Source: a virus. Taken from it: DNA of 64,000 bases. The position numbers were made by a program, and so were the translations under genes. The DNA lies in the IMG/VR virus record IMGVR_UViG_3300024256_000001, positions 1-64,000 of that record. One strand, 5' to 3'. Below the pieces are notes generated by a model. That model did not search any database. It was not told where the DNA came from and saw nothing but the letters and a program-made list of their open reading frames with translations. This document shows, piece after piece, positions 1 to 64,000 of this stretch (positions within the stretch are counted from its first letter, which is position 1; each line of letters begins with the position of its first letter).

Positions 1-243
1 CGTCTGGGTCACGTCCCGCTTCGGGATCCGCTTCCACAGGCTGAGCTGCTTCATGGTGTAGGTGGCGCTCGCGAGCACGCTCTCGATGCTCTGCGGCACC
101 AGCGGGCTGAAGGTGCCCGTGTCGCCGGCGCTGGTGGTCGCGCCGGTCTGGTAGCCAACGCTGGCCGCCTTTCGCAACGCGGTGTTCAAGGCAACCAGAT
201 CCGCCACGGGGACGTTCTGGTTGTTGTTCGGGATGCTCATCAT
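1..243 (-). CDS. major capsid protein, N-terminal 81 codons (gene runs off the left edge)
   Basis: Own translation from ATG at 243: MMSIPNNNQNVPVADLVALNTALRKAASVGYQTGATTSAGDTGTFSPLVPQSIESV... Lies directly downstream of the protease and scaffold genes. Truncated, so absent from the ORF track. Confidence 0.55.
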   Translation of the reverse strand, partial: MMSIPNNNQNVPVADLVALNTALRKAASVGYQTGATTSAGDTGTFSPLVPQSIESVLASATYTMKQLSLWKRIPKRDVTQT

Positions 244-305
244 GATCTTGAATGTTCCTTCAGGGGCCTCCAGGCCCCGTCAACGACGCCGCAGCGCCAA
301 GCTGA

Positions 306-929
306 TCAGGACAGATTGAAGTCGGACGCCACCTGCTGCGGGTGATGCCCGGCGTTCAGCCGGTTGATCGCGGTGTTGAGCTGACCGCGCCGCTGGCCGG
401 TCGTCTCGTCGTTGGCCAGCTCGACCAGCGCCTTGTTGATCAGGTCAGGGGTGCCGGTCGGCGCGGGGGCCTCATCGGCGGGCGACGGCACGGGGCGCGC
501 GCCGCTGAGCCCACGGGGGGCCTCGGGCACGTCCAGCGCCTTCGCGATGGCCTGGGACCCGTCGCCCAGCTCGGCCACGTCGTCCCGCAGCGCGCTCAGG
601 TCGGCGCGATAGGCGCGCACTTCCTCGATCAGCGCAACCATGCCCTTCGCCATCGCGTCGTTCTGGGCGCGGAACTCGGCCAGCACGGCGTCAGCCCCCT
701 GGGTGACGGCCTCCACAATGTCGGCCGCCTCATCCATGCTCTTGGCCAGATCCTCGTCACGGTCGGCGTGCTCTCGGTCGAACGCCTCCCGCAGATCGCC
801 GAGCGCCTTGTTGAGCTGGTCGCCGCTGTCGGCATCCAAGTTGGCGAGCGCCTTGTTGATGGTGTCCTCGTCGGCCCCCGCGTCTCGGAGCGCCGCGATC
901 ATCGAATCACGGTCCATTGGTGTCTCCAT
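306..929 (-). CDS. scaffolding protein (acidic, helical)
   Basis: 207 aa, rich in D/E/A/L with long helical stretches and no enzymatic motif. Located between the prohead protease and the capsid gene. Confidence 0.5.
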   Translation of the reverse strand: METPMDRDSMIAALRDAGADEDTINKALANLDADSGDQLNKALGDLREAFDREHADRDEDLAKSMDEAADIVEAVTQGADAVLAEFRAQNDAMAKGMVALIEEVRAYRADLSALRDDVAELGDGSQAIAKALDVPEAPRGLSGARPVPSPADEAPAPTGTPDLINKALVELANDETTGQRRGQLNTAINRLNAGHHPQQVASDFNLS

Positions 930-995
930 CGGGGGTCGTCCCCGTCGTCATTGTCGGCGCGGTGCGCGCGACGGTCAAGCGTTCCTTGAGGTAGT

Positions 996-1661
996 CTACC
1001 GCAAGGTGTTGAAAACTCTACGGACGACCGACGCGCACTCGTCGTCAGTCAGCCGGGGGAACTGGCGGCGCAGCTCGGCCTCAAAGTCGGCCACAGCCGG
1101 GTTGCCGTCCAGGCTTTGCGGCACCAGCGGGCTAAAGCCCGCGTCCATGCCCGCCGCCGTCTGGTAGCCGACGGACAGCGCCTTACGCAGATCCATGCGG
1201 GCCTCGGGGTTGACCGGGTGCTCGCATACGCTGACGTTCATCACGCGCGCCTTGAGGATGCGCTTTGGGTCGGCCTTGTCCCGCTCCAGCACCTTGCCCT
1301 CAACGCTGAACCCGTAAGCGCGCTTTGCGCCACTTTTGCGCATGGCTTGGGCCGTCTCGTAGATTTCGCGGGCCTTGGGCTGGTGCAGGTACAGCAGGCC
1401 CTCCACGAGCGTCTGGTTGCCCTTGCGGATCACGCGCTCCGGCTCGCCCAGGATCAGCGGGGTGTGGTTGTAGTTGAGCAACCCGTGGTTCTGAAAGTAG
1501 CTCCAGTCCACGCCGTCCTGGGCCAGAATCTCCCCCTGGAAGTCCCGCGCCTCGGTGCTGATCACGCCCCCGATCTTGCCCATGCCGATGTTACCGAATC
1601 CCCCGTTGGGGTTGTCGGCCTTGACCAGCATTGGAGCCCAGGTCCGAAATTCGTCGCTCAC
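996..1661 (-). CDS. prohead maturation serine protease (HK97/S78-like)
   Basis: GTG start 6 nt after AAGGAGG, with a GTGA overlap onto the MuF stop. His in LLNYNHTP and Ser in YGFSVEG are spaced as in HK97-type prohead proteases. Synteny is MuF-protease-scaffold-capsid. Confidence 0.7.
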   Translation of the reverse strand: MSDEFRTWAPMLVKADNPNGGFGNIGMGKIGGVISTEARDFQGEILAQDGVDWSYFQNHGLLNYNHTPLILGEPERVIRKGNQTLVEGLLYLHQPKAREIYETAQAMRKSGAKRAYGFSVEGKVLERDKADPKRILKARVMNVSVCEHPVNPEARMDLRKALSVGYQTAAGMDAGFSPLVPQSLDGNPAVADFEAELRRQFPRLTDDECASVVRRVFNTLR

Positions 1662-2713
1662 GCCGTACCTCCTTGACGCCTGATCCTACCATCAGCGGAC
1701 ACGCTAAACCCAGGCGGGACCACGCGCGTATCACACCGGCAGTTAGGGTGAACCGGCCACGCGGTCGGTAACCAGTCGGCCGCCTTGCGCCCCACGTTGG
1801 TGCCGTTCACCAGCAGCTCACGCACGCTGAACACGCGCGGCCCGCCCTCACCGTCACGAAACAGGCGCAGACAATGGGGGCACGCGCCCGACTCAGTGAC
1901 CCGCATCACGCGGCCCGCCTCGCCGTAGTCGTCAATGGCCTGCTCGACCATCCCCAGGTTGTGCGCGCCCTGTAGCTCGGTAGCCGCGATGCGCGACCAG
2001 TTGTGCGAGTAGTAGCCGGTCGCGTCTGCCAGATCGCGCGCTAGCTTCTCCTTGTCGCGGTCGGTGAGGATGCTGTGGGCCGTGCGCTCTCGGATGATGG
2101 CCTGCATGGTCGCGCGCTGATCCGGCTCAACCTCTTGCTCAATCCGCTCGCCGTCCCAGACCTCATAGACGGCGCTGCTCGCATCGTCGGCGTAGGTGTT
2201 GCCCAGGCCCCGGCAGTACGCGCCAGCCCGGCCGACGGCGTGCTTGTAGCTGGCCGCCTCGTGCGGCCCCATCCACGCGGGCGCGCCGTCAGGCTCCACC
2301 ACGGGGGCGGGGGGCTCGGGCAAGCTGGTGCCCACCTCGATGCGCCCCCCCAGCTCCAGACCCATCTGAACAGGGGCCTCTGCCAGCTCGCGCGCCATGT
2401 GAGGGTCCCAATCCCCCAGCGACCACTCGCGCGCGGCTAGCGCGTCGTCCTCGCCCAGCTTGTCGTATGCGCGACCCAACAGCCGCAAGTAAGCGAAGGG
2501 GTCAAGGGTCGCGCCCGCCTCCCCGACGGGGATCTGAACGCCACCGATGCGATCCACGTCCAGCGCGCCCGACTCCAGAAGCGCCTGGATGCGGTCAGGC
2601 GGCACGGGCGCATGCTCGACGCCGAACAGCTCGATCAAGAAAGCATCGTGGAAGTCCACGATCAGATCGCGCACCACCTTGGCGAGCACGTCACGCACTA
2701 CGCACAGCCTCAT
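1658..2713 (-). CDS. head morphogenesis protein, Mu F / SPP1 gp7 family
   Basis: C-terminal WPVHPNCRCDTRVVP carries the HPNCRC signature of the MuF family. The track N-terminus (to 2803) overlaps the upstream ORF, so the start is set at ATG 2713; GTG 2698 or 2689 are also possible. Confidence 0.7.
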   Translation of the reverse strand: MRLCVVRDVLAKVVRDLIVDFHDAFLIELFGVEHAPVPPDRIQALLESGALDVDRIGGVQIPVGEAGATLDPFAYLRLLGRAYDKLGEDDALAAREWSLGDWDPHMARELAEAPVQMGLELGGRIEVGTSLPEPPAPVVEPDGAPAWMGPHEAASYKHAVGRAGAYCRGLGNTYADDASSAVYEVWDGERIEQEVEPDQRATMQAIIRERTAHSILTDRDKEKLARDLADATGYYSHNWSRIAATELQGAHNLGMVEQAIDDYGEAGRVMRVTESGACPHCLRLFRDGEGGPRVFSVRELLVNGTNVGRKAADWLPTAWPVHPNCRCDTRVVPPGFSVSADGRIRRQGGTA

Positions 2714-3017
2714 CCAGCCGCGCCAGCAGCCGCGCCTGCATCGCGTCGTATGCGCCAGCCACGCGCCCCGCGACGTGCGCCACCGCATCCAGTTCGCCAC
2801 CACGCGCCGGTAGCGCCTTCGCCAGCTGGGCGCAGCGGGTCAGCTCGCGCTCTGCGTCCAACAGGGCCGGTAGACGCCCCCGCAGCGCCGCCGCTGCGTC
2901 AGCGTGCCCCAGGGCCTCCAGCGCCTTGCACAACCCCTCCTGGGCGCGCTGGGTGACCTCTGCGGGCGTCAGGTCGGCCAGCTCCCCCGCTCGGCTCTCG
3001 GTCAGCTCAAGCCGCAT
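2691..3017 (-). CDS. hypothetical protein
   Basis: 108 aa, A/L/E-rich and helical. TAATG overlap with the stop of the 1075-aa gene. Third codon positions are G/C-rich as expected for coding sequence. Confidence 0.4.
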   Translation of the reverse strand: MRLELTESRAGELADLTPAEVTQRAQEGLCKALEALGHADAAAALRGRLPALLDAERELTRCAQLAKALPARGGELDAVAHVAGRVAGAYDAMQARLLARLDEAVRSA

Positions 3018-6000
3018 TAGAACAGCCCCCCTTGTGACGCCGCCGCGTCAGCCTCTTCGCGCTCGCCAGCCGCCACCGCATCAGCCGCCGCCTTGCTGGC
3101 CGCCGCCGCCGCTGCCTTGTCTGCATCGCTGCCGCTCTCGTGCGCCTTGCGGTGAGCCTTGGCCGCCGCCGTGTGTGCGTCCTGGGCGCGCTCCTTGGTG
3201 CTCGTCCACTTGTCGCCCCCCCACCGCTCGGGCAGGCCCTCGGCCTCGGCCTCGTGCTTGTCAGCCTCGCTGGCGTGGTCGGTGGCGGGGCCTGCCTTCT
3301 TGGCCGCCGCTGCCGCCTTGGTGGCCTTAACGTGCTTCTCCCGATCTGCTGCCGCCTTGGCCTGGGCCGCGTCCTCATCGGCCGCAGACCCGAACGCCTC
3401 TTCAAAAATCGTGTCGGCGCGCTTCTTGTCGTAGAACGCCAGCGGCTCCGCGCCCGGCTCCTGCTTGTGCGCCTGCTCGGCGTACTTGCGGAACACCTTG
3501 GCGAGCTGGACGGGGCCGCCTTGGTGGATCAGCGCGTTCAGGATCGCAGTCGCGCGCGCGTTCGGCCCCTGGGCAGGGTGCAGCCCCGTGGCCATCTTGC
3601 CGTCAACCTCGCGCGCCTTCACGTTGCGCTGCCACGCCTCCAGGCTGGCCGCGCGCCCCTTCTTGCCCTTGGGCAACCCGTACTTGTCCTGAATCTCGAC
3701 CACGGCGTCCAGCGCGTGCGCCAAGTCCTCTTTGACGCCGTAGTCAGCCCCCGCGCCCTCGGCCTGCACCATGTACGGGACCGCGCGCGCCAAGGACTCC
3801 ATGATGCTCTGCGGGACCTCGCTCAGCAGGTCCGCATCAGGCACCATCGACCCCACCAACACGTTCTCTACCAGGGCTACGCCGTTCTGATTCAGCCGCC
3901 CATTCTTCATGTATGCGTTTTGATTGGCCGCGCTGATCACGCCCGCCCGCTTGAGCTGGTTGACGAATCCCTCCGCGCCCTTGCCGCGCAGGTAGGCCGC
4001 CAGCGTCTCGTCAGCGCCCATGCTGGTGCCCAGCTCGGCCAACACCTTGCTGTCCATGCGCCGCGCCTGGGCCACCGCCATCGTGCGCGGGTCCATAGCC
4101 TGCGTCATGCTCTCGTTGAGCTGGCGCACGAGTAGCTGCTTGTGGGCGTCGTCGCGCGGCTGCACCTTGCGGACCAGAACGGGAGCCTTCATGGCGTCCA
4201 CGTCGTCAGGCTTGAAACCGAACTGCCGCGCGTTGTCCTTGAGGTAGCCCTTGAGATCAGCCGCCTTCGCGCCGCCCTGCCGGTAAGCCCGTTTCATGCT
4301 CATGCCGCGACTGTTGCCGCCCAGCACCACCCCGTTCTCATCCACGATTGGCGCGCCGTTGGTGGCGTCTGGGTTGGTGTTGATCACCAGATCGGGGCGC
4401 AGGTTCTCAGCGTTGCCGATCACCTTCAGCTGCTCGGCCTTGTCGCGATGATAGGCCCGTTCGTTGCCGACGTTGTGCCGTGCGTCCTTGCTGAAGGTGG
4501 CCGGGTCGTGAGACGTGATCACGTCGTCGGCATCCATCAGCACCCACTCAGCGCCCATCGGCTCAGGCTGGCCAAACTCGCCCGCGACGTAGACCGTCGT
4601 GTGTGCGCCCTTTTTGGTGGGCTCGGTGCGCGGGGCGACGGATTGCAGCCCGCCCAGGAAGACGCGCAGCTGGTTCATGGCCGGGTCGTCCCGCATGCCG
4701 GGGTATGCCTGGGCCATCGCCTGCAACTGGCCGATCATGTGCGCCGCCCGCACCTTGGCCAGCGCCTCCGCGCTCATCTTGGCATCCATAGCCAACGGCT
4801 GCTGCTCAGCGTCGGGGCCTGGGGTCAGGGCCAGCTTGAGCACTTCACGCAGGTGCGCGATCTCGGACGTGGCTCGGTTGACCACACGCTCCATCGCCGC
4901 AACGGACCGGGGCAGGTGGATCGCCGCAGCAACGTGCTTTGTATCCACCGCCTCCGCGCCGTCAGCCTTGGCCAGATTCTCAGCAGCTCGGGACAGCTTG
5001 CGGTAGTTGCGCGCGACCCAGGCCGTCTCACGGTCCAGCATCGACCCGATCAAGGTCTGCCGCGCGCCGTCCGTCCAACCCTTGCGCTCCAGGGTCCAGC
5101 GGATCGCGCGCTTGGCGTCGTCGGCGTTCACGCCAGCGCGCCCCAGCGCCTTCTCCAGCTTGGCGTGGACCTCGGGCAGCCGCTTGGCCATATCGGCAAA
5201 ACGCTGGCTGTCGGTGTCGCCTTTCAGCTCGCTCAGCAGCTCCGCAGGCACATGCTTTAGCACCGCACCCGCGTACTGCCTTGCGCGCTTCTCGGCCCAC
5301 TCGTAGAAGCGGGACCCGTAGTGCTCGGCGAGCATCTGCGTCCACTCGTCGTGGCTGACGGTCTTCTTTTTGCCGTCGTCGCCCTCGATGGTCAGGCCCT
5401 CGCTGTGGACCTTGTGAACCTTGATCTTCTTGCCGCCCAGGTTGACCTCTTCGCCCTCCTGGGCGCTGCGCGCGCTGCTGCTCTCCGCGTAGTAGTAGCG
5501 CCAGCCGCCGCCCGGCTTGGGCACGCGCCGAACGTACTTGTGCGAGCCCGCTTGCTGCCCCTTGATGGCCTTGGCGAGCATGGCGCTGAACGCGCCGTGA
5601 GCCTTGCCGAACAAGCCCAGCTGTTGCTGGGGTTCGGCCTGCTTCTTGCGCTCGCTCTGGCGCTCAAACAGCCCTTGCTGGGCGCTGTCGGCCTTGGGCT
5701 TGCGCCGGGCCTTGGCCGTGGCGGGGGCCTCGCCGCGCCGCCCCACCAGCGTGCGCCCAGCCCCGTCCGCCTGGACGTGGTAGCCCGCCGCCTTGAGCCG
5801 CCGCACCACCTTCTCATTGTGGCCGCGCTCAACGGCGTGCAGCTTGTCCACTTCCTCGGGGCTCAGGTGCGCCTTGGGCTTGCCCGTGTGATCCCGATGG
5901 TGCGACTCAATGTGCTTGACCTCTACCAGCGTGGCGCTGTGCTGCCGGACGTGGACGCCGCTCGCCCCACCCTTGCTCGGGGTGGCGTGCCTGCCCTCGC

Positions 6001-6244
6001 TGTGACCGTGCGCCCGTAGGTGGCGCGCCAGCTCCCCCTGCTCGATGCGCCGCAACGGTGCCTTGCGGTTGCTGCCCTCGTCGGCCGCGCCCAGGATGCT
6101 GGTCTGCCGGTGCTCCAGGCCGCTCGCCGCGTGCCAAGGGATCGTGTGCGCCGCGTCGGCCCACTTGCCGTTTTTGGGGCCAATGAACGGACCTTGCTGG
6201 GCCTTGGCGATCACGTCTCGCAGGGTCAGGTCACGCACCGACAC
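3017..6244 (-). CDS. large polyvalent-type protein with central ParB-like (DdrB-type) domain
   Basis: 1075 aa, GTG start 6 nt after AAGGAGG. The region VITSHDP...ENGVVLGGNSRGMSMKRAY (about 4085-4552) resembles ParB/Srx-fold GxxR domains. Carries the shared modules WADAAHTIPW and SHKYVRRVPKPGGGWRYYY, plus QQGLF, QLGLF and a C-terminal QGGLF. Confidence 0.6.
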   Translation of the reverse strand: MSVRDLTLRDVIAKAQQGPFIGPKNGKWADAAHTIPWHAASGLEHRQTSILGAADEGSNRKAPLRRIEQGELARHLRAHGHSEGRHATPSKGGASGVHVRQHSATLVEVKHIESHHRDHTGKPKAHLSPEEVDKLHAVERGHNEKVVRRLKAAGYHVQADGAGRTLVGRRGEAPATAKARRKPKADSAQQGLFERQSERKKQAEPQQQLGLFGKAHGAFSAMLAKAIKGQQAGSHKYVRRVPKPGGGWRYYYAESSSARSAQEGEEVNLGGKKIKVHKVHSEGLTIEGDDGKKKTVSHDEWTQMLAEHYGSRFYEWAEKRARQYAGAVLKHVPAELLSELKGDTDSQRFADMAKRLPEVHAKLEKALGRAGVNADDAKRAIRWTLERKGWTDGARQTLIGSMLDRETAWVARNYRKLSRAAENLAKADGAEAVDTKHVAAAIHLPRSVAAMERVVNRATSEIAHLREVLKLALTPGPDAEQQPLAMDAKMSAEALAKVRAAHMIGQLQAMAQAYPGMRDDPAMNQLRVFLGGLQSVAPRTEPTKKGAHTTVYVAGEFGQPEPMGAEWVLMDADDVITSHDPATFSKDARHNVGNERAYHRDKAEQLKVIGNAENLRPDLVINTNPDATNGAPIVDENGVVLGGNSRGMSMKRAYRQGGAKAADLKGYLKDNARQFGFKPDDVDAMKAPVLVRKVQPRDDAHKQLLVRQLNESMTQAMDPRTMAVAQARRMDSKVLAELGTSMGADETLAAYLRGKGAEGFVNQLKRAGVISAANQNAYMKNGRLNQNGVALVENVLVGSMVPDADLLSEVPQSIMESLARAVPYMVQAEGAGADYGVKEDLAHALDAVVEIQDKYGLPKGKKGRAASLEAWQRNVKAREVDGKMATGLHPAQGPNARATAILNALIHQGGPVQLAKVFRKYAEQAHKQEPGAEPLAFYDKKRADTIFEEAFGSAADEDAAQAKAAADREKHVKATKAAAAAKKAGPATDHASEADKHEAEAEGLPERWGGDKWTSTKERAQDAHTAAAKAHRKAHESGSDADKAAAAAASKAAADAVAAGEREEADAAASQGGLF

Positions 6245-6415
6245 GGGTCACCTCCTTGCGCAGCCACTCGGGAACACGGCCACCGTCAGCGCGCAGATGA
6301 TCGTACAGCTCCCGGCACAAGCGCGCACGCGGAACGATGCCGGGCTCGGGGCGGATCAGCCCGCCGACGGGGCATAACATCTTGATCAGGTTAGTGGCCT
6401 GGGTGGGCGTCATGC

Positions 6416-6419
<4 letters not shown>
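6231..6419 (-). CDS. hypothetical small protein
   Basis: 62 aa. ATGA overlap with the stop of the SNF2 gene, and overlaps the start of the next gene by 14 nt. Confidence 0.45.
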
Positions 6420-10008
<3,589 letters not shown>

Positions 10009-10009
<1 letters not shown>

Positions 10010-12363
10010 TACCGCTCCTGTCGGTCGGGGCTCCCGTGTTCCTCATAGTCGAGGTTGAAAGCCCGCGCCATGATAGCCGATGCCGTGCTGCCTGCGTAGG
10101 CGTCAGGATAGGCCAGCGCCCCGCAGTAGTAGCTGTCTGTATCCGTGTCCAGCTGGATCACAGACCCACTGGGCCGGTAGTCGTATTGTACAGCTGTGAC
10201 CTTGTGGCCTGCCGCACGCAGCCGCCCCAGGTTGACGTGTAGCGCCGTGTGGAGTGTGTGTGCGCCCAGGTCCCCGCCGCTGCTCTTAGCGAGCCGCTGG
10301 GGTGCTCTGGGCTCGCCGATGGCCACTAGCCCCAGGTCACCGCGCGCCTTGCTCCTGTGGTCGCGTAGCGCGTCAGCCACAGCGGCGAAACTCTTGGGCT
10401 GCCCGGCGAGGCTGGCGTATGCGGGGTGTGCGCCTTCCTCAGAGCCCTTTGCGTACTTGCCCATCTGATAGGTGAAGCCCGTCCGCTTCTCCAGCTCCAC
10501 ATACTGCTGAAACAGGTCAGGGTTGTGGGTCGCCGCCGTCAGCAGATCGTGCCCGTCCGCGAAGACGCAGAACACGCAGGACAGCCGCCGCATGCCCAGG
10601 TCATAGGCTGCGTGGTGAGGCACGCCGCTGGCCTTGATGTTGTCCCAAACCTGTTCTTCGGTCCACCCGCTGATCGGCAGCCAGTCGTCCACCTCTCGCG
10701 CGCCGCTGCTGGCGTCTGATCGGTCAAAAACCAGCTTGTTAGCGCGCTCGGTGCTCTCCTGGGCGCGAAGCCCCATCGCGTTGAGGATGCGCGGCTTATG
10801 ACCCTTGCCGTTCTTGGCCTTGGCCTGCTTCGCCAGCGCCGTCATCAGCTTGCGAATGTCGGCGCGCTTGTGCTCGGACGTGCAGAACCGTGACCCGCTG
10901 TCAGGCCACGGGTTAGGCGCGCCCCAGCTAAGGGTTTCGGCGGGGTCTTTGTCTTTGCGCTTTCGTGCTGCGCTCTCCAGCAGGTACGCGGCGCGCTGCT
11001 TCCGGCTCACCGTCTCAGCCAAGCTGGGGGATGCGTCCAGTGACCCCTGCGGTGGGTGCGTGGGCAGGTGCTCGGGCAGCTTGGCAGCCAGCGCCGCCAC
11101 AGCCGCCCCCATCTCTGCCTTGTAGCGTTTGCTCTCGGCCGCGCGCTTGTCTGCCTTGGGCGCTGGCAGTAGATCGAACAGGTCGCCCCATGTGCCCAGG
11201 CCCGCCACCGTCGTGTCCTCGATGCGCCCCTGGAGCTGGTAGTAGCGGACCTCAATGTGCTGTAGCAGGTCGTTTTTCTGACGCTGCACAACCTCCATGC
11301 GGATCCCGTAGTGGTCGCTCTGCTGCTGGGCTAGCTCTTTGGTGCCCTCCCACTCAACGCGGCCCAGGTCGGCGTGGACGGCCACGATCTTGCTTCGGTC
11401 GATGCCCTGCTGATCGGCCAGCTCCATGACCCGATCCATCATCGCCTGCGAGTCCTTGCCGCCCGACGTGTTGATCAAGATGGTGTCGTAGCTGCCCAGG
11501 TCCGGCACCCAATCGGGGTGGTCGGTGGGGTGGATGGCCTTAGCGACTGCCTTCTTGCTCTTGCCCCGGAGCTGGGCCGTGGTGAACAGCGCATCCGAGA
11601 TCCTGCGGTCGCCCAGCAGATCAGCCAGCGTGTCCCGCCCAGCCGCCAGCACGTCAGCGTAGGTGTGCAGGCCCGCCGCGCTCAACGTCGGTAGGTCACG
11701 CTCCCAGGTGCGGTCTAGCTTGCTGTAGGGCTGCACCACGACGGGGCGCGGGCGCGCTGGCAGGTGCTCCAGCCCATCGGGCTTGATCTGGAGTAGGGCG
11801 CGAACCTCGGGCGCGTCGAAGTAGTCATATCGCGCCGCGCGTGCCGCCAGCCGCTCCCGCTGGCGCGCCGTGCCGCTCTTGCCGCCAGCGGTCAGGTCAG
11901 CCAGCAGCCGCGCCCGGTGCTGGTCGATGGCCTCCGCGTGGTAGCCGTGCAACCGTCGCCGCAGCTCATCCCGACTCAGGTGCTCCAGGGCTCCCGTCTC
12001 ATCGTGGCGCACCAGCACTTTGCCGCCGTGCTCGGCCACTACCTCAAGATGCCCGTCTTTGTGGCGGAACTTGGCCCCCTGCACCAGCTCGTCAGCGTGC
12101 GCCAGCCCGCGCCCGCCGCCCACCCCGTAGAAGTAGCGCCAGCCGCCGCCCGGCTTGGGCACGCGCCGCAGGTACTTGTGCGACCGGGCCTTAGCCAACA
12201 GCGTCCGAAACGCGGAGCTGGGCAGGTCGGCGCGCTCACACTTGGCCAGCCGGTCCATGATGCGCGTGATCTGCGTCTGGTGATGGTCCCCGCGCGGGGT
12301 GCCCCTGTGCCAGTCCAGCAGCATGCGCTGGCGATCCAGCTCGGCCAGGATGCGCGTCAGCAT
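10009..12363 (-). CDS. PP-loop ATPase / PAPS-reductase-like (IbrA/DndC-like) domain protein
   Basis: 784 aa. PP-loop ILINTSGGKDSQ, then SRFCTSEHKR and SCVFCVF, as in PAPS-reductase-fold enzymes (about 10459-11490). The N-terminus has SHKYLRRVPKPGGGWRYFY followed by a small beta-rich segment. Confidence 0.65.
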
Positions 12364-14057
12364 TCGATCACCACAGCTTTCTTGATCGGCTCGTCGTCCT
12401 CGTCGTCCTCGTCGTCCTCGTCGTCCTCGTCGTCCTCGTCGTCCTCGTCGGGCTCGTCGTCGCCGCCTTGCCCCCCGAACAAAGCGTCAAGGTCCACGTC
12501 GTCCTCGGGCATATCGAACTGTTCTTCGCCCTCGCCCTCCTGGGGCTCGCCCTCGCCCTCCTGGGGCTCGCCTTCACCATCCTCGCCGCCCTCGGCCATC
12601 TGCTGCTGCTGTAGCAGCTGGGTGGCCGTGTTGAGGTAGCTGGAGTCCAGAATCAGATCGGCCGTGCCGCCGTCGACCTCTTTGGGGATCGGCTTTAGGT
12701 CGTAGCGGGATCGGATCTCGTTGGGCGTCATAAACGCCTTCAGCTTCTTGAGATCCGACTCAAGCGCAGCCTCTTGCCGGGCGTGATCCAGGCCGACAAA
12801 GACCAGCTCATAGTCAGGGTCAATCTGCGATACGACGCCGCGATTCAGCCACACTTGCAGCGCGCGCAGAAGCGGGCGCAGACCCTTCTCCTTGCTCGCA
12901 ACGATCCGCCCCTCGGGGCCTTGCTGCGTCAGCGCGCCGGACTGCCCCTCTGCCCCGTAGATGAAGCCCAGCTCCGCAGGGTCGATCTGGTAGATGGCGC
13001 ATGCGATCTTCTGTAGGTAGGCCATCCACTCCTTGAACTCCATTTCACGGTTGGACTGGCTCAGGTTGACCGCCTGCAATTCCTCCTTGCTGTCGGGGTC
13101 GAGCTGGATGATCGGGGTCTTCTTGGCGTTGTAGGCCCCGCTCATCATGCTGTAGAACTCGCGCCTAAACGCGCGGAACAGCTTGGGATTCATCTTGCTC
13201 TTGAGTGCAAGAATCCCGGCCGCATGCATGCCGTGGGTGAAGTTGTTGGCGTTGTACGTCTCCGCGTGCAGCAGAGACGTGGTGACCCTGATCAGGTCCT
13301 CCAGCTCGGGGCAGCCGTAGCCCGCAACGTGGATGTTGCTCCTGGGCCGCCGCACGCCGAACACGAAATCCCTAGCGGACCACTCGGCCACCACGTCGTC
13401 CGCGACGACCTGCACAAAGGCCACCGTCTCGTCCTTGACCCGCTGGCCTGCCTTGCGCTCTTTCTCGGTGGGTACGGCGCGCCGGATCGTGGAACTGTCG
13501 ACCGGGACAAAGCCAGCCAGATCCTTACCGCGCGTCCGCACCAGCTCAAAGCAACCCTGGTCATAGGTCAGCGAGTCCCGCGTCAGCATGCGCAGGAACC
13601 CCTCTAGGTTCAGCTCGTAGCCGATCCGCTCATCGCCGCAGCTCAGCATCCAATCCGTGATCTCGCGCGCTCGCTTCTGCTGCTTCTTGCTGGCCTTGGC
13701 CTCCCGGTCCCGCAGCCGGATCTGAAACCCTAGCTCGCCGTCCTGCGTGGCTGGCCACGCAAACTCCGCGACCTGATTGATCCGGGTCTGGATGATCGCG
13801 CCGATGGTGGGCACGCGCGACATATGCGCCAGCGTGCTGTAGGTCAGCCCCGCCGTGCCAAGGTGCTGGTGCCCCAGGGTGGCCTCATCCCCTGCTGACG
13901 TGAATACGTCGTGGGGGTCAAGGTCGTGCGCAAGGGGCAGCGGGGCCTTGCCCTTGCTGGGCGTGAGGCTCTGGGCCTTGGCCAGCTCTTGCGCCATCAG
14001 GACGGCCTGGGCCTGGGCGGGGTCGTCCAGCCGCAACACTCTGCGCCACCAGCTCAT
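12357..14057 (-). CDS. portal protein
   Basis: 566 aa. Portal-like core ...MEFKEWMAYLQKIACAIYQIDPAELGFIYG... with an acidic C-terminal tail (GEGEPQE x2, then a DED repeat). Coupled to both neighbours (TGATG upstream, ATGCTGA downstream). Confidence 0.65.
   Translation of the reverse strand: MSWWRRVLRLDDPAQAQAVLMAQELAKAQSLTPSKGKAPLPLAHDLDPHDVFTSAGDEATLGHQHLGTAGLTYSTLAHMSRVPTIGAIIQTRINQVAEFAWPATQDGELGFQIRLRDREAKASKKQQKRAREITDWMLSCGDERIGYELNLEGFLRMLTRDSLTYDQGCFELVRTRGKDLAGFVPVDSSTIRRAVPTEKERKAGQRVKDETVAFVQVVADDVVAEWSARDFVFGVRRPRSNIHVAGYGCPELEDLIRVTTSLLHAETYNANNFTHGMHAAGILALKSKMNPKLFRAFRREFYSMMSGAYNAKKTPIIQLDPDSKEELQAVNLSQSNREMEFKEWMAYLQKIACAIYQIDPAELGFIYGAEGQSGALTQQGPEGRIVASKEKGLRPLLRALQVWLNRGVVSQIDPDYELVFVGLDHARQEAALESDLKKLKAFMTPNEIRSRYDLKPIPKEVDGGTADLILDSSYLNTATQLLQQQQMAEGGEDGEGEPQEGEGEPQEGEGEEQFDMPEDDVDLDALFGGQGGDDEPDEDDEDDEDDEDDEDDEDDEPIKKAVVIEC
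12391..12450. repeat. tandem 9-nt repeat in the portal 3' end
   Basis: (TCGTCGTCC)6 plus a partial unit, encoding DEDDEDDED... Confidence 0.9.
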
Positions 14058-17000
14058 CAGCTCTCCAGTCGATCTAGCACCATGCGGCCGAAGATGGAGC
14101 CCCGCGCGCTCTTGGTCAAGGCTTCGGCTGCCGCCGTGATCATAATGGGCCTGACCGCATGCCCTCGACCTAGTTTCTCCATCGACTCCATGTAGGACGC
14201 GCGGCGCTTGGCCTCCTTGGGGTGATAACGCCCGCCGTCAGTGTCGACCCACACCTTGCCCGTGCGCGTGAGCCACAGAGCGCCTTGGGGCGTGTGTACG
14301 GTTGACCCGTCGGGCGCGTTTTTCCAATCGCCCCGGGCTACGGGGCGGGGGGGCGTGGGCGCGTCTGGGGCTGCGGGCTCGGCTGCGGGCTCGGCTGCGG
14401 GCTCGGCTTCTGTCGCACCCGTCACGTCCCAGCCAAACTGATACTTGAGCGTGTGCCGCGCGTTGTCGTTGCGGAGTCGCTGCCACGCGCTGTTACTGCG
14501 CGACCACTTGAAGCCGTTTGCCTTCAGCTTGGCGATCATGGCGGGATCGGGCTTGCCGTCGAAGTGCAACCGGATCCGGTTGGCGTTGGCGTCGTCCTCA
14601 ATCACCAGCCCGTGCTCGGGGAACTCGTGTTGCTCAAGATCGGGGCGCTCTGCCTCGGCGCTCATCGTCTCCAGCTTGGCGCGGTCGGCCTTGATGCGGG
14701 CGAGGCTGTTAGTGGTGCTGAAACCGTTGTAACCACCGTGCGACCAGCCGAAGTCTCGGCGCATGGCCAGTGATGGATCCAGGCCCAACGCCTCAATTGC
14801 CGCGCGCTTGCCTACGTCGTCCAGCTTCTTGCTGCGCAGGATCTTGTTACCCTGCTTCATCTTCTCGTGGGCTGCCTCCCGCTCGGCCAGCCGCTGGGTC
14901 AGTAGCTCGCGAGCGTCCCCCCGGTCGGTGCTGATCACCTTGGGGTCGATCTCGTTGAAGATGCGCCGCTGCGCCTTGTTGGCGAAGCCCTCCAGTTCGT
15001 CATATCGCTTGTCGGCCGAGTTGCTGCGCTTGCGGTTGCTCGCCACAGGGAAGCGCGCCGGGCCGGTGACCAGCGGGCTCATAACGCTGGCGCGCGCGCT
15101 CAGCCAAGCCGTGAAGCGCCGCCTGTAGCCCGCCCGATACTCTGCGAACCACTCAGCCGCCCGCGCCACTTTCTCGGGGGTGTCGGCCGCCCGCGTCAGG
15201 CGCTTACCCAGATCGTTCAGGTGGTTGACGTACTCCCCTTGGACCGTCTCAGCCCGCCGCTCTGGCGTGTGCGACGTGCCCGCAAACGCGCTCACCGCTA
15301 CCGCGTGCGGGATCTCGTCCGGTACGGGATCGCGGCCGATGATCGGGTGCTTCGCCTTGCCCGCCTCGCTGCGCTGGCTCAGCTCTGCGGCGCTCAGATC
15401 CCGCACCCCAGCCGCCAGCTGTCGGATGGCCTGGGCAGCTGGGGCAGCGGGGGCAGCGGGGGCAGCAGGGGCAGCGGGGGCAGCGGGGGCAGCGGGCGCG
15501 CGCTTCGCCTTCCCCGCCTCGATCAGCTTCAGCGCGCTGCTAAGCATGGCGCGGCGCGCCGCTTGCCGCTCGCCGTGCGTGCGCTTCTTGCTACCGTCGT
15601 GTAGCCACGTCGCGCCCTCTTTCAAGCTGTTGGCCGCGTCGTTGTCACGGCCGAAGTGCAGCCCCAAACCACCGTCAGGCTCCGGGGTCTGCGCCCAGGT
15701 CGCGACCTTGTGTGCGAGCGCCTGGATCTCCTTGTCGCGCTCGGCCTGTGGCTTGGCCCGTCGCCCCGTTGGGGTCGTGTGGTCGTCTGCCGTGCTGCTG
15801 CTGTCCACCAGCCGCTCAAGCTGGCGCGCCCACCCGTGCAGGTCTGCCCCCGCTGCGTCCTGGGCCAGCCCGGCGTGCGAGTCGATCACGTCCTGGGGCA
15901 CCGGCTTGCCCTCGCGGATCTTGCGCTCCACCAGCTCGCGGTGCTTGTCCTTGGGGATGCGCTGCTCCATGCCGTCGACCCAAGGGCGCTGCCAGATTTG
16001 GCGACCTGCCTCAGTGCGAATCTGGGCCGCCTGCGCGCGCAGCTCGGCGCGCTGTGGGTCCAGCGGGGTCCAGTTGGCGCGGGACGTGTCCAGCTGGCCC
16101 TGGGCCACAGCTCCCCGACTGCTCAGGTCCGCGATCTGCCGCAGCTGCTCGCGCGTGGCCTCCGGTCGGGTGGCCGGTCGCTCAGCACCCGCCTTGCCCG
16201 CCTCGCTGCGCTGGCGCAGCTCTGCGGCGCTCAGCTGCCTGGGCTGGGTCGCCAGCGCCTCGCGCCAGTTGCGCAGCTGGCCCTCCATGATCGCCGCGTT
16301 GGTGGCGTCTAGGCCAGCCTTCAGACCGGCCGCTGCCTGATCCACCAGATCGCGGGCTGCTCGCTTCTCCGCTGGGGTCGCGGTGCGCAGCACGGCGCGC
16401 AGCTTCTCCAGCTCCCCAGCTAGACCCGTGGCGTGCTCGGGGCGCGCCGCCTCGCGCTGTCTCCGCTGCTGGTCCCGACGCCGGGCGCGCTCCGTCTTGA
16501 TCGCGCCCAACAGGGCTTGAGATCGCCGGGCGCGGTAGTCGCCGGGTGAATGCTCCAGCGCCTTGATGTTGCTCTCGGCATCGCGCGCAAGGTCGCGCAG
16601 CTCCCCGGCGCGCATTTCCCCCAGGCGCATGCGCCATCGCGCCGCGTGGGCTGCTGCGTCCTCGGTGAGCGGGTCGGTGCCGCGCTCGTGCGCGTCGTTC
16701 CACGCCGCCGCTGCTGCCGCCCCTTCGCCCCGCGTGGTCAGCATGGGCGACGACGGGGGCTTGTCCACCGCCTGCCCCGTCTGCGTGTCGAAGACGTGGT
16801 AGTTGCTGCCCGTGCCCTCGCCGGGGCTCTCACGCACCTGATACCGGCCGATCTGCTCGGGCTCGGGCTCGGGCTCGGGCTCCGGGACCACGGCCGGGGT
16901 GGGCTCAGGCACCACGGCCGGGGTGGGCTCAGGTACCACGACCACGGGGGGCTCAACCGCCTGGGCCGCCGCGTGCGCCGCGTGCCGCTGTCGGTGGCCT

Positions 17001-17443
17001 TGCTCGCGCAGTAGGGCCGTGCGCCGCAGGGCTGACGTGCCGCCGTGCGCCAGCTCCGCGCTCAGCTGATCGTTGCCCAGGTCGATAGCTCGGTCGCTCT
17101 CGATCTCGTGCGCCTCATGGTGCGCAACACCGTGGCCGTCCGGCGCGTTGTGGTGGCCGCCTGGGTACCAGTAGTGGCCGTGCCCGTCCGTCCAGCCGCC
17201 TTTGCGGCTGCGCTTGGCGGGGTGGTAGCCCGCAGGCGGCTTGTTGGCCTTGGGCGCGGCTGGCGCGGGCTTGGGCGCGGGCTTGGGCGCGGGCTTGGGC
17301 TGGCCGAACAGGTCAAGCTGCCCCCCAATGGGCTTGGTGGGCACCGTCTTGGTGGCCTGGGCCGTCTTGGCGCGCGCGACCATATCCCCGAACAGGCGCA
17401 TCTGGCCGTGTTGCTCGGTGCTGTTGCGGTACTTCTTGCCCAC
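14057..17443 (-). CDS. large multidomain protein, no recognisable catalytic core
   Basis: About 1128 aa from GTG 17443 (AGGAGA 5 nt upstream; the track start 17473 overlaps the upstream gene). The N-terminus has QMRLF, QLDLF, a KPAP repeat and KPPAGYHPAKRSRKGGWTDGHGHYWYP. Contains an internal 45-nt duplication (15353-15397 and 16190-16234). Confidence 0.6.
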   Translation of the reverse strand: MGKKYRNSTEQHGQMRLFGDMVARAKTAQATKTVPTKPIGGQLDLFGQPKPAPKPAPKPAPAAPKANKPPAGYHPAKRSRKGGWTDGHGHYWYPGGHHNAPDGHGVAHHEAHEIESDRAIDLGNDQLSAELAHGGTSALRRTALLREQGHRQRHAAHAAAQAVEPPVVVVPEPTPAVVPEPTPAVVPEPEPEPEPEQIGRYQVRESPGEGTGSNYHVFDTQTGQAVDKPPSSPMLTTRGEGAAAAAAWNDAHERGTDPLTEDAAAHAARWRMRLGEMRAGELRDLARDAESNIKALEHSPGDYRARRSQALLGAIKTERARRRDQQRRQREAARPEHATGLAGELEKLRAVLRTATPAEKRAARDLVDQAAAGLKAGLDATNAAIMEGQLRNWREALATQPRQLSAAELRQRSEAGKAGAERPATRPEATREQLRQIADLSSRGAVAQGQLDTSRANWTPLDPQRAELRAQAAQIRTEAGRQIWQRPWVDGMEQRIPKDKHRELVERKIREGKPVPQDVIDSHAGLAQDAAGADLHGWARQLERLVDSSSTADDHTTPTGRRAKPQAERDKEIQALAHKVATWAQTPEPDGGLGLHFGRDNDAANSLKEGATWLHDGSKKRTHGERQAARRAMLSSALKLIEAGKAKRAPAAPAAPAAPAAPAAPAAPAAQAIRQLAAGVRDLSAAELSQRSEAGKAKHPIIGRDPVPDEIPHAVAVSAFAGTSHTPERRAETVQGEYVNHLNDLGKRLTRAADTPEKVARAAEWFAEYRAGYRRRFTAWLSARASVMSPLVTGPARFPVASNRKRSNSADKRYDELEGFANKAQRRIFNEIDPKVISTDRGDARELLTQRLAEREAAHEKMKQGNKILRSKKLDDVGKRAAIEALGLDPSLAMRRDFGWSHGGYNGFSTTNSLARIKADRAKLETMSAEAERPDLEQHEFPEHGLVIEDDANANRIRLHFDGKPDPAMIAKLKANGFKWSRSNSAWQRLRNDNARHTLKYQFGWDVTGATEAEPAAEPAAEPAAPDAPTPPRPVARGDWKNAPDGSTVHTPQGALWLTRTGKVWVDTDGGRYHPKEAKRRASYMESMEKLGRGHAVRPIMITAAAEALTKSARGSIFGRMVLDRLES
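15435..15497. repeat. tandem 9-nt repeat inside the 1128-aa gene
   Basis: Seven units of GCAGCGGGG-like sequence, encoding (PAA)n. Confidence 0.9.
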
Positions 17444-17456
17444 CAGACTCTCCTGC

Positions 17457-18446
17457 TCAGGTCGCGAAGGCACCCAGGCTCATGTACTTCACTTTGATCC
17501 GGTAGGTGGCCGCGTTGGTGAAGTCCTCGTTGTTGACCCGCAGGTAGAGCGAGCTTGCGCCGTCCCCGAAGAACGGGATCGCGAACTGGCCCGACGAGAT
17601 GCCAGCCGCGCGCGGACCCAGCTCCGGCCCCGGGTCGATGAAGATCGGGCTGAACGCCTCGCCGAATAGCCCCTGCTGCATATCGGTCAGGATCGCATCC
17701 TTGTAGATCACCACCGACGCCTGCTGCCCCGACCCGCCGACCCGCTCGATGCTCGCCCCGACGATCAGGACGTTTGCCGCCGCCAACGCGATCAAGGTGT
17801 CCTCGAAACCGCTCGCCGCAATCGAGGCGGTCGTGACCTCGGCTTCAAGGATGCCCGACGCGGGCACGCCGGCCGGGGTGACTACGGTAACGATGGCACC
17901 TGTGCGCCCCAGCCCATTCACGAGTGTGTCATCGCCGGAATCAAGCGCGCGGAGCCGCACGTCCACAGCACCAGCCGTCGCATCCACAAACGCGAACGCT
18001 GTGCCGGCCGGGTGAGAGTTGAAACTGAGTGCTGGCGCGTAGGTCGACCCTACGCTACCGATATACGCCGCGTTGGTCACGTCGTACCACTGCGCATCGA
18101 TGTAGTCCCCTGCGCCATTCGAGACACCGACTGCGCCGGCCAGAGACGCCTTGCTCCCCGCAGGGATCGTGAAGACGCCCGCCGCCAAGCCCAGCCCAGC
18201 GGCCGGTTCCTCCGTGTCAAACGGGATGGTGTCGCCGTCCGAGACGTTGGTGTCTGCACCTGCCATCCGAAGGTGGTGAACCGTCACGGCATCGCCGCCG
18301 CCCGCCGCCGCCGCCACGTTGACCCAGGCCGACCCGTTCCACGCCAGAACCTCGTCGTTCGCGGGGGTCGGCGCGGTCACGTCGGTCAGGTCGTCCATGG
18401 TGGACGCGCCACCGCCGCCGCTGCCGTCGCCTTCGAGCGTGGCCAT
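17457..18446 (-). CDS. fibre-like virion protein
   Basis: 329 aa. N-terminal MDDLTDVTAPTPANDEVLAWNGSAWVNV matches the LxDLxDV...W motif common at tail and head fibre N-termini. The remainder is G/A/V/T-rich and beta-like. TAATG coupling upstream. Confidence 0.4.
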   Translation of the reverse strand: MATLEGDGSGGGGASTMDDLTDVTAPTPANDEVLAWNGSAWVNVAAAAGGGDAVTVHHLRMAGADTNVSDGDTIPFDTEEPAAGLGLAAGVFTIPAGSKASLAGAVGVSNGAGDYIDAQWYDVTNAAYIGSVGSTYAPALSFNSHPAGTAFAFVDATAGAVDVRLRALDSGDDTLVNGLGRTGAIVTVVTPAGVPASGILEAEVTTASIAASGFEDTLIALAAANVLIVGASIERVGGSGQQASVVIYKDAILTDMQQGLFGEAFSPIFIDPGPELGPRAAGISSGQFAIPFFGDGASSLYLRVNNEDFTNAATYRIKVKYMSLGAFAT

Positions 18447-18787
18447 TACACCCGCCCCTGTGCCGTGAGGTAGACCACTGGGGCTGCAGCCACGCCCAGC
18501 AGCGCGAAGGTGACACGGAAGGCCTCAACCATGGGGCCGTCAATCAACACGGTGTCCGTCTCGGTCGCGCCTGTCTGGTGCGGCTTCGGCGTGGTCTGAT
18601 CGCCGGGCAGGTACAGCTCCACGTCGTAGGTGCCGCTGTCCAGCCCCGTGACGTGAATCTGATAGTAGGCGTTCATATCGGCCGGGCGGTAGCCCAGGTC
18701 AGGCTTACCCATGACCACGGGGTCCGCGTTGGGCGCTACCACGTTCACGGCTGCCTTGCTGCGGGTCCTGTAGGGGCTGACGCTCAT
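18446..18787 (-). CDS. hypothetical protein
   Basis: 113 aa, beta-rich composition, tightly packed between its neighbours. Confidence 0.45.
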   Translation of the reverse strand: MSVSPYRTRSKAAVNVVAPNADPVVMGKPDLGYRPADMNAYYQIHVTGLDSGTYDVELYLPGDQTTPKPHQTGATETDTVLIDGPMVEAFRVTFALLGVAAAPVVYLTAQGRV

Positions 18788-19288
18788 CTAAGCACCTCCT
18801 TGTGCGCAGGATACCAGATCGGCCGCGCGTGCGTGAATGCGCGCGGCCGTGCCGTGGTCGCGCCAGATCAACCAGTAGACGCGCCGCCGCAGGACCCAGG
18901 GGTCCGCGTACCGCACCGCTGACCCGAAGGACAGCAGCACGGCCTCCGCGTGCGCGTAGGCTTCGGCCTCTACGCGCCGCCGAAACCACGGGTCCAGCGC
19001 GTAGCGTAGCGGCCACAGGATGCGTGACCCCTCGCCTTGCAGCACATGCACGGCCTCGTGCACCAGTAGCGCCAGATCGGCCAGCGTGGGCCGGGCCACG
19101 TCTGCCGACGGCCGAAGCCAGATTTGCCGCGCTGGGTGGATCGTGATGCTGCGGCCTTTGCCCAGGATCAGCGGCTCAGTGCGCAGGGCCACGCGCCAGC
19201 CGCGCGCGCGCAGCATGCGCAGCACGGCCGACCAGCGATCCTGAACGCTGCCGTGCATCCACGGCCCTGGGTCCACCAGCTCGATCAC
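18788..19288 (-). CDS. putative zincin-like metallopeptidase (HExxH)
   Basis: 166 aa. LALLVHEAVHVLQGE contains an HExxH motif after a hydrophobic helix. GTGA overlap with the upstream gene. Confidence 0.4.
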   Translation of the reverse strand: MIELVDPGPWMHGSVQDRWSAVLRMLRARGWRVALRTEPLILGKGRSITIHPARQIWLRPSADVARPTLADLALLVHEAVHVLQGEGSRILWPLRYALDPWFRRRVEAEAYAHAEAVLLSFGSAVRYADPWVLRRRVYWLIWRDHGTAARIHARAADLVSCAQGGA

Positions 19289-20760
19289 AGCGTTTCCGCC
19301 AGCTGTTGGATCAGGGCTGGGCGCTTGCCCAGGCCCGGCTGCCCCCGCATGGCCACCAGCTTGCGAAGCGTGGGCGTGTCCAGCCCGCGCGCTGCCGCCC
19401 AGCGTGCGATCACGGGTACGGCCTGGGCTGCCTGGGCCGCGTAGTCGGTCGCGTCCAGCCCAGCGAACAACCGCCCCCGGTCGGTGCGCTCTAGCTCGCC
19501 GTGTAGCGTGTGCAGCCTGTCCAGCGTCTTGAGCACCTTGGGGTCAGCTTCGCTCGCGTCTGGCCCCGCCTCCCACCGGATCTTGAACTCGTCGGATCGG
19601 CGCTCTTTGGACTGCTTGCCGCCGCCGCGTGTGACCCAGCCGACCGGGCGCATGCCCTTGCCCTCCAGGGCTCGGTACGTTGACCCCTTCTCCGTGCTCA
19701 AGCTGTAGGTGACCAGCCGCCCGCGCCCCGTCTTCTCCATCGCCGCTAGGATCTGCCCAGCCAGCGCGGAGCTGGCGAACGGGGTAGTGCCGTCCGACGC
19801 GATCCGGGTTAGCTCCAGCTCGTTGGCCTTCTTGGCCGGGTCCCCGCCGCCGCTGGGCGTGTTGGCCGTAGCCACCGCCACCAGCCGCCCGCCCACCCGG
19901 AGCCCCACCGCGAAGACCAGCCCGCGAGGATTGAAGCCCTCAAACGCGCTGTGGTGCTGGTTGATGAAACGCTCAGCCTCGACCTTGCTCACGTTCACGA
20001 TCCGCCGCTTCTTGGTGGTCGCGTCCATGCTGTCCTCAACGATGGCCTCCAACAGCCACCGGGGCGCACCACCCGCCGCGCCCACGCGCTCCGTCGTGTG
20101 TCGCACCACCCGCCCCTTGGCGTGCTGCTTGGCCTCGCGCCCAGGCGCAACCCCACCGTGCCCCTCGCCCAGCACCAGCGCCACAGCCCCGCGCAGGTCA
20201 CCCACAGGCAACCCTGGGTAGGCGGCAAGGTCAACCATGCTTAGGCCGTGGGTCGGGTCGGGCTCGTTGTCCGCGCTCCCGTGCTCGGCGTGCCAGCTGT
20301 AGGCCCCCGCCCAATCGGGGTCAGCCACCGCACGCCGCAGAGCGCCCACAATGCCCTCTGCGGCCTCGCCTTGCTCTGGGCCGGGTGCTGGCCCCCGATA
20401 ACCCTTCTCGCCCGCCTGGGGGGCACCCTGGGCACCGTGGCGCGCCCAATACGTCTCCCCGCGCAGCCGCTTGGCTGGGTTGGGTAGCTGGGGCGCAGGC
20501 GCAGGCGCGGGCGCGCGATAGCTCAGCAGGTCCAGCTGGTCACGCGGGCGGGCCGTGTCCACCCCATGTCCATGCCGCGTCTGGTTGCGTCTGGTAGGCT
20601 GAGCGGGGGCACCGCCCAGGCTTAGCTGACGCGGGGCAACCTCGCCCAGCGGCAACGCCCCTTGCCCATAATCGTACTGGTAGTGTCCCGGCGAGCCCGT
20701 GCGCTTGCCCTTGCCTTTGTAGGGCGTCCAGCCGCGCGCCTTGAGGATCTGGCCATACAT
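19285..20760 (-). CDS. multidomain protein with GNAT-fold (Mom / XF1762-like) domain
   Basis: About 491 aa from ATG 20760. The region IVNVSKVEAERFINQHHSAF...GLVFAVGL...LVAVATANTP...ELELTRIASDG...FASSALAG...LVTYSL..EKGSTYRALEGKGMRPVG (about 19624-20004) follows the phage GNAT-like acyltransferase pattern. The N-terminus has GWTPYKGKGKRTGSPGHYQYDY, QLSLG and QLDLL. Confidence 0.45.
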   Translation of the reverse strand: MYGQILKARGWTPYKGKGKRTGSPGHYQYDYGQGALPLGEVAPRQLSLGGAPAQPTRRNQTRHGHGVDTARPRDQLDLLSYRAPAPAPAPQLPNPAKRLRGETYWARHGAQGAPQAGEKGYRGPAPGPEQGEAAEGIVGALRRAVADPDWAGAYSWHAEHGSADNEPDPTHGLSMVDLAAYPGLPVGDLRGAVALVLGEGHGGVAPGREAKQHAKGRVVRHTTERVGAAGGAPRWLLEAIVEDSMDATTKKRRIVNVSKVEAERFINQHHSAFEGFNPRGLVFAVGLRVGGRLVAVATANTPSGGGDPAKKANELELTRIASDGTTPFASSALAGQILAAMEKTGRGRLVTYSLSTEKGSTYRALEGKGMRPVGWVTRGGGKQSKERRSDEFKIRWEAGPDASEADPKVLKTLDRLHTLHGELERTDRGRLFAGLDATDYAAQAAQAVPVIARWAAARGLDTPTLRKLVAMRGQPGLGKRPALIQQLAETL

Positions 20761-20770
20761 GCCCGCGAGT

Positions 20771-20920
20771 CTACCGCACGCGGGTGTACTTGCGCCCTTT
20801 CTTCGACGCGATCCCGCACTCAACCAGCCAGTCGCGCGCCGCCTGGGCGTGCTCGGCGTGCTCAGGCCGCAACTCCTTGGTGGGGGGCAGCTGGCCGCCC
20901 ACAGGGGTCACGTCGAGCAT
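20771..20920 (-). CDS. hypothetical small protein
   Basis: 49 aa (MLDVTPVGGQLPPTKELRPEHAEHAQAARDWLVECGIASKKGRKYTRVR). G/C-rich third positions. Fills the gap between the wHTH gene and the GNAT gene. Confidence 0.3.
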   Translation of the reverse strand: MLDVTPVGGQLPPTKELRPEHAEHAQAARDWLVECGIASKKGRKYTRVR

Positions 20921-20937
20921 CGCCCGCGCCGCGTACC

Positions 20938-21159
20938 TCACGACGCCACCCACAACAGGGGCGAGGTCTTGTTGCCGCCCGTGCTCTGGGCCTTGACCGC
21001 GCCACGCCGCTCCAGGCCGCGCAGCGCGCTGACAACCTGGGGGCGCGTCAGGTCCGTCAGCGCCTCCAGATCCAGCCGCCGAACGGGCTTCTTGGAAGCC
21101 CGCAGCGCCTCCAGCACAACGATTTGGGTCGGCCCCATTCCTCGATTTCTCTTGAGCAT
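20938..21159 (-). CDS. winged-helix DNA-binding protein
   Basis: 73 aa. IVVLEALRASKKPVRRLDLEALTDLTRPQVVSALRGLERRGAV reads as a MarR-like wHTH. TAATG overlap with the terminase stop. Confidence 0.5.
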   Translation of the reverse strand: MLKRNRGMGPTQIVVLEALRASKKPVRRLDLEALTDLTRPQVVSALRGLERRGAVKAQSTGGNKTSPLLWVAS

Positions 21160-22859
21160 TAGTCGTCCTCATCATCCCCAAAGTCCAGGCCGGGGAACAT
21201 GCCTTGTATACCATCCCACAGCTGCCCCGCCCGCATCGACTCGGCCTCAACCCGGGGCGTGTCGTAGTGCGCGCCCTCGGAGTCGTGGATCACGAGCCCT
21301 GTGGCCACCCGATGCGTGAACGCCTTTCGCAGCACGCACTCCGCGATCCATAGGGCCATGACCGTATCGTCGTGGGCCTCGCGCCCCAGGCCCCACAGCT
21401 CGTTGACCAGCACGTCCACAGCCGCGCGGTCCTCGGGTGTGCGGCTGGGTAGCACCACCTTGCCGTTTTCAAACAGCGCGCCCAGGGACGGCACGCCCTC
21501 CCAGGGGTCGGCTTTCTTCGCGCCCGTGGTTAGGTGCGGCTTGATCGGCAGGTCCGTAGTCTGCCGCAGGCCCATGTAATGCAGCTCCCCGAATGCGTTG
21601 CGCTCCACCGCCACAGCCGCGACCTTGCCCAACCCCCCGTATCGCTGAAACTCGGCCATAACCTCGCCGCGAATCCGCGCTGGGGTAACGCCGCGCATGC
21701 GCTGGATGCCCAGCAGGTAGCGGTCACCGCTGGCGTCCCGCGCCCAGGTCACGCCCACCGTATAGTCGCTGTCCTGCTTCGTCGCGCGCGCCGCGTCGGT
21801 CACTAGGGCGAAGTCCCAGCCTTGCACGATCTCCAGGCCGCGCAGCCCGTTGGGCACGCTGCCCAGGCTCAGGTGAGCACCGCGCCGCTTGGCCGCCTCC
21901 AACCAATCCATCTTGAACGCTGCCGCGCTATCGTCCTGTACCGCGTGCATGAACTCGCGCGCGAACAGCAGCGAACCCATGCTGTACCGCTCGCCCAGCA
22001 GGTACTCAATGGGCCGTTCCTCTGGCCACAACACCTCTGCCTCACCGTCTACCTCCACGCGCTCCACCAGCTCGCGCCCCGTCTTGGGGTCAGGCTTGGT
22101 CAGGATCCGGTGCCCGTCAGGCCACTTGATGATCGCGGGGTCCTCGATGGTGCGCCACAGCGGCGACTCTTTTAGATGGTGGTACAGGTCGTCTGCGTGC
22201 TTGCGCGTCCCGATCACGGCCAGCAGGCCGCCCCGGCTCAGCATGGGCAACACGGTGCCACCCCACCACAACCGCGTCTTCTCGCGCTGGCCTGCCGTGT
22301 AGGTGGTCCGGTCGTCCTCTAGGTCGTCGCACAGGATGAGATCGAAGTGCCCGCCCGTGATGGCCCCGCCGCTGCCCACCGCCTCGATGGTGGGGTCCAC
22401 GCTGGCCAGCGTGCGCGTGACGTAGATTTGGGTATTCGTCCACTTCTCGTCGCCGCCAGCCCGGAACGGGCCGCACCCCAGGCCGGGCGCGCTGCACCAG
22501 TCCGCGACCACGCGCTCGCTGGTCAGCAGCGCCCGCAAGCGCCGGACCCGCTTCTCTGCGACCCCAGCCGCTTCGCTGATCCAGAGGATTCGCACGTTGC
22601 GATTCAGGCAAACCTGCCGCAGCGCTACCGAGATCCCCAGCTCCGTCTTGCCGTGGTCGCGGGGGGCCAGCAGTAGCAGCCGCCCCTTGCGCTTGGTGCG
22701 CCGCGCGTCGGCTAAAGACCCATCCAGCAGGTCCAGCCAGCGCCGCCTGTGGGGCGCTTGCCGCATGCCGCAATAATAGGTGTCGAAAAATGCAGGACTG
22801 CCCGCGCTCAGGGCGCGTCGGCCGTCTGGGCTCGTTAGAAGCTGGGCAGCTACGGACAC
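21159..22859 (-). CDS. terminase large subunit
   Basis: 566 aa. Walker A LLLLAPRDHGKTE, Walker B FDLILCDDLEDD, and a C-terminal RNaseH-like nuclease half ending in an acidic tail. Confidence 0.85.
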   Translation of the reverse strand: MSVAAQLLTSPDGRRALSAGSPAFFDTYYCGMRQAPHRRRWLDLLDGSLADARRTKRKGRLLLLAPRDHGKTELGISVALRQVCLNRNVRILWISEAAGVAEKRVRRLRALLTSERVVADWCSAPGLGCGPFRAGGDEKWTNTQIYVTRTLASVDPTIEAVGSGGAITGGHFDLILCDDLEDDRTTYTAGQREKTRLWWGGTVLPMLSRGGLLAVIGTRKHADDLYHHLKESPLWRTIEDPAIIKWPDGHRILTKPDPKTGRELVERVEVDGEAEVLWPEERPIEYLLGERYSMGSLLFAREFMHAVQDDSAAAFKMDWLEAAKRRGAHLSLGSVPNGLRGLEIVQGWDFALVTDAARATKQDSDYTVGVTWARDASGDRYLLGIQRMRGVTPARIRGEVMAEFQRYGGLGKVAAVAVERNAFGELHYMGLRQTTDLPIKPHLTTGAKKADPWEGVPSLGALFENGKVVLPSRTPEDRAAVDVLVNELWGLGREAHDDTVMALWIAECVLRKAFTHRVATGLVIHDSEGAHYDTPRVEAESMRAGQLWDGIQGMFPGLDFGDDEDD

Positions 22860-22986
22860 GGGCCTCCGGTCAACAGCGGTGCAGACGCCCCGCGCCCGCT
22901 AGCTAGACGGGGCCTGCGCAGGCTTACAGTCAGCGGGGCGTCTACATCGCCGCTTGATCATGCCGGGGCGCGTGGATCTGGTCAAG

Positions 22987-25900
22987 TCAGTGCTTGAACA
23001 TGATCCGCAGCTTACCGGCGATGTAGCTGTGTTTGTAGCCGGGCAGCTTCTCGTGGTCCGTCGCCACGTCGATATCAGTGTGGGTCAGCCCCAGCATGCG
23101 CGACACCGGGCGCTGCAACACCTCATGGATGCTCAGCTCCCCCATGCGACTACCCTGATCATGCGCTGCATCGGCCAAGGCGAAGTGCGCCGCGTCCCGC
23201 CTGTTGTCCTGGGTCGCAATGCGCCCGTGCTTGGCCAATCCCACCCGCTCCAGAGCCTTGTAGCCACGGGTCTTCTGGATCGCCTTGCGGCTGGCCTCTT
23301 TCTCTTCGCTCTCCAGCGGGTCATTGCCAAGCGCGTGCAGATCAGCAGCGGCTTTCATAGCCGCCGGGCTGTGCTTTGCCGCCAGCCACTTGGGCGCAGT
23401 GTGCTGAGCGATGCCGGCCGGCGCGGAGTCGAAGAACGACTTTAGCGCAGGGCTACGCCCGATGTGCGCCGCCACATGCTCGTGACCAGCCTCCCACTCG
23501 TCGGGGCTCTTGTGGTCAAAACTGGTGTCGCCGTGCGCCACCTTGCTGAAGGCTGTGGTGGACGGGTGCTTCGCCAGCCGCTTCGCCTTCGCAGCTGCTT
23601 GCTGCTCATGGTAGCTGGCTCGCTCATCGACTGCCGCAGTCAGCGCATCGCGCCCGCGCTTGGGCTTGTCGGGCTCGTGACCCTTGGGCTTGTCGGGCTC
23701 GGTGCCGTGCGTCTTGTTGTAGTGGGCCTGCCCGCCAGCCACGCCGCGCTTGTGGCCCTTGCCGGCCCCTGCAGCGCGCTGGCTCTCCTCTGCCGCGTCG
23801 TAGCCCTTCAGGCTGGCCTCGCTCATCTCCTCTCGCGGATACCCCAGGCCGTGCTGCTGCCAGCCGTGCGCGTAGTCGCGCCGGTCGGGGTTGGAGTCGG
23901 CCGTCAGCGCGGCTCTGTCGTCGGCCAGATTCTTGGCCCCCACAGCCATCAGGTCCGCCTGGGCCGGCTCGGCCGGCTGGGCCCGCCGCTGCTGCTCTAC
24001 CTTGGCCTCCGCTTTCCAAGACGGTTTGCCGTGCATGGTGCCACGCTCGCCGAAGTCCGCGCCGTGGCGGGCGATGAGCCCCAGCTGGTCGTCCGTCAGG
24101 TCGCGGAACATCGCCGACTTGGCCTCGGCGTCCGGCATGCCCAGGTTTTTGCGCGAAACCTTCATCTCGCCGCCACTGCTGAGCTTGACCCGCACGCTCA
24201 AGCGGCTGGCGCGGGTCACCGTCCCCTCCCCATACATGGTGTTGACCTTGGCCCCCACTTTGGCGTCCCGCGCCCCAAACTGCTTGTTGCTGCGGTGGCT
24301 GTTCCGCGCCGCTCGCCCTGCGTCGTGGATGGCCTGCACCCTGCCTCTGCTCTGGTGCTCTTTCACCACCTTGACGGCATCAGGGTGTAGGTCGGTCTTG
24401 CCCTGCTTGTGCGCCTCCAGCGCCGCCTTGTCGTATGCGTCCCGGGCCGCGCCATGCTTCTCAGACCTGCGGTGCCTGTCGGCGTCGTACTCGCGCAGGG
24501 CGCGCTTGCTCATGCGCGACCGCTGCAGGCCGCTGATCTCGCCAATGCCCGGCTGGGGTGCGTCCTCATTGGCAAGATGCTCATAGCGCCCCATCTGGTG
24601 CGTGGCCACGCTGGCCTGGGCCGCCTCGCGCAGCTTGCTGGGCGCGGTGTTGCGGGTGGCCTCCGCTGCCGCCGCGTTCGGGTCCTTGGTGCTGGCCGCC
24701 TTCAAAGCAGCCTCCACCTGGGGGGCCAGCTCATCGCGGCTCATATGGACGTTGTGGGTGTCGATGTAGTGCCCCACCATCTGCTTGAAGTAGGTCGGAT
24801 CGTCGTTGGCCATCTCCAAATGGTCGGCCGCGTATTCGCTCAGGTCGGCCACAGCGGCCTGAACCACAGCCGCCTTGCGCTGGTCTGTCGGGATCTCGCG
24901 CAGCCCCAGGCGCTTGGCCTCCGCTGTATCCAGAGGCCCGTTGTAGGTGACCGTGCCATGCTTGAAGTCGGGGTGGTCGCCCACCGACGAATAGCCGCTG
25001 GGCACCGACGCGAAGCTAACCGGCCGATCATGCGCGCCATAGACCACGCTCGTGATCGTGTGCGGCTCAGAGTCCCGCGCAGCGTCGGCCGCCTTCACCT
25101 TGTCCAGCTTGCTCGCTTCCCCAGCCGCCGCCCGCTTGCGGTCCCGGTCCACGCGGTCAGCCGTCTCGGTGGCCGCGCTGGCCTTGTCCGACGCCTCTGC
25201 GAAGGGCTTGTGTGACCCGATGCCCACGCGCCCACCGGCACGGTGGAGCTGGGCCGCGTCGTCATGCGCGCCCCGCGCGAGCTGGTGCGCCCGCATGTGG
25301 TGCGGGTCCTTCGCCGCCTTGGCCGCCGCCTCGTGCTTCTCGGCCTGGGCCGCGTGGTAGTCCAGGGCCTTGTGGTGCTCGCTGCGCTCTTGACGGTCGG
25401 CGTTCTCGCTCTTGTTGTCGGCTCGACCGCTGACCCCCCGGCCGTGCTGGATCGTGTCCACGGGGCCGCTGGGGTCCATCGCACCGCCACGATGGAACAC
25501 GGCCGCCGCCTCGTGATCGTCCCGCGCCATCGCGTGAAGCTGTCGGACCTCCACGCTCCGGTGCCGGTCGTCGGCCATGCTGGCGTGCTCCCGGCTCGCC
25601 TCGTGGTGCCGCTCCGCGTGCTTCATGTGCTCCGCGTGCAGGCTGTCCTGCTTGTGCGAGCCGCCGTGCTCACCGGCCCGCGCCACACCCTTGCCGGGGT
25701 ACCAGTACTGACCGTGGCCGTCGGTGAAGCCGCCCTTTTTGCTGCGGGGCGCGGGGTGGAAGCCTGCGGGCGGCTTGTCGGCCGCCTTGGCCTTGGCCCC
25801 GCCCAGGCGCTCCTGGGCCGCCGCCAGCCGCGCTTTGCTGCTAGCGTGCGCAGCCTGGACGCCAGCGTTTGCCGCCGCCTGCGTGGGCTTGGGCTTGGGG

Positions 25901-26049
25901 GCAGGCACCGCGCCGGGCGTGCCCTTGGCCGGGCTCAGGGGCAGCTCGGGCTGCCCGAACATGCTCATTTGCCCTGCCGCCTCGGCCGCTTTGCGCCGCT
26001 GGGTGGCGTTGCCGCGCGCCTTGCGCAAGATCGTGCTAAACGTGGTCAT
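22987..26049 (-). CDS. large multidomain protein, no recognisable catalytic core
   Basis: 1020 aa. The N-terminus has QMSMFGQPE, a PKPKP linker and KPPAGFHPAPRSKKGGFTDGHGQYWYP. Also has His-rich helical segments and a small beta segment (VNTMYGEGTVTRASRLSVRVKL). Confidence 0.6.
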   Translation of the reverse strand: MTTFSTILRKARGNATQRRKAAEAAGQMSMFGQPELPLSPAKGTPGAVPAPKPKPTQAAANAGVQAAHASSKARLAAAQERLGGAKAKAADKPPAGFHPAPRSKKGGFTDGHGQYWYPGKGVARAGEHGGSHKQDSLHAEHMKHAERHHEASREHASMADDRHRSVEVRQLHAMARDDHEAAAVFHRGGAMDPSGPVDTIQHGRGVSGRADNKSENADRQERSEHHKALDYHAAQAEKHEAAAKAAKDPHHMRAHQLARGAHDDAAQLHRAGGRVGIGSHKPFAEASDKASAATETADRVDRDRKRAAAGEASKLDKVKAADAARDSEPHTITSVVYGAHDRPVSFASVPSGYSSVGDHPDFKHGTVTYNGPLDTAEAKRLGLREIPTDQRKAAVVQAAVADLSEYAADHLEMANDDPTYFKQMVGHYIDTHNVHMSRDELAPQVEAALKAASTKDPNAAAAEATRNTAPSKLREAAQASVATHQMGRYEHLANEDAPQPGIGEISGLQRSRMSKRALREYDADRHRRSEKHGAARDAYDKAALEAHKQGKTDLHPDAVKVVKEHQSRGRVQAIHDAGRAARNSHRSNKQFGARDAKVGAKVNTMYGEGTVTRASRLSVRVKLSSGGEMKVSRKNLGMPDAEAKSAMFRDLTDDQLGLIARHGADFGERGTMHGKPSWKAEAKVEQQRRAQPAEPAQADLMAVGAKNLADDRAALTADSNPDRRDYAHGWQQHGLGYPREEMSEASLKGYDAAEESQRAAGAGKGHKRGVAGGQAHYNKTHGTEPDKPKGHEPDKPKRGRDALTAAVDERASYHEQQAAAKAKRLAKHPSTTAFSKVAHGDTSFDHKSPDEWEAGHEHVAAHIGRSPALKSFFDSAPAGIAQHTAPKWLAAKHSPAAMKAAADLHALGNDPLESEEKEASRKAIQKTRGYKALERVGLAKHGRIATQDNRRDAAHFALADAAHDQGSRMGELSIHEVLQRPVSRMLGLTHTDIDVATDHEKLPGYKHSYIAGKLRIMFKH

Positions 26050-26084
26050 GGTCGCGTGCTCCGGTGTGACACGCGCTCAGGGTA

Positions 26085-26264
26085 CTACCGCGCCCGCTCT
26101 GCCGTCCACAGCTTGAGCACCGCCGCAGCCGCGCCCAGGGCCGTCAGGTGGGTGCCCACCAGCTCCCCGTTGCGCTCAATGTCTACCCAGGCGTGCCCGC
26201 TCTCGTTGTGGGGCACCAGTTGGTAGGGGGCCGCCAGCCTGTTGATCGCGTCGAACGCCGCCAA
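26085..26264 (-). CDS. hypothetical small protein
   Basis: 59 aa from a TTG start (LAAFDAINRLAAPYQLVPHNESGHAWVDIERNGELVGTHL...). Below the ORF-track cutoff. Third-position bias is coding-like. Confidence 0.3.
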   Translation of the reverse strand: MAAFDAINRLAAPYQLVPHNESGHAWVDIERNGELVGTHLTALGAAAAVLKLWTAERAR

Positions 26265-26296
26265 TTCCTCCCGCTCACGCTCGGGGGATCACGCGC

Positions 26297-26509
26297 TCAG
26301 GGTACTACCAGCGCAAGCGCGCCGTCCACCGCAAGCGCAGCCTCCAGCGTCTCGCCACAGTCCAGGCAATCGCCGCAGCTCCCCGGCTCAATATCTGGCG
26401 TCTCGTCGCCGGGGTCGGCCCCGTCCGTCTCGCCGTCTGGGGCCATATCCACGTCACCCCCGCAGCTGGGGCAGCCGTTGAGCCACCATCGGCCCCACAG
26501 GTCAGGCAC
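26297..26509 (-). CDS. small zinc-ribbon-like protein
   Basis: 70 aa with CPSC...CGDCLDC. GTGCCTGA 8-nt overlap with the upstream gene. Confidence 0.45.
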   Translation of the reverse strand: MPDLWGRWWLNGCPSCGGDVDMAPDGETDGADPGDETPDIEPGSCGDCLDCGETLEAALAVDGALALVVP

Positions 26510-26717
26510 GGGGCCTGCTCCGCGTGCCCCGGCGCTTGCTGGGGATGCCGCGCCGCGTGCGCGCCCGCGCCACCGCCTGCAAGCTGCAACCGTACTTGGC
26601 CGCCGTCTCCCGGTCGGTCAACGTCAGCAGGTCCTCAATCCGATCCTCCCAATGCGTTGCCCAGCGATGCGGGCCAGATCGCCCGTACTGCAACGCGGCC
26701 TGTTGCGCCTCAGTCAC
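26502..26717 (-). CDS. small HTH DNA-binding protein
   Basis: LTDRETAAKYGCSLQAVARARTRRGIP reads as a helix-turn-helix. Start taken at GTG 26717 (GTGACTGA overlap); the track start is 26735. Confidence 0.5.
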   Translation of the reverse strand: MTEAQQAALQYGRSGPHRWATHWEDRIEDLLTLTDRETAAKYGCSLQAVARARTRRGIPSKRRGTRSRPRA

Positions 26718-26922
26718 GCAGCACCCCCAACTCACGGGCGCGCGCCGTGGCGCGGCCTAGCCTGTAGCGGCCCAGCTCCGTTGTTGCGTCGACGGGCAGC
26801 AGCAAGGTGCGCGTCAGCGGCGCGGCCCGGTCCCACCATTCATGGACGTGTGACAGCCCAGGCGGCTCGCCGCAGGTCCACCCCGCCGCCGTCAGCGCCT
26901 CGCGGAGCTGGCCCAGCTTCAC
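26710..26922 (-). CDS. hypothetical protein
   Basis: About 70 aa from GTG 26922, which overlaps (GTGA) the stop of the small hydrophobic peptide. The track start is 26961. Confidence 0.4.
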   Translation of the reverse strand: MKLGQLREALTAAGWTCGEPPGLSHVHEWWDRAAPLTRTLLLPVDATTELGRYRLGRATARARELGVLRD

Positions 26923-27041
26923 CGCCACCACTCCCAGGCACGTCGGGCAGGCTCGCCACAAGCGCGCTCTAGGCCAGCTGCCAGCGCGTCCAGCGCGCCC
27001 AGGGTCAGCAATAGGCCCAGCACCACCGCGTTGCCGATCAC
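26919..27041 (-). CDS. small hydrophobic peptide, copy A
   Basis: 40 aa, VIGNAVVLGLLLTLGALDALAAGLERACGEPARRAWEWWR. GTGA overlaps at both ends. Lies inside the 89-nt direct repeat. Confidence 0.4.
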   Translation of the reverse strand: MIGNAVVLGLLLTLGALDALAAGLERACGEPARRAWEWWR

Positions 27042-27042
27042 G
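26954..27042. repeat. 89-nt direct repeat, copy A
   Basis: Matches 27419-27507 with 3 mismatches at an offset of 465 nt. Confidence 0.9.
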
Positions 27043-27424
27043 ACGGCACCGGCGCGGCTTCGAGGCCTGCGATCAAGGCGTCTAGCTCGCTCTTGAACTC
27101 GCCGCTCGCGGTGCCCCGACTCCAGAACCAGTACCCCGACAGTGATCGCATCGGAGTGAGCGTCTGATTGGAGAACGCCTCCCGCACCAGCACGAGCACA
27201 CCGAGCACGGTGAGCGGGTCGGTGAAGTCTGGTTGGTTCCAGAAACCGCGCTCAACGGCATCGACGCCCCACCACTTGACCTCGCCGTCACGCGCCCACT
27301 CGACGCGGCGACCCCGCGTGTCGGCCATCCCCGACAGTAGCCTCCAACTGGGGCACGCGAGCGCGCGGCGGGCGAGGTCTTGCAGACCGTCAGGCATCGC
27401 ATCCACCAGAGCGGCACGCGCCAC
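27038..27424 (-). CDS. hypothetical protein
   Basis: 128 aa from GTG 27424, or 119 aa from ATG 27397 (ATGCCTGA overlap). No recognisable motif. Confidence 0.5.
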   Translation of the reverse strand: MARAALVDAMPDGLQDLARRALACPSWRLLSGMADTRGRRVEWARDGEVKWWGVDAVERGFWNQPDFTDPLTVLGVLVLVREAFSNQTLTPMRSLSGYWFWSRGTASGEFKSELDALIAGLEAAPVPS

Positions 27425-27506
27425 AAGCGCGCTCTAGGCCAGCTGCCAGCGCGTCCAGCGCGCCTAGGGTCAGCAATAGGCCCAGCACCACCGCGTCACC
27501 GATCAC
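27390..27506 (-). CDS. small hydrophobic peptide, copy B
   Basis: 38 aa, VIGDAVVLGLLLTLGALDALAAGLERACGACRSGGCDA. GTGA overlap with the upstream stop. Lies inside the second copy of the 89-nt repeat. Confidence 0.4.
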   Translation of the reverse strand: MIGDAVVLGLLLTLGALDALAAGLERACGACRSGGCDA

Positions 27507-27507
27507 G
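27419..27507. repeat. 89-nt direct repeat, copy B
   Basis: Matches 26954-27042 with 3 mismatches. Confidence 0.9.
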
Positions 27508-27826
27508 GCTCCAGCTCCACCACAAGCGCCCGCGCAGCTAGCCCCGCCGCCGTCAGCACCCCACCCGGTCGCCCAGGCCCCAGCATCACCCGGCGCGCCC
27601 AGCGCCGCTTGACCAGCCCCACCAGCGTCGTGCGGTACAGGCGCGGCTCCTGCGTCCTCGGGCCGTCGCGCAGCGCCCAAGGCTCAGCACCGCCCCCAGG
27701 CCAGTCGCGCAGCGCGTTGGCTGCGCCGTAGGTCATGCCGTCGGGTAGGTCGGGGCACCGCTCGCAGTAGTCCCGTGCCCCCGTCCCCATCTTCGCTGGC
27801 GCTCGGCACAGCTCCCCACAACGCAT
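27503..27826 (-). CDS. hypothetical protein
   Basis: 107 aa, ATG start preceded by GGAGGTGGG. Confidence 0.5.
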   Translation of the reverse strand: MRCGELCRAPAKMGTGARDYCERCPDLPDGMTYGAANALRDWPGGGAEPWALRDGPRTQEPRLYRTTLVGLVKRRWARRVMLGPGRPGGVLTAAGLAARALVVELEP

Positions 27827-27922
27827 AACCCACCTCCACGTCCAGCGCCGACCGTGCCGCGCGGGCCACCTGGGGTCAAGCGCGCAGCTGTCCTGTTAGC
27901 TGCCCGCTTAGTGTCCGCTTAG

Positions 27923-27952
27923 CGCGAACCCCGCTAGGTACGCTGGTTCGCG
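27923..27952 (-). terminator. hairpin downstream of the RNA ligase gene
   Basis: CGCGAACC ... GGTTCGCG (8 bp stem, 14-nt loop), 18 nt after the ligase stop on the minus strand. Confidence 0.3.
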
Positions 27953-27964
27953 GCTATCTTCGCC

Positions 27965-28006
27965 CTTGATCACTTTTCCTGTTGCATAGGGCTCGGGCTG
28001 CCGGTG
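27965..28006 (+). promoter_or_regulatory. relic copy of the promoter cassette (upstream box and -35 only)
   Basis: CTTGATCACTTTTCCTGTTGCATAGGGC is identical to P4, but the -10 position reads GTGTCGG. It overlaps the last codons of the minus-strand RNA ligase gene. Confidence 0.4.
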
Positions 28007-28956
28007 TCGGTGGGGAGCACGAGGCTGGCCTGTTTCACGGCGTCTTTCCAGTAGGTCAGGGCGCGTCCGTTGACCCCCTTCACCAGTAGCTTCCAGGTGA
28101 GTCCAGACGCCTCGATGTTGTCCGTGCACTCCCGCTCAACGTCCCCCGCGAACCAGCGGAGGAAGTGGGAGGTGGAGGTCATATCGAGGGGGTAGCCCAT
28201 CTCCTCGACGTACTCCACCCCCTGGGCCAGCCGGTGGGGGGTGACCGCGAAGTTGAGGAAGGTCAGGACGTTCTCCAGGACCTCGGGGGTCGAGCGCTCG
28301 CCCTTCTCCTTGGGCTTCGTGGCGCGGTGTTTCTCCCCCTTGCTCTTGAAGTAGAGTTCGGGGGGGTTACCGCCCAGAGGGACCCAGACGACCCCCTCCC
28401 CGATGCCCGTGAGGTCCCACTGGGCAGCCCAGGGGCACTGGAACTCCACCCTCTCGGTCAGGAGCGTGGCCTCCTCCGCAGCCTTCTTCACGCTGGCGGG
28501 GTCCTGGAAGTCGATCTCCAGGTAGCCTGCGGGCTGGGCGAGGTAGACCGGGGCCGACCACTGGGGGTCTACCCCGCACATCGGGATGTACCCCGCCTCC
28601 TCCTTCCATGCCGTGAACACCACGAATTGGCGGGAGGGGAGCTTGTGGATCGCGCACCCCTTCTGGATACCAGGGCCACACCACTCCCCGAAGTAGGTGA
28701 TGTCCTGCCCCCGCGCAACGTCCCGGAAGAAGTCCGCGTTCTTGTCCACGAAGGACGCAAAGCCAAGGTTGTCGTCCCCCACGACGAGGGGGCGGTTCCG
28801 GGACTGGGCGGTGACGACCCCCTCGGGGGTGACGTGGACTCCTCCGTTGGTCCCGTGGAGCTTCACTGTCCCCCGGAAGGACACCTTCCCGATGCCCCTG
28901 GGGGCTGCCCACTTGAACACCTGGGAGAGGCTCCCGATGTGCGTGTATTTCTTCAC
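27970..28956 (-). CDS. RNA ligase (Rnl2 / PF09414-type nucleotidyltransferase)
   Basis: 328 aa. Motif I VKLHGTNGG, motif III YFGEWCG, motif IV GEGVVWVP, motif V YFKSKGEKH. GTG start 7 nt after AAGGAG. G+C looks lower and codon usage looks different from the neighbouring genes. Confidence 0.7.
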   Translation of the reverse strand: MKKYTHIGSLSQVFKWAAPRGIGKVSFRGTVKLHGTNGGVHVTPEGVVTAQSRNRPLVVGDDNLGFASFVDKNADFFRDVARGQDITYFGEWCGPGIQKGCAIHKLPSRQFVVFTAWKEEAGYIPMCGVDPQWSAPVYLAQPAGYLEIDFQDPASVKKAAEEATLLTERVEFQCPWAAQWDLTGIGEGVVWVPLGGNPPELYFKSKGEKHRATKPKEKGERSTPEVLENVLTFLNFAVTPHRLAQGVEYVEEMGYPLDMTSTSHFLRWFAGDVERECTDNIEASGLTWKLLVKGVNGRALTYWKDAVKQASLVLPTDTGSPSPMQQEK

Positions 28957-29044
28957 CCGTATTTCTCCTTCAGTCTCGTCAGTTGCTCCCGCTCAATCCG
29001 TTCAGCCGCTCAGCGCCGCCGTCCAGCTAGCCCTCATCTAGTCG

Positions 29045-29263
29045 CTAGTCGATTAGGCCCAGCGCCTCGCAGGCCACACCGCCCGCGCCATTCGCCGACC
29101 CCACCAGCTTGCGGGTGGCGCGCTCCAGCGACCCCACACACCTCACCAGCTCCGCGTGGTCTTCGACCCGGGCCGCGACCCTCGCGCGCCGCAGAGCGAC
29201 CCGCACAGCCTGCCACGGCTCGTCCATGCCGCTGGTGTCCACCACGCCGTCCAGGGTCGTCAC
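29045..29263 (-). CDS. hypothetical protein
   Basis: 72 aa from GTG 29263 (GTGA overlap with the upstream stop); the track start is 29272. Confidence 0.4.
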   Translation of the reverse strand: MTTLDGVVDTSGMDEPWQAVRVALRRARVAARVEDHAELVRCVGSLERATRKLVGSANGAGGVACEALGLID

Positions 29264-29514
29264 GCCGACCACACCGGGAACGCTGGCCGCACCCCCTCCA
29301 CCACCGACGGCTGCCCGTCAGCGTCCACCACCACGCACACCTGGGGGGCGAAGGTCTGCGACGGCTTGCCCAGGTCCACAGCCCCGCACGCCTTCAGCAG
29401 CTCCCACAGGCTATGCGCCGTCCCCGCGTCCGTCGCCACCTGTAGCAGCTTGCCGCCTGGGGTCGTCCAGGCTAACCCCGTTGTGAGCGGCTGTAGCTCG
29501 ATGCCCTCGCTCAT
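29260..29514 (-). CDS. hypothetical protein
   Basis: 84 aa from ATG 29514 (ATGA overlap with the stop of the small membrane peptide). Confidence 0.45.
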   Translation of the reverse strand: MSEGIELQPLTTGLAWTTPGGKLLQVATDAGTAHSLWELLKACGAVDLGKPSQTFAPQVCVVVDADGQPSVVEGVRPAFPVWSA

Positions 29515-29642
29515 CGCGCCACCATCCACACGGTCAGCCCGGCGCAGCCCAGGGCCAGCAGGGCCAACACCACGTTCCACGCCAGCTGCGCCAGCGCCAA
29601 GCCCAGGGCCAGCACCACCACGCCAGCCGCTTTAATCCTCAT
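29511..29642 (-). CDS. small two-helix membrane peptide
   Basis: 43 aa, MRIKAAGVVVLALGLALAQLAWNVVLALLALGCAGLTVWMVAR. The start overlaps the methyltransferase 3' end. Paralogous to the peptide at 38790-38918. Confidence 0.4.
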   Translation of the reverse strand: MRIKAAGVVVLALGLALAQLAWNVVLALLALGCAGLTVWMVAR

Positions 29643-31107
29643 CGTCAGCCTCCAGCTCCACGTGCTTGATACGCCCTACTGCGATTCTCACACTCTCAGG
29701 ATCACGCTCAATGCCCATGAAAAACACACCTTCGCGAACAGCCGCAACACCCGTTGTCCCGCTGCCTGTGAACGGGTCCAACACCACGCCGCCCCGTGGG
29801 GTCACTAACCGCACCAGCCACCGCATCAGGTCAACGGGTTTGACCGTGGGGTGTGTGTTGGCGCGCTTCTGCCCATCTGGCGCAACCAGCCCCGCCTCGC
29901 GTTCGGCGCGGCGCGGCTTCGGGACGTATCTGAACCTGAAAGACGGAAAGAACCGCGCCGCCGTGCCGGTGTCGCCCAGGCCACCTGTCGCACCTGCCGT
30001 CGCAGCCCTTTTACCTCCACCGCTCTGCTCGCCCAGCGTGCCGACTGCGCAGCCCTCGACACAGCCCGCGCCGTTGTTGTCGCCGTCGCAGCCGGGGGGG
30101 TGGGCGAGCAGGACGTTCGGGGGCCAGCGCCCCCGTGTGAGCTGCCCAGAGCCCGGCGTATTGCAACGCTCCATCTGGGCGGCGTCGTCCCTGGTCGTAG
30201 CTACCCTACACCCGTCCACGTTCAGGCCGCCGACCCCATGCTCCAGCACGTTCGCAGCGACGGTGCCGCTCAGCGGCTTGCGGCAGAGCAGGATGGGCTC
30301 GGCGGCAGGCTTGAGCGCGGTGCCCCAGCCGTCCCACTGGCGCGCGGCGTCGGTTGCGGGCGCGGTGATATCGCCGCCGATCGCACCGAGGCGGCTCCCC
30401 GCAAAACCGCCCATATCCCTAACGTGCGAGCCGACTTTGGCGCGGTCGGCCGCCGCAAGGAGTGGTTGCCACGCTTCGGACAGTGCAGGCAACGCGCGAG
30501 CCAGTGCTGGCCAGTGCCGGGCCGCCGGGAACTGATGGTGTTCCCAATTCCAGCACGCGCCAGAGCGCGTACCCACTACCTGCTCGCTCACGTCGGCTCT
30601 AGACATTCCAGCCGATGCGCGGGCCGCCGCAAGCTCTGCGGCGAACCTGTCATGCGCCACGACACCCGGTCGCGCGTCAATCGCCTTCGACACGTCCAGC
30701 GACTTCGGGAACCCGGTTCCGTAAAGCCACTGGAGCGAGTCGCGTACCTCGAAGCCTGCCAGCCGCAGCGCCATGCCCATCAGGTCAACGGTGCGCGACC
30801 CGGCGAACGCGAGTAGGTGGCCACCGGGCTTGAGCACGCGCAGGCACTCACGCCACACGCGCGGACCCGGCACCCACGAATCCCACGCGCGGCCCATGAA
30901 TCCACCACCGGCCGCCTCGTGCTCGTCGCCGTCGAGCCACGCCCGCAGGCACGCCGCGACCTTCGCCGGGCTCGTGTCGCCCAGCCCATACGGCGGGTCG
31001 GTGACGATGGCGTCAACGCTCGCGTCGGGCAGCAGTTGCAGGTAGTCCTTGCAATCAGCATGCACCACAGCCGCCCGGTCCCCGATGGTGATCACTTCAC
31101 TCATCAT
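29632..31107 (-). CDS. DNA methyltransferase (N6-adenine or N4-cytosine, beta class)
   Basis: 491 aa. Catalytic motif AIVTDPPYGLGD near the N-terminus and AdoMet motif VLDPFTGSGTTGVAA near the C-terminus, separated by a large insert. Confidence 0.85.
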   Translation of the reverse strand: MMSEVITIGDRAAVVHADCKDYLQLLPDASVDAIVTDPPYGLGDTSPAKVAACLRAWLDGDEHEAAGGGFMGRAWDSWVPGPRVWRECLRVLKPGGHLLAFAGSRTVDLMGMALRLAGFEVRDSLQWLYGTGFPKSLDVSKAIDARPGVVAHDRFAAELAAARASAGMSRADVSEQVVGTRSGACWNWEHHQFPAARHWPALARALPALSEAWQPLLAAADRAKVGSHVRDMGGFAGSRLGAIGGDITAPATDAARQWDGWGTALKPAAEPILLCRKPLSGTVAANVLEHGVGGLNVDGCRVATTRDDAAQMERCNTPGSGQLTRGRWPPNVLLAHPPGCDGDNNGAGCVEGCAVGTLGEQSGGGKRAATAGATGGLGDTGTAARFFPSFRFRYVPKPRRAEREAGLVAPDGQKRANTHPTVKPVDLMRWLVRLVTPRGGVVLDPFTGSGTTGVAAVREGVFFMGIERDPESVRIAVGRIKHVELEADDED

Positions 31108-31933
31108 CAGCCTCCAGCTCCACGCGGGCCTGCACCGTCAGCGCGCCCGCCAATCCATCGCCCAGCTCCGCGAGCTGGGACACGTCCACGCCGAACTGCT
31201 TAGCCGCCAGCGCCACAGGGTCCACCACGGCCACCTGGGCCACGTTGATCGTGGTCTGCGCCCCAGCCGCCTCGGCCCCCATATCCGCACCGATCAAGGC
31301 CGCTTGCCGCTTCTGGGCCTCGATAGCCACCTTGAGCAACGCCGAAGCGTCCCGCGCCTCATCGACACCCTCAAGCCGCCGCAGCGCCTCCACCTGTACC
31401 CGGTGAGCATCCCACCACAGGCGCTCGCGCCGGGTGGCCACGATGGCAGGCGTCAGCGCGTCGTAACGCCCCCGCGTCTCTTTGTTGAGCGCCTGGGTCG
31501 TGTGTAGCGGTAGCCCCGTCGCCTTCGCGATCTCGCCCAGCGTCAGCCCACGCCCGCGCGCCTCGCTGACCACGCGGCCCCATTCGTGCCAGACCGTGCC
31601 AACGCGGGCACCGCGCGCAGGCAGCTCCACAGGCACCATGATCCCCGACCACGGCCCCCCCAGCTCCATTTCACGCAGCACAGGCCCCTCCGTAGGAGGG
31701 GGGGCACGCTTGCTCTTTTTCTTGAGTGATTGCGGTGGGTTGTCTGCCGGAAGCTCAGGCAACATAGCAGGTTTGTTGACACGGCACCAGCGCCCCCAGC
31801 CGTCCAGGCTCACCCAGCGCCCACCGCTCTGCCCAGGGCGCACCCACCGCACGCGGCCCGGCTCCACGGCCACCACTACGCGCCCCGGCCCGTCCACGGG
31901 CTGCCAGTAGCTCCCGACTGCGGGCTCAGTCAC
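31097..31933 (-). CDS. HTH protein, possible small terminase or regulator
   Basis: About 278 aa from GTG 31933. HTH GLTLGEIAKATGLPLHTTQAL is followed by a helical oligomerisation-like region, as in some small terminases. It is remote from the large terminase gene. Confidence 0.35.
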   Translation of the reverse strand: MTEPAVGSYWQPVDGPGRVVVAVEPGRVRWVRPGQSGGRWVSLDGWGRWCRVNKPAMLPELPADNPPQSLKKKSKRAPPPTEGPVLREMELGGPWSGIMVPVELPARGARVGTVWHEWGRVVSEARGRGLTLGEIAKATGLPLHTTQALNKETRGRYDALTPAIVATRRERLWWDAHRVQVEALRRLEGVDEARDASALLKVAIEAQKRQAALIGADMGAEAAGAQTTINVAQVAVVDPVALAAKQFGVDVSQLAELGDGLAGALTVQARVELEADDE

Positions 31934-32498
31934 GGGCCAACAGCCCCCGCCACACCTTGAGCGTGCCGACCACGCTGTCCACGCCCACCCCGCGCAGCAG
32001 CTTAGCGCAGCGGTCCAGCGCCGCCACCAGCGGGTCAAGCGGACGACCCAGCGCCATCTCCAGCGCCAGCAGGATGGGCTCCACCAAATCCGCCGTGCCG
32101 CGCCCCTCCAGCTCGGCCTGCTGCAAGTACATCAGCAGATCGCCTAGCTCCTGCTCAGCGTCAACCACCGGGTCGCGGCCGTTGTCTGCGCGGAGCTGGG
32201 TGCCGTACTTGTCCCGGCCGAAGGCGTCACGCGCCCGCACCAGCGCAGCGGTGTTGATAGCGCCCCGGTCGTGCAGGTGGCGCAACAGGTGCGGTGTCAC
32301 CGCCTCCCCCCCGCTCTTGGGGGGGCGCTCAGGCAAGCTGACCCAGCCCCACAACACGCCGTCAGGCCCGCACACGCTACAAGCGCCCAGGCCATCGCAC
32401 TCGGGGCACGCCATCGGCGCGGGGCTACGGCCCCGCTCTCGCAGCTTGTCACGGCAGCCTGGGCACCGGGGGTTACCCCCGTCCGGCGCGCCGCACAT
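31926..32498 (-). CDS. zinc-ribbon protein with an all-alpha C-terminal domain
   Basis: N-terminal CPGC...CPEC...CSVC cluster. The C-terminal ...GRDKYGTQL...DAEQELGDLLMYLQQAE weakly resembles MazG-type helices. Start taken at ATG 32498 after GGTGGGGG; the track start is 32525. Confidence 0.4.
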   Translation of the reverse strand: MCGAPDGGNPRCPGCRDKLRERGRSPAPMACPECDGLGACSVCGPDGVLWGWVSLPERPPKSGGEAVTPHLLRHLHDRGAINTAALVRARDAFGRDKYGTQLRADNGRDPVVDAEQELGDLLMYLQQAELEGRGTADLVEPILLALEMALGRPLDPLVAALDRCAKLLRGVGVDSVVGTLKVWRGLLARD

Positions 32499-32515
32499 AC
32501 CCCCACCGCTATGCC

Positions 32516-32920
32516 CTACATCCACCCCACGACCCTCTCAGCATAGGCCCAGGCCAGCGGCCCCGGCCTGTTACCTGCGTTGTACCTCGCGATGCCCTCC
32601 AGGGCACCGTAGCGGCCCGTCAGCGCCGCCAGCGCCCCAACCCCTGCCGCTACCAAGTCACAGCCCTCTAGCACGCGCTCAGGGCACCACCAGCGCGGGA
32701 TCACCTGCATCGGCCCCACAGCCTGCGCGGAGCTGACCGCGCCAGCGTCCAGCCGCGACTCGTGAAAGGCAAGCGAGACGGCCAGCCCAGGGTCAACCCC
32801 GTGCGCCACAGCCTGCGCCGTCACGTCCACGCACACCAGCGCACGCGCAGGCAGGTCGGTGGCGTGCTCGCCCGCCAGCGCCAGCAGCGCGACCACGCAC
32901 GGCTTGGTCAGCCACCACAT
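32516..32920 (-). CDS. lytic transglycosylase (SLT domain)
   Basis: AFHESRLDAGAVSSAQAVGPMQV (ES...S...G.MQ) and a later YNAG. N-terminal hydrophobic segment. TGATG coupling upstream. Confidence 0.75.
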   Translation of the reverse strand: MWWLTKPCVVALLALAGEHATDLPARALVCVDVTAQAVAHGVDPGLAVSLAFHESRLDAGAVSSAQAVGPMQVIPRWWCPERVLEGCDLVAAGVGALAALTGRYGALEGIARYNAGNRPGPLAWAYAERVVGWM

Positions 32921-33162
32921 CAGCCGCCCCGCAGCTTGTCGGCGCGCGTCTTGAGATCCACGCACACGGTATTCGCGCAGTCGACCACCACAGGGTCCAC
33001 CGTGTCGCCGTACAAGGCCGCTTTCTCCATGCTGCTACGCACATCGAACAAGCGCGCCAGCAGTTTGACCGCGTTGTCGCAGCCGTTGCCCAGCAGGTTG
33101 TTGGCAGCGTCCACCTCGCGCCGCACCTCGGCCGTGGCTCGCTGATCGTCCTCAGTGCTCAC
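32920..33162 (-). CDS. hypothetical protein
   Basis: About 80 aa from GTG 33162 (GTGA overlap); the track start is 33177. Confidence 0.4.
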   Translation of the reverse strand: MSTEDDQRATAEVRREVDAANNLLGNGCDNAVKLLARLFDVRSSMEKAALYGDTVDPVVVDCANTVCVDLKTRADKLRGG

Positions 33163-33386
33163 TGGCTCGCCCGCCACGCGCTCAGGTCCTCTTTGCTTAC
33201 CCAGCCACGCGCCACGTTGCGCCCGTCGTCAGCGAACACCGCGAGCAGCGAGCTGTAGCCTCGCATGGGCACCAGCTCATCGGTGGGCAGCAGCTCATCG
33301 GCCGTGTGTCGCAGGTCGGTGATCGTGATGCGCCTGGGTCGGTCGCTCGGCCCACCCGGCCCGTCGATGAATGCGGTATTGCTCAT
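33159..33386 (-). CDS. hypothetical protein
   Basis: 75 aa, ATGA overlap with the upstream stop. Confidence 0.45.
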   Translation of the reverse strand: MSNTAFIDGPGGPSDRPRRITITDLRHTADELLPTDELVPMRGYSSLLAVFADDGRNVARGWVSKEDLSAWRASQ

Positions 33387-33922
33387 CGGGCACGCCAGTA
33401 GACGTCAGCGTGATGGTCGCGGCGGGTTCCCGTGCGCTGATCGCGCCAGTCGTACTCGCCGAGGGTCCCGATTTGGCTCGGCTGCTTGAGCCCGGCCGGG
33501 ATGGACGAGTCGCCGCTGAATTTGTAGTAGAGCGCGGTCCCGTTGCCGGGCGTGCCCGAGTAGGGATGGAATTTGACCACGATCTCGTCAGCCGCCTCGA
33601 CAGTGACGGTCCACGTCCCGCCCGCGCAGGGGAACGAGCGCGATCCCGGCGTGAACTGGCACTGAAGCACAACACCGTTCACGGTGAGCGCCGCGCCTGC
33701 GGGCTCGTTCTGCCAGTAGACGTTCAGCGCGAGGATGGGCTTGTTGTCGCCGTTGCGGACCACGCCGAACGCGCGGTTGACGTACCACGGTGAGGGGCAG
33801 ACGCCGCCATCAGCCTGCGCGCACGGCATCGGCACGTCAGAGTCGGTGTCGCACATCGTCGCGCCGCCGAGCGGCAGGCAGAGCACAAGCAGCACCCCGA
33901 CCAGAAAGGACCGCATCATCAT
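33383..33922 (-). CDS. secreted Cys-rich protein
   Basis: 179 aa. N-terminal signal-like MMMRSFLVGVLLVLCLPLGG, several Cys residues, and G+C that looks lower than the surroundings. Confidence 0.5.
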   Translation of the reverse strand: MMMRSFLVGVLLVLCLPLGGATMCDTDSDVPMPCAQADGGVCPSPWYVNRAFGVVRNGDNKPILALNVYWQNEPAGAALTVNGVVLQCQFTPGSRSFPCAGGTWTVTVEAADEIVVKFHPYSGTPGNGTALYYKFSGDSSIPAGLKQPSQIGTLGEYDWRDQRTGTRRDHHADVYWRAR

Positions 33923-33947
33923 CTCCCCAGCGGGTCACACCCGCGCA

Positions 33948-34394
33948 TCAATCCAGGCCACCGTAACCCCAGGCGGCTAACTGGTCAAGCGCCGCGCGCC
34001 AACCGTGCACGCACGCCCAGCGCCAGCCCCGCGCACGCAGCTTGTCACCCCAGGCCCGCTGATGCGCGGACAGCTGGCCGCCCCCCACCCGCTTTAGCTC
34101 GATAGCCGATCCCCCGCGCTGCACCAAGGCGAGCACACGCGCCAGCGCGTCAGGGCTCAGGCTCAGCAGCCGAACCACCATATCGCGCTCCAGCTGCGTC
34201 TGTGGGCGAAGCTGGTTAGGCGCATCGAAGATCAGCAGGTCAGGCACCCCCGGCTCCATACCCTCGCGCTTGAGCGCCGCACCAGCTCGCCGACCCCCTC
34301 TCAAGTTAGCCCCATTCGGCACCGCCGCAAAGCAGATCCCCGCCCGCCGCAGCCGCCTCACCAGCTCCACCTGCTCACTATGCTCACTTGGCAT
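33948..34394 (-). CDS. VRR-NUC (PD-(D/E)xK) nuclease
   Basis: SEHSEQVELVRRL...VPNG...GVPDLLIF...AIELKR...LSAHQRAW matches the VRR-NUC layout. Start taken at ATG 34394; the track start is 34412. Confidence 0.7.
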   Translation of the reverse strand: MPSEHSEQVELVRRLRRAGICFAAVPNGANLRGGRRAGAALKREGMEPGVPDLLIFDAPNQLRPQTQLERDMVVRLLSLSPDALARVLALVQRGGSAIELKRVGGGQLSAHQRAWGDKLRARGWRWACVHGWRAALDQLAAWGYGGLD

Positions 34395-34675
34395 GAAAAA
34401 ACGACCCGTCACCTAAAAAAACGTAGTAATAACAACTGTTTGCAGCCGCGATTTGCCCCCTGTGCCGGGACGTGCCGAGTACCCGTCACGCGATAACCCT
34501 TACGGCTGCTGGGTTTACAGCAAAGGTGACGGGTGACGGGTCAACCCCAGGGACCTAGATGCTGGTGCGCCTGTAGTAGAAGCTGGAGCCCTTGACCCGT
34601 CACCCGGCACATACTGGTCTTTCCCCTATCTTAACGCTGGTTTACACGCGCTGGGCACCCGGCACAACTAGTCAC
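34395..34675. promoter_or_regulatory. iteron-rich intergenic region (candidate origin or operator cluster)
   Basis: ACCCGTCAC / GTGACGGGT occurs at 34403-34412, 34481-34489, 34526-34534, 34533-34541 and 34594-34603. Also CACCCGGCAC x2 and GGTTTACA x2. Relatively AT-rich. Located between the primase-helicase and VRR-NUC genes. Confidence 0.45.
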
Positions 34676-36841
34676 CTAACCGATCAGGTAGAACCACCCA
34701 GCGCGCCGTTTTACGCGATTCACGTCCCGCCGGCTGTTCAGGCGCTCGCCAAAGATGCGATTGCTGAGCTGCTTGTGGCCATTCTGGCGCGCCCAATTCA
34801 CATATTGCTGGTAGAGCATGGACGCTTGATGGTCCTGCCCGTTGATGTTCTCAGCCTCACCCAAGAAGCACGCGATCTGGTCAGCGGACGACTGCCAGCG
34901 GCGCAGGGCCTCCTGGCAGCTGGGGGGGTCGATGTAGCCGCCGTCCAGCACCCCGGCCACAGCATCCACCGCCCAGCTCAGGATGAGGCCCCGCTGCGTC
35001 TCCACAAGGCGCTTGGTGAGCCCCCGGTCCTGCTCATGGACAGCGAAGGTTCGGGTGAAGGGGATGATGCCCCAGCGCCGCCAGAAGCCGTGACTATGGT
35101 CCCGCACGCCGGGCAGGCTGTTGGCGGCGAACACATGGCCCGCCTTGGGCGTGTAGTCGTAGGGCGCGGAGTAGATGGCGCGGCCCTCGGTCACGTCCCC
35201 GCTGATGATGCCCTTGACCTTCTCGCTGCTCAGCAGCTCCACCTCGGGCAGCTCCGACACCAAGTTGATGCGGGAGCTGGACAAGCGCGCGCGCCGGTAC
35301 TCGTCGCCCCACTCCTGGGGGCTGATGGCCGTGCATGCCTCGGGGGGGAAGAGGGACCGGATCACGTCCAGCAGCACGCTCTTGCCGTTGGACCCGCTGC
35401 CCAGGAGGATGAACGCCTTTTGAATGCTGGTGGCCGCGCCGCAGGCCATCACGCCGATGATCTGGCGCACCAGCTCGCAGAGCTGGCTAGCGTCGGGCTG
35501 GTCGCGCCAGACGCCGCGCAGGAAGGCGATGAACGCCTTGGGCTCAGCGTTGGGCGTGTAGTCGAAGGGGACGGCCATGCGCGCCCGGTGGTCGGGGCAG
35601 TGGGGCACCAGCTCGCCCTTGTGTGGGTCATAGAAGCCGTTGGCGAAGGCGACCCCCGGGGCCTCGTGGTCGAAATAGCGTTGCATGCGGTAGCGGCGCA
35701 GGGCGACCTTGGCCGCGCCCTCGCTGAACTTGGCCGACACCTTGAGCGGCCTGAATTGCGGGTTGCCGTCTCGGTCGTTGCCGGCGGCGATGGGCATGCC
35801 GTCGAAGCGGTCAGCGCGCCGGGCCAGCTCTGTACCGTCGTGCGACTCCCAGACGCCCAGCTCCGCGTTGTAGACCCAGAGCATGCCCTGGTCCCCGATG
35901 GTGTCAGACGTGAACTCGTCCAGCACGCGCCGGGCTACCTCTACCTCGCTGCCCAGGGCGAGCGGCTGACTGTCCTCTACGGCGTCAGCATCCATCTGGT
36001 CCAGCTGGCGCGCCAGAGCCGCGCCGGGCTCGTACCGCTCAGCTGACCGCGCGAGCGCGGCGACCTCACGCATGGGCAGGGGCGGGTTACAGCGCGACTC
36101 ATTGACGTTGGCCAATTCCTCCAGCAGCGCCGCGCCGCCCAGGCCAGCCCGCCGCAGGCCGCCAGCTGCGCGCATCAAGAAGCCGTTACGCCCCCCCTCG
36201 CCCACGTTGCCCATGTTGCGCCAGCCCAGCTCCGCAGCGGCTACGCCACCGAAGCGGCTGGGGTCGACGCCGATCAAGCTGGGCAGCGTGTCCACGTCCA
36301 CCAGCGGCAGCTGGCCCAGGCCGTGGGCAGGTAGGCGCTGGGGCACGCCATCGCGGTTGACGAAGGGCAGGCGGTAGCAGCGGCCCCACTGGTCCAGGGT
36401 GGCGGGGTCAACGCGGACGCCCAGCTCCCCCAGCGCGAGCGCGGCCCGCTTCTGGATGGTGCAGAAGCCCGCCCGGTCGGTGGGCGTGGCCAAGGCGAAC
36501 AGGATGCGGCAGCCGCCCCGCGTCCGGTAGTAGGCCCAGCCCAGCTCACGCGCCGCGCCCTGGGCCAGCTCGTGCCATGCGTCGTCGGGCTTGTGGCCCT
36601 CGGGCTCACAGTCGAGCGGGATCAGGCTGAACGCGATGGGGTAGTCAGCGGGCGTGTCCTTGAGCAACCGGGGGCAGCGGTCCTCACCCGTCAGGTGGTA
36701 GGGCACAAAGTGCGCGTCGGTGGCGTAGGGGCGGCGCATGGCCGTGCTGGCGTCGACCACGGGGAACGCGGGGCCGCTGGGGTCGTCCTCACTCCAGCCC
36801 AGCACGTTGCGAACGGGCCACACTACGATGGGCACCGTCAC
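34676..36841 (-). CDS. DNA primase / helicase (P4/D5 family)
   Basis: 721 aa. N-terminal primase-polymerase-like region, a PriCT-like segment (LRRAGLGGAALLEELANVNESRCNPPLPMREV), and a C-terminal SF3 helicase Walker A ILLGSGSNGKSVLLDVI. Confidence 0.85.
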   Translation of the reverse strand: MTVPIVVWPVRNVLGWSEDDPSGPAFPVVDASTAMRRPYATDAHFVPYHLTGEDRCPRLLKDTPADYPIAFSLIPLDCEPEGHKPDDAWHELAQGAARELGWAYYRTRGGCRILFALATPTDRAGFCTIQKRAALALGELGVRVDPATLDQWGRCYRLPFVNRDGVPQRLPAHGLGQLPLVDVDTLPSLIGVDPSRFGGVAAAELGWRNMGNVGEGGRNGFLMRAAGGLRRAGLGGAALLEELANVNESRCNPPLPMREVAALARSAERYEPGAALARQLDQMDADAVEDSQPLALGSEVEVARRVLDEFTSDTIGDQGMLWVYNAELGVWESHDGTELARRADRFDGMPIAAGNDRDGNPQFRPLKVSAKFSEGAAKVALRRYRMQRYFDHEAPGVAFANGFYDPHKGELVPHCPDHRARMAVPFDYTPNAEPKAFIAFLRGVWRDQPDASQLCELVRQIIGVMACGAATSIQKAFILLGSGSNGKSVLLDVIRSLFPPEACTAISPQEWGDEYRRARLSSSRINLVSELPEVELLSSEKVKGIISGDVTEGRAIYSAPYDYTPKAGHVFAANSLPGVRDHSHGFWRRWGIIPFTRTFAVHEQDRGLTKRLVETQRGLILSWAVDAVAGVLDGGYIDPPSCQEALRRWQSSADQIACFLGEAENINGQDHQASMLYQQYVNWARQNGHKQLSNRIFGERLNSRRDVNRVKRRAGWFYLIG

Positions 36842-37101
36842 AGGCTCACCTCAATGCCCAGGCCCAGGCGGCTGGTCAGGCTGCGCGCCACAGCTTTGCT
36901 CACGCCCGCAGGCACGCGCACGCGCGCGGAGTAGACGCGATCAAACTCGGTGATGCCCAGAGCCTCCAGCGCCTCCCACTTGTCCACCTGCACGTCGCCC
37001 CCGTTGCACCAGCTCCACGCGGTTTTGCGCGTCACCCCCGCCAGCTCCGCAAGCTGCGCCTGGGTGAGCTGGTGGTCCTCCATATAGCCCTTGATCGTCA
37101 C
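36838..37101 (-). CDS. Cro/CI-type HTH regulator
   Basis: 87 aa. LTQAQLAELAGVTRKTAWSW reads as an XRE-type HTH. GTG start 6 nt after AAGGAGG. First gene of the leftward operon at the divergent control region. Confidence 0.65.
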   Translation of the reverse strand: MTIKGYMEDHQLTQAQLAELAGVTRKTAWSWCNGGDVQVDKWEALEALGITEFDRVYSARVRVPAGVSKAVARSLTSRLGLGIEVSL

Positions 37102-37127
37102 GGTGTACCTCCTTGGTTGACCCCGAC

Positions 37128-37155
37128 ACTATGGCGCAAACCTACCCAAGTAAAG
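37128..37155 (-). promoter_or_regulatory. leftward promoter for the Cro-like / primase operon
   Basis: On the minus strand: CTTTAC, 16-nt spacer, CATAGT. Located about 25 nt upstream of AAGGAGG and GTG 37101, divergent from P1. Confidence 0.35.
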
Positions 37156-37180
37156 CGCGTCGTGACTTTCTTACCTCACA

Positions 37181-37283
37181 CACACGATTTGCTATTGCGT
37201 ATCTGGTCAAGCTCGCCTAATGTCCTTCTCACCGGCCGATGGTGGCCGGGGCCGCCCCGCTAACGGGGCACAAAGGAGCAACG
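37181..37283 (+). promoter_or_regulatory. rightward promoter-leader cassette P1
   Basis: TTGCGT (37195-37200), 17-nt spacer, TAATGT (37218-37223), then CCTTCTCA, the hairpin CCGGCC-gatggt-GGCCGG and CAAAGGAGCAACG before the ATG. Confidence 0.55.
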
Positions 37284-38012
37284 ATGATGGTAGCACCCAT
37301 CATGCAGAGCGCCACCCAAGACGACCGGATGGTGAGCGTCAACGAATTGGCGATGTATCAGCCCCCCAGACGGACGCGGAGCTACACGCCCGTCTCTCAC
37401 AGTGAGGTCTGCGAGGTCGTGAGCAGCACGGCCAACCGGCTGGGTCTGGATCTGCTGGGCGAGGCCCAGGTGATCGTGACCCGCAAGGGTCAGCAAATGT
37501 TCGGCGTGATCAATGCGCGCTGGAACGATGAGCGCAACCTGACCATCGGGTTCCGCAACAGCTACGACAAGACGACCAGCATGGGGATCGCGACGGGGCA
37601 AAGCGTGATGGTCTGCAGCAACATGTGCTTCAGCGGCCGTGACGCGACCTTCATGCGCAAGCACACGGGGGTCAACCCGCTGCTGGACTTCGCCGGCATG
37701 GTGCAGACGGCCATCGGCAAGAGCCGCGAGGAGGCCAAGATGCTGGACGCGGACTTCACCAAGCTCCACGACAAGCCCTGCGCGCTGGACGACGGCTACG
37801 GGGTGCTGGGTCGCATGCTGGGCCATCAGGTGCTCACCCCGACGCAGGCCAACGAGGCTGTGCGCCACTGGCGTGAGCCGGTGATCGAGGAGCACGCCAC
37901 GCGCAACGGCATGGGGCTTTACAACGCCATCACGCAGGGGCTCAAGCAGGGGGCGATGAGCATGGGCCGCTACGCCCGCGCGCACACGTTCTTGATGGCC
38001 CAGGCCGCCTGA
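37284..38012 (+). CDS. DUF932/DUF945-like phage/plasmid protein
   Basis: ATG 37284 after AAAGGAG. GFRNSYDKTTSMGIATGQSVMVCSNMCFSG resembles the DUF932 core. The track start 37239 lies inside the leader. Confidence 0.6.
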   Translation: MMVAPIMQSATQDDRMVSVNELAMYQPPRRTRSYTPVSHSEVCEVVSSTANRLGLDLLGEAQVIVTRKGQQMFGVINARWNDERNLTIGFRNSYDKTTSMGIATGQSVMVCSNMCFSGRDATFMRKHTGVNPLLDFAGMVQTAIGKSREEAKMLDADFTKLHDKPCALDDGYGVLGRMLGHQVLTPTQANEAVRHWREPVIEEHATRNGMGLYNAITQGLKQGAMSMGRYARAHTFLMAQAA

Positions 38013-38086
38013 GCGCCCTACTGCCCGCCAGCTCCGCGTTGGTGTGGCAGTGGGGGACGCAGGAGCCCACAACTAAGGAGCAAGGC

Positions 38087-38518
38087 ATGAACCTGTTGGA
38101 AGAGTACGAGCGCATGATCTCGCGCGCCATCAGCACCGAGACGGGGGGCATCTACCCCCATCAGGCCTTGGGGCTGGATGAGGATGGCGCGCTGACCGTG
38201 TGGGCTCTGGATCTGCCCCCTGTGCAGGTGGTCGACAACATGCGGAACGCGGCTGCCTCGGGCCGGTTCGTTGAGCTGGTGTGGGGGCTGGACCGCAACA
38301 CCCGAGACGGGCAGGGCACGACGCTGACCGACGTGCTGCCCGTGACGCGCTGGACGTCGACCGGGCTCGCCCTCGCCGCCGCCGACGTGCTCGCCGCTGC
38401 CGACGACGCCGAGCAGGTCGCGCTCGACGACGCGGCGAGCGAGTGGGTCGGTATTCGCTCGATGGCGGCGCGGGCGCTGGCGGGCGTCGAGGCGGCGCGC
38501 GCGATGGTGTCGAAGTGA
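38087..38518 (+). CDS. hypothetical protein
   Basis: 143 aa from ATG 38087 after TAAGGAGCAAGGC. Confidence 0.5.
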   Translation: MNLLEEYERMISRAISTETGGIYPHQALGLDEDGALTVWALDLPPVQVVDNMRNAAASGRFVELVWGLDRNTRDGQGTTLTDVLPVTRWTSTGLALAAADVLAAADDAEQVALDDAASEWVGIRSMAARALAGVEAARAMVSK

Positions 38519-38793
38519 TGAGCGCCAGCGGGCTCGGCGCTTATCTTGCCGTCTCGGAAGTTCTGGCGGGTCGTAATCGTTGCGTGTCGCGCGAGGCCGA
38601 GCGCCTCGCGATGTTTATCAGGCTGGATGCCGCGCGAAAGATTCGCGGCACCTTCGCGTCACTGGAGCGAGGATACGAACGCGGCTGGACGTCAGCGCGT
38701 GATGGCGCGGACTTCTCACCGCGAGACGCAGGACCGTGCGGCTATGAGTCGGATGGGGTCTGGATTCAACTCTTCACAACGGAGGTGTCTTGA
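38518..38793 (+). CDS. hypothetical protein
   Basis: 91 aa, ATGA overlap with the upstream stop. Confidence 0.45.
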   Translation: MSASGLGAYLAVSEVLAGRNRCVSREAERLAMFIRLDAARKIRGTFASLERGYERGWTSARDGADFSPRDAGPCGYESDGVWIQLFTTEVS

Positions 38794-38918
38794 CTAGGGC
38801 GCTCGGCGTCGTCGCGCTGTCGATGGTGCTGGCGGCGCTGCGGTTCGCTTGGAACGTCGCGCTCGCCTGCGTGGCTTGCGCCTGCGTGGCGCTAGGCGCG
38901 TGGCTCGTCCTGAGATGA
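38790..38918 (+). CDS. small two-helix membrane peptide
   Basis: 42 aa from TTG 38790 (GGAGG 4 nt upstream, TTGA overlap): LTRALGVVALSMVLAALRFAWNVALACVACACVALGAWLVLR. Confidence 0.4.
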   Translation: MTRALGVVALSMVLAALRFAWNVALACVACACVALGAWLVLR

Positions 38919-38929
38919 CCTACCACGCA

Positions 38930-38958
38930 CGTCGAGGGCAGAACGCCCGCCCTCGACG
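38930..38958 (+). terminator. GC-rich hairpin after the first rightward operon
   Basis: CGTCGAGGGC-agaacgccc-GCCCTCGACG, 12 nt after the stop at 38918. Confidence 0.45.
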
Positions 38959-39016
38959 ATTCTAGGCGTGTTGGCGGGCCTGCTCAGCCGACGGGCATCG
39001 CGAACACGAACGGCGC

Positions 39017-39169
39017 TTGGCTGAGTTCCGTCTGCGGGGTGACGTTCGCGCCCGTGAGTACCGGCTTGAGCCGCTGGAGGTCCTGCCGCTGGCGGACAAC
39101 GTGTGGTGGCGCGAGGCGGTCAACAACCGCGAGCTGGTGAAGCGCGGGATGCGCGCCAAGGCCGCCTAA
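39017..39169 (+). CDS. possible small ORF
   Basis: 50 aa from a TTG start. G/C-rich third positions, but no clear RBS. Confidence 0.2.
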   Translation: MAEFRLRGDVRAREYRLEPLEVLPLADNVWWREAVNNRELVKRGMRAKAA

Positions 39170-39174
39170 CCCAC

Positions 39175-39279
39175 ACCAGCCCTTCGGGGCTGGCTGCGGT
39201 CCTGTTCGGACCCCCCAAGCCGCGCCTTAGCTCCTTTCGGAGCGGCGAGGGGGCCCCGGTTCGATGCCGGGGGGGACCA
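39175..39279 (+). ncRNA. candidate structured RNA with tRNA-like T-arm and acceptor end
   Basis: Four consecutive GC stem-loops with UUCG-type loops. The last is CCCGG-TTCGATG-CCGGG followed by GGGGACC-A. GGTCCTG at 39198-39204 can pair with it as an acceptor stem. Confidence 0.3.
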
Positions 39280-39335
39280 CTAAACGCAGCTTAGTGGCTG
39301 CTTGCGCGCCTGGGTGGGCGCATAGGGGTGACGAG

Positions 39336-40037
39336 GTGGGACGCGAGATCAAGCGAGTGCCGGCCGGCTTCGACTGGCCAATCGACAAGGTGTGGGGCGG
39401 CTTCACAAACCCGCACTATGTGCCGTGCCCGGCCGAGGGCTGCGACCACGGCACCAGCCTGCCGCTGCAGTGGTTGCGCGGGATGGTGGAGATGCTGCTG
39501 CTGCCTGCCATGCACAGGCCCAGTCGCGACCAGCGGCGGCACCCCTACTGGGACAGCGTGCCGGTGCCGCGAGGCGCGCCGCCGGCCAAGCTGCTGGAGC
39601 TGGGCGCGGGGCTGGCTGGTCGGGGGGCGGCCATGCCGGGCATGGGTCACGACGGCAGCGACCGCTGGGCGGCTACGACGCGCGTGCTGGCCGCTGCTGG
39701 GCTGCCTGAAGACTGGGCGTGCTGCGAGGTCTGCGATGGGCACGGCATCGACCCTGCGCACGTCGAGGCCTATGAGGCCTGGGTGGAGACCCCGATCCCC
39801 GAGGGCCCCGCGTACCAGCTCTGGGAGACGGTCAGCGAGGGCTCGCCGCAGTCCCCCACCTTTGAGACGCCGCGAGAGCTGGCGGACTGGCTGGGAGCCA
39901 ACTACCGAAGCCGGCTCTACCAGCAGAGCGCGGCGCAGTGGTTGCGCTTCATCGAGGGCCCAGGCTGGGCACCGAGCGGCATCAGCGGGCCTGACGGCTT
40001 CAAGACTGGCGTTGCGTACATGGTGGGGGAAGACTGA
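39336..40037 (+). CDS. hypothetical protein (GREIK N-terminus)
   Basis: About 233 aa from GTG 39336 (VGREIKRVPAGFDWPIDKVWGGF...). It shares its first residues with the next gene. The track start 39264 lies inside the structured RNA region. Confidence 0.5.
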   Translation: MGREIKRVPAGFDWPIDKVWGGFTNPHYVPCPAEGCDHGTSLPLQWLRGMVEMLLLPAMHRPSRDQRRHPYWDSVPVPRGAPPAKLLELGAGLAGRGAAMPGMGHDGSDRWAATTRVLAAAGLPEDWACCEVCDGHGIDPAHVEAYEAWVETPIPEGPAYQLWETVSEGSPQSPTFETPRELADWLGANYRSRLYQQSAAQWLRFIEGPGWAPSGISGPDGFKTGVAYMVGED

Positions 40038-40324
40038 TGGGGCGCGAGATCAAGCTGTGGCCGCGCGGCGATATGGCACCTGTCAAGCGGGCATATGTGC
40101 CCGGGACCGGCATTAAGCTGAAGTGCGAGTGTGGGGCCGACATTGAGCAGAACTGGGGCCGCGACTACCCCACGACGTACCCGTCCGGCCCGTTCAAGCT
40201 GCACGGCTACTGTCACGAGTGCGATGCCGAGCCGCTGCTGGGAATGGTGACGCTGCAGGTGGTGGCCGTGTTGGTGCCTGCCGAGGGCTTCACGGTGGTT
40301 GAGCAAGATGGGGTGTTGCCGTGA
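40037..40324 (+). CDS. hypothetical Cys-containing small protein
   Basis: 95 aa, MGREIKLWPRG..., with CEC and CHEC pairs. TGATG coupling upstream. Confidence 0.5.
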   Translation: MGREIKLWPRGDMAPVKRAYVPGTGIKLKCECGADIEQNWGRDYPTTYPSGPFKLHGYCHECDAEPLLGMVTLQVVAVLVPAEGFTVVEQDGVLP

Positions 40325-40563
40325 GTCTGCAGGCCGAGGCCACACGCCTTGTGCTGGCTGTGCCGCTCATCCCGAGCTGCACACCGCACAGCTTCGCAAC
40401 CGCTGCCTACACCTGCTGTGCGGCCCATAGGGCCAACCGTGCCCAGCGCGTGAAGGCTCTGCAGGCCTTGCTGGATGCGGGCGCGGCCAACACGTCGCCG
40501 CGCGCGGTGGCTGACGCTGGTATGCCGGAGGCGGCTGACTACTTGATGAGGGGGTGGTGGTGA
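40321..40563 (+). CDS. hypothetical protein
   Basis: 80 aa, GTGA overlap with the upstream stop. Confidence 0.4.
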   Translation: MSLQAEATRLVLAVPLIPSCTPHSFATAAYTCCAAHRANRAQRVKALQALLDAGAANTSPRAVADAGMPEAADYLMRGWW

Positions 40564-41078
40564 TGAGCCTGCTACTTGGTGAGTTTGACGGGCTGAGCGA
40601 CTGGCTGCGGACCACGGCGCGCGAGTACGACGCCAACGGCCTGCAGGATGCGGCTGGCCAGCTCCTTGAGCTGGGCGACGTGGCCGAGCAGTTGGAGGCC
40701 CAGGCCGAGCTGAGCCGCAAGATGGAAAGCGTCTACAACGTGGTGCCGGGGCCGACCTGGGAGGCCGACTTGATCGCGGCCGTGTTTGAAGGTGCGGAGC
40801 TGGACGCCGAGATCATCGAGGTCTGGCCCAAGGTGGTTGACCTGCTGGGCGATCCTATGGACGTGCTGGAGACGCTGCGCGGGGTGCTCGCGCACGTTGA
40901 CGCGCTGGCCGTCATGCTGGATGTGAGCCGGTCGGATCTGCCGGTCGACGCTGTGGATCAGGTTGTGCTGGAGCAAAGCAAGGCCGCGACCCTGCTGGGC
41001 TGCGCGCCCAACGATCTGGTGGGGCACACGGCGCGGCTGGTCGATGCGCTGACGGCGCTGGAGGACTTGCTACCGTGA
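40563..41078 (+). CDS. acidic hypothetical protein
   Basis: 171 aa from ATG 40563 (TGATG overlap). Very D/E/L-rich. Confidence 0.5.
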   Translation: MSLLLGEFDGLSDWLRTTAREYDANGLQDAAGQLLELGDVAEQLEAQAELSRKMESVYNVVPGPTWEADLIAAVFEGAELDAEIIEVWPKVVDLLGDPMDVLETLRGVLAHVDALAVMLDVSRSDLPVDAVDQVVLEQSKAATLLGCAPNDLVGHTARLVDALTALEDLLP

Positions 41079-41680
41079 TCATTTCAAGCCAACTTGCAGC
41101 CATGATCGACGCTGGCGCGGGCGACTATCACGCGCTTGTCTACAAGCTCCGCGATGAGCGCGACAGGCTGGAAGACGCCCTTACTGCCGTAGTCAACAGG
41201 TTGACCGAGCTGGAGGATGTGGGCGTAGACGCATGGGTCGCAGACGCGGAGTCCCAGGTCCGCGCGAAGATGGCCGACGTGGACGCCATGCGCTTGCTGC
41301 GCCGGATGCCCTTGCTCTACAGCGCAGCGCCAGCGCCAGCGCCAGCGCCAGCGCCAGCGCCTGAACGCGCGCCTGACGGCCTGCTGTCCACCTGGGTTGT
41401 TGCCCTACCCAAGAGCCCCAGGCCGGTCACACGCGCGCGGCTGATCTACATTCAGGACCTAGCCCTTAGCGGCGCGCGGCTGGCTGCGCGTCCGTTCGTC
41501 GCTGACCGTGCTTCGGCCAACGTGGTGGATTTGAGTGCTACCGGCCTCATGGGCTCCGGGGCAGCTAACACCTTGCTCGCAGCTTGCGAGCAGCGCCAGC
41601 TGATCGTCAAAGCGGAGCGCGTGCGTGCGCCTGGGTCCGACCGTCGCCGCGTGAGCACCTACAGGTTGAGCAGCACATGA
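41075..41680 (+). CDS. hypothetical protein
   Basis: 201 aa, GTGA overlap upstream. N-terminal coiled coil, an (AP)n linker and a basic C-terminal region. Confidence 0.5.
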   Translation: MIISSQLAAMIDAGAGDYHALVYKLRDERDRLEDALTAVVNRLTELEDVGVDAWVADAESQVRAKMADVDAMRLLRRMPLLYSAAPAPAPAPAPAPERAPDGLLSTWVVALPKSPRPVTRARLIYIQDLALSGARLAARPFVADRASANVVDLSATGLMGSGAANTLLAACEQRQLIVKAERVRAPGSDRRRVSTYRLSST

Positions 41681-41886
41681 TGGGCCGCTACACCTTGATC
41701 GTCTTGCTTGCGATGGCCGCCGCAGCCTGCGAGTATGCCGAGGCCAGCGCGACACCTGAGCGCGTGGTGATCTGCAAGACTGGACGCGGGCCTGGGCGGG
41801 TGCGCGTACCAATGGGGGTGCCTGTGATCAACGCTGGAGTTACGCCGGGCGGCACCGTGTTCGCCTGCTGGGAGGGGTGGCGCTAA
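41677..41886 (+). CDS. small putative lipoprotein
   Basis: 69 aa from ATG 41677 (ATGA overlap). MMGRYTLIVLLAMAAAAC has a lipobox-like Cys. Confidence 0.45.
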   Translation: MMGRYTLIVLLAMAAAACEYAEASATPERVVICKTGRGPGRVRVPMGVPVINAGVTPGGTVFACWEGWR

Positions 41887-43775
41887 TGGCCTGGAAGCGA
41901 ACCAGCCCAAGCCAGATCAAGACGGTGCGCCGCTGCGCGCGCCGCTGGTGGTGGCAGAAGATCAAGGGCCTGCCCGACCCGGCTGGGCGCGCCGCCCAGG
42001 AGGGGCAGCGCATCCACAAGGTGACAGAGGACGCGCTGGGCAAGGGCAAGCCGACCACGGACGCCTGTGCGCTGGCGCTGATGGAAGAGGCGGGGGTGCT
42101 GGGCCACCGCTTCGACCCCGCCGATCTGGAGCTGAAATTTACCGCCCAGCCGACCGGCTACCCCGTCAACGTGGCTGGCGTGATCGACTTGGTGGAGCGT
42201 GACGCCAACCGGATCACGGACTGGAAGACCACGAGCAATCTACGGTACGCGCCGTCCGATGATGAGCTGCCCTACAACGTCCAGGCCGTGCTCTACAGCG
42301 ACGTAGCTGTGACGCACCTGGGCTTCACGCTGCCTGTGTCGTTCCGGCTGATCTACGCCACCCGCGAGGCCCGGCCCAAGACGCGGACGGTGGAGCACAC
42401 GTTTAACCGTGCGGAGCTGGACCGTGGCTTGGATCTGTTCCGCGCCGACGTGGACCAGCAGGTCCAGCTGGCCCAGATCAACGACGCCCGCGCCATCCCA
42501 CACAACCCCGACGCCTGCAACGACTACGGCAAGCGATGCCCGTTCTTCCGCCGCTGCCTGACCGCTGGCATGCAGATCAACGGCCCCCGCTTCGGCCAAC
42601 CGACGACTACCGCAAAGGATACGCCCATGAATCCCCTTCTGGCCCTGCTGAACAAGACCAAGCCCGCCACCCAGCCCGAGCCCAGCACCAGCGCATTCCT
42701 GGCGGGGCTCAACAGCACCAAGACGGCCCAGGCCGAGCCGCCCGTGGTCGAGCCGCCCGTGGTCGAGCCCGCCCAGGCCGAGCCGCCCGCGCACGGCTGG
42801 CAGGTCGGGCACCTTGTCCAGCTGGGCGACAGCATCACCGCGATCAAGGCCCTAGTGGGTGACGACGCGGCCGAGCTGGATACCGGCGTCGTGGCCTACC
42901 TGACCGAGTTGGTGCGGCCGGGCGAGGATGCGCCCAGCCCGCCCAGCACCATGCACGACCCGCTGCGCGACGGCATCAACCCGCCCGACGGCGTGCCCGC
43001 CGACGAGGTTGTGCCCGTGGTCGTCAAGACCCGCGCCATGCGCCTGCCGAGCAACTGCCCCGCCCAGCCCGGCGAGCTGGTGAGCACGCTGCGCAAGGCC
43101 GACGCCATCGAGGCCCGCGCGTGGCTGCTGACGGCCGTGGGCGAGCCCGAGCCCTACGGCAAGGGCATCACCAGCGCCGCCAACGCCAAGGCCGACGTGC
43201 TGGCCCTGTGCGTCCAGCTGGCGCAGCGTGGCCCCGCCGTGCCACCATCCGACACGGCCCCCACCAACAACGCCACCGCGCCCACGGTGGAGGTGGGGGC
43301 CAGCGAGCCCGCCCCCGGCGACACACCCCACCCCGTCGCCGAGGGCGCGGCTTGCACTTTGACCGAGCGCCCGCCCATGACCGCAGTCAGCCCTGGCGTG
43401 GCCGCGCTGACCAAGTACGACCCCACCAAGGGCGCGCGCGCCGTCAACGCGGCTGTGACCGATTGGATCAACGCGCGCACGCTGGTGCTGGTCGGCTGCG
43501 TGCCGTCCGAGTCGGTGCCGTTCACCCCGCTGGCGCAGCTGGTGGAGCCGCTGGAGCGCGAGGTCTGCGCGGAGAATGGGGGCGCGCCCTACGTCGGGCT
43601 GGTGAAGGACTACCAGATCAGCGGCTACTGTATGGCCGCCGCCAAGCTCCGCATGGGGCTGGAGACGGACGCGATCACGCTGCCGCCCCTGGTGGTCTGT
43701 GACCTGAGCATGCCCGGCGCGCGTGACTACCTGGGCGTGCTCGCCCGCTTCTGCGCGATGGTGATGCGGCCGTGA
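41886..43775 (+). CDS. Cas4/RecB-like PD-(D/E)xK exonuclease fused to a long C-terminal extension
   Basis: 629 aa. GVIDLVE, ITDWKTT and YNVQAVLY motifs, plus four Cys (C17, then CNDYGKRCPFFRRC) as in the Cas4 Fe-S cluster, all within the first about 225 aa. The remainder is a P/A-rich linker plus an unknown domain. Confidence 0.65.
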   Translation: MAWKRTSPSQIKTVRRCARRWWWQKIKGLPDPAGRAAQEGQRIHKVTEDALGKGKPTTDACALALMEEAGVLGHRFDPADLELKFTAQPTGYPVNVAGVIDLVERDANRITDWKTTSNLRYAPSDDELPYNVQAVLYSDVAVTHLGFTLPVSFRLIYATREARPKTRTVEHTFNRAELDRGLDLFRADVDQQVQLAQINDARAIPHNPDACNDYGKRCPFFRRCLTAGMQINGPRFGQPTTTAKDTPMNPLLALLNKTKPATQPEPSTSAFLAGLNSTKTAQAEPPVVEPPVVEPAQAEPPAHGWQVGHLVQLGDSITAIKALVGDDAAELDTGVVAYLTELVRPGEDAPSPPSTMHDPLRDGINPPDGVPADEVVPVVVKTRAMRLPSNCPAQPGELVSTLRKADAIEARAWLLTAVGEPEPYGKGITSAANAKADVLALCVQLAQRGPAVPPSDTAPTNNATAPTVEVGASEPAPGDTPHPVAEGAACTLTERPPMTAVSPGVAALTKYDPTKGARAVNAAVTDWINARTLVLVGCVPSESVPFTPLAQLVEPLEREVCAENGGAPYVGLVKDYQISGYCMAAAKLRMGLETDAITLPPLVVCDLSMPGARDYLGVLARFCAMVMRP

Positions 43776-43817
43776 GCGAGGCAGGCCACCTACGGGCGCG
43801 GGGGGCGCGTCAAGCCG

Positions 43818-43985
43818 GTGACCAGCTGCGACGACTGCCCGTGCGCTGCCTACAACGATCACCCGATGGTGCAGGGGTCAACCTGCACGCTGGACGGGCG
43901 CGATGCTGACGGGGGCACCCCGCCGCCCGAGTGCCCCCTGCGGGCCGGGCCGATCACCCTTCGACTGCTGGAGACGACACCATGA
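43818..43985 (+). CDS. possible small Cys-rich protein
   Basis: 55 aa from a GTG start (VTSCDDCPCAAYNDHPMVQGSTCTLDG...ECPL...). Its stop overlaps (ATGA) the start of the next gene. Confidence 0.3.
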   Translation: MTSCDDCPCAAYNDHPMVQGSTCTLDGRDADGGTPPPECPLRAGPITLRLLETTP

Positions 43986-44254
43986 AGCAAGCACACTCCC
44001 AGACGCACCAGCTGACCTTCGGGCCGCTAACTTTCAGGGCCGTTCTCGGCCTGCTGTGGATGCTGGTGCGCGGCAAGCGCCCCATCATCTTGGTGGGGGT
44101 CCGCACCCGCGCCGAGGTCAGCGGCAAGGGGATCCGCCAGCGCATCAACACCACGTTGACGGCCGGGGACATGCAGATCCGGTGTGAGCGCCAGCTGGCC
44201 AAGGATCTGCGCGCGGAGCTGGCCGAGCGCGAGCGGGCCGATGCCGCGTCCTGA
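43982..44254 (+). CDS. hypothetical protein
   Basis: 90 aa from ATG 43982. Confidence 0.45.
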   Translation: MKQAHSQTHQLTFGPLTFRAVLGLLWMLVRGKRPIILVGVRTRAEVSGKGIRQRINTTLTAGDMQIRCERQLAKDLRAELAERERADAAS

Positions 44255-44423
44255 CCAGCACACCGGGCAGGTTCGCGAGCTGGTGCGGGAGCTGGACGCC
44301 ACCAGCCTGCCGCCAAGCCTGTGGCCCTACCACCCGCTGCCCTCGTGGCCGCATCACGTCCTGATGAGCCGGAAGGCACTGTTTGAGCGCCAGCAGCGGA
44401 GGCAGCATGAGCAGCGACCATGA
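44241..44423 (+). CDS. possible small ORF
   Basis: 60 aa from ATG 44241, overlapping both neighbours. Confidence 0.25.
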   Translation: MPRPDQHTGQVRELVRELDATSLPPSLWPYHPLPSWPHHVLMSRKALFERQQRRQHEQRP

Positions 44424-44637
44424 TCACCTGACCGAGCGCCTGGGCCTGCTACTGGACGAAATGGACGTGGGCCACCGCTTCGACCCCGCCGATCTGGCCT
44501 GGGCGTCAGAGCTGAACAACATCGCCGCGCGCCTGGGCGAGATGGCCACCAACGCGGAGCTGGCCCACAGCCTGCGACGTGGGCGCGCCGCCCAGCGTGG
44601 CGTTAACACCCTGGACGTGGAGCCCGACGACCTGTGA
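44407..44637 (+). CDS. hypothetical protein
   Basis: 76 aa from ATG 44407 after GGAGG. Contains GHRFDPADL, encoded by the 30-nt exact repeat. Confidence 0.45.
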   Translation: MSSDHDHLTERLGLLLDEMDVGHRFDPADLAWASELNNIAARLGEMATNAELAHSLRRGRAAQRGVNTLDVEPDDL

Positions 44638-46469
44638 GCATCGAGCCCAACGAGCTGCTGGCGCGCCTGCGAGGCATGACCAGCGCCCCCGCCCCCGCTC
44701 AGCTCGATTGGGTGGCCGCGCTCAACAGCACGCGGGACCAGAGCGCCCCGCCGCGCGTGGACGACGTGACCCGCATCGTTGAGCTGCCCAGCGTCGACTA
44801 TCACACGCGGCGGGACCTGACGGACCTGCTACGGCTGCCGGGCGGCACCATGAAGCTACGCCCGATCCAGAGCGCGGCTCTACACGCGGTACGGGACGCC
44901 CAGGGCGCGCTGCTGCCCATTGGGGTCGGGCATGGCAAAACGCTAGCCAACATGCTCGCCGCCACGGTGCTAAGCATCCCTGCCGACGTGTGGCGCGAGT
45001 ACACCGGGCTAGTCGTGCCAGCCTGCGCCCCGATTACCCGCGTGCTCTACATGACGGCCGCTGGAGCTGTCACCCAGGCGCGCCAGAATGTGTTGGAGCT
45101 GTCCGCTCACTGGCGGCTGCCGGGTAGCATCACAGTCCGCAGCTACAGCGAGCTGAGCCAGCCCAAAAGTAGCGCCGCGCTGCTTGAATGGATCGGACAC
45201 CCCGCGAATCAAACGCTGGTCGTGCTGGACGAGGCCCACAAGCTCAAGCGACCGGAAGCGGCCCGCACAAAGCGATTCCTACGCGCCCACGCCAAGCTAG
45301 ACGGCGTGCGCTACATCGTAGCGTCCGGCACCCTGCTGAGCCGGACGCTACGCGACGGCGCGACCCTGGCAGCTGTGGCGCTGGGCGCGCGCACCCCGCT
45401 ACCGATCAACAACACGGTCCTGCGCGGCTGGTGCTCCTGGCTGGACGACACGGCAGAGGCACCCGACCCTAGCGCCTGGGGCGTGATCCGGCCCCTGGTG
45501 ACCGCGTTCGCCCCGCCGCCAGCGCATCGAACCATGCGCGAGACGGCGCGCCTAGCGTTTCAAGCGCGTTTCCGCAGCGCCCCCGGCGTGGTCGCCAGCA
45601 CTGACGGCGCGCTGGGCGTCAGTTTGCAGATCAGGACGCTGCGGTCACCTGAGCTGCCCTCAGCCGTCCTAGAGCAGCTGGCGGTTGTGGAGGCGGGGGG
45701 TAGCCCTGACGGCGATGAAGTATATGAGGACGAGCTAGCCGAGGCGCGTGCAAGGCGACAGCTGGCGTGCGGCTTCTGGTATCGCTGGGAATGGGGGCCG
45801 GATGGCCCCGATGAGCCTTGGCTGGACGCCCGGCGCGAATGGCACCGCCAGCTCCGCGCTGAGCTGCGCACCAACAGCCGCGAGCACTACGACTCGCCCA
45901 TGCTGGTCGGTGCGGAGCTGGCGCGCCGCGATGCACGCGGAGCGGACACTAGCGAGCTAGGCCGTGCCCGGCGCGCGTGGCTGGTGGAGCGCGAGCGCCG
46001 CCCCCAGCCCCCGCCGACCGTAGCCGTGTGGGTTAGCGACTTCCTGATGCGGGACGCGGCCGAATGGCTGCGCGGGCGCAACGGCGCGCTGCTGTGGTAC
46101 GAGTCGCGGGCCATCGCGGACAAGCTGGAGGATCTGGGCGTTGAGGTAGTGCGGGCTGGGCAGGACGTGCCGCACGGCACTGATCGCCCGCTGGCGTTGA
46201 GCGTTCGGTCGCACGGGACTGGTTTGAACTTGCAAAGGTGGTCAAGCTCGCGCACTATCGAGTGCCCGCCGTCAGCGACGGTCTGGGAGCAGAAGATCGG
46301 GCGGCTGCACCGCCCAGGACAAACAGCCGAGGAGGTAGTGGAAGAGGTCTATACGCACTGTGAGACGATGAGAGACGCATGGAACCGCGCGCGATCTGGT
46401 GCGCGCATGATTGAGCAGACAACGGGCAACGCACAAAAGTTGTGCTATGCCGACATTGCGACAAGGTGA
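44634..46469 (+). CDS. SF2 (DEAD/SNF2-like) helicase
   Basis: 611 aa. Motif I PIGVGHGKTL, motif II VVLDEAHKLK, motif VI QKIGRLHRPGQ. GTGA overlap upstream. Confidence 0.8.
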   Translation: MSIEPNELLARLRGMTSAPAPAQLDWVAALNSTRDQSAPPRVDDVTRIVELPSVDYHTRRDLTDLLRLPGGTMKLRPIQSAALHAVRDAQGALLPIGVGHGKTLANMLAATVLSIPADVWREYTGLVVPACAPITRVLYMTAAGAVTQARQNVLELSAHWRLPGSITVRSYSELSQPKSSAALLEWIGHPANQTLVVLDEAHKLKRPEAARTKRFLRAHAKLDGVRYIVASGTLLSRTLRDGATLAAVALGARTPLPINNTVLRGWCSWLDDTAEAPDPSAWGVIRPLVTAFAPPPAHRTMRETARLAFQARFRSAPGVVASTDGALGVSLQIRTLRSPELPSAVLEQLAVVEAGGSPDGDEVYEDELAEARARRQLACGFWYRWEWGPDGPDEPWLDARREWHRQLRAELRTNSREHYDSPMLVGAELARRDARGADTSELGRARRAWLVERERRPQPPPTVAVWVSDFLMRDAAEWLRGRNGALLWYESRAIADKLEDLGVEVVRAGQDVPHGTDRPLALSVRSHGTGLNLQRWSSSRTIECPPSATVWEQKIGRLHRPGQTAEEVVEEVYTHCETMRDAWNRARSGARMIEQTTGNAQKLCYADIATR

Positions 46470-46474
46470 GACAG

Positions 46475-46933
46475 ATGGCTTTCATTCCCGGTCAATTCAA
46501 GGGCGTCGGTGACACCGACTTGCCCGGTGCCGCCCGGCACCCCTTCATCAACAAGATGCCCCTGGGCGAGTACGAGCTAGAGGTCATGGAGCTGCGCGGC
46601 TTCGCCAAGCGCGACGGCGTGGTCGCGTTCGCGGCCGATCTCAAGATCATCAGCGGCCCCGACGGCGCGGACGGCCTGCCCCCCGCCGTGTGCTTCCTGA
46701 CCGATCAGGGTGATTTCTACTACGACCGCGATATCAAGGCGCTGGCCAACGGTCTGACGGGGGGCGCGGTCGCCCCCGCCGAGATCAACGACGCGATGCT
46801 GGAGGCCATGTGCGCCGACACCCAGCCCGCCGCTGGCAGCCGCACGGGCGCGACCGTGTGGGCCAAGCCCAAGAAGGACGGCACGGGTGACTTCAGCGTG
46901 GTGAGCTTCCACCCGCTCAAGCCCAAGGCGTAG
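46475..46933 (+). CDS. hypothetical protein (possible ssDNA-binding role, by position only)
   Basis: 152 aa from ATG 46475 after AAGGTGA. Located between the helicase and polymerase genes and followed by a hairpin. Confidence 0.45.
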   Translation: MAFIPGQFKGVGDTDLPGAARHPFINKMPLGEYELEVMELRGFAKRDGVVAFAADLKIISGPDGADGLPPAVCFLTDQGDFYYDRDIKALANGLTGGAVAPAEINDAMLEAMCADTQPAAGSRTGATVWAKPKKDGTGDFSVVSFHPLKPKA

Positions 46934-46945
46934 CGGCTGGGCACA

Positions 46946-46963
46946 CCGGCCCCCGTGGGCCGG
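46946..46963 (+). terminator. hairpin after the 46475 gene
   Basis: CCGGCCC-ccgt-GGGCCGG, 13 nt after the stop. Confidence 0.4.
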
Positions 46964-47055
46964 GTCGCCCACGCTTACTCACCAGCCTCTAGGCGCTCGA
47001 CGCAGTGATCGAGCAGGTTAGTGGGTAGGCGTGGACGACCAGAGGGGTGGGACCC

Positions 47056-48852
47056 ATGCGCGATCTGACAGTAGACACCGAGACGGCCCTCATCGCAGAG
47101 GGGCGGCTTGCGCCGCCTATGGCCTGCGCAAGCTGGGCTGATAGCAGCGGCGCGGGGCTTCTGGACCCTGACCGGGGCCTGGACCTTGTGCGTGATGCGC
47201 TGCGGGACAGCGGGACGCGGCTGGTCGGGCATCATATGCCCTATGACCTGGGCGTGTGCGCCCAACGCGACCCCAGCTTGCTGCCCCTGATCCACAGCGC
47301 CCTGGACGCCGACCGGATCGTGTGTACCAAGGTCAACAGCCAGATCCAGCTGGTCGCAGGCGTCCACAACCAGCCCGCGCACAGCTTGGCCGATGAGGCT
47401 CGCCGCTGGCTGGACGTGCAAGTGGGCGGCAAGGGCGGCGACGGGTGGCGGCTGCATTACCGCAAGCTGATCGGCATCCCTGTGACCGACTGGCCAGCCG
47501 ATGCCCGCGACTACGCTGTGACCGACGCCATGCTCACCCGCGACGTGTGGGAGGCCCAGCAGCGCCGCCCTGTCCCCAATCTAGACGAGCAGATGCGGAG
47601 CGCCTGGGCGCTGCACACAATGGGCGCGTGGGGCTTCCGCATCGACCCCTGCGCGGCGCGCGAGCTGGACGCCAAGCTGCGGCCCCCCGTCGAGGCTGCC
47701 CGCGCCCAGCTGACGGCCTGGGGCCTGCTGCGCGAGGACGGCACTAAGGATCTCAAGCTGATTAAGGCCCTGGTGACCCGCGCCTACAACGGCGCGCCGC
47801 CCACGACGGACAAGGGCAACGTCCAAACGTCCGAAGAGGTCTTGAGCGAGTCGGGCAACGTCCAGCTGATGAAGCTGGCGAGCATCGCCACCGCAGAGAA
47901 AGAGCTGGCCGCGTTCCTGCCCTTCTTGTTGCGCGGCGCTGAGTCTGGCCTGCCGGTATGCCCCGAGTGGAACAACCTCGTTAGGTCTGGGCGTACCAGC
48001 TGCCGCAAGCCGGGCGCGCAACAGCTCCCCCGCCGCGCTGGGGTGCGTGAGTGCATCGTGCCGCGCAAGGGTAACTTGTTCTTCGGCGCGGACTACGACA
48101 CCGCCGAGTTGCGCAGCTTGGCGCAGAACATTTACTGGTACATGGGCAAGGAGGGGGCGTTGATGCGCGCGCTCCGCGCGGGCCTGGACCCTCACCTACA
48201 GATGGGAGCGGCCATCGCGGGCGTGAGCTACGACAAGATCGCGGCGGCTTACGCGGCTGGTGAGGCTTGGGCCAAGGATGCGCGGTCACTGGCGAAGGCC
48301 CCCGGATTTGGATTCCCGGGGGGCCTGGGGGCGCGGTCCTTTGTCGACTTCGCCAAGGGCTACGGCTTCACGCTGACGCTGGATCGCGCCAAGGAGCTAA
48401 AGCGACTGTGGCTCCAGACCTACCCGCTGATGAACGACTATTTCGCGATGGTGGGCAGCTGGACGGGCGCGGGGAACACCACGATCACACAACCCTGGTC
48501 GGGCCGCCTGCGGGCTGATACGGGCTACACTGACGGCTGTAATACGCTGTTCCAGGGCCTGACCGCCGATTACGCAAAGATGGCCCTGTATCGCGTGACG
48601 CGCGCCCAGCTGACCGATACCAGCTCCGCGCTCTACGGGTCGCGGCTGGTCGTATTCGTCCACGACGAGTTGGTGGGCGAGTGCCCCGCCGAGCAAGCGC
48701 CCGAGGCAGGCGAAGAACTGGCGCGCATCATGCGCGAGTGCGCCCAGGAGGTCTGTCCCGACGTGCCGCACGGGGCCGACCCCTACCTGATGAGCCGGTG
48801 GACAAAGAGCGCGAAGACGCGCCGAGACAAGAGGGGGCGGCTGTGTCTGTAG
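47056..48852 (+). CDS. family A DNA polymerase with 3'-5' exonuclease domain
   Basis: Exo I LTVDTETAL, motif A FFGADYDTAELRSLAQ, motif B RSLAKAPGFGFPGGLG, motif C FVHDELVGE. ATG 47056 after GAGGGG. Confidence 0.85.
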   Translation: MRDLTVDTETALIAEGRLAPPMACASWADSSGAGLLDPDRGLDLVRDALRDSGTRLVGHHMPYDLGVCAQRDPSLLPLIHSALDADRIVCTKVNSQIQLVAGVHNQPAHSLADEARRWLDVQVGGKGGDGWRLHYRKLIGIPVTDWPADARDYAVTDAMLTRDVWEAQQRRPVPNLDEQMRSAWALHTMGAWGFRIDPCAARELDAKLRPPVEAARAQLTAWGLLREDGTKDLKLIKALVTRAYNGAPPTTDKGNVQTSEEVLSESGNVQLMKLASIATAEKELAAFLPFLLRGAESGLPVCPEWNNLVRSGRTSCRKPGAQQLPRRAGVRECIVPRKGNLFFGADYDTAELRSLAQNIYWYMGKEGALMRALRAGLDPHLQMGAAIAGVSYDKIAAAYAAGEAWAKDARSLAKAPGFGFPGGLGARSFVDFAKGYGFTLTLDRAKELKRLWLQTYPLMNDYFAMVGSWTGAGNTTITQPWSGRLRADTGYTDGCNTLFQGLTADYAKMALYRVTRAQLTDTSSALYGSRLVVFVHDELVGECPAEQAPEAGEELARIMRECAQEVCPDVPHGADPYLMSRWTKSAKTRRDKRGRLCL

Positions 48853-49085
48853 CCTGGACCAAGAGCAGTATGTGCGGGCGCATCTACTTCACCCACCCAA
48901 GATCAGGCGTAGAGGTGAGCCGCCCGCACCGCGCCATGCTGGGGCCGTGGGCCTGGGGCTGGCCGCGCGCTGGCGTTGCGATGCGCCAGCTGCGCGACGG
49001 TCGCACCATGCCCCTGGAGGACGCCCACGCGTGGGCTCAGATTGAGGCCAGCGCCTGGGTTCGCGATCTGGAGGACCTGCTGTGA
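48843..49085 (+). CDS. hypothetical protein
   Basis: 80 aa from GTG 48843, overlapping the polymerase 3' end by 10 nt. Confidence 0.4.
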   Translation: MSVAWTKSSMCGRIYFTHPRSGVEVSRPHRAMLGPWAWGWPRAGVAMRQLRDGRTMPLEDAHAWAQIEASAWVRDLEDLL

Positions 49086-49291
49086 GCAAGCCTCAGCGGC
49101 AGCTGGTGAGCGCCTGCGATGCTGTAGGCCCGGCCCTGTGGCGGCTGGCCACAGCTGCGCGAGCTGCCCAGACACCGAAGGACAAGCACCTACAGCGAGA
49201 GCTGGCGTGGTTACAGGTCACGCTCACCAAGATCAGCGCGGCTATGACCGCGTGGGAGGCCAGCGATGGCGCGACGACGCAAGACGACTGA
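49082..49291 (+). CDS. hypothetical protein
   Basis: 69 aa, GTGA overlap upstream. Confidence 0.4.
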   Translation: MSKPQRQLVSACDAVGPALWRLATAARAAQTPKDKHLQRELAWLQVTLTKISAAMTAWEASDGATTQDD

Positions 49292-49814
49292 ACACACGCG
49301 AGATCCACGAGACTACTACTGCACGCCCAGCTGGTGCGTTCGCAGGCTCTACGAGGCGCTGCCCGCGCTCCCGCGCCCCACGCTGGACCCGTGCGCGGGG
49401 ACGGGCGCGCTGTTGGTGGCCGGGCGCGGGATGCGCGGGGTGGAGCTGGACGCGGAGCTGGTGCAGGCTGGGGGCGACCCCAGGTTGACCCAGGGGGACG
49501 GGCTGGCCCTGGGCTGGCGCGGCGAGCACATCCTGATCAACCCACCATACAACGACGCCCAGGCGTGGCTTGAGAAAGGGTTGGCCGAGGCCAACAGCGT
49601 CACAGCACTACTGCGGCTGAGCATGCTGGGCGCGCAGAAGCGACACGCCTTCTGGGCTGCCCACCCGCCCCGCGCCATCGTCGTACTGAGCAAGCGCCCC
49701 AGCTTCACCAACGGGGGGACCGACAACAGCGAGTACGGGTGGTTCTTCTGGACCAAGGACCCCCGCCTTGCTGCGGCGCACGGGCTGGCAACGCTGGCCT
49801 GGATCACCGAGTAG
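49266..49814 (+). CDS. small DNA N6-adenine methyltransferase
   Basis: 182 aa. AdoMet motif LDPCAGTGALL and catalytic ILINPPYND. Confidence 0.7.
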   Translation: MARRRKTTEHTRDPRDYYCTPSWCVRRLYEALPALPRPTLDPCAGTGALLVAGRGMRGVELDAELVQAGGDPRLTQGDGLALGWRGEHILINPPYNDAQAWLEKGLAEANSVTALLRLSMLGAQKRHAFWAAHPPRAIVVLSKRPSFTNGGTDNSEYGWFFWTKDPRLAAAHGLATLAWITE

Positions 49815-49876
49815 CAGCACCCAACACCCCGCCCGCACCCGCTAAGTAAGCGGGTTGGCGACTATCTGCGCGTCCA

Positions 49877-49967
49877 CTTGATCACTTTTCCTATTGTATA
49901 AGCGCCCGGGTGCCGTCATAGTCGTTCTCAGGTTGGCGATAACCGCCAGCCGCAAAGGAGCAAGACG
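49877..49967 (+). promoter_or_regulatory. promoter-leader cassette P2
   Basis: CTTGATCACTTTTCC box, then TTGTAT (49894-49899), 17-nt spacer, CATAGT (49917-49922), CGTTCTCA, a leader hairpin and AAAGGAGCAAGACG before the ATG. Confidence 0.55.
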
Positions 49968-50476
49968 ATGGCCACCCAGATTGACCTGTTCGCCGCACCG
50001 GCCCCTACCTCCACTGAGCGCCTTCGCGCGCTGGCCTACTCCAGCCCCGGCGCGATGGCCGCTTTGTGGCCGCTGCAAAGCTGGACGTGCTGGAGGCACT
50101 GACCGACGATCTCAGCCCCCCCACCGTCTACGCGGCGGCGCTCGCTGCGGTCAACCCGTGCCTCGGCTGGGACTCCAAGGCCAGCGAGACGCCCGAGTCC
50201 GTGAGGACCCGCGCTGCGCGCCTTCAGGACCAAGACCCGGCCCGCGAATGGTCGCAGGACGGGTATCCGGCCGTCCGGCTGGGTGACCCGATGGGCTGGA
50301 CGACCAGCGGCACCTGCCTGCTCACGGTGTTTTCCGAGGGGGCGCACCAGCCTTACTCGGCCTACGACGACCGAGGGCACAGTGATTTGGTGGATCTCGT
50401 CTACGAGTCGATCACCGGCGCGCGCGTGCTCACGGAGCTGATCGACGGCGCGGTCGCTGGCGTCTGGGTCCAGTAG
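49968..50476 (+). pseudogene. cassette-1 gene split over two reading frames
   Basis: The ATG at 49968, placed exactly as in the other cassettes, opens a 44-codon frame that stops at 50100-50102. The long frame (track ORF 50066-50476) is at -1 and is open from 50018. Confidence 0.4.
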
Positions 50477-50478
50477 CA

Positions 50479-50533
50479 CCTGCGTGCCCGCCTGCCCACC
50501 AGCTCCCCTGGTGCTGGCAGGAGGGGACGCAGG
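50479..50533 (+). terminator. long imperfect stem-loop, copy 1 (terminator or RNA processing site)
   Basis: CCTGCGTGCCCGCCTGCC-CACCAG-ctccc-CTGGTG-..GGCAGGAGGGGACGCAGG gives about 22 bp with two mismatches and a bulge. Starts 3 nt after the stop codon. No U-tract. Confidence 0.45.
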
Positions 50534-50535
50534 AG

Positions 50536-50629
50536 CTTGATCGCTTTTCCTGTTGCATAAGCGCCTAGGTGCCCTTTATAGTCCCTCTCAGGTTGGCGAT
50601 AACCGCCAACGCAGACAAGGAGCAAGACG
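50536..50629 (+). promoter_or_regulatory. promoter-leader cassette P3
   Basis: CTTGATCGCTTTTCC box, then TTGCAT (50553-50558), 18-nt spacer, TATAGT (50577-50582), CCCTCTCA, the hairpin GTTGGCG-ataac-CGCCAAC and AAGGAGCAAGACG before the ATG. Confidence 0.55.
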
Positions 50630-51520
50630 ATGATCGCGACCTACTACCGACCCGAAGCCCACCACCACGGCGAGCGGCATACCTGCCCCGTATGTCTGCG
50701 CGCCATCAAGACCACTAAGCGGGGGGCCATCAGCCGCCACGGCTGGTCTGAGAGCGGGCGTGTTGGCGGGAGCTTCGGCAACGGTTACCAGTGGGGCAGC
50801 TGCAACGGGTCGGGTTCGACGCCCATTGAGGTCAGCGATTGGCATGCGCTTCACCACCGCACGGGCATCATGGGCGCTGCCTCCCGCGCCAACGACGCCG
50901 CCAAGGTCTACGCGGCCCACGGGCCGGACACGCTGACCTGCGGCGTTCACGTCAGCATCCCGCTCGGACCCCGCCCGCGCCACGATGCCGATGTTGAGGC
51001 GGCGACGGCCGATTTGATGAGCCGCGATGCCGTCAAGGCAGCGTGCGCAGCTGGTGTCGCCTTCAAGGTGGCGTTGATGCAAGAGCGCAGCTATTGGCGC
51101 TGGGTCGTAACTGCGACCGTGCCGCGCGGCTACGTCTCGCCCAGCCCCTACGGCCTGCGCGTCCGCAGCTACGCCGAAGAGGCCACCAGCCGCGCCGCTG
51201 ATCTGCGCGACCAGTCGGCCGCGCTCTACCGGCAGGCTGACGCGATCCTGGCCGCCATCACCAAGGTGTCTGGCCTGACCGACCTTGACGGCCTGCGCTG
51301 GTGCTACGACACGCAGGGTGCAGAGGACGCGGGGCAGCTGGCCGGACGCATGCCGGGCGGTCTGGACCTGCTGGGTGCCAACTGGTTGCAGCCCTGGGCG
51401 CGTAACGTCTGGGACGCCGAGGCCAAGCGCGTGGCCGCCGGCCTCCCAGGCCGTCTCAAGCGCGCCCTTGTCGGTGGTAGCTTCATGGAGTCGGTGCTGC
51501 AAGAGCTGGACGCGCAGTAG
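50630..51520 (+). CDS. hypothetical protein with N-terminal zinc-ribbon motif
   Basis: 296 aa. ATG positioned after the conserved leader AAGGAGCAAGACG. Contains CPVC...ISRH...CNGSG. Confidence 0.6.
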   Translation: MIATYYRPEAHHHGERHTCPVCLRAIKTTKRGAISRHGWSESGRVGGSFGNGYQWGSCNGSGSTPIEVSDWHALHHRTGIMGAASRANDAAKVYAAHGPDTLTCGVHVSIPLGPRPRHDADVEAATADLMSRDAVKAACAAGVAFKVALMQERSYWRWVVTATVPRGYVSPSPYGLRVRSYAEEATSRAADLRDQSAALYRQADAILAAITKVSGLTDLDGLRWCYDTQGAEDAGQLAGRMPGGLDLLGANWLQPWARNVWDAEAKRVAAGLPGRLKRALVGGSFMESVLQELDAQ

Positions 51521-51522
51521 CA

Positions 51523-51576
51523 CCTGCGTGCCCGCCTGCCCACCAGCTCCCCTGGTGAGGCAGGAGGGGACGCAGG
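51523..51576 (+). terminator. long imperfect stem-loop, copy 2
   Basis: Near-identical to copy 1. Followed by GAGCCCACCAACGCAAGGAGC and GTG 51604. Confidence 0.45.
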
Positions 51577-51603
51577 AGCCCACCAACGCAAGGAGCTGAG
51601 CTA

Positions 51604-52023
51604 GTGGCCATCACTGAATTCAAGATCGCAGCCGCCATCGCGGAGCTGGACACGGTGCAGCGGGGCGCGCGAGCCCGCTTGCTTGAGCCCTCCGATGTAG
51701 AGCTGGCTGTGGACCTGTACCGCGCCGCTACTGCCCACGCGCGGCGACTGGCCGTCCCTGGGACCGGGCGCGGCGTGGTGGACGGTGGGGCCGTCGCCAA
51801 GTCCTACGGCGCGCAGGCGAGCACGACCCGCATCACAGTCTGCAACGACGGCATCACGGTAGAGCGCGCCAAGGCTCGCATCGTGCGCGGCGGGGACCGG
51901 GGGCAGGCGCGCGCGAGCATCGAGCAACCCATCCACCCCAGGTACGACTACAAGAGAGTGCCCGTGCGCGAGCTGGGCCTGCCCGCCAACGCGCGAGCCT
52001 ACGCGGGCCGTGTGTCGTGGTGA
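51604..52023 (+). CDS. hypothetical protein
   Basis: 139 aa, GTG start after AAGGAGCTGAGCTA. Confidence 0.5.
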   Translation: MAITEFKIAAAIAELDTVQRGARARLLEPSDVELAVDLYRAATAHARRLAVPGTGRGVVDGGAVAKSYGAQASTTRITVCNDGITVERAKARIVRGGDRGQARASIEQPIHPRYDYKRVPVRELGLPANARAYAGRVSW

Positions 52024-52205
52024 GCAACTACAGGGGGCTCAGGCAGAAGACGTTGTGCCCGGTCTGCGGGCACGCTGTCTCGCTTCATATTGGGGGGCGC
52101 ATCTACCACCACACGGTCGTAGTCGGCCGCAAGTGCGCCGGATCTGGCCGCACGCAGGCGGAAGCGCGGGCCTTTGTCGAGTACCGGAACCGGGGGGCCG
52201 AGTGA
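52017..52205 (+). CDS. small zinc-ribbon protein
   Basis: 62 aa. CPVC...GGRIYHH...CAGSG, a paralogous motif to the 50630 gene. Confidence 0.5.
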   Translation: MVSNYRGLRQKTLCPVCGHAVSLHIGGRIYHHTVVVGRKCAGSGRTQAEARAFVEYRNRGAE

Positions 52206-52417
52206 TCACCTTCCCGCCCCCCAGCGCCCACGCCACAAGCTGCGCGGAGCTGGCGGCAACGCGCTACTGCGACGAGGCGCGCGCCCAGCTCCCCGACGGC
52301 ACGACCGTGCGCCCGTCCCTCCAGCTGGCGCAGGCCGTAACCTTGTCACCCCACCTGGGCGCTGTAGCTGTGACCGACCCGATAGGCTGGGTCGTGGTGC
52401 CCAGCTGGGCTAATTAG
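52202..52417 (+). CDS. hypothetical protein (TFPxPS family)
   Basis: 71 aa from GTG 52202 (GTGA overlap). VITFPPPS...AQLPDGTTVRP parallels the 53320 gene. Confidence 0.45.
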   Translation: MITFPPPSAHATSCAELAATRYCDEARAQLPDGTTVRPSLQLAQAVTLSPHLGAVAVTDPIGWVVVPSWAN

Positions 52418-52419
52418 GG

Positions 52420-52509
52420 CTTGATCACTTTTCCTGTTGCATAGGGCGCGGGATGCCGTCATAGTCCTTCTCAGGTTGGCAACGTCGCCAGCCGCAAAGG
52501 AGCAAGACA
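52420..52509 (+). promoter_or_regulatory. promoter-leader cassette P4
   Basis: CTTGATCACTTTTCC box, then TTGCAT (52437-52442), 17-nt spacer, CATAGT (52460-52465), CCTTCTCA, a leader hairpin and AAAGGAGCAAGACA before the ATG. Confidence 0.55.
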
Positions 52510-52833
52510 ATGGGCCAGCTTACCATCGACTTCTACCAGCCGACCCCCAACCCTGGCTGCGCGGTCACTCGCACGCAGCTCGCGGCGATGGGGATCACCC
52601 GTGACAAGGACGCGCGCGCCGCGCGCCGCATCGGGCTCACCGACCTGACGGGCGGGGCGTTCAAGCCCTGCGCCTGTGAGAAGTGCAGCCACGATGCGCG
52701 CATGGTCGGGGGCACCGACCCCCGCAGCACCGCCACCTGGGGCTACAACATCGGGCAGAGCTACATGAAGGTCTGCACCAGCTGCGCGGCTAAGGGCGTG
52801 CGCGCCGCTGCGCTCTACGGCTACAGCGCCTAA
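52510..52833 (+). CDS. hypothetical Cys-rich protein
   Basis: 107 aa. ATG after the conserved leader. Contains CACEKC and CTSC pairs. Confidence 0.55.
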   Translation: MGQLTIDFYQPTPNPGCAVTRTQLAAMGITRDKDARAARRIGLTDLTGGAFKPCACEKCSHDARMVGGTDPRSTATWGYNIGQSYMKVCTSCAAKGVRAAALYGYSA

Positions 52834-52836
52834 GCG

Positions 52837-52878
52837 CCTGCGTGCCCGCCTGCCCACCAGCTCCCCTGGTGAGGCAGG
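52837..52878 (+). terminator. stem-loop, copy 3 (outer stem lost)
   Basis: Has the same 5' arm and inner hairpin, but the 3' arm diverges after GGCAGG. Confidence 0.35.
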
Positions 52879-52994
52879 GTCCCAGCTTGAGCAGTTGGAA
52901 GCCAAGCTGGCATCCTGAGCAGGCGGGGGTGGACCGAGAATCGTATTCGGGAGGCCTTGGGCATTAAGCCCTCGCCGAAGAAGGAGGCGTCGGA

Positions 52995-53240
52995 GTGAGC
53001 AAGCCCGTAGAGCTGCGAGAGAAGCTGGCCGAGCAAGAGCACGCCCAGTGGGCGCACTGGACCAAGTACATGCTTGAGCAGCTTGGCCTCTGGAAAGGTG
53101 ACCCCGGTCAGCGTAGTGACCTTGCCAGGTGGCGTAGGCAGTGCAACACCAGCTACGCCGACCTCACCGAGATGGAGAAGGACAGCGACCGGATGTGGGC
53201 CGACAAGACCCTCGAAGTTTTGAGGGAGCACATGCAATGA
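52995..53240 (+). CDS. small helical protein (RyR-domain-like pattern)
   Basis: 81 aa from a GTG start after GAAGGAGG. LAEQEHAQWAHW...YADLTEMEKDSDRMWA resembles RyR-like repeats. G+C looks lower here. Confidence 0.45.
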   Translation: MSKPVELREKLAEQEHAQWAHWTKYMLEQLGLWKGDPGQRSDLARWRRQCNTSYADLTEMEKDSDRMWADKTLEVLREHMQ

Positions 53241-53319
53241 GCGAACGGAAGGCTGCAGGAACCCGGAATGCGACGATCCGACGCAGGAGCCCACCCACGC
53301 AACGCAAGGAGCGCAGACC

Positions 53320-53679
53320 ATGTTGACCTTTCCCGCGCCGTCCAAGGACGTGCAAGCCCTCGTCGCCGGGGGGGCGCTGGCCCAGGCCCAGATCGTGTAT
53401 CTGGCCGAGACATACGCCCAGCTCCCCGACGGGCGCACCATCGGCCCCACGACTGAAGGCGCGCGCGCCCAGGTCGAGCTGCTGACGGTGGGCTGCCCCG
53501 CGCTGCCGATGGCCGTCGAACACGGCCAGTACGTCGTGATCACGGTGGACGACGACGAGCTGTGTTGCATGGCCGCCGTCGAAGCTGAGCGCGCGGCCGT
53601 GGTGGCTTGGCTGCGCGAGCACAAGCCCGACCTTGCGTTTGAATTTGCAGACGCCATCGAGCGCGGCGATCACGTCTAG
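53320..53679 (+). CDS. hypothetical protein (TFPxPS family)
   Basis: 119 aa, MLTFPAPS...AQLPDGRTIGP. Last gene of the rightward block. Confidence 0.5.
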   Translation: MLTFPAPSKDVQALVAGGALAQAQIVYLAETYAQLPDGRTIGPTTEGARAQVELLTVGCPALPMAVEHGQYVVITVDDDELCCMAAVEAERAAVVAWLREHKPDLAFEFADAIERGDHV

Positions 53680-54011
53680 CGCACCAGCGCCACCACCAGC
53701 GCCCCCGCCAGCGCACCCACCGCGCCCGCGCTCAGATAGCCCACCCAGGGCGTAGGCTGGTCGGGGGGTGGCTCGGCAAGCGGGCGACCCCGACAGGCCC
53801 CCAGCGCCGCCTCACAGGCCCCCAGCGCCGCCTTGACCTCCACCAGCTGCAACACCAGCCGCCGCTCGCAGTCCGGCAGGTCTACGCGCATGCACGTCAG
53901 CGCCTCGCGGGTCTTGTCTGGTGGCCACAACACGCCGTCAAATGGTGCCGCCTGCCCCTGGGGCAGCGGCACGGCCTGCGCCAGCGCGACCAGTAGCGCC
54001 AGCGCGCTCAC
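53676..54011 (-). CDS. lysis-cassette protein with N-terminal signal and C-terminal TM segment
   Basis: 111 aa. MSALALLVALAQA at the N-terminus, VGYLSAGAVGALAGALVVALV at the C-terminus, and four Cys. GTGA overlap upstream. Confidence 0.4.
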   Translation of the reverse strand: MSALALLVALAQAVPLPQGQAAPFDGVLWPPDKTREALTCMRVDLPDCERRLVLQLVEVKAALGACEAALGACRGRPLAEPPPDQPTPWVGYLSAGAVGALAGALVVALVR

Positions 54012-54268
54012 GAGTCGTTAACCATCGCGGCGAGCCCAGCAAGGTCGGCCCGGTCGATCTGCTCTTTGTGTTCTGCCAGCTTGGCGCGCACGCGCTCGCT
54101 GTGATCGTGGGCTACGCGGAGCTGGTCAGCTGCGATGCGCAGCGCGTCCCGCTCGGTGCGCAGCTGCTCGGCCAGCAGCTCCACGCCACGACGGCCCCGG
54201 CGCTCCCCTGCACCCCACAGGACGGCCGCCACTAGCGCCGCCGCCAGCCCGGTCAGCGCCCAGATCAA
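54008..54268 (-). CDS. TM + coiled-coil protein (spanin-like) 3
   Basis: 86 aa from TTG 54268 (TTGA overlap). LIWALTGLAAALVAAVLWG followed by a coiled coil. The track N-terminal extension was rejected. Confidence 0.4.
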   Translation of the reverse strand: MIWALTGLAAALVAAVLWGAGERRGRRGVELLAEQLRTERDALRIAADQLRVAHDHSERVRAKLAEHKEQIDRADLAGLAAMVNDS

Positions 54269-54504
54269 GGCCGGGCCGCCTCTGCAACCTTTGCCGCCAG
54301 CTGCTCCACCCGCACCGCGCGCCGTGTGTATCGCTCGGCTCGCTTGCGCTCGGCCTGGACCGTTGGCGACTGCTCGGGATCTACGGGTGCCGTGGTGGGG
54401 ACGGGCAGCGGGTCTACAACCTGGGCCGCGTGTGCCTCTGACTGCGCCTGCGCAGATCCCACACCCCCAGCCAACAAGATCAACACGATCACAAAATCCA
54501 GCAT
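54265..54504 (-). CDS. TM + coiled-coil protein (spanin-like) 2
   Basis: 79 aa. MLDFVIVLILLAGGVGSAQA followed by a P-rich stretch and a helical region. TAATG coupling upstream. Confidence 0.45.
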   Translation of the reverse strand: MLDFVIVLILLAGGVGSAQAQSEAHAAQVVDPLPVPTTAPVDPEQSPTVQAERKRAERYTRRAVRVEQLAAKVAEAARP

Positions 54505-54878
54505 TACCGCCGCCTCCTACGCGCAGCCTCAAGCCTATCGACACGCAGGGTCAGGTCAAGCAACCTGTTGATCGATGATTGGATCGCGTCGAGCTGCTTA
54601 TCCAGCTCGGCCTCGGCCTGACTGGACGCACCAGCCGCGCGCTCACGCGCCAGCCGCCACGCGCGCAATTCGTTGGCCTCTGACCGCAGATCGATCACCT
54701 GCCGCTCTAGGACAGCGGATCGCGCCTCTAGGCGCTCAGCATGTGACCGCGCCACAAGCGCAACCTCAAGAGCCCGGTCGGCCACACTGGACACGGTGGC
54801 AGCGTAGACCGCCACCGCGATGATTCCCCCGATCACCGAGATAGCAGACCCCTTGCCGACGACGATCTCATCACTCAC
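54504..54878 (-). CDS. TM + coiled-coil protein (spanin-like) 1
   Basis: 124 aa from GTG 54878 (GTGA overlap with the holin stop). SAISVIGGIIAVAVYAATV followed by a long coiled coil. Confidence 0.45.
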   Translation of the reverse strand: MSDEIVVGKGSAISVIGGIIAVAVYAATVSSVADRALEVALVARSHAERLEARSAVLERQVIDLRSEANELRAWRLARERAAGASSQAEAELDKQLDAIQSSINRLLDLTLRVDRLEAARRRRR

Positions 54879-55123
54879 CCTGCCAAACTCTCCCCAGGCC
54901 GCCCCACTGCTGCGCCGCGTGCGCGAGTGTGCCGCCGCCCCCAATATACACCTGCACATGCCCCAAACAGGGTCAAGGCGCTGGACTGGCCGCTGGCCGT
55001 GTCCAGGCCCGCCAGCTCCGCGAGCACCATACCCGCGCACAACAGCCAGCTGAGCGCGGTCAGGGTCCACATGCCGTCAGGCTTCCCGGCGCTGTTCTTG
55101 AGGAACGGGAACGGGATGGTCAT
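54875..55123 (-). CDS. holin-like two-TM protein
   Basis: 82 aa from ATG 55123 (ATGA overlap with the endolysin stop). Two hydrophobic helices and a basic C-terminus. Confidence 0.5.
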   Translation of the reverse strand: MTIPFPFLKNSAGKPDGMWTLTALSWLLCAGMVLAELAGLDTASGQSSALTLFGACAGVYWGRRHTRARGAAVGRPGESLAG

Positions 55124-55833
55124 AGGTCCCCCGCGACGGGTCGGTAGGCGTGTGCGATCTCGGCGCTCTGCCGCAGACCGCTGACCGGGCACCGCATGTT
55201 AGGCCGGACACCCCAGCCGCCAGCTCCGCGCGACCAGGGCCTCGTGCGCTTGATCACGCCCTCGCCCACGGTGCCGTCACCCAGGACCCCGCGTGCGTTG
55301 CCCTCAATGGTGTGTACCAGCTTGGCGTCCAAGTCCACCCGGTCCACAATGCAAATGTGCTCGCCTTGCCGCTTGCGCCCGGCGCTCACCACCACCACGT
55401 CACCCGGCCGCAGGTCGTCAGGCACGCTGACGTAGCGGTCTGACCCCTGCCCCCAATCATAGAGCCGCACGGTGCTCGCCCAGCTCTTATTGCGGATCTG
55501 GGGCCGCAGGCCCGCCGCCCCCCAGCAGAACGCGGCGAAAGCCCCGCACCACTGGAACATGCCGTCGCGCGTGTAGGGCGTGTCAGGCGTCCAGTTGATC
55601 GCGTCAGCCGTGCCCCAGCCCAAGCCTTGCGGGCCTCGGATGTAGTCGTCAATGCGCCCGCTGGGCTCGCGCACGTTGCGCGCCCACTCGTCACGCGCCG
55701 CCGCCAGCACCAGCTCACCTGGGGCCGCCTTGCGCCGCTTGCCTTTGGGCTTCGCGGCTGGCGGGTCGAAATCGGGCGCGCACACGTCCAGCTCGGCCAT
55801 GAGCCAGTCCCGCATGATGTGTCGCAGGTTCAC
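55120..55833 (-). CDS. endolysin, CHAP / NlpC-P60-type cysteine peptidase
   Basis: 237 aa from GTG 55833 (GGAGG 7 nt upstream, GTGA overlap). Catalytic Cys in FQWCGAFAAFCW, then GDVVVV...GEHICIV...HTIEGN. Confidence 0.7.
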   Translation of the reverse strand: MNLRHIMRDWLMAELDVCAPDFDPPAAKPKGKRRKAAPGELVLAAARDEWARNVREPSGRIDDYIRGPQGLGWGTADAINWTPDTPYTRDGMFQWCGAFAAFCWGAAGLRPQIRNKSWASTVRLYDWGQGSDRYVSVPDDLRPGDVVVVSAGRKRQGEHICIVDRVDLDAKLVHTIEGNARGVLGDGTVGEGVIKRTRPWSRGAGGWGVRPNMRCPVSGLRQSAEIAHAYRPVAGDL

Positions 55834-56687
55834 GGCAAACCTCCAAAGCCAAGGATGGGCAGGATAGCGGGGGGGCCACCACCTGCGATTGGTCGGCCAT
55901 AGTCGGCCAGATCCTTGAGTGTACCCATGCCCAGGGCCGTGGCGCACCATTGACGCCCGACCAGCTGGACCTGCACGCCCGCAGCACACAGCCCGTCGAT
56001 CACCGACTGGATCAGCCCCCCCAGGCCATCGCCGGGCAGATAGAGCGGGCCGTCCAGGGTCGCCTGGACCGTGGCGTCTTGCACCAGCGCGCCGCCGATG
56101 GGCTGGCCAGCTGGGCGAGCCGCTACCGCCTCGGGTAGCAGGTAGGTGGGGGGCACGCCGAACAGCTCCGCGTCGAGGTAGACGGTGAGCCGCGCCCCCT
56201 CTTCACGCAGCCAGAACGGGATCACCTTGACCAGCACCCCCGACTCGTTGGCCGCCCAGCTGGCCGCGCGCCAGTAGGTCGTTGCCGTGGTCGCCAGTAG
56301 AAGGTCAGCCCCGCTGACGCCCGTACTCCAGAAGATGCCGTGTCCCTCTACCTCAACCAGCCGGTGCGTGTGTGCGCAATTCCACGCCACGCCCGCAGGG
56401 GTGCCGCCGACCAGCCGGTCGGGCTGCGCCAGCTGTAGATCTGACGTAGTGGTCAACACCGATTCCCACGGGGCCAGCATGGCGCGCAAGACAGAGAACA
56501 CCGTACCCAGCCGGTCACGCGGCCCCAGGGCCGCCGCCGCCAGCGCGTCCCGCCAGTAGACGCCAGCGATGCGGGGGATGCGGGGGATGCCGTATAGGTC
56601 GCCCAGCCGGTCTAGGGCGAAGCCGGAAGCCTTGGCGATCAGGGTGTCCCGGTGCGCCTGCTCAGCTTGAGAAATAGGCTGGAGCAT
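55830..56687 (-). CDS. tail/baseplate-associated protein
   Basis: 285 aa from ATG 56687. The N-terminal ...LIAKASGFALDRLGDLYGIPRIP pattern is seen in baseplate wedge and tail proteins. Confidence 0.4.
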   Translation of the reverse strand: MLQPISQAEQAHRDTLIAKASGFALDRLGDLYGIPRIPRIAGVYWRDALAAAALGPRDRLGTVFSVLRAMLAPWESVLTTTSDLQLAQPDRLVGGTPAGVAWNCAHTHRLVEVEGHGIFWSTGVSGADLLLATTATTYWRAASWAANESGVLVKVIPFWLREEGARLTVYLDAELFGVPPTYLLPEAVAARPAGQPIGGALVQDATVQATLDGPLYLPGDGLGGLIQSVIDGLCAAGVQVQLVGRQWCATALGMGTLKDLADYGRPIAGGGPPAILPILGFGGLP

Positions 56688-57546
56688 GTAGCGTGACCTC
56701 CGTCTTGGCCGCCAGGGGTAGCGCATCGCTGGCCGTCAGCAGGACGATGCCCACGAAGTCGGTCGCCCCCCTGCTGGCGTAGCTGTAGCGGCGCGGCCCG
56801 ATCCAGACCTCGCCCACGTCAGGGAAGCCGATGGTTGTCTCCACGGTGGCCTTTGTATCGGTGCTCACCAGCGGCCCGATGAGCCGCGTCTGGGGCGACC
56901 CGGCCGCCTGCTGGGCAACCTGCCCCAGCGCCCGCGTGATCGTGTAGATGGGGGCCGTGGGCAGCGTGGGCAGCGTCAGATCCTCAAGCGCCCAGGAGCG
57001 CGGGCCGGTCAGGTACAGGGGTGGCATGGTCTGCCGCGCGCTGTAGACCTCTTCGGCCTGGGCGCGCACCACTACAGTAATATCGCTCACGATCACGCGC
57101 ACGGCCGCCACAGCTGCCGCGTCAAACACGCGGTCAATCCACAGGTCATAGGGGCCGCCCAGGGGCAGCGGGGGCAACACAAACGCCAGGGTCCGCAAGG
57201 ATGGCGTGGTGTAGCACAAGTGCCCTTGCCCGATGATCCCGCTGTAGCAGCCGACCTTACCCAGCGGATAGAGCGTTGCGCCCGCGTCAGGCGTCAGGCG
57301 CACGCGCCAGGGGCCACGGCTCGGCCAGCTCCCGAACACGCGCACAATGTGACCGCCGTCGTCGGGCCAATCGTTGCGGCGCAAGTAGTAGGGCAGGATC
57401 TCGACCTGCTCAGCCCCCGGGGCCAGCACAGCCGACCCGAAGCCGTGGTCACCGACAGCGGGCGCACCGATCAGGTCTGACGGCGAGCCGAAGCCCAGGT
57501 CAGGGGTGCCGTTGATCAGGCTGGATGGTGAGCCAAAGCCGCGCAC
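56662..57546 (-). CDS. tail protein
   Basis: 294 aa. N-terminal repeated GFGSPS.LI motif. Located in the tail-fibre block. Confidence 0.4.
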   Translation of the reverse strand: MRGFGSPSSLINGTPDLGFGSPSDLIGAPAVGDHGFGSAVLAPGAEQVEILPYYLRRNDWPDDGGHIVRVFGSWPSRGPWRVRLTPDAGATLYPLGKVGCYSGIIGQGHLCYTTPSLRTLAFVLPPLPLGGPYDLWIDRVFDAAAVAAVRVIVSDITVVVRAQAEEVYSARQTMPPLYLTGPRSWALEDLTLPTLPTAPIYTITRALGQVAQQAAGSPQTRLIGPLVSTDTKATVETTIGFPDVGEVWIGPRRYSYASRGATDFVGIVLLTASDALPLAAKTEVTLHAPAYFSS

Positions 57547-57549
57547 AGG

Positions 57550-58851
57550 TCACTCCACCCAGCCCAGGCCAGCGCGGACCGTAGCCCCGCCGCTGATGCT
57601 GCGGGCCAGCAGGATCACCTCGTCGGGCACGCCCGCGATGCTGGCGACAGCCGGCAAGGTCAGACCTGTGGGCCGAAGAACAGCGCCGCCGCCCCGCTGG
57701 CCACCCGCAGAGTAGCCGTGCGCGAGCCGCACACCCGTCGCGGCCTGTGGTGTGGTGATGGTGGCGCTGGCCGCCGTGCCGCCGCCGTCGAACCACTCGG
57801 CCACGCTGTAGTCGGCATTGACCTGCGCTTCAAGCGGAGCTGCCCAGGGGGTGCCAGCCGTCAGCGTGGGGTTGAGCACCAGCTGCCACTCGGCATAACT
57901 GGTTCCGCTGAAGTTTTGCACGCTGACAAGGAAGTCCCGCAGCAGAGCCCTGATGTTGCCCGCCTTGAGCCGCACACCCAGCAGCGCCGTCCACGTCGTG
58001 CCTGTGGCCAAGGACACGGATGTGTTGTTGTAAACGTGACCATCCACCCCGGTGTCCACGGTGCTGCCCTCGCGCGCCACCTCAGAGCAAATCTGCTTCA
58101 CCACCACGTTTGCGCCCGTGATGCCGGTCGCCTCTACCTCGTAGCGCACAGGCAAGCTGCCGCTGCGCATGTAGACGCCCGTCAGCACGTTGCTGTGGTG
58201 CGCGCGGTGCGCCCAGATGAGCACGCCATCCACCGACCAACCAAACCGGCAGGTTCCGACCCCCAAATACTGGTAGTCGATCACGAGGATCTGGGCCTTG
58301 GTGAAGTCCAAGGTGACACCGGACGGCCCCGTGCCATCCATCGGATCGTCGCTCCAGCTCGCCTGGGCCACGTCGTCCGTGTTCACCACGAAGCCGGCCA
58401 CAGAGCTGCGCACCCGGAATCGCGCAGTGCCGTCGCCGTCGACCTGAAAGAACAGGCCGTCAGCGTCGTCAAAGAGCCCCACGCGCTGCTCTGCGTTGGC
58501 GTCGGGGGTGTCCAGGCAGAAGGTTAGGGCCACGAGCACGCTCTGCCCTGCGCGGTACTGGAAGTATTGCTTGGTCTGCGTGGTCACGGCGTCGGTGCCG
58601 ACAGAGCCCGACGGCAGGGTCAGCAGCTTCGCCGAACCGTTGCCGCTGTCCGCGTTGGTGATGGTGCCCGTACCCGTGATCCTGCTGTCCCAGCGATGCG
58701 CGAAGGTGCGCGCGCCAGCCCCCCGAGCAAGGTCAAACACGCTGGACAGCTGAAGGGTGGCAAGCCCCATGCGCCCACGCCCAAAGGCGTCGGTCATGGT
58801 GTCGTTGGGTGTCGTCGTCAGCTGGCGCAGTACAGTCACATTACGCTCCAA
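57550..58851 (-). CDS. tail / receptor-binding-like protein (jelly-roll-like pattern)
   Basis: 433 aa, beta-rich. ...DGTGPSGVTLDFTKAQILVIDYQYLGVGTCRFGW... is typical of lectin-like virion proteins. Confidence 0.4.
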   Translation of the reverse strand: MERNVTVLRQLTTTPNDTMTDAFGRGRMGLATLQLSSVFDLARGAGARTFAHRWDSRITGTGTITNADSGNGSAKLLTLPSGSVGTDAVTTQTKQYFQYRAGQSVLVALTFCLDTPDANAEQRVGLFDDADGLFFQVDGDGTARFRVRSSVAGFVVNTDDVAQASWSDDPMDGTGPSGVTLDFTKAQILVIDYQYLGVGTCRFGWSVDGVLIWAHRAHHSNVLTGVYMRSGSLPVRYEVEATGITGANVVVKQICSEVAREGSTVDTGVDGHVYNNTSVSLATGTTWTALLGVRLKAGNIRALLRDFLVSVQNFSGTSYAEWQLVLNPTLTAGTPWAAPLEAQVNADYSVAEWFDGGGTAASATITTPQAATGVRLAHGYSAGGQRGGGAVLRPTGLTLPAVASIAGVPDEVILLARSISGGATVRAGLGWVE

Positions 58852-59678
58852 GTGTTGGCCCGGCTCACCACCAGACCCAGGTACTCACCGGCCGCCAGGG
58901 TGTCGGTGGCCACGCCCGCAAACACGTCGCCCGCGAAGGCGTTGACCGTCACGGTGTTGCCGCTGGCGTCGGTGATATCGCGACCCACCACCAGCTCGCG
59001 GCTGGTGCTCACAGCAGGCAGGTTGATCACCACGTTGCCCGCCGTCGCGTCAGCCTCAATGTGCGTGTCAGACGCCGTGGGGCTGTAGGGGCTGTCAGCG
59101 CTGGTGATGAGGGTCACAACGGGCGGCGCGGCACCCACAAAGGCGCGCGCGCTTGCCGCTGCTGGCGTCTTGGTGGCGGGGCTGGGTGCGTGGTCGTCCA
59201 GCTCCCACTCGGCCACGATCAAAAAGACGCTCAGCTCGCCCTGGGTGAGCTGGTCGCAGTTGACCGCGCCGCAGTCGAGCGTCACGCGCAGACCACCGTT
59301 CACGAACGGGTTTCGCCCACTGCTGGCCGTGCCTCGGTCCGTGTCCCAGTACCCCCGATAGACGTTGAACACGCCCGTGATATCGGCGTTGCTGACGAAT
59401 TCGTTGGCTTCGCCACCCGTGCCCACGTCCACGCTGACGGCAGACACGGCACCGCCCAGAAACTCCGTCTCCACCCAGATCATCGCGCCCAGGATCATGT
59501 AGCCGTGAGGGGTGACGATGCCGCTCAGGCCGTCCAAGTAGATGGACGACGCCGCGCGCACGGCCGCCTGGGCGAAGTCGGCGAAGTCCATATCCACCCG
59601 CAGCATGGCCATCGGCTGCGGCCTGTGGGTGGGGTCCAGCTTGGCGACAGTAGCCGCCCTGTTCCGGTCGTAGGACAC
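58836..59678 (-). CDS. tail fibre-associated protein
   Basis: 280 aa from GTG 59678 (GGAGGG upstream, TAGTG overlap). The C-terminal ...DTHIEADATAGNVVINLPAV...GNTVTVNA... pattern is seen in fibre tips. Confidence 0.4.
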   Translation of the reverse strand: MSYDRNRAATVAKLDPTHRPQPMAMLRVDMDFADFAQAAVRAASSIYLDGLSGIVTPHGYMILGAMIWVETEFLGGAVSAVSVDVGTGGEANEFVSNADITGVFNVYRGYWDTDRGTASSGRNPFVNGGLRVTLDCGAVNCDQLTQGELSVFLIVAEWELDDHAPSPATKTPAAASARAFVGAAPPVVTLITSADSPYSPTASDTHIEADATAGNVVINLPAVSTSRELVVGRDITDASGNTVTVNAFAGDVFAGVATDTLAAGEYLGLVVSRANTWSVM

Positions 59679-60802
59679 TAGATATCCCTCCGCGCAAAGA
59701 CCTGGGCTGTGAGCCCGCTGCCGGGCACGTCTCCGTCGGAGATACGCGGAGCTGCGGCGCAGACAATGCCGAGGTAGCCGCCCGCGTTCAGCCCCAGGGC
59801 CAGCCCAGGCACGCTCAGCAGGAGGGGCCAGCCGTCCGTGGTAGGCGCGCCAGTCAGCAAGCTGGTGACGATGGTCCACACCCGGCCTGCTGCGTTTACG
59901 GCCGTCGCGCGCACCAGCCAGAAGACGTATGGGTTGACCGGCGCGGGACCCGTGCCGCCCCAGCTCAGCTGTAGCGCCACCTCCTGTAACTCAATGTCCT
60001 CTTCAATCTTCCAGATGATGAGCGGGTCCGCACCGATGCCAATCGTCTCGTTGGCTGGGTAGGCCCTGGGCACGATCTGCCCCATGATCATGCCCGCGCC
60101 CGTGGTTCGGCTGTTCTCGGCCGTCCCACAGAAGTGGATGCGCTCGCGCGTGATCACGGTGGCCGTGCCGGTCCCCGCCTCTTCCAGCAGCACCACGCCC
60201 GGCGCGCTGACGCCCGCCAGCGCCACGTCAGCGCCCGCGTGCGTGTGCAGACCCGACGCGGAGCTGCCGTCGGTCACCTGATCAACGAGCGCGCCCGTGG
60301 CCGTCACAACGTCGGTGTGCGAGTTGATCGTGTGCGCGCCGACACCGCCCGCATCAGCCTCCACCTGGGCGATCACAGCATGGAGCGGGCCGCGATAATC
60401 GCGCTCGCTCTGGGCGATCTTCTGCAACCCCGCCACGCTGCTCAGGATGCGCACGGTCACAAACGCGCTGTTGGGGGCCAGCGTCGGATCCTGCTCGCTG
60501 AACTCCAGCGTAGTGCTGTGCTGGGCGATCAGGAACAGCCGGACGTTGTGCCAGCTGGCCACGTCCACGGTGGGATTCTGCACCACTGCGGAGCTGAGCA
60601 CGGCGGGGCTGGTCGGCGTGTCGTCGCCTACGACCGTCCACGTCCAATTCCACAGCAGGTTGCCAGGGTCGCCAGAGTCAAACGCATCGCCGTAGAGCTG
60701 GACCGTCTGCGGCAGAGCCACCGCGCTCAGGTCAACGCTGGGGTCAACGTCGGGGTTGGTCTTGGGTGCGGGATCGCCGCTCGCGTAGGCTGTGACCGCC
60801 AT
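59678..60802 (-). CDS. tail fibre protein
   Basis: 374 aa. GLHTHAGADVALAGVSAPGVVLLEEAG resembles the HxH...G.V.L motif of tail fibres. Confidence 0.5.
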   Translation of the reverse strand: MAVTAYASGDPAPKTNPDVDPSVDLSAVALPQTVQLYGDAFDSGDPGNLLWNWTWTVVGDDTPTSPAVLSSAVVQNPTVDVASWHNVRLFLIAQHSTTLEFSEQDPTLAPNSAFVTVRILSSVAGLQKIAQSERDYRGPLHAVIAQVEADAGGVGAHTINSHTDVVTATGALVDQVTDGSSASGLHTHAGADVALAGVSAPGVVLLEEAGTGTATVITRERIHFCGTAENSRTTGAGMIMGQIVPRAYPANETIGIGADPLIIWKIEEDIELQEVALQLSWGGTGPAPVNPYVFWLVRATAVNAAGRVWTIVTSLLTGAPTTDGWPLLLSVPGLALGLNAGGYLGIVCAAAPRISDGDVPGSGLTAQVFARRDI

Positions 60803-62341
60803 TTAGAAGGACCCCCCGCCGTTGCCGCGCGTCAGCTTGCTGCCGATCACGGTAACAGTCCACGCCAGCTTTTGCGCGCTGCCCCAGACCAGCCCGTCGA
60901 CCCCGTGGGCTACGTTACCCAGCACGCCGTCACCATCGTTGTCCTGCTGTAGATGCAACGTGACCCCCCGCGCTGTGGCCCCAATGGGGGGGTAGTCGCT
61001 GAGACGCTGGACAGCAGGCAACACGGCGTCCCCGTAGTTGAGCGTGCCCACATTCTGCATTTGGGGCAGGAGCACCATCGGCTGCTGCCAAGCAGCCGTG
61101 ACGCCACCCATGATCAGCGGGGTGACCTGAACGCCCGTGATATAAACGTCGTCGTCTGTGATCACCGGCCAGTTGGCCCTGTGGACGCCCACCTGAATCT
61201 GCCAGGGTGCCGTGATCTGCGTGACCGCCTGGAGAAACCCGTACCCCGAGATCCAATCCCAGCGGGCCTGATCGATGGTGCCCACGTCGGGGGTGAATTG
61301 CAGCACGCCGCTGGCGAGGGTGACCTGCGCCCACTTGTCTACGTTGACGTGCTGGAGCAGAGCCGCGCTCACGCTCTCTTCTACGACCAGCCGCGCCTCG
61401 TGATCGTCCAGCGTGACCTTGGCCCCCTCCAGGCTCACCTGGGGGATCTCCCACCACGCCTTGACCTCAGTACCCACAGGGTCGGCCGTGCCGCCGCTCA
61501 GGAGCCGCTGAATCCGTGACCTGATCCACTGTAGGTGGTAGGCGAGCCCCGCCGTGCGCTCGGTCCCTGGGGGCCAGCTGGCCACAGTGCCGCCGTCGTA
61601 CAAGTCTGACCCTTGGGCCAGCCGGTTGATAGGGTGGGCGAAGCCGCCCAGGTCGGTGCCAGGGTCGCCGCTGGTGCCCGCGTCTTGTAGAAGCGCCTGC
61701 GTGTTGGCGTCGTCCCAGGCGCTCAGGCTGTAGATCACGCTGGGCACGGTGCCAGCCGCCCAGCTCACCACCTGGGCGAAGGCGACGTAGGGCAGGCCGC
61801 CAGCCGCAAGCGGCTGGGTGTCGCCGATCTGGAACTCCAGCACCGTCTCGGTGCGCGTCTTTGTCGTCCCTACCGGCGTCTCAACGCCGGTCGCCACGTC
61901 CCAGAAACGCCGCGTGTCGGTGTCGGCCGGGAGCTGCGAGGGTCGCGCCCACAGGTAAGGCTGGGTGCCGGGGGCCGCCAGCTCCGCGTTGCGCGCCAAA
62001 GTGTAATCGAGAGGGTGGTTGATGTTCAGCGTGGCGGGGTCGAAGGTGTGAACCATCGAGCCCCACGCGCAGCCCACGTTGACCGCGCCCGCCGCGCCCC
62101 GGTCCTCGACCCGCGTGTCCTGCGTCTCAACGTGCGCCAGGACAAACGGGTCAAGGTTCAGCGTGTAGGTGATACCGTCGTTGATCTCGGACCACGCCAA
62201 CGGCGTGAGCAGGCCGCTGACGTTGCCCAGGATGCCGCCCAGCGCCTCCCGCAAGTAGGTGTAGACCAGCTCTTGCAGCGCGCGCGCGTCGGGGGCGTCC
62301 AGCCGCTCTTGATCGGTCAGCTTGACCCTGTTTTCGGGCAC
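60803..62341 (-). CDS. baseplate/tail protein downstream of the J-like gene
   Basis: 512 aa. Occupies the position of a gpI-like wedge protein. Confidence 0.4.
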   Translation of the reverse strand: MPENRVKLTDQERLDAPDARALQELVYTYLREALGGILGNVSGLLTPLAWSEINDGITYTLNLDPFVLAHVETQDTRVEDRGAAGAVNVGCAWGSMVHTFDPATLNINHPLDYTLARNAELAAPGTQPYLWARPSQLPADTDTRRFWDVATGVETPVGTTKTRTETVLEFQIGDTQPLAAGGLPYVAFAQVVSWAAGTVPSVIYSLSAWDDANTQALLQDAGTSGDPGTDLGGFAHPINRLAQGSDLYDGGTVASWPPGTERTAGLAYHLQWIRSRIQRLLSGGTADPVGTEVKAWWEIPQVSLEGAKVTLDDHEARLVVEESVSAALLQHVNVDKWAQVTLASGVLQFTPDVGTIDQARWDWISGYGFLQAVTQITAPWQIQVGVHRANWPVITDDDVYITGVQVTPLIMGGVTAAWQQPMVLLPQMQNVGTLNYGDAVLPAVQRLSDYPPIGATARGVTLHLQQDNDGDGVLGNVAHGVDGLVWGSAQKLAWTVTVIGSKLTRGNGGGSF

Positions 62342-63751
62342 TTAGACCTCCTGCGCCAGCGGCACAACCGTGATTTTGTTGAGCGTGGTTCTGAGCACCC
62401 ACCTCGGATCGGGCGGGATCACGTCGTCGGCAGGCACCAGATCCACGACCCCACCATTGTAGATGCGGACGGTCAGCACGTCGGCGCTGTCCATGATGCG
62501 GTCAATCAGCCGCGCCACAAACATCGTTTCTCCAGGCCCCAGGGTGGCCATGTACTCCACCACCGACCGGCGCACGGACTCGGCCACAGCGTCGTAATCT
62601 CGCCCCAGGACAGGCACCACGTTGATCGCGAGCTGCACGAGGTAGACCGTCGGGGGCAGCACTCGCACGCGCACACCAGCAGCCCGATAGCCGGGCAGGT
62701 TGAGCGGGTCCGACGTGTCCCCCTCGATCAACGCTTGCAGCTCCGCAGGCAGGCCAAAGAACACCTGATACTTGGTGGTCCCGATGGTCCAAGTGTCGCC
62801 GCTGGCCATGATGCCATCCTCGACATAGACCAGCCCGCGCTCGGGAATGCTGGTGAATTCACCGGGCTGGAGCTGGCGGGGCACGCCGCCGATCACAGCG
62901 TCGATCACCGTGATCGGCTGGGTCGCCGGGGCCTCGTGCCAGAGCACCGGTGGGCCGCCAGCAGGCACGGTGCCAGTCACCACGGCACCATCGCGCCGGT
63001 AGCCCACCAGCCCGTTACCGTCGTCCAGCAGTAGCTCACACAGGCCAGCCTGGGCGGGGTCCTCAAAGACGCGCGCAAAGGCAGCGCGCGACCCGTCAGC
63101 GGCCGTGAAGGACAGGCCCAGGTACTCCAGCGCAGCAGGGGTCGAGCCCGTCAGGCTGGACAGGTAGGACCGAGCCCGCGCCCGAACGGCGTCGTCGCTT
63201 TCTTCGTCGCGGCCGTTGGTCAGCGCCGCCGCGCTGATCACGCCGGTCACGCCCACCGCGCTCACCACGCGATCCAGCGCCCCCGCTGGCGCGTTGCCCA
63301 CAGCCCCAGGCGTCAGGCAGATCACGGGCACGCTGCCCACAGCAGCAACCCCCACACCGAACGTGGCGTCAGCGGTCTGCCTGTAGACCAGGGTCGCGTC
63401 GTCACCTCGACCGTAGGTCGCCCCCGCCAGCACCGTGAGCGGGGCCGCCGTATCGACCCGCAGTAGGGTGAGCACGCCACCGCTCGCGGAGCTGGGTGCA
63501 AGCCGCGCCAGCCCGTCGGGGGGCAGGTCCGCAATCCGGTCGTCCAGATCCGTACCGCTGGCCGAGTCGATAAAGAAGGCGTCTCGGATGCGGGCCAGCC
63601 GCAGCTCCACGTTGGCCATTTCTTCGGCCCACGCCTGGATCATGTGCGCGAGCGCGGAGCCCTCTGACACGTCGTCCAGGCCACCGCGCGCGACAATGCG
63701 TGCGGCTAGCTCGCGGCGGATTGTGGTGGTTGTTCGGGGCTCGTAGGGCAT
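62342..63751 (-). CDS. baseplate J-like protein
   Basis: 469 aa. N-terminal IRRELAARIV...SEGSALAHMIQAWAEEMANVELRLARIRDAFFIDSASGTDLDDRIADL and a later TNGRDEESDDAVRARARSYL fit the gpJ / Mu gp47 family pattern. Confidence 0.65.
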   Translation of the reverse strand: MPYEPRTTTTIRRELAARIVARGGLDDVSEGSALAHMIQAWAEEMANVELRLARIRDAFFIDSASGTDLDDRIADLPPDGLARLAPSSASGGVLTLLRVDTAAPLTVLAGATYGRGDDATLVYRQTADATFGVGVAAVGSVPVICLTPGAVGNAPAGALDRVVSAVGVTGVISAAALTNGRDEESDDAVRARARSYLSSLTGSTPAALEYLGLSFTAADGSRAAFARVFEDPAQAGLCELLLDDGNGLVGYRRDGAVVTGTVPAGGPPVLWHEAPATQPITVIDAVIGGVPRQLQPGEFTSIPERGLVYVEDGIMASGDTWTIGTTKYQVFFGLPAELQALIEGDTSDPLNLPGYRAAGVRVRVLPPTVYLVQLAINVVPVLGRDYDAVAESVRRSVVEYMATLGPGETMFVARLIDRIMDSADVLTVRIYNGGVVDLVPADDVIPPDPRWVLRTTLNKITVVPLAQEV

Positions 63752-63763
63752 GGTTCGCCTATT

Positions 63764-64000
63764 CTACGCGGGTGTGGGCAGCGGTGCCAGGACGGTCAGC
63801 GCCGCCCCGCTTGAGTCTTGCGAGACTACCTCGGCCTCCACAGTGTAGGTGTCGCCGTAGTCCTCGACGGCCAGCGCGCTGATCGACTGGACCCGGGGGT
63901 CGCGCAAAAGCTGATCGCGCACATGCGCCGCGACATAGGCGCGCGTGCCGGACGACCCGCTGGTGCCCACAAGCAGGGGCAGTCCGTACAAGGGGAAGCC
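63764..64000 (-). CDS. baseplate wedge protein (gpW / gp25-like), C-terminal part
   Basis: The frame stays open to the window edge. ...TRAYVAAHVRDQLLRDPRVQSISALAVE... fits the gp25-like pattern, and the gene lies directly upstream of the J-like gene. Confidence 0.4.
   Translation of the reverse strand, partial: GFPLYGLPLLVGTSGSSGTRAYVAAHVRDQLLRDPRVQSISALAVEDYGDTYTVEAEVVSQDSSGAALTVLAPLPTPA

Follow-up and report, generated by a model that had tools for sequence, protein, structure and literature searches.

Six large genes among the head genes

The window, by which we mean the whole 64,000-nucleotide stretch of DNA that was analysed, derives from an uncultivated, marine-type tailed phage of ~78 kb, which is known from metagenomes alone. 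Its minus strand carries a single tight operon in which six large genes are combined with those for the large terminase (TerL), portal, MuF-like protein, protease and scaffold and with the start of the capsid gene. TerL (21159..22859) matches phrog_38 (E 1.6e-68) and Terminase_6C and is 51-75% identical to the TerL proteins of IMG/VR relatives, while the portal gene (12357..14057; PF04860; phrog_12, E 1.2e-43) overlaps both of its neighbours. The MuF/SPP1 gp7-like minor head protein (1658..2803, likely start ATG 2713) matches phrog_115 (E 7.9e-8) and, weakly and below the cut-off, TIGR01641 (E 4.8e-4); it is 37-62% identical to MuF homologues that adjoin protease and scaffold in relatives. The segment 1..1661, which has a match to phrog_1028 (E 1.5e-38) as well as synteny and identity with relatives, holds an S78-like protease (996-1661), a scaffold-like gene (306-929) and the first ~80 codons of the capsid gene (about 243 to 1), the remainder of which lies beyond the window.

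Neighbouring genes overlap by 1-17 nt from TerL through protease, and terminator-like sites are not enriched within the operon. The coupling of large genes to morphogenesis genes claimed by the first-pass annotation holds for TGATG at the p1138/portal junction and ATGCTGA at portal/p784, whereas TAGTG joins two of the large genes, p784 and p1197; five more overlaps of 1-4 nt occur in the operon. The same annotation had reported six large co-oriented ORFs in the head operon, which coordinates, strand and GC3 confirm, and its TerL, portal, MuF, protease and scaffold calls were upheld. All six ORFs lie on the minus strand with a GC3 of 0.82-0.90 and a GC2 of 0.46-0.56, values specific to these frames, and independent public assemblies call the same large genes.

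The earlier gene list was incomplete, as the operon also contains the small genes p73, p166, p113, p329, p62 and p108. A MarR-like winged-helix (wHTH) protein, p73 (20938..21159), is coupled to TerL by TAATG and is kept in the closest relative. The small protein p166 (18788..19288) has the motif HEAVHVLQ (HExxH), read from its sequence, and a sub-threshold match to eCIS_core/DUF4157 (E 0.067); it is a candidate stand-alone zincin-like peptidase, and the closest relative has a homologue of it at 49% identity. The segment 17457..18787 encodes p113, a conserved small protein found directly after TerL in many relatives, and then the fibre-like p329, at whose position relatives have fibre-like proteins of 468-1467 aa. 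Both are ordinary structural genes outside the tagged set described below. Elsewhere, the phage encodes a family-A polymerase, and the window includes baseplate-wedge genes and a single MTase, which is found outside the operon at 29632-31107. Within the window, no gene for a clamp was seen.

The six large proteins differ in their cores. Upstream of TerL, p1020 (22987..26049; 1020 aa) consists, beyond its leader, of His/Ala-rich helices; it has no match in Pfam, PHROG, NCBIfam, PADLOC or PDB and a single, partial homologue among 5.8e9 proteins. A Mom-like/XF1762 GNAT core (aa 265-398, nt ~19630-20031; phrog_1384, E 1.2e-9) is found in p512 (19285..20823; 512 aa, or 491 aa from ATG 20760 in public gene calls), which scores 51.9 bits against NF045478, for which the cut-off is 50. 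In p1138 (14057..17473; 1138 aa, or 1128 aa in public gene calls), a long helical region separates the leader from a DUF3560-like core (aa ~720-1010, nt ~14444-15316; phrog_19458, E 7e-23). The PP-loop/PAPS-reductase-like core of p784 (10009..12363; 784 aa) spans aa 293-636 (nt ~10456-11487; PF01507, E 1.1e-14; phrog_424, E 1.1e-33), with an SGGKDS motif at aa ~300, and the nearest defence-system models are BrxP (E 1e-9) and SspD (E 9e-5). SNF2/Helicase_C makes up the core of p1197 (6416..10009; 1197 aa) at aa 556-1110 (nt ~6680-8344). Finally, p1075 (3017..6244; 1075 aa) has a ddrB-ParB core (aa 565-694, nt 4163-4552; PF18763, E 2e-20); its residues 440-960 align by tblastn with P1 ddrB at 27.7% identity over ~207 aa (E 4e-8), and its C-terminal SQGGLF (3020-3034) is conserved in relatives. 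Four of the six have a clear enzymatic core, and neither a zincin-like MPTase nor another peptidase family was detected in any of them. The ParB-like, SNF2, PP-loop/PAPS-reductase-like and GNAT-like cores proposed earlier agree in identity and position with these profile matches; of the two proteins then considered coreless, p1020 has no recognised core, whereas p1138 does have a DUF3560-like domain.

Leader motifs of the six proteins

All six large proteins share leader motifs that are absent from every other protein of the window. A basic GG-aromatic hairpin takes one of two forms, type A (KGGWTDGHGxYWYP) or a ~110-aa module, HKYxRRVP…GGGWRYxY (the HKY module), and five of the six additionally have a QLxLF(G) motif. 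In p1020, the helix FSTILRKAR (26014-26040) and QMSMFG (25957-25971) accompany a type-A hairpin, PAGFHPAPRSKKGGFTDGHGQYWY (25699-25770). The leader of p512 reads YGQILKARGW…GSPGHYQYDY, with the tag at 20668-20697 and then QLDLL (20524-20538). QMRLFG (17390-17404), QLDLFG (17306-17320), a Pro-rich linker and a type-A hairpin (17165-17236) form that of p1138, and p1197 has a type-A hairpin (9911-9982), QLDLL (9878-9892), QLSLFG (9800-9814) and a Pro-rich linker. The HKY module occurs in p784 (aa ~47-165, nt ~11869-12225; E 5.8e-39 against the local HKY-module HMM), where it includes FRTLLAKAR and HKYLRRVPKPGGGWRYFY, and in p1075 (aa ~208-330, nt ~5255-5623; E 2.2e-34), which also has QLGLFG (5609-5623) and, in its N-terminal region, a GPFIGPKNGKWADAAHTIPW motif at nt ~6134-6193. 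The leaders are paralogous, with 72-91% identity across 23-30 aa and 44% across 84 aa. From these elements, a delivery leader would comprise an amphipathic helix (F-x-x-L-L-x-K-A), usually Q-L-x-L-F-G within disordered, Pro-rich sequence, and a GG-aromatic β-hairpin of basic character, predicted either in the short type-A form or in the HKY module with its small β-domain.

Six-frame translation of the 64 kb window yields five occurrences of GG[WF]x1-6Y[WYF]Y, one in each of five large proteins, where shuffles predict 0.0001; p512 has a variant of the motif. Likewise, Q[LM]x[LM]F was observed five times against 0.04 expected.

Clamp motifs known from other proteins include QLGLF in Pol II, QLNLF in UmuC, QADMF in Pol III α and that of Hda. 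By pattern match only, QLDLF, QLSLF, QLGLF, QMRLF and QMSMF, which lie in disordered N-terminal regions, resemble such β-clamp binders, although here the motif always precedes Gly and sits within a larger leader. The β-clamp-binding motif, defined as Qφx[L/M][F/L] (PMC11139829), is present seven times in leaders, spread over five of the proteins, and is absent from 11,785 aa belonging to other window proteins. The canonical clamp-motif pattern has eight matches in the six proteins as a whole, and none in the 11 other operon proteins and 9,003 aa of other window proteins.

Conserved leaders and exchanged cores in relatives

More distant phages, with portals 36-55% identical to this one, show the same TerL-[cargo]-portal-[cargo]-MuF order, and orthologues of the large proteins exist in relatives of different GC content. 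Alignment with the closest relative covers 86-100% of the length of the morphogenesis proteins; for p1138, p512 and p1020 it covers 15%, 7% and 20%, respectively, in the leader region only, and the cores that replace theirs are LPD1 or DUF6884 plus an HExxH motif. L056 places the DUF3560 core behind an HKY tag rather than a type-A tag, and the relative L041 encodes one protein with the order tag-tag-PP-loop-ParB. Syntenic slots of relatives retain the leader and vary the core, as would be expected if the leaders were a delivery signal.

An exhaustive HMMER search found the HKY module in 458 metagenomic cluster representatives (E<=1e-3), and in none of the cultured phages and GTDB genomes searched. 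The proteins that bear it reach 3608 aa and have one to five copies each, often 2–5 in giant polyvalent proteins, with each copy ahead of an enzymatic unit. Their Pfam domains include LPD1, ddrB-ParB, SNF2, InPase, ART-PolyVal, RelA_SpoT and DarA_C; among 24 large proteins, LPD1 accompanies the module in 12 and ddrB-ParB in 11. Judged by this domain company, the HKY module is a marker of polyvalent proteins. No Pfam model covers the module or the leader motifs, the comparison with LPDs extends to those listed in Pfam, and the structure model of the module is of low confidence (pLDDT 55).

Comparison with known systems and candidate roles

Proteins with ddrB-ParB and SNF2 domains encoded beside portal, terminase and MuF have been predicted to be capsid-delivered effectors (Iyer et al. 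2017, PMC5512222). The polyvalent class described in the same study combines two to 15 biochemically disparate domains per polypeptide; its signature domains include ddrB-ParB, SWI2/SNF2, LPDs, MuF-C and MPTase, the last being the commonest hub. Like that class, the six proteins include the hub domains ddrB-ParB (p1075) and SWI2/SNF2 (p1197), and the closest relative has LPD1 in its syntenic protein. Their genes are interleaved and translationally coupled with the late genes TerL, portal, MuF and protease, and the HKY module of p784 and p1075 is found in giant LPD1, ddrB-ParB, SNF2, InPase and ART-PolyVal proteins. In contrast to that class, the activities here are spread over six genes rather than gathered in one polypeptide or a MuF fusion, and none of the six has a detected MPTase. 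The individual proteins consist of a leader, at most one recognisable core and uncharacterised regions, although relatives do fuse activities (L041, and L012 with a 1320-aa protein). The first-pass annotation had not recognised the combination as a described system. This holds in part: ddrB-ParB and SNF2 beside head genes are known (PMC5512222), whereas the split into six separately tagged genes placed among TerL, portal and MuF, the motifs of the leaders and the PP-loop/PAPS-reductase, Mom-like GNAT and DUF3560 cores, three domains that the main text of Iyer et al. (2017) does not mention, appear to be new relative to that text.

In phage P1, six Dar proteins, DdrB among them, were found in heads; residues 1-30 of DarB suffice as a capsid-targeting signal, and the Dar proteins have no consensus N-terminus (PMC9024508). 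As in the P1 system (DarA, Hdf, DdrA, DdrB, DarB and Ulx), there are several large late-made proteins here, and p1075 is a sequence homologue of DdrB. However, P1 has its dar genes in a different late operon, one shared with lysis genes and away from terminase and portal, and its Dar proteins lack a common N-terminus such as these six have. Nor is there a DarB-type adenine methylase-helicase dyad: p1197 has SNF2/Helicase_C only, and its 'DarB-like' PHROG match (E 7e-6) is restricted to the helicase C-domain. Similarity to DarA is limited to a weak, sub-threshold DarA_C match at aa 337-386 of p1020 (E 0.2). The T4 internal proteins IPI-III and Alt, which are injected to counter restriction, have a short N-terminal targeting sequence (PMC9024508, PMC12373910). 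A set of candidate cargo proteins with a common N-terminal sequence is likewise seen here, but the T4 sequence is ~10 aa long and removed by the prohead protease, whereas the leaders here are composite, 35-240 aa long, with no known cleavage and no sequence similarity to it.

Two of the cores also have counterparts outside phage heads. A tblastn search with the p1138 core matched 403 plasmid records at 26-36% identity over up to 290 aa, 217 of them conjugative plasmids; many of the matched proteins are annotated as DUF3560 and some are fused to ArdC. Unlike these, the phage domain forms the C-terminal portion of a leader-tagged protein of 1138 aa encoded beside portal. Like DndC, SspD and BrxP, p784 has an SGGxDS PP-loop motif and a PAPS_reduct fold match, but it scores far below the cut-offs of all equivalog models of the DndC/SspD/BrxP type, and DndA/D/E, SspA-C and BREX core partners are absent among the operon and other scanned window proteins.

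Because all six proteins share related N-terminal "address" motifs, they resemble an unbundled Dar-like or polyvalent set, and the Dar-like/polyvalent reading proposed earlier is strengthened by DdrB homology, the HKY module, the shared leaders and core swapping. On balance, we favour the view that the operon encodes a phage-type polyvalent arsenal split into six genes flanking TerL, portal and MuF, in which leaders deliver DNA-directed cores; from their sequences, the six proteins plausibly enter the capsid and reach the host cell together with the injected DNA. The tight coupling of the operon and the recurrence of the slots in more distant phages also favour this view, and there are precedents in the targeting signal of P1 DarB and in phi24B, in whose virions mass spectrometry detected a 2811-aa LPD1-containing polyvalent protein (bioRxiv 10.64898/2026.04.10.717836). 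Rather less probable, though the strongest competitor, is that they are late enzymes of the cytoplasm that remain unpackaged and modify or process progeny DNA just before or during packaging, in the manner of Mu Mom or of Dnd/Ssp/BREX-like ParB plus PP-loop chemistry. Their leaders would then tether them to DNA or, via QLxLF, to the host β sliding clamp, and the position in the head operon would reflect late timing only. The Mom-like GNAT of p512, the proximity of p784 to BrxP and SspD among defence models and the ParB/PP-loop fusion in L041 are in keeping with this, and Mom-like and PP-loop enzymes could equally treat progeny DNA in the cytoplasm before packaging. QLxLF fits the canonical clamp motif and the conserved C-terminal QGGLF of the ParB proteins resembles C-terminal clamp motifs, which would suggest a partner in the cytoplasm and not the capsid. 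The lack of a detected MPTase, the main polyvalent hub domain, also counts against packaging, and the repeated tags of single giant polypeptides, which would be superfluous for packaging, speak against a tag that serves packaging only. However, a cytoplasmic role leaves unexplained why fixed positions next to portal keep the leader but change between unrelated cores, and why the HKY module accompanies the non-DNA effectors InPase, ART-PolyVal and RelA_SpoT. Moreover, the DdrB homologue of P1 is a head protein, and the phage polymerase is of family A, in a window without a clamp gene.

A structural role for part of the set, chiefly for p1020 and p1138, which are mostly helical and of low complexity, is in our view improbable. 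In that reading they would be ejection or internal-core proteins that build a conduit or scaffold for delivering the DNA, comparable to T7 gp14-16 and P22 gp7/16/20, and not anti-defence enzymes. Extended stretches of helix and of His/Ala-rich or Pro-rich sequence occur in both, p1020 is without an enzymatic core, and such a role was suggested for the packaged polyvalent protein of phi24B by its authors. Against it stand the enzymatic cores of four of the six, the conjugative-plasmid family to which the p1138 core belongs, and the poor conservation of these proteins in close relatives, unlike that of essential structural proteins; the baseplate-wedge genes imply a contractile or complex tail, for which an ejectosome would be unnecessary. 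As for ordinary tail or tape-measure genes, or chance ORFs, long spurious ORFs do arise in high-GC DNA, many of them on the opposite strand, but such identities are effectively refuted by the significant family matches, the frame-specific codon-position GC, the orthologues in relatives that differ in GC and the concordant calls in independent assemblies.

Under split-arsenal delivery, the cargo genes would be co-translated with portal and MuF late in infection, and portal, MuF or scaffold of the assembling procapsid would dock the leaders, in a way comparable to the capsid-targeting signals at the N-termini of T4 internal proteins and P1 DarB. DNA ejection would then carry the cargo proteins along. 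We infer this encapsidation and ejection, and with them an anti-defence function: in the new host cell, the DdrB-like ParB, SNF2 translocase, PAPS-reductase-family PP-loop ATPase, Mom-like GNAT, DUF3560 and one unrecognised core may target either the entering DNA or host defences, through protective, modifying or remodelling activities.

A head operon that carries six large proteins

Identical copies of p1020, the first of six large head-operon proteins named here by their length in amino acids, occur on independent 77.4-78.4 kb assemblies from JGI and ENA metagenomes. Thus, the source of the window, which has a GC content of ca. 68% and in which no tRNAs were found, is an uncultivated tailed phage of ca. 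78 kb. No near relative was found among 50,697 deposited phage genomes, megablast gave no match, and the large terminase (TerL) is at most 28.5% identical to those of cultured phages. Beyond the head genes, the window encodes baseplate and virion proteins and, on the same minus strand upstream of the head operon, an RNA ligase (27970-28956), an N6/N4 DNA methylase with a split Pfam match (29632-31107) and a D5-like primase-helicase (34676-36841); a weak SLT-like lysozyme match also falls within 27970-36841 on this strand. Transcription diverges at ca. 37.1 kb, beyond which lies a plus-strand replication module with an exonuclease and a family-A DNA polymerase.

Every reading frame with strong GC3 support (0.82-0.90) between 306 and 26049 is on the minus strand. 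In transcription order the genes encode p1020 (26049-22987); TerL (22859-21159); p73 (20938-21159), a 73-aa MarR-like winged-helix protein coupled translationally to the 3' end of TerL via TAATG; p512 (20823-19285; 491 aa in public gene calls); p166 (18788-19288); the small conserved protein p113 and the fibre-like p329 (together 17457-18787); p1138 (17473-14057; 1128 aa in public gene calls); the portal (14057-12357); p784 (12363-10009); p1197 (10009-6416); the 62-aa p62 (6231-6419); p1075 (6244-3017); p108; a MuF-like protein (2713/2803-1658); an S78-like protease (1661-996); and a scaffold-like protein (929-306). The gene for the major capsid protein comes next and leaves the window, which contains only its first ~80 codons. 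Domain and family matches confirmed the morphogenesis genes assigned by the first-pass annotation, and the start/stop overlaps that it read as translational coupling (TGATG, ATGCTGA and TAGTG) are all real. We found five further overlaps of 1-4 nt and only three intergenic gaps longer than 60 nt; terminators and promoters, scanned for at 1-20 kb, were not enriched. The region upstream of TerL, a position occupied by p1020, contains no gene recognised as a small terminase.

Two other features of this module deserve mention. A peptide is common to the capsid N-terminus (ca. 150-243, minus strand) and to residues 158-185 of the protease (1107-1190); it is kept in relatives of 40-69% GC and may be a common maturation-cleavage or procapsid-docking element. 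This peptide was also sought in the six large proteins, where its only match, a weak one of 13 aa in p1075, was rejected. In p166, the sequence HEAVHVLQ forms an HExxH zincin-like motif, with a sub-threshold match to DUF4157/eCIS_core (E 0.067), and p166 is a candidate stand-alone processing peptidase for the large proteins. In the closest relative, VHEFGH occurs inside the syntenic protein of 1320 aa.

Different cores behind paralogous leaders

Five of the six proteins carry a recognisable core, and each core is different. The ddrB-ParB region of p1075 (E 2e-20) matches phage P1 DdrB directly (tblastn, 27.7% identity, E 4e-8), p1197 is an SNF2 plus Helicase_C protein (phrog_62, E 2e-56), p784 has a PAPS_reduct/PP-loop core with the motif SGGKDS (phrog_424, E 1e-33), and profile matches assign p512 to Mom-like/XF1762-family GNAT proteins. 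The first-pass annotation had called p1138 and p1020 coreless. For p1138 this no longer holds: residues ~720-1010 form a DUF3560-like core (phrog_19458, E 7e-23) that can be aligned with proteins from 403 plasmid records, of which 217 are conjugative plasmids. Many of these proteins bear the annotation DUF3560, and some are ArdC fusions. p1020 is still an orphan, with no match in Pfam, PHROGs, NCBIfam, PADLOC or PDB and only a sub-threshold match to DarA_C; a search of 5.8 billion proteins returned p1020 itself and one partial homologue. PDB sequence searches with five of the proteins (all except p1197) gave nothing significant, and word-indexed protein searches with the p784 tag region and the p1138 leader gave no useful match. 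Behind the p1020 leader, at 25180-25690 (residues ~120-290), lie His/Ala-rich helical repeats (e.g. HAERHHEASREH and HHKALDYHAAQAEKHEAAAKA) that recur in its relative at locus L012:5221-8316; a stretch near the C-terminus of p1075 resembles them.

On reading the translations, we saw that all six proteins have short motifs close to their N-termini. The pattern GG[WF]x1-6Y[WYF]Y has just five matches across the six frames of the 64 kb window, one each and in frame in p1020, p1138, p1197, p784 and p1075 (0.0001 expected from residue shuffles of the six proteins), and p512 has the hairpin variant GSPGHYQYDY. By BLASTP, p1020, p1138 and p1197 have 23-30 residues in common at 72-91% identity, with the consensus PPxGYxPAxRSxKGGWTDGHGxYWYP (the type-A tag), and p784 and p1075 have 84 residues in common at 44% (type B, the HKY module). 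Paralogy of the leaders is thereby confirmed. We considered whether type-A tags are divergent HKY modules and rejected this: an HMM built from 188 HKY copies misses them, detecting only p784 and p1075 in the window, so the type-A tag is a separate, rarer class. An amphipathic F-x-x-[IL]-L-x-K-A helix lies ahead of the tags, and the N-terminus of p1075 starts with the extra element GPFIGPKNGKWADAAHTIPW. The leader helix is missing from MuF N-termini, and a literature search with the motif strings found nothing relevant.

The leaders also contain a peptide that resembles β-clamp-binding sites, for which the canonical definition is Qφx[L/M][F/L] (PMC11139829). The pattern Q[LM]x[LM]F is present exactly five times across the six frames of the window, every time in a leader and every time followed by Gly (0.04 expected from shuffles). 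Used as a sequence pattern, the canonical definition has eight matches in the six proteins, of which seven fall in leaders; the 11 other proteins of the operon, and 9,003 aa of further proteins in the window, have none. p1075 ends in SQGGLF (3020-3034), which is kept in the ParB orthologues of relatives with 48-68% GC. More generally, ParB-type proteins end in [SNQ]Q[GVR]GLF (p1075, L040:5270-9772, L014:6532-9558, and the metagenomic proteins P0012, P0016, P0043 and P0129), an ending that resembles C-terminal β-clamp-binding motifs such as QLGLF of Pol II.

Distribution of the leaders and exchange of cores

An exhaustive search of 1.84 billion cluster representatives with a profile of the two HKY copies matched 458 proteins at E<=1e-3, 151 of them at E<=1e-10. 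These proteins range from 117 to 3608 aa, with up to five copies each, and have a nearly invariant core, HKY[ILV][RK]R[VI]P-x3-10-[YW]RY[FY]Y, behind which come xVTGGxGLGH and a small β-domain with HDE[ST]G at its end. In the giant proteins every copy lies ahead of an enzymatic unit; P0004, for example, has tags at residues 29, 320, 1398 and 2348, a methyltransferase at ~1200-1290 and SNF2 at 1848-2233. Pfam domains in 24 large HKY proteins comprise LPD1 (12), ddrB-ParB (11), SNF2/ResIII (4), InPase (3), Strawberry-notch, C5-methylase and DUF6884; those in 77 smaller ones comprise ddrB-ParB (10), LPD1 (3), ART-PolyVal (2), InPase, RelA_SpoT and DarA_C. Such domains are the signature set of phage-type polyvalent proteins (PMC5512222). 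A MuF domain was found in none of these 101 proteins. The motif GP[FY]IGP[RK]GGKWADxxHTIPW is present in 20 of 152 proteins of the HKY set, which also show type-A-like hairpins, internal QxxMFG/QLDLFG and C-terminal QxGLF. The module has no model in Pfam and may equal an LPD that never entered Pfam. An AF2 model from the two-sequence alignment has low confidence (pLDDT 55), so only the order of secondary structure is usable; it suggests a helix, a β-hairpin of the HKY and RYFY strands, three more strands and helices.

For all ten HKY proteins checked, the only sources are metagenomes (Logan, JGI or ENA), in which their contigs reach 104 kb, and tblastn of the module against deposited phage genomes gave no match. 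Its commonest DNA pattern, a degenerate one, had 12 matches in IMG/VR and 0 in 185,579 GTDB species genomes. A portal search of the same genomes found no relative or locus, and with these two results the idea of a prophage was rejected.

IMG/VR relatives (GC 40-69%; TerL 51-75% and portal 36-73% identical) have a common backbone of TerL-p113-fibre, portal, large proteins, MuF, protease, scaffold and capsid. The fibre-like protein (468-1467 aa in relatives), which starts with TTTxxGKVRLAT…AVTPAGL, and p113 stand directly after TerL inside the head module (L017:12033-16434, L025:2058-5600, L027:11995-15615, L031:12038-15649); this position is unusual, and the protein could be a head fibre. In three distant relatives, a gene that N-terminal motifs alone (GSQRSLQFGG…NCTSCYV) mark as ribonucleotide reductase-like, rather than a p1020-like gene, lies upstream of TerL (L017:7000-9516, L027:7390-9480, L031:4184-6790); thus, this slot is variable. 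p62 is related to the N-terminal part of a 391-aa protein (L005:9616-10791) from a relative of 51% GC; this protein also carries a basic GG-aromatic motif, GPRGGTRRKLPSGKWQY.

The closest relative (UViG_3300025112_000005, 80 kb) has all six slots, and its morphogenesis proteins are 52-75% identical over 86-100% of their length. Orthologues of p784, p1197 and p1075 are present, whereas p1138, p512 and p1020 align over 15%, 7% and 20% of their length, in the leader region only. Behind the conserved leader, the p1138 slot encodes LPD1 (E 8.5e-21); the p512 slot encodes DUF6884 with an HExxH motif and a second, internal leader copy. In the more distant L056 and L057, with a portal identity of 41%, the portal is again flanked by HKY-tagged proteins, and a DUF3560-like core lies behind an HKY instead of a type-A tag; the SNF2 orthologue of L005 carries a type-B-like tag. 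Leaders are thus kept while cores are swapped, so that tags are interchangeable and payloads exchangeable, a pattern that, as read from sequence, fits a targeting or delivery element better than part of an enzyme. A single 1495-aa protein of a 54% GC relative (L041:362-4849) joins two type-A-like tags, a PP-loop (SYGMGVDS) and a ParB region, and is a Rosetta-stone link between the activities of p784 and p1075.

Proposed delivery of the six proteins and its significance

We consider it somewhat probable that the locus is an unbundled arsenal of the phage-type polyvalent or Dar-like kind, recruited by its leaders to the procapsid and ejected with the DNA. The six proteins would be co-translated with portal and MuF, the leaders would bring them to the procapsid and, once ejected, they would protect or modify DNA or attack host defences; packaging, ejection, clamp binding and anti-defence activity are all steps that we infer. 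There is precedent in P1, which packages six Dar proteins including DdrB, and in which the first 30 residues of DarB are sufficient for capsid targeting although the Dar proteins have no consensus (PMC9024508), and in phi24B, whose virions contain a 2811-aa LPD1-bearing polyvalent protein by mass spectrometry (bioRxiv 10.64898/2026.04.10.717836). In the main alternative, which we regard as rather unlikely, the six enzymes would remain cytoplasmic, held on DNA or the β-clamp by QLxLF, and modify progeny DNA. That modification would be Mom-like, or of the kind that pairs ParB with PP-loop, as in Dnd, Ssp or BREX type 4. As a minor alternative, the orphan p1020 and the DUF3560-like p1138 could have a structural role in an ejectosome.

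The first-pass annotation did not recognise this combination and gene order as a known system, but the locus is undescribed only in part. ddrB-ParB and SNF2 effectors beside portal, terminase and MuF, predicted to be injected, were published by Iyer et al. 2017 (PMC5512222), and the general theme is theirs. In contrast to that theme, the locus has six separate genes, each tagged and interleaved with TerL, portal and MuF; a common leader grammar, which includes the widespread HKY module and a clamp-binding-like peptide; no detectable MPTase, with only p166 bearing an HExxH motif; and PP-loop, Mom-like and DUF3560 payloads that the main text of PMC5512222 does not mention. It also differs from P1, where the dar genes form a separate late operon with lysis genes rather than lying among the head genes.

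A bolder proposal, which we hold to be improbable, is that the leaders are a modular delivery code for encapsidation and ejection in a large, uncultivated phage clade, with a genuine QLxLF(G) β-clamp motif. The address units of this code, namely the HKY module, the type-A hairpin and the GPRGGKWAD motif, would be interchangeable, each ahead of an effector unit that either has its own gene or is part of a giant polyprotein. Once injected, the ParB, SNF2, PP-loop, GNAT and DUF3560 enzymes would be loaded onto the sliding clamp of the host. The host clamp would then be a hub hijacked by capsid-delivered effectors, and the code would supply a portable tag with which foreign proteins could be packaged into phage heads.

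How phages choose proteins for the capsid and the next host is understood for only a few models, such as the T4 capsid-targeting sequence, the P1 DarB N-terminus and N4 vRNAP, and we know of no common signal in the polyvalent proteins predicted in 2017. Specialists would expect the cargo idea itself; a common, portable leader makes capsid cargo selection directly testable. Six cargo candidates with related leaders and swapped payloads offer a concrete, testable candidate packaging signal, one type of which, lacking a Pfam model, recurs across hundreds of polyvalent proteins from metagenomes. The peptide that resembles clamp-binding sites hints at a host target that was not expected. Should the signal prove real, cargo sets would become predictable from sequence, attention would be drawn to new anti-defence enzymes (PP-loop, Mom-like and DUF3560), and a tag would be available for loading heterologous proteins into phage heads.
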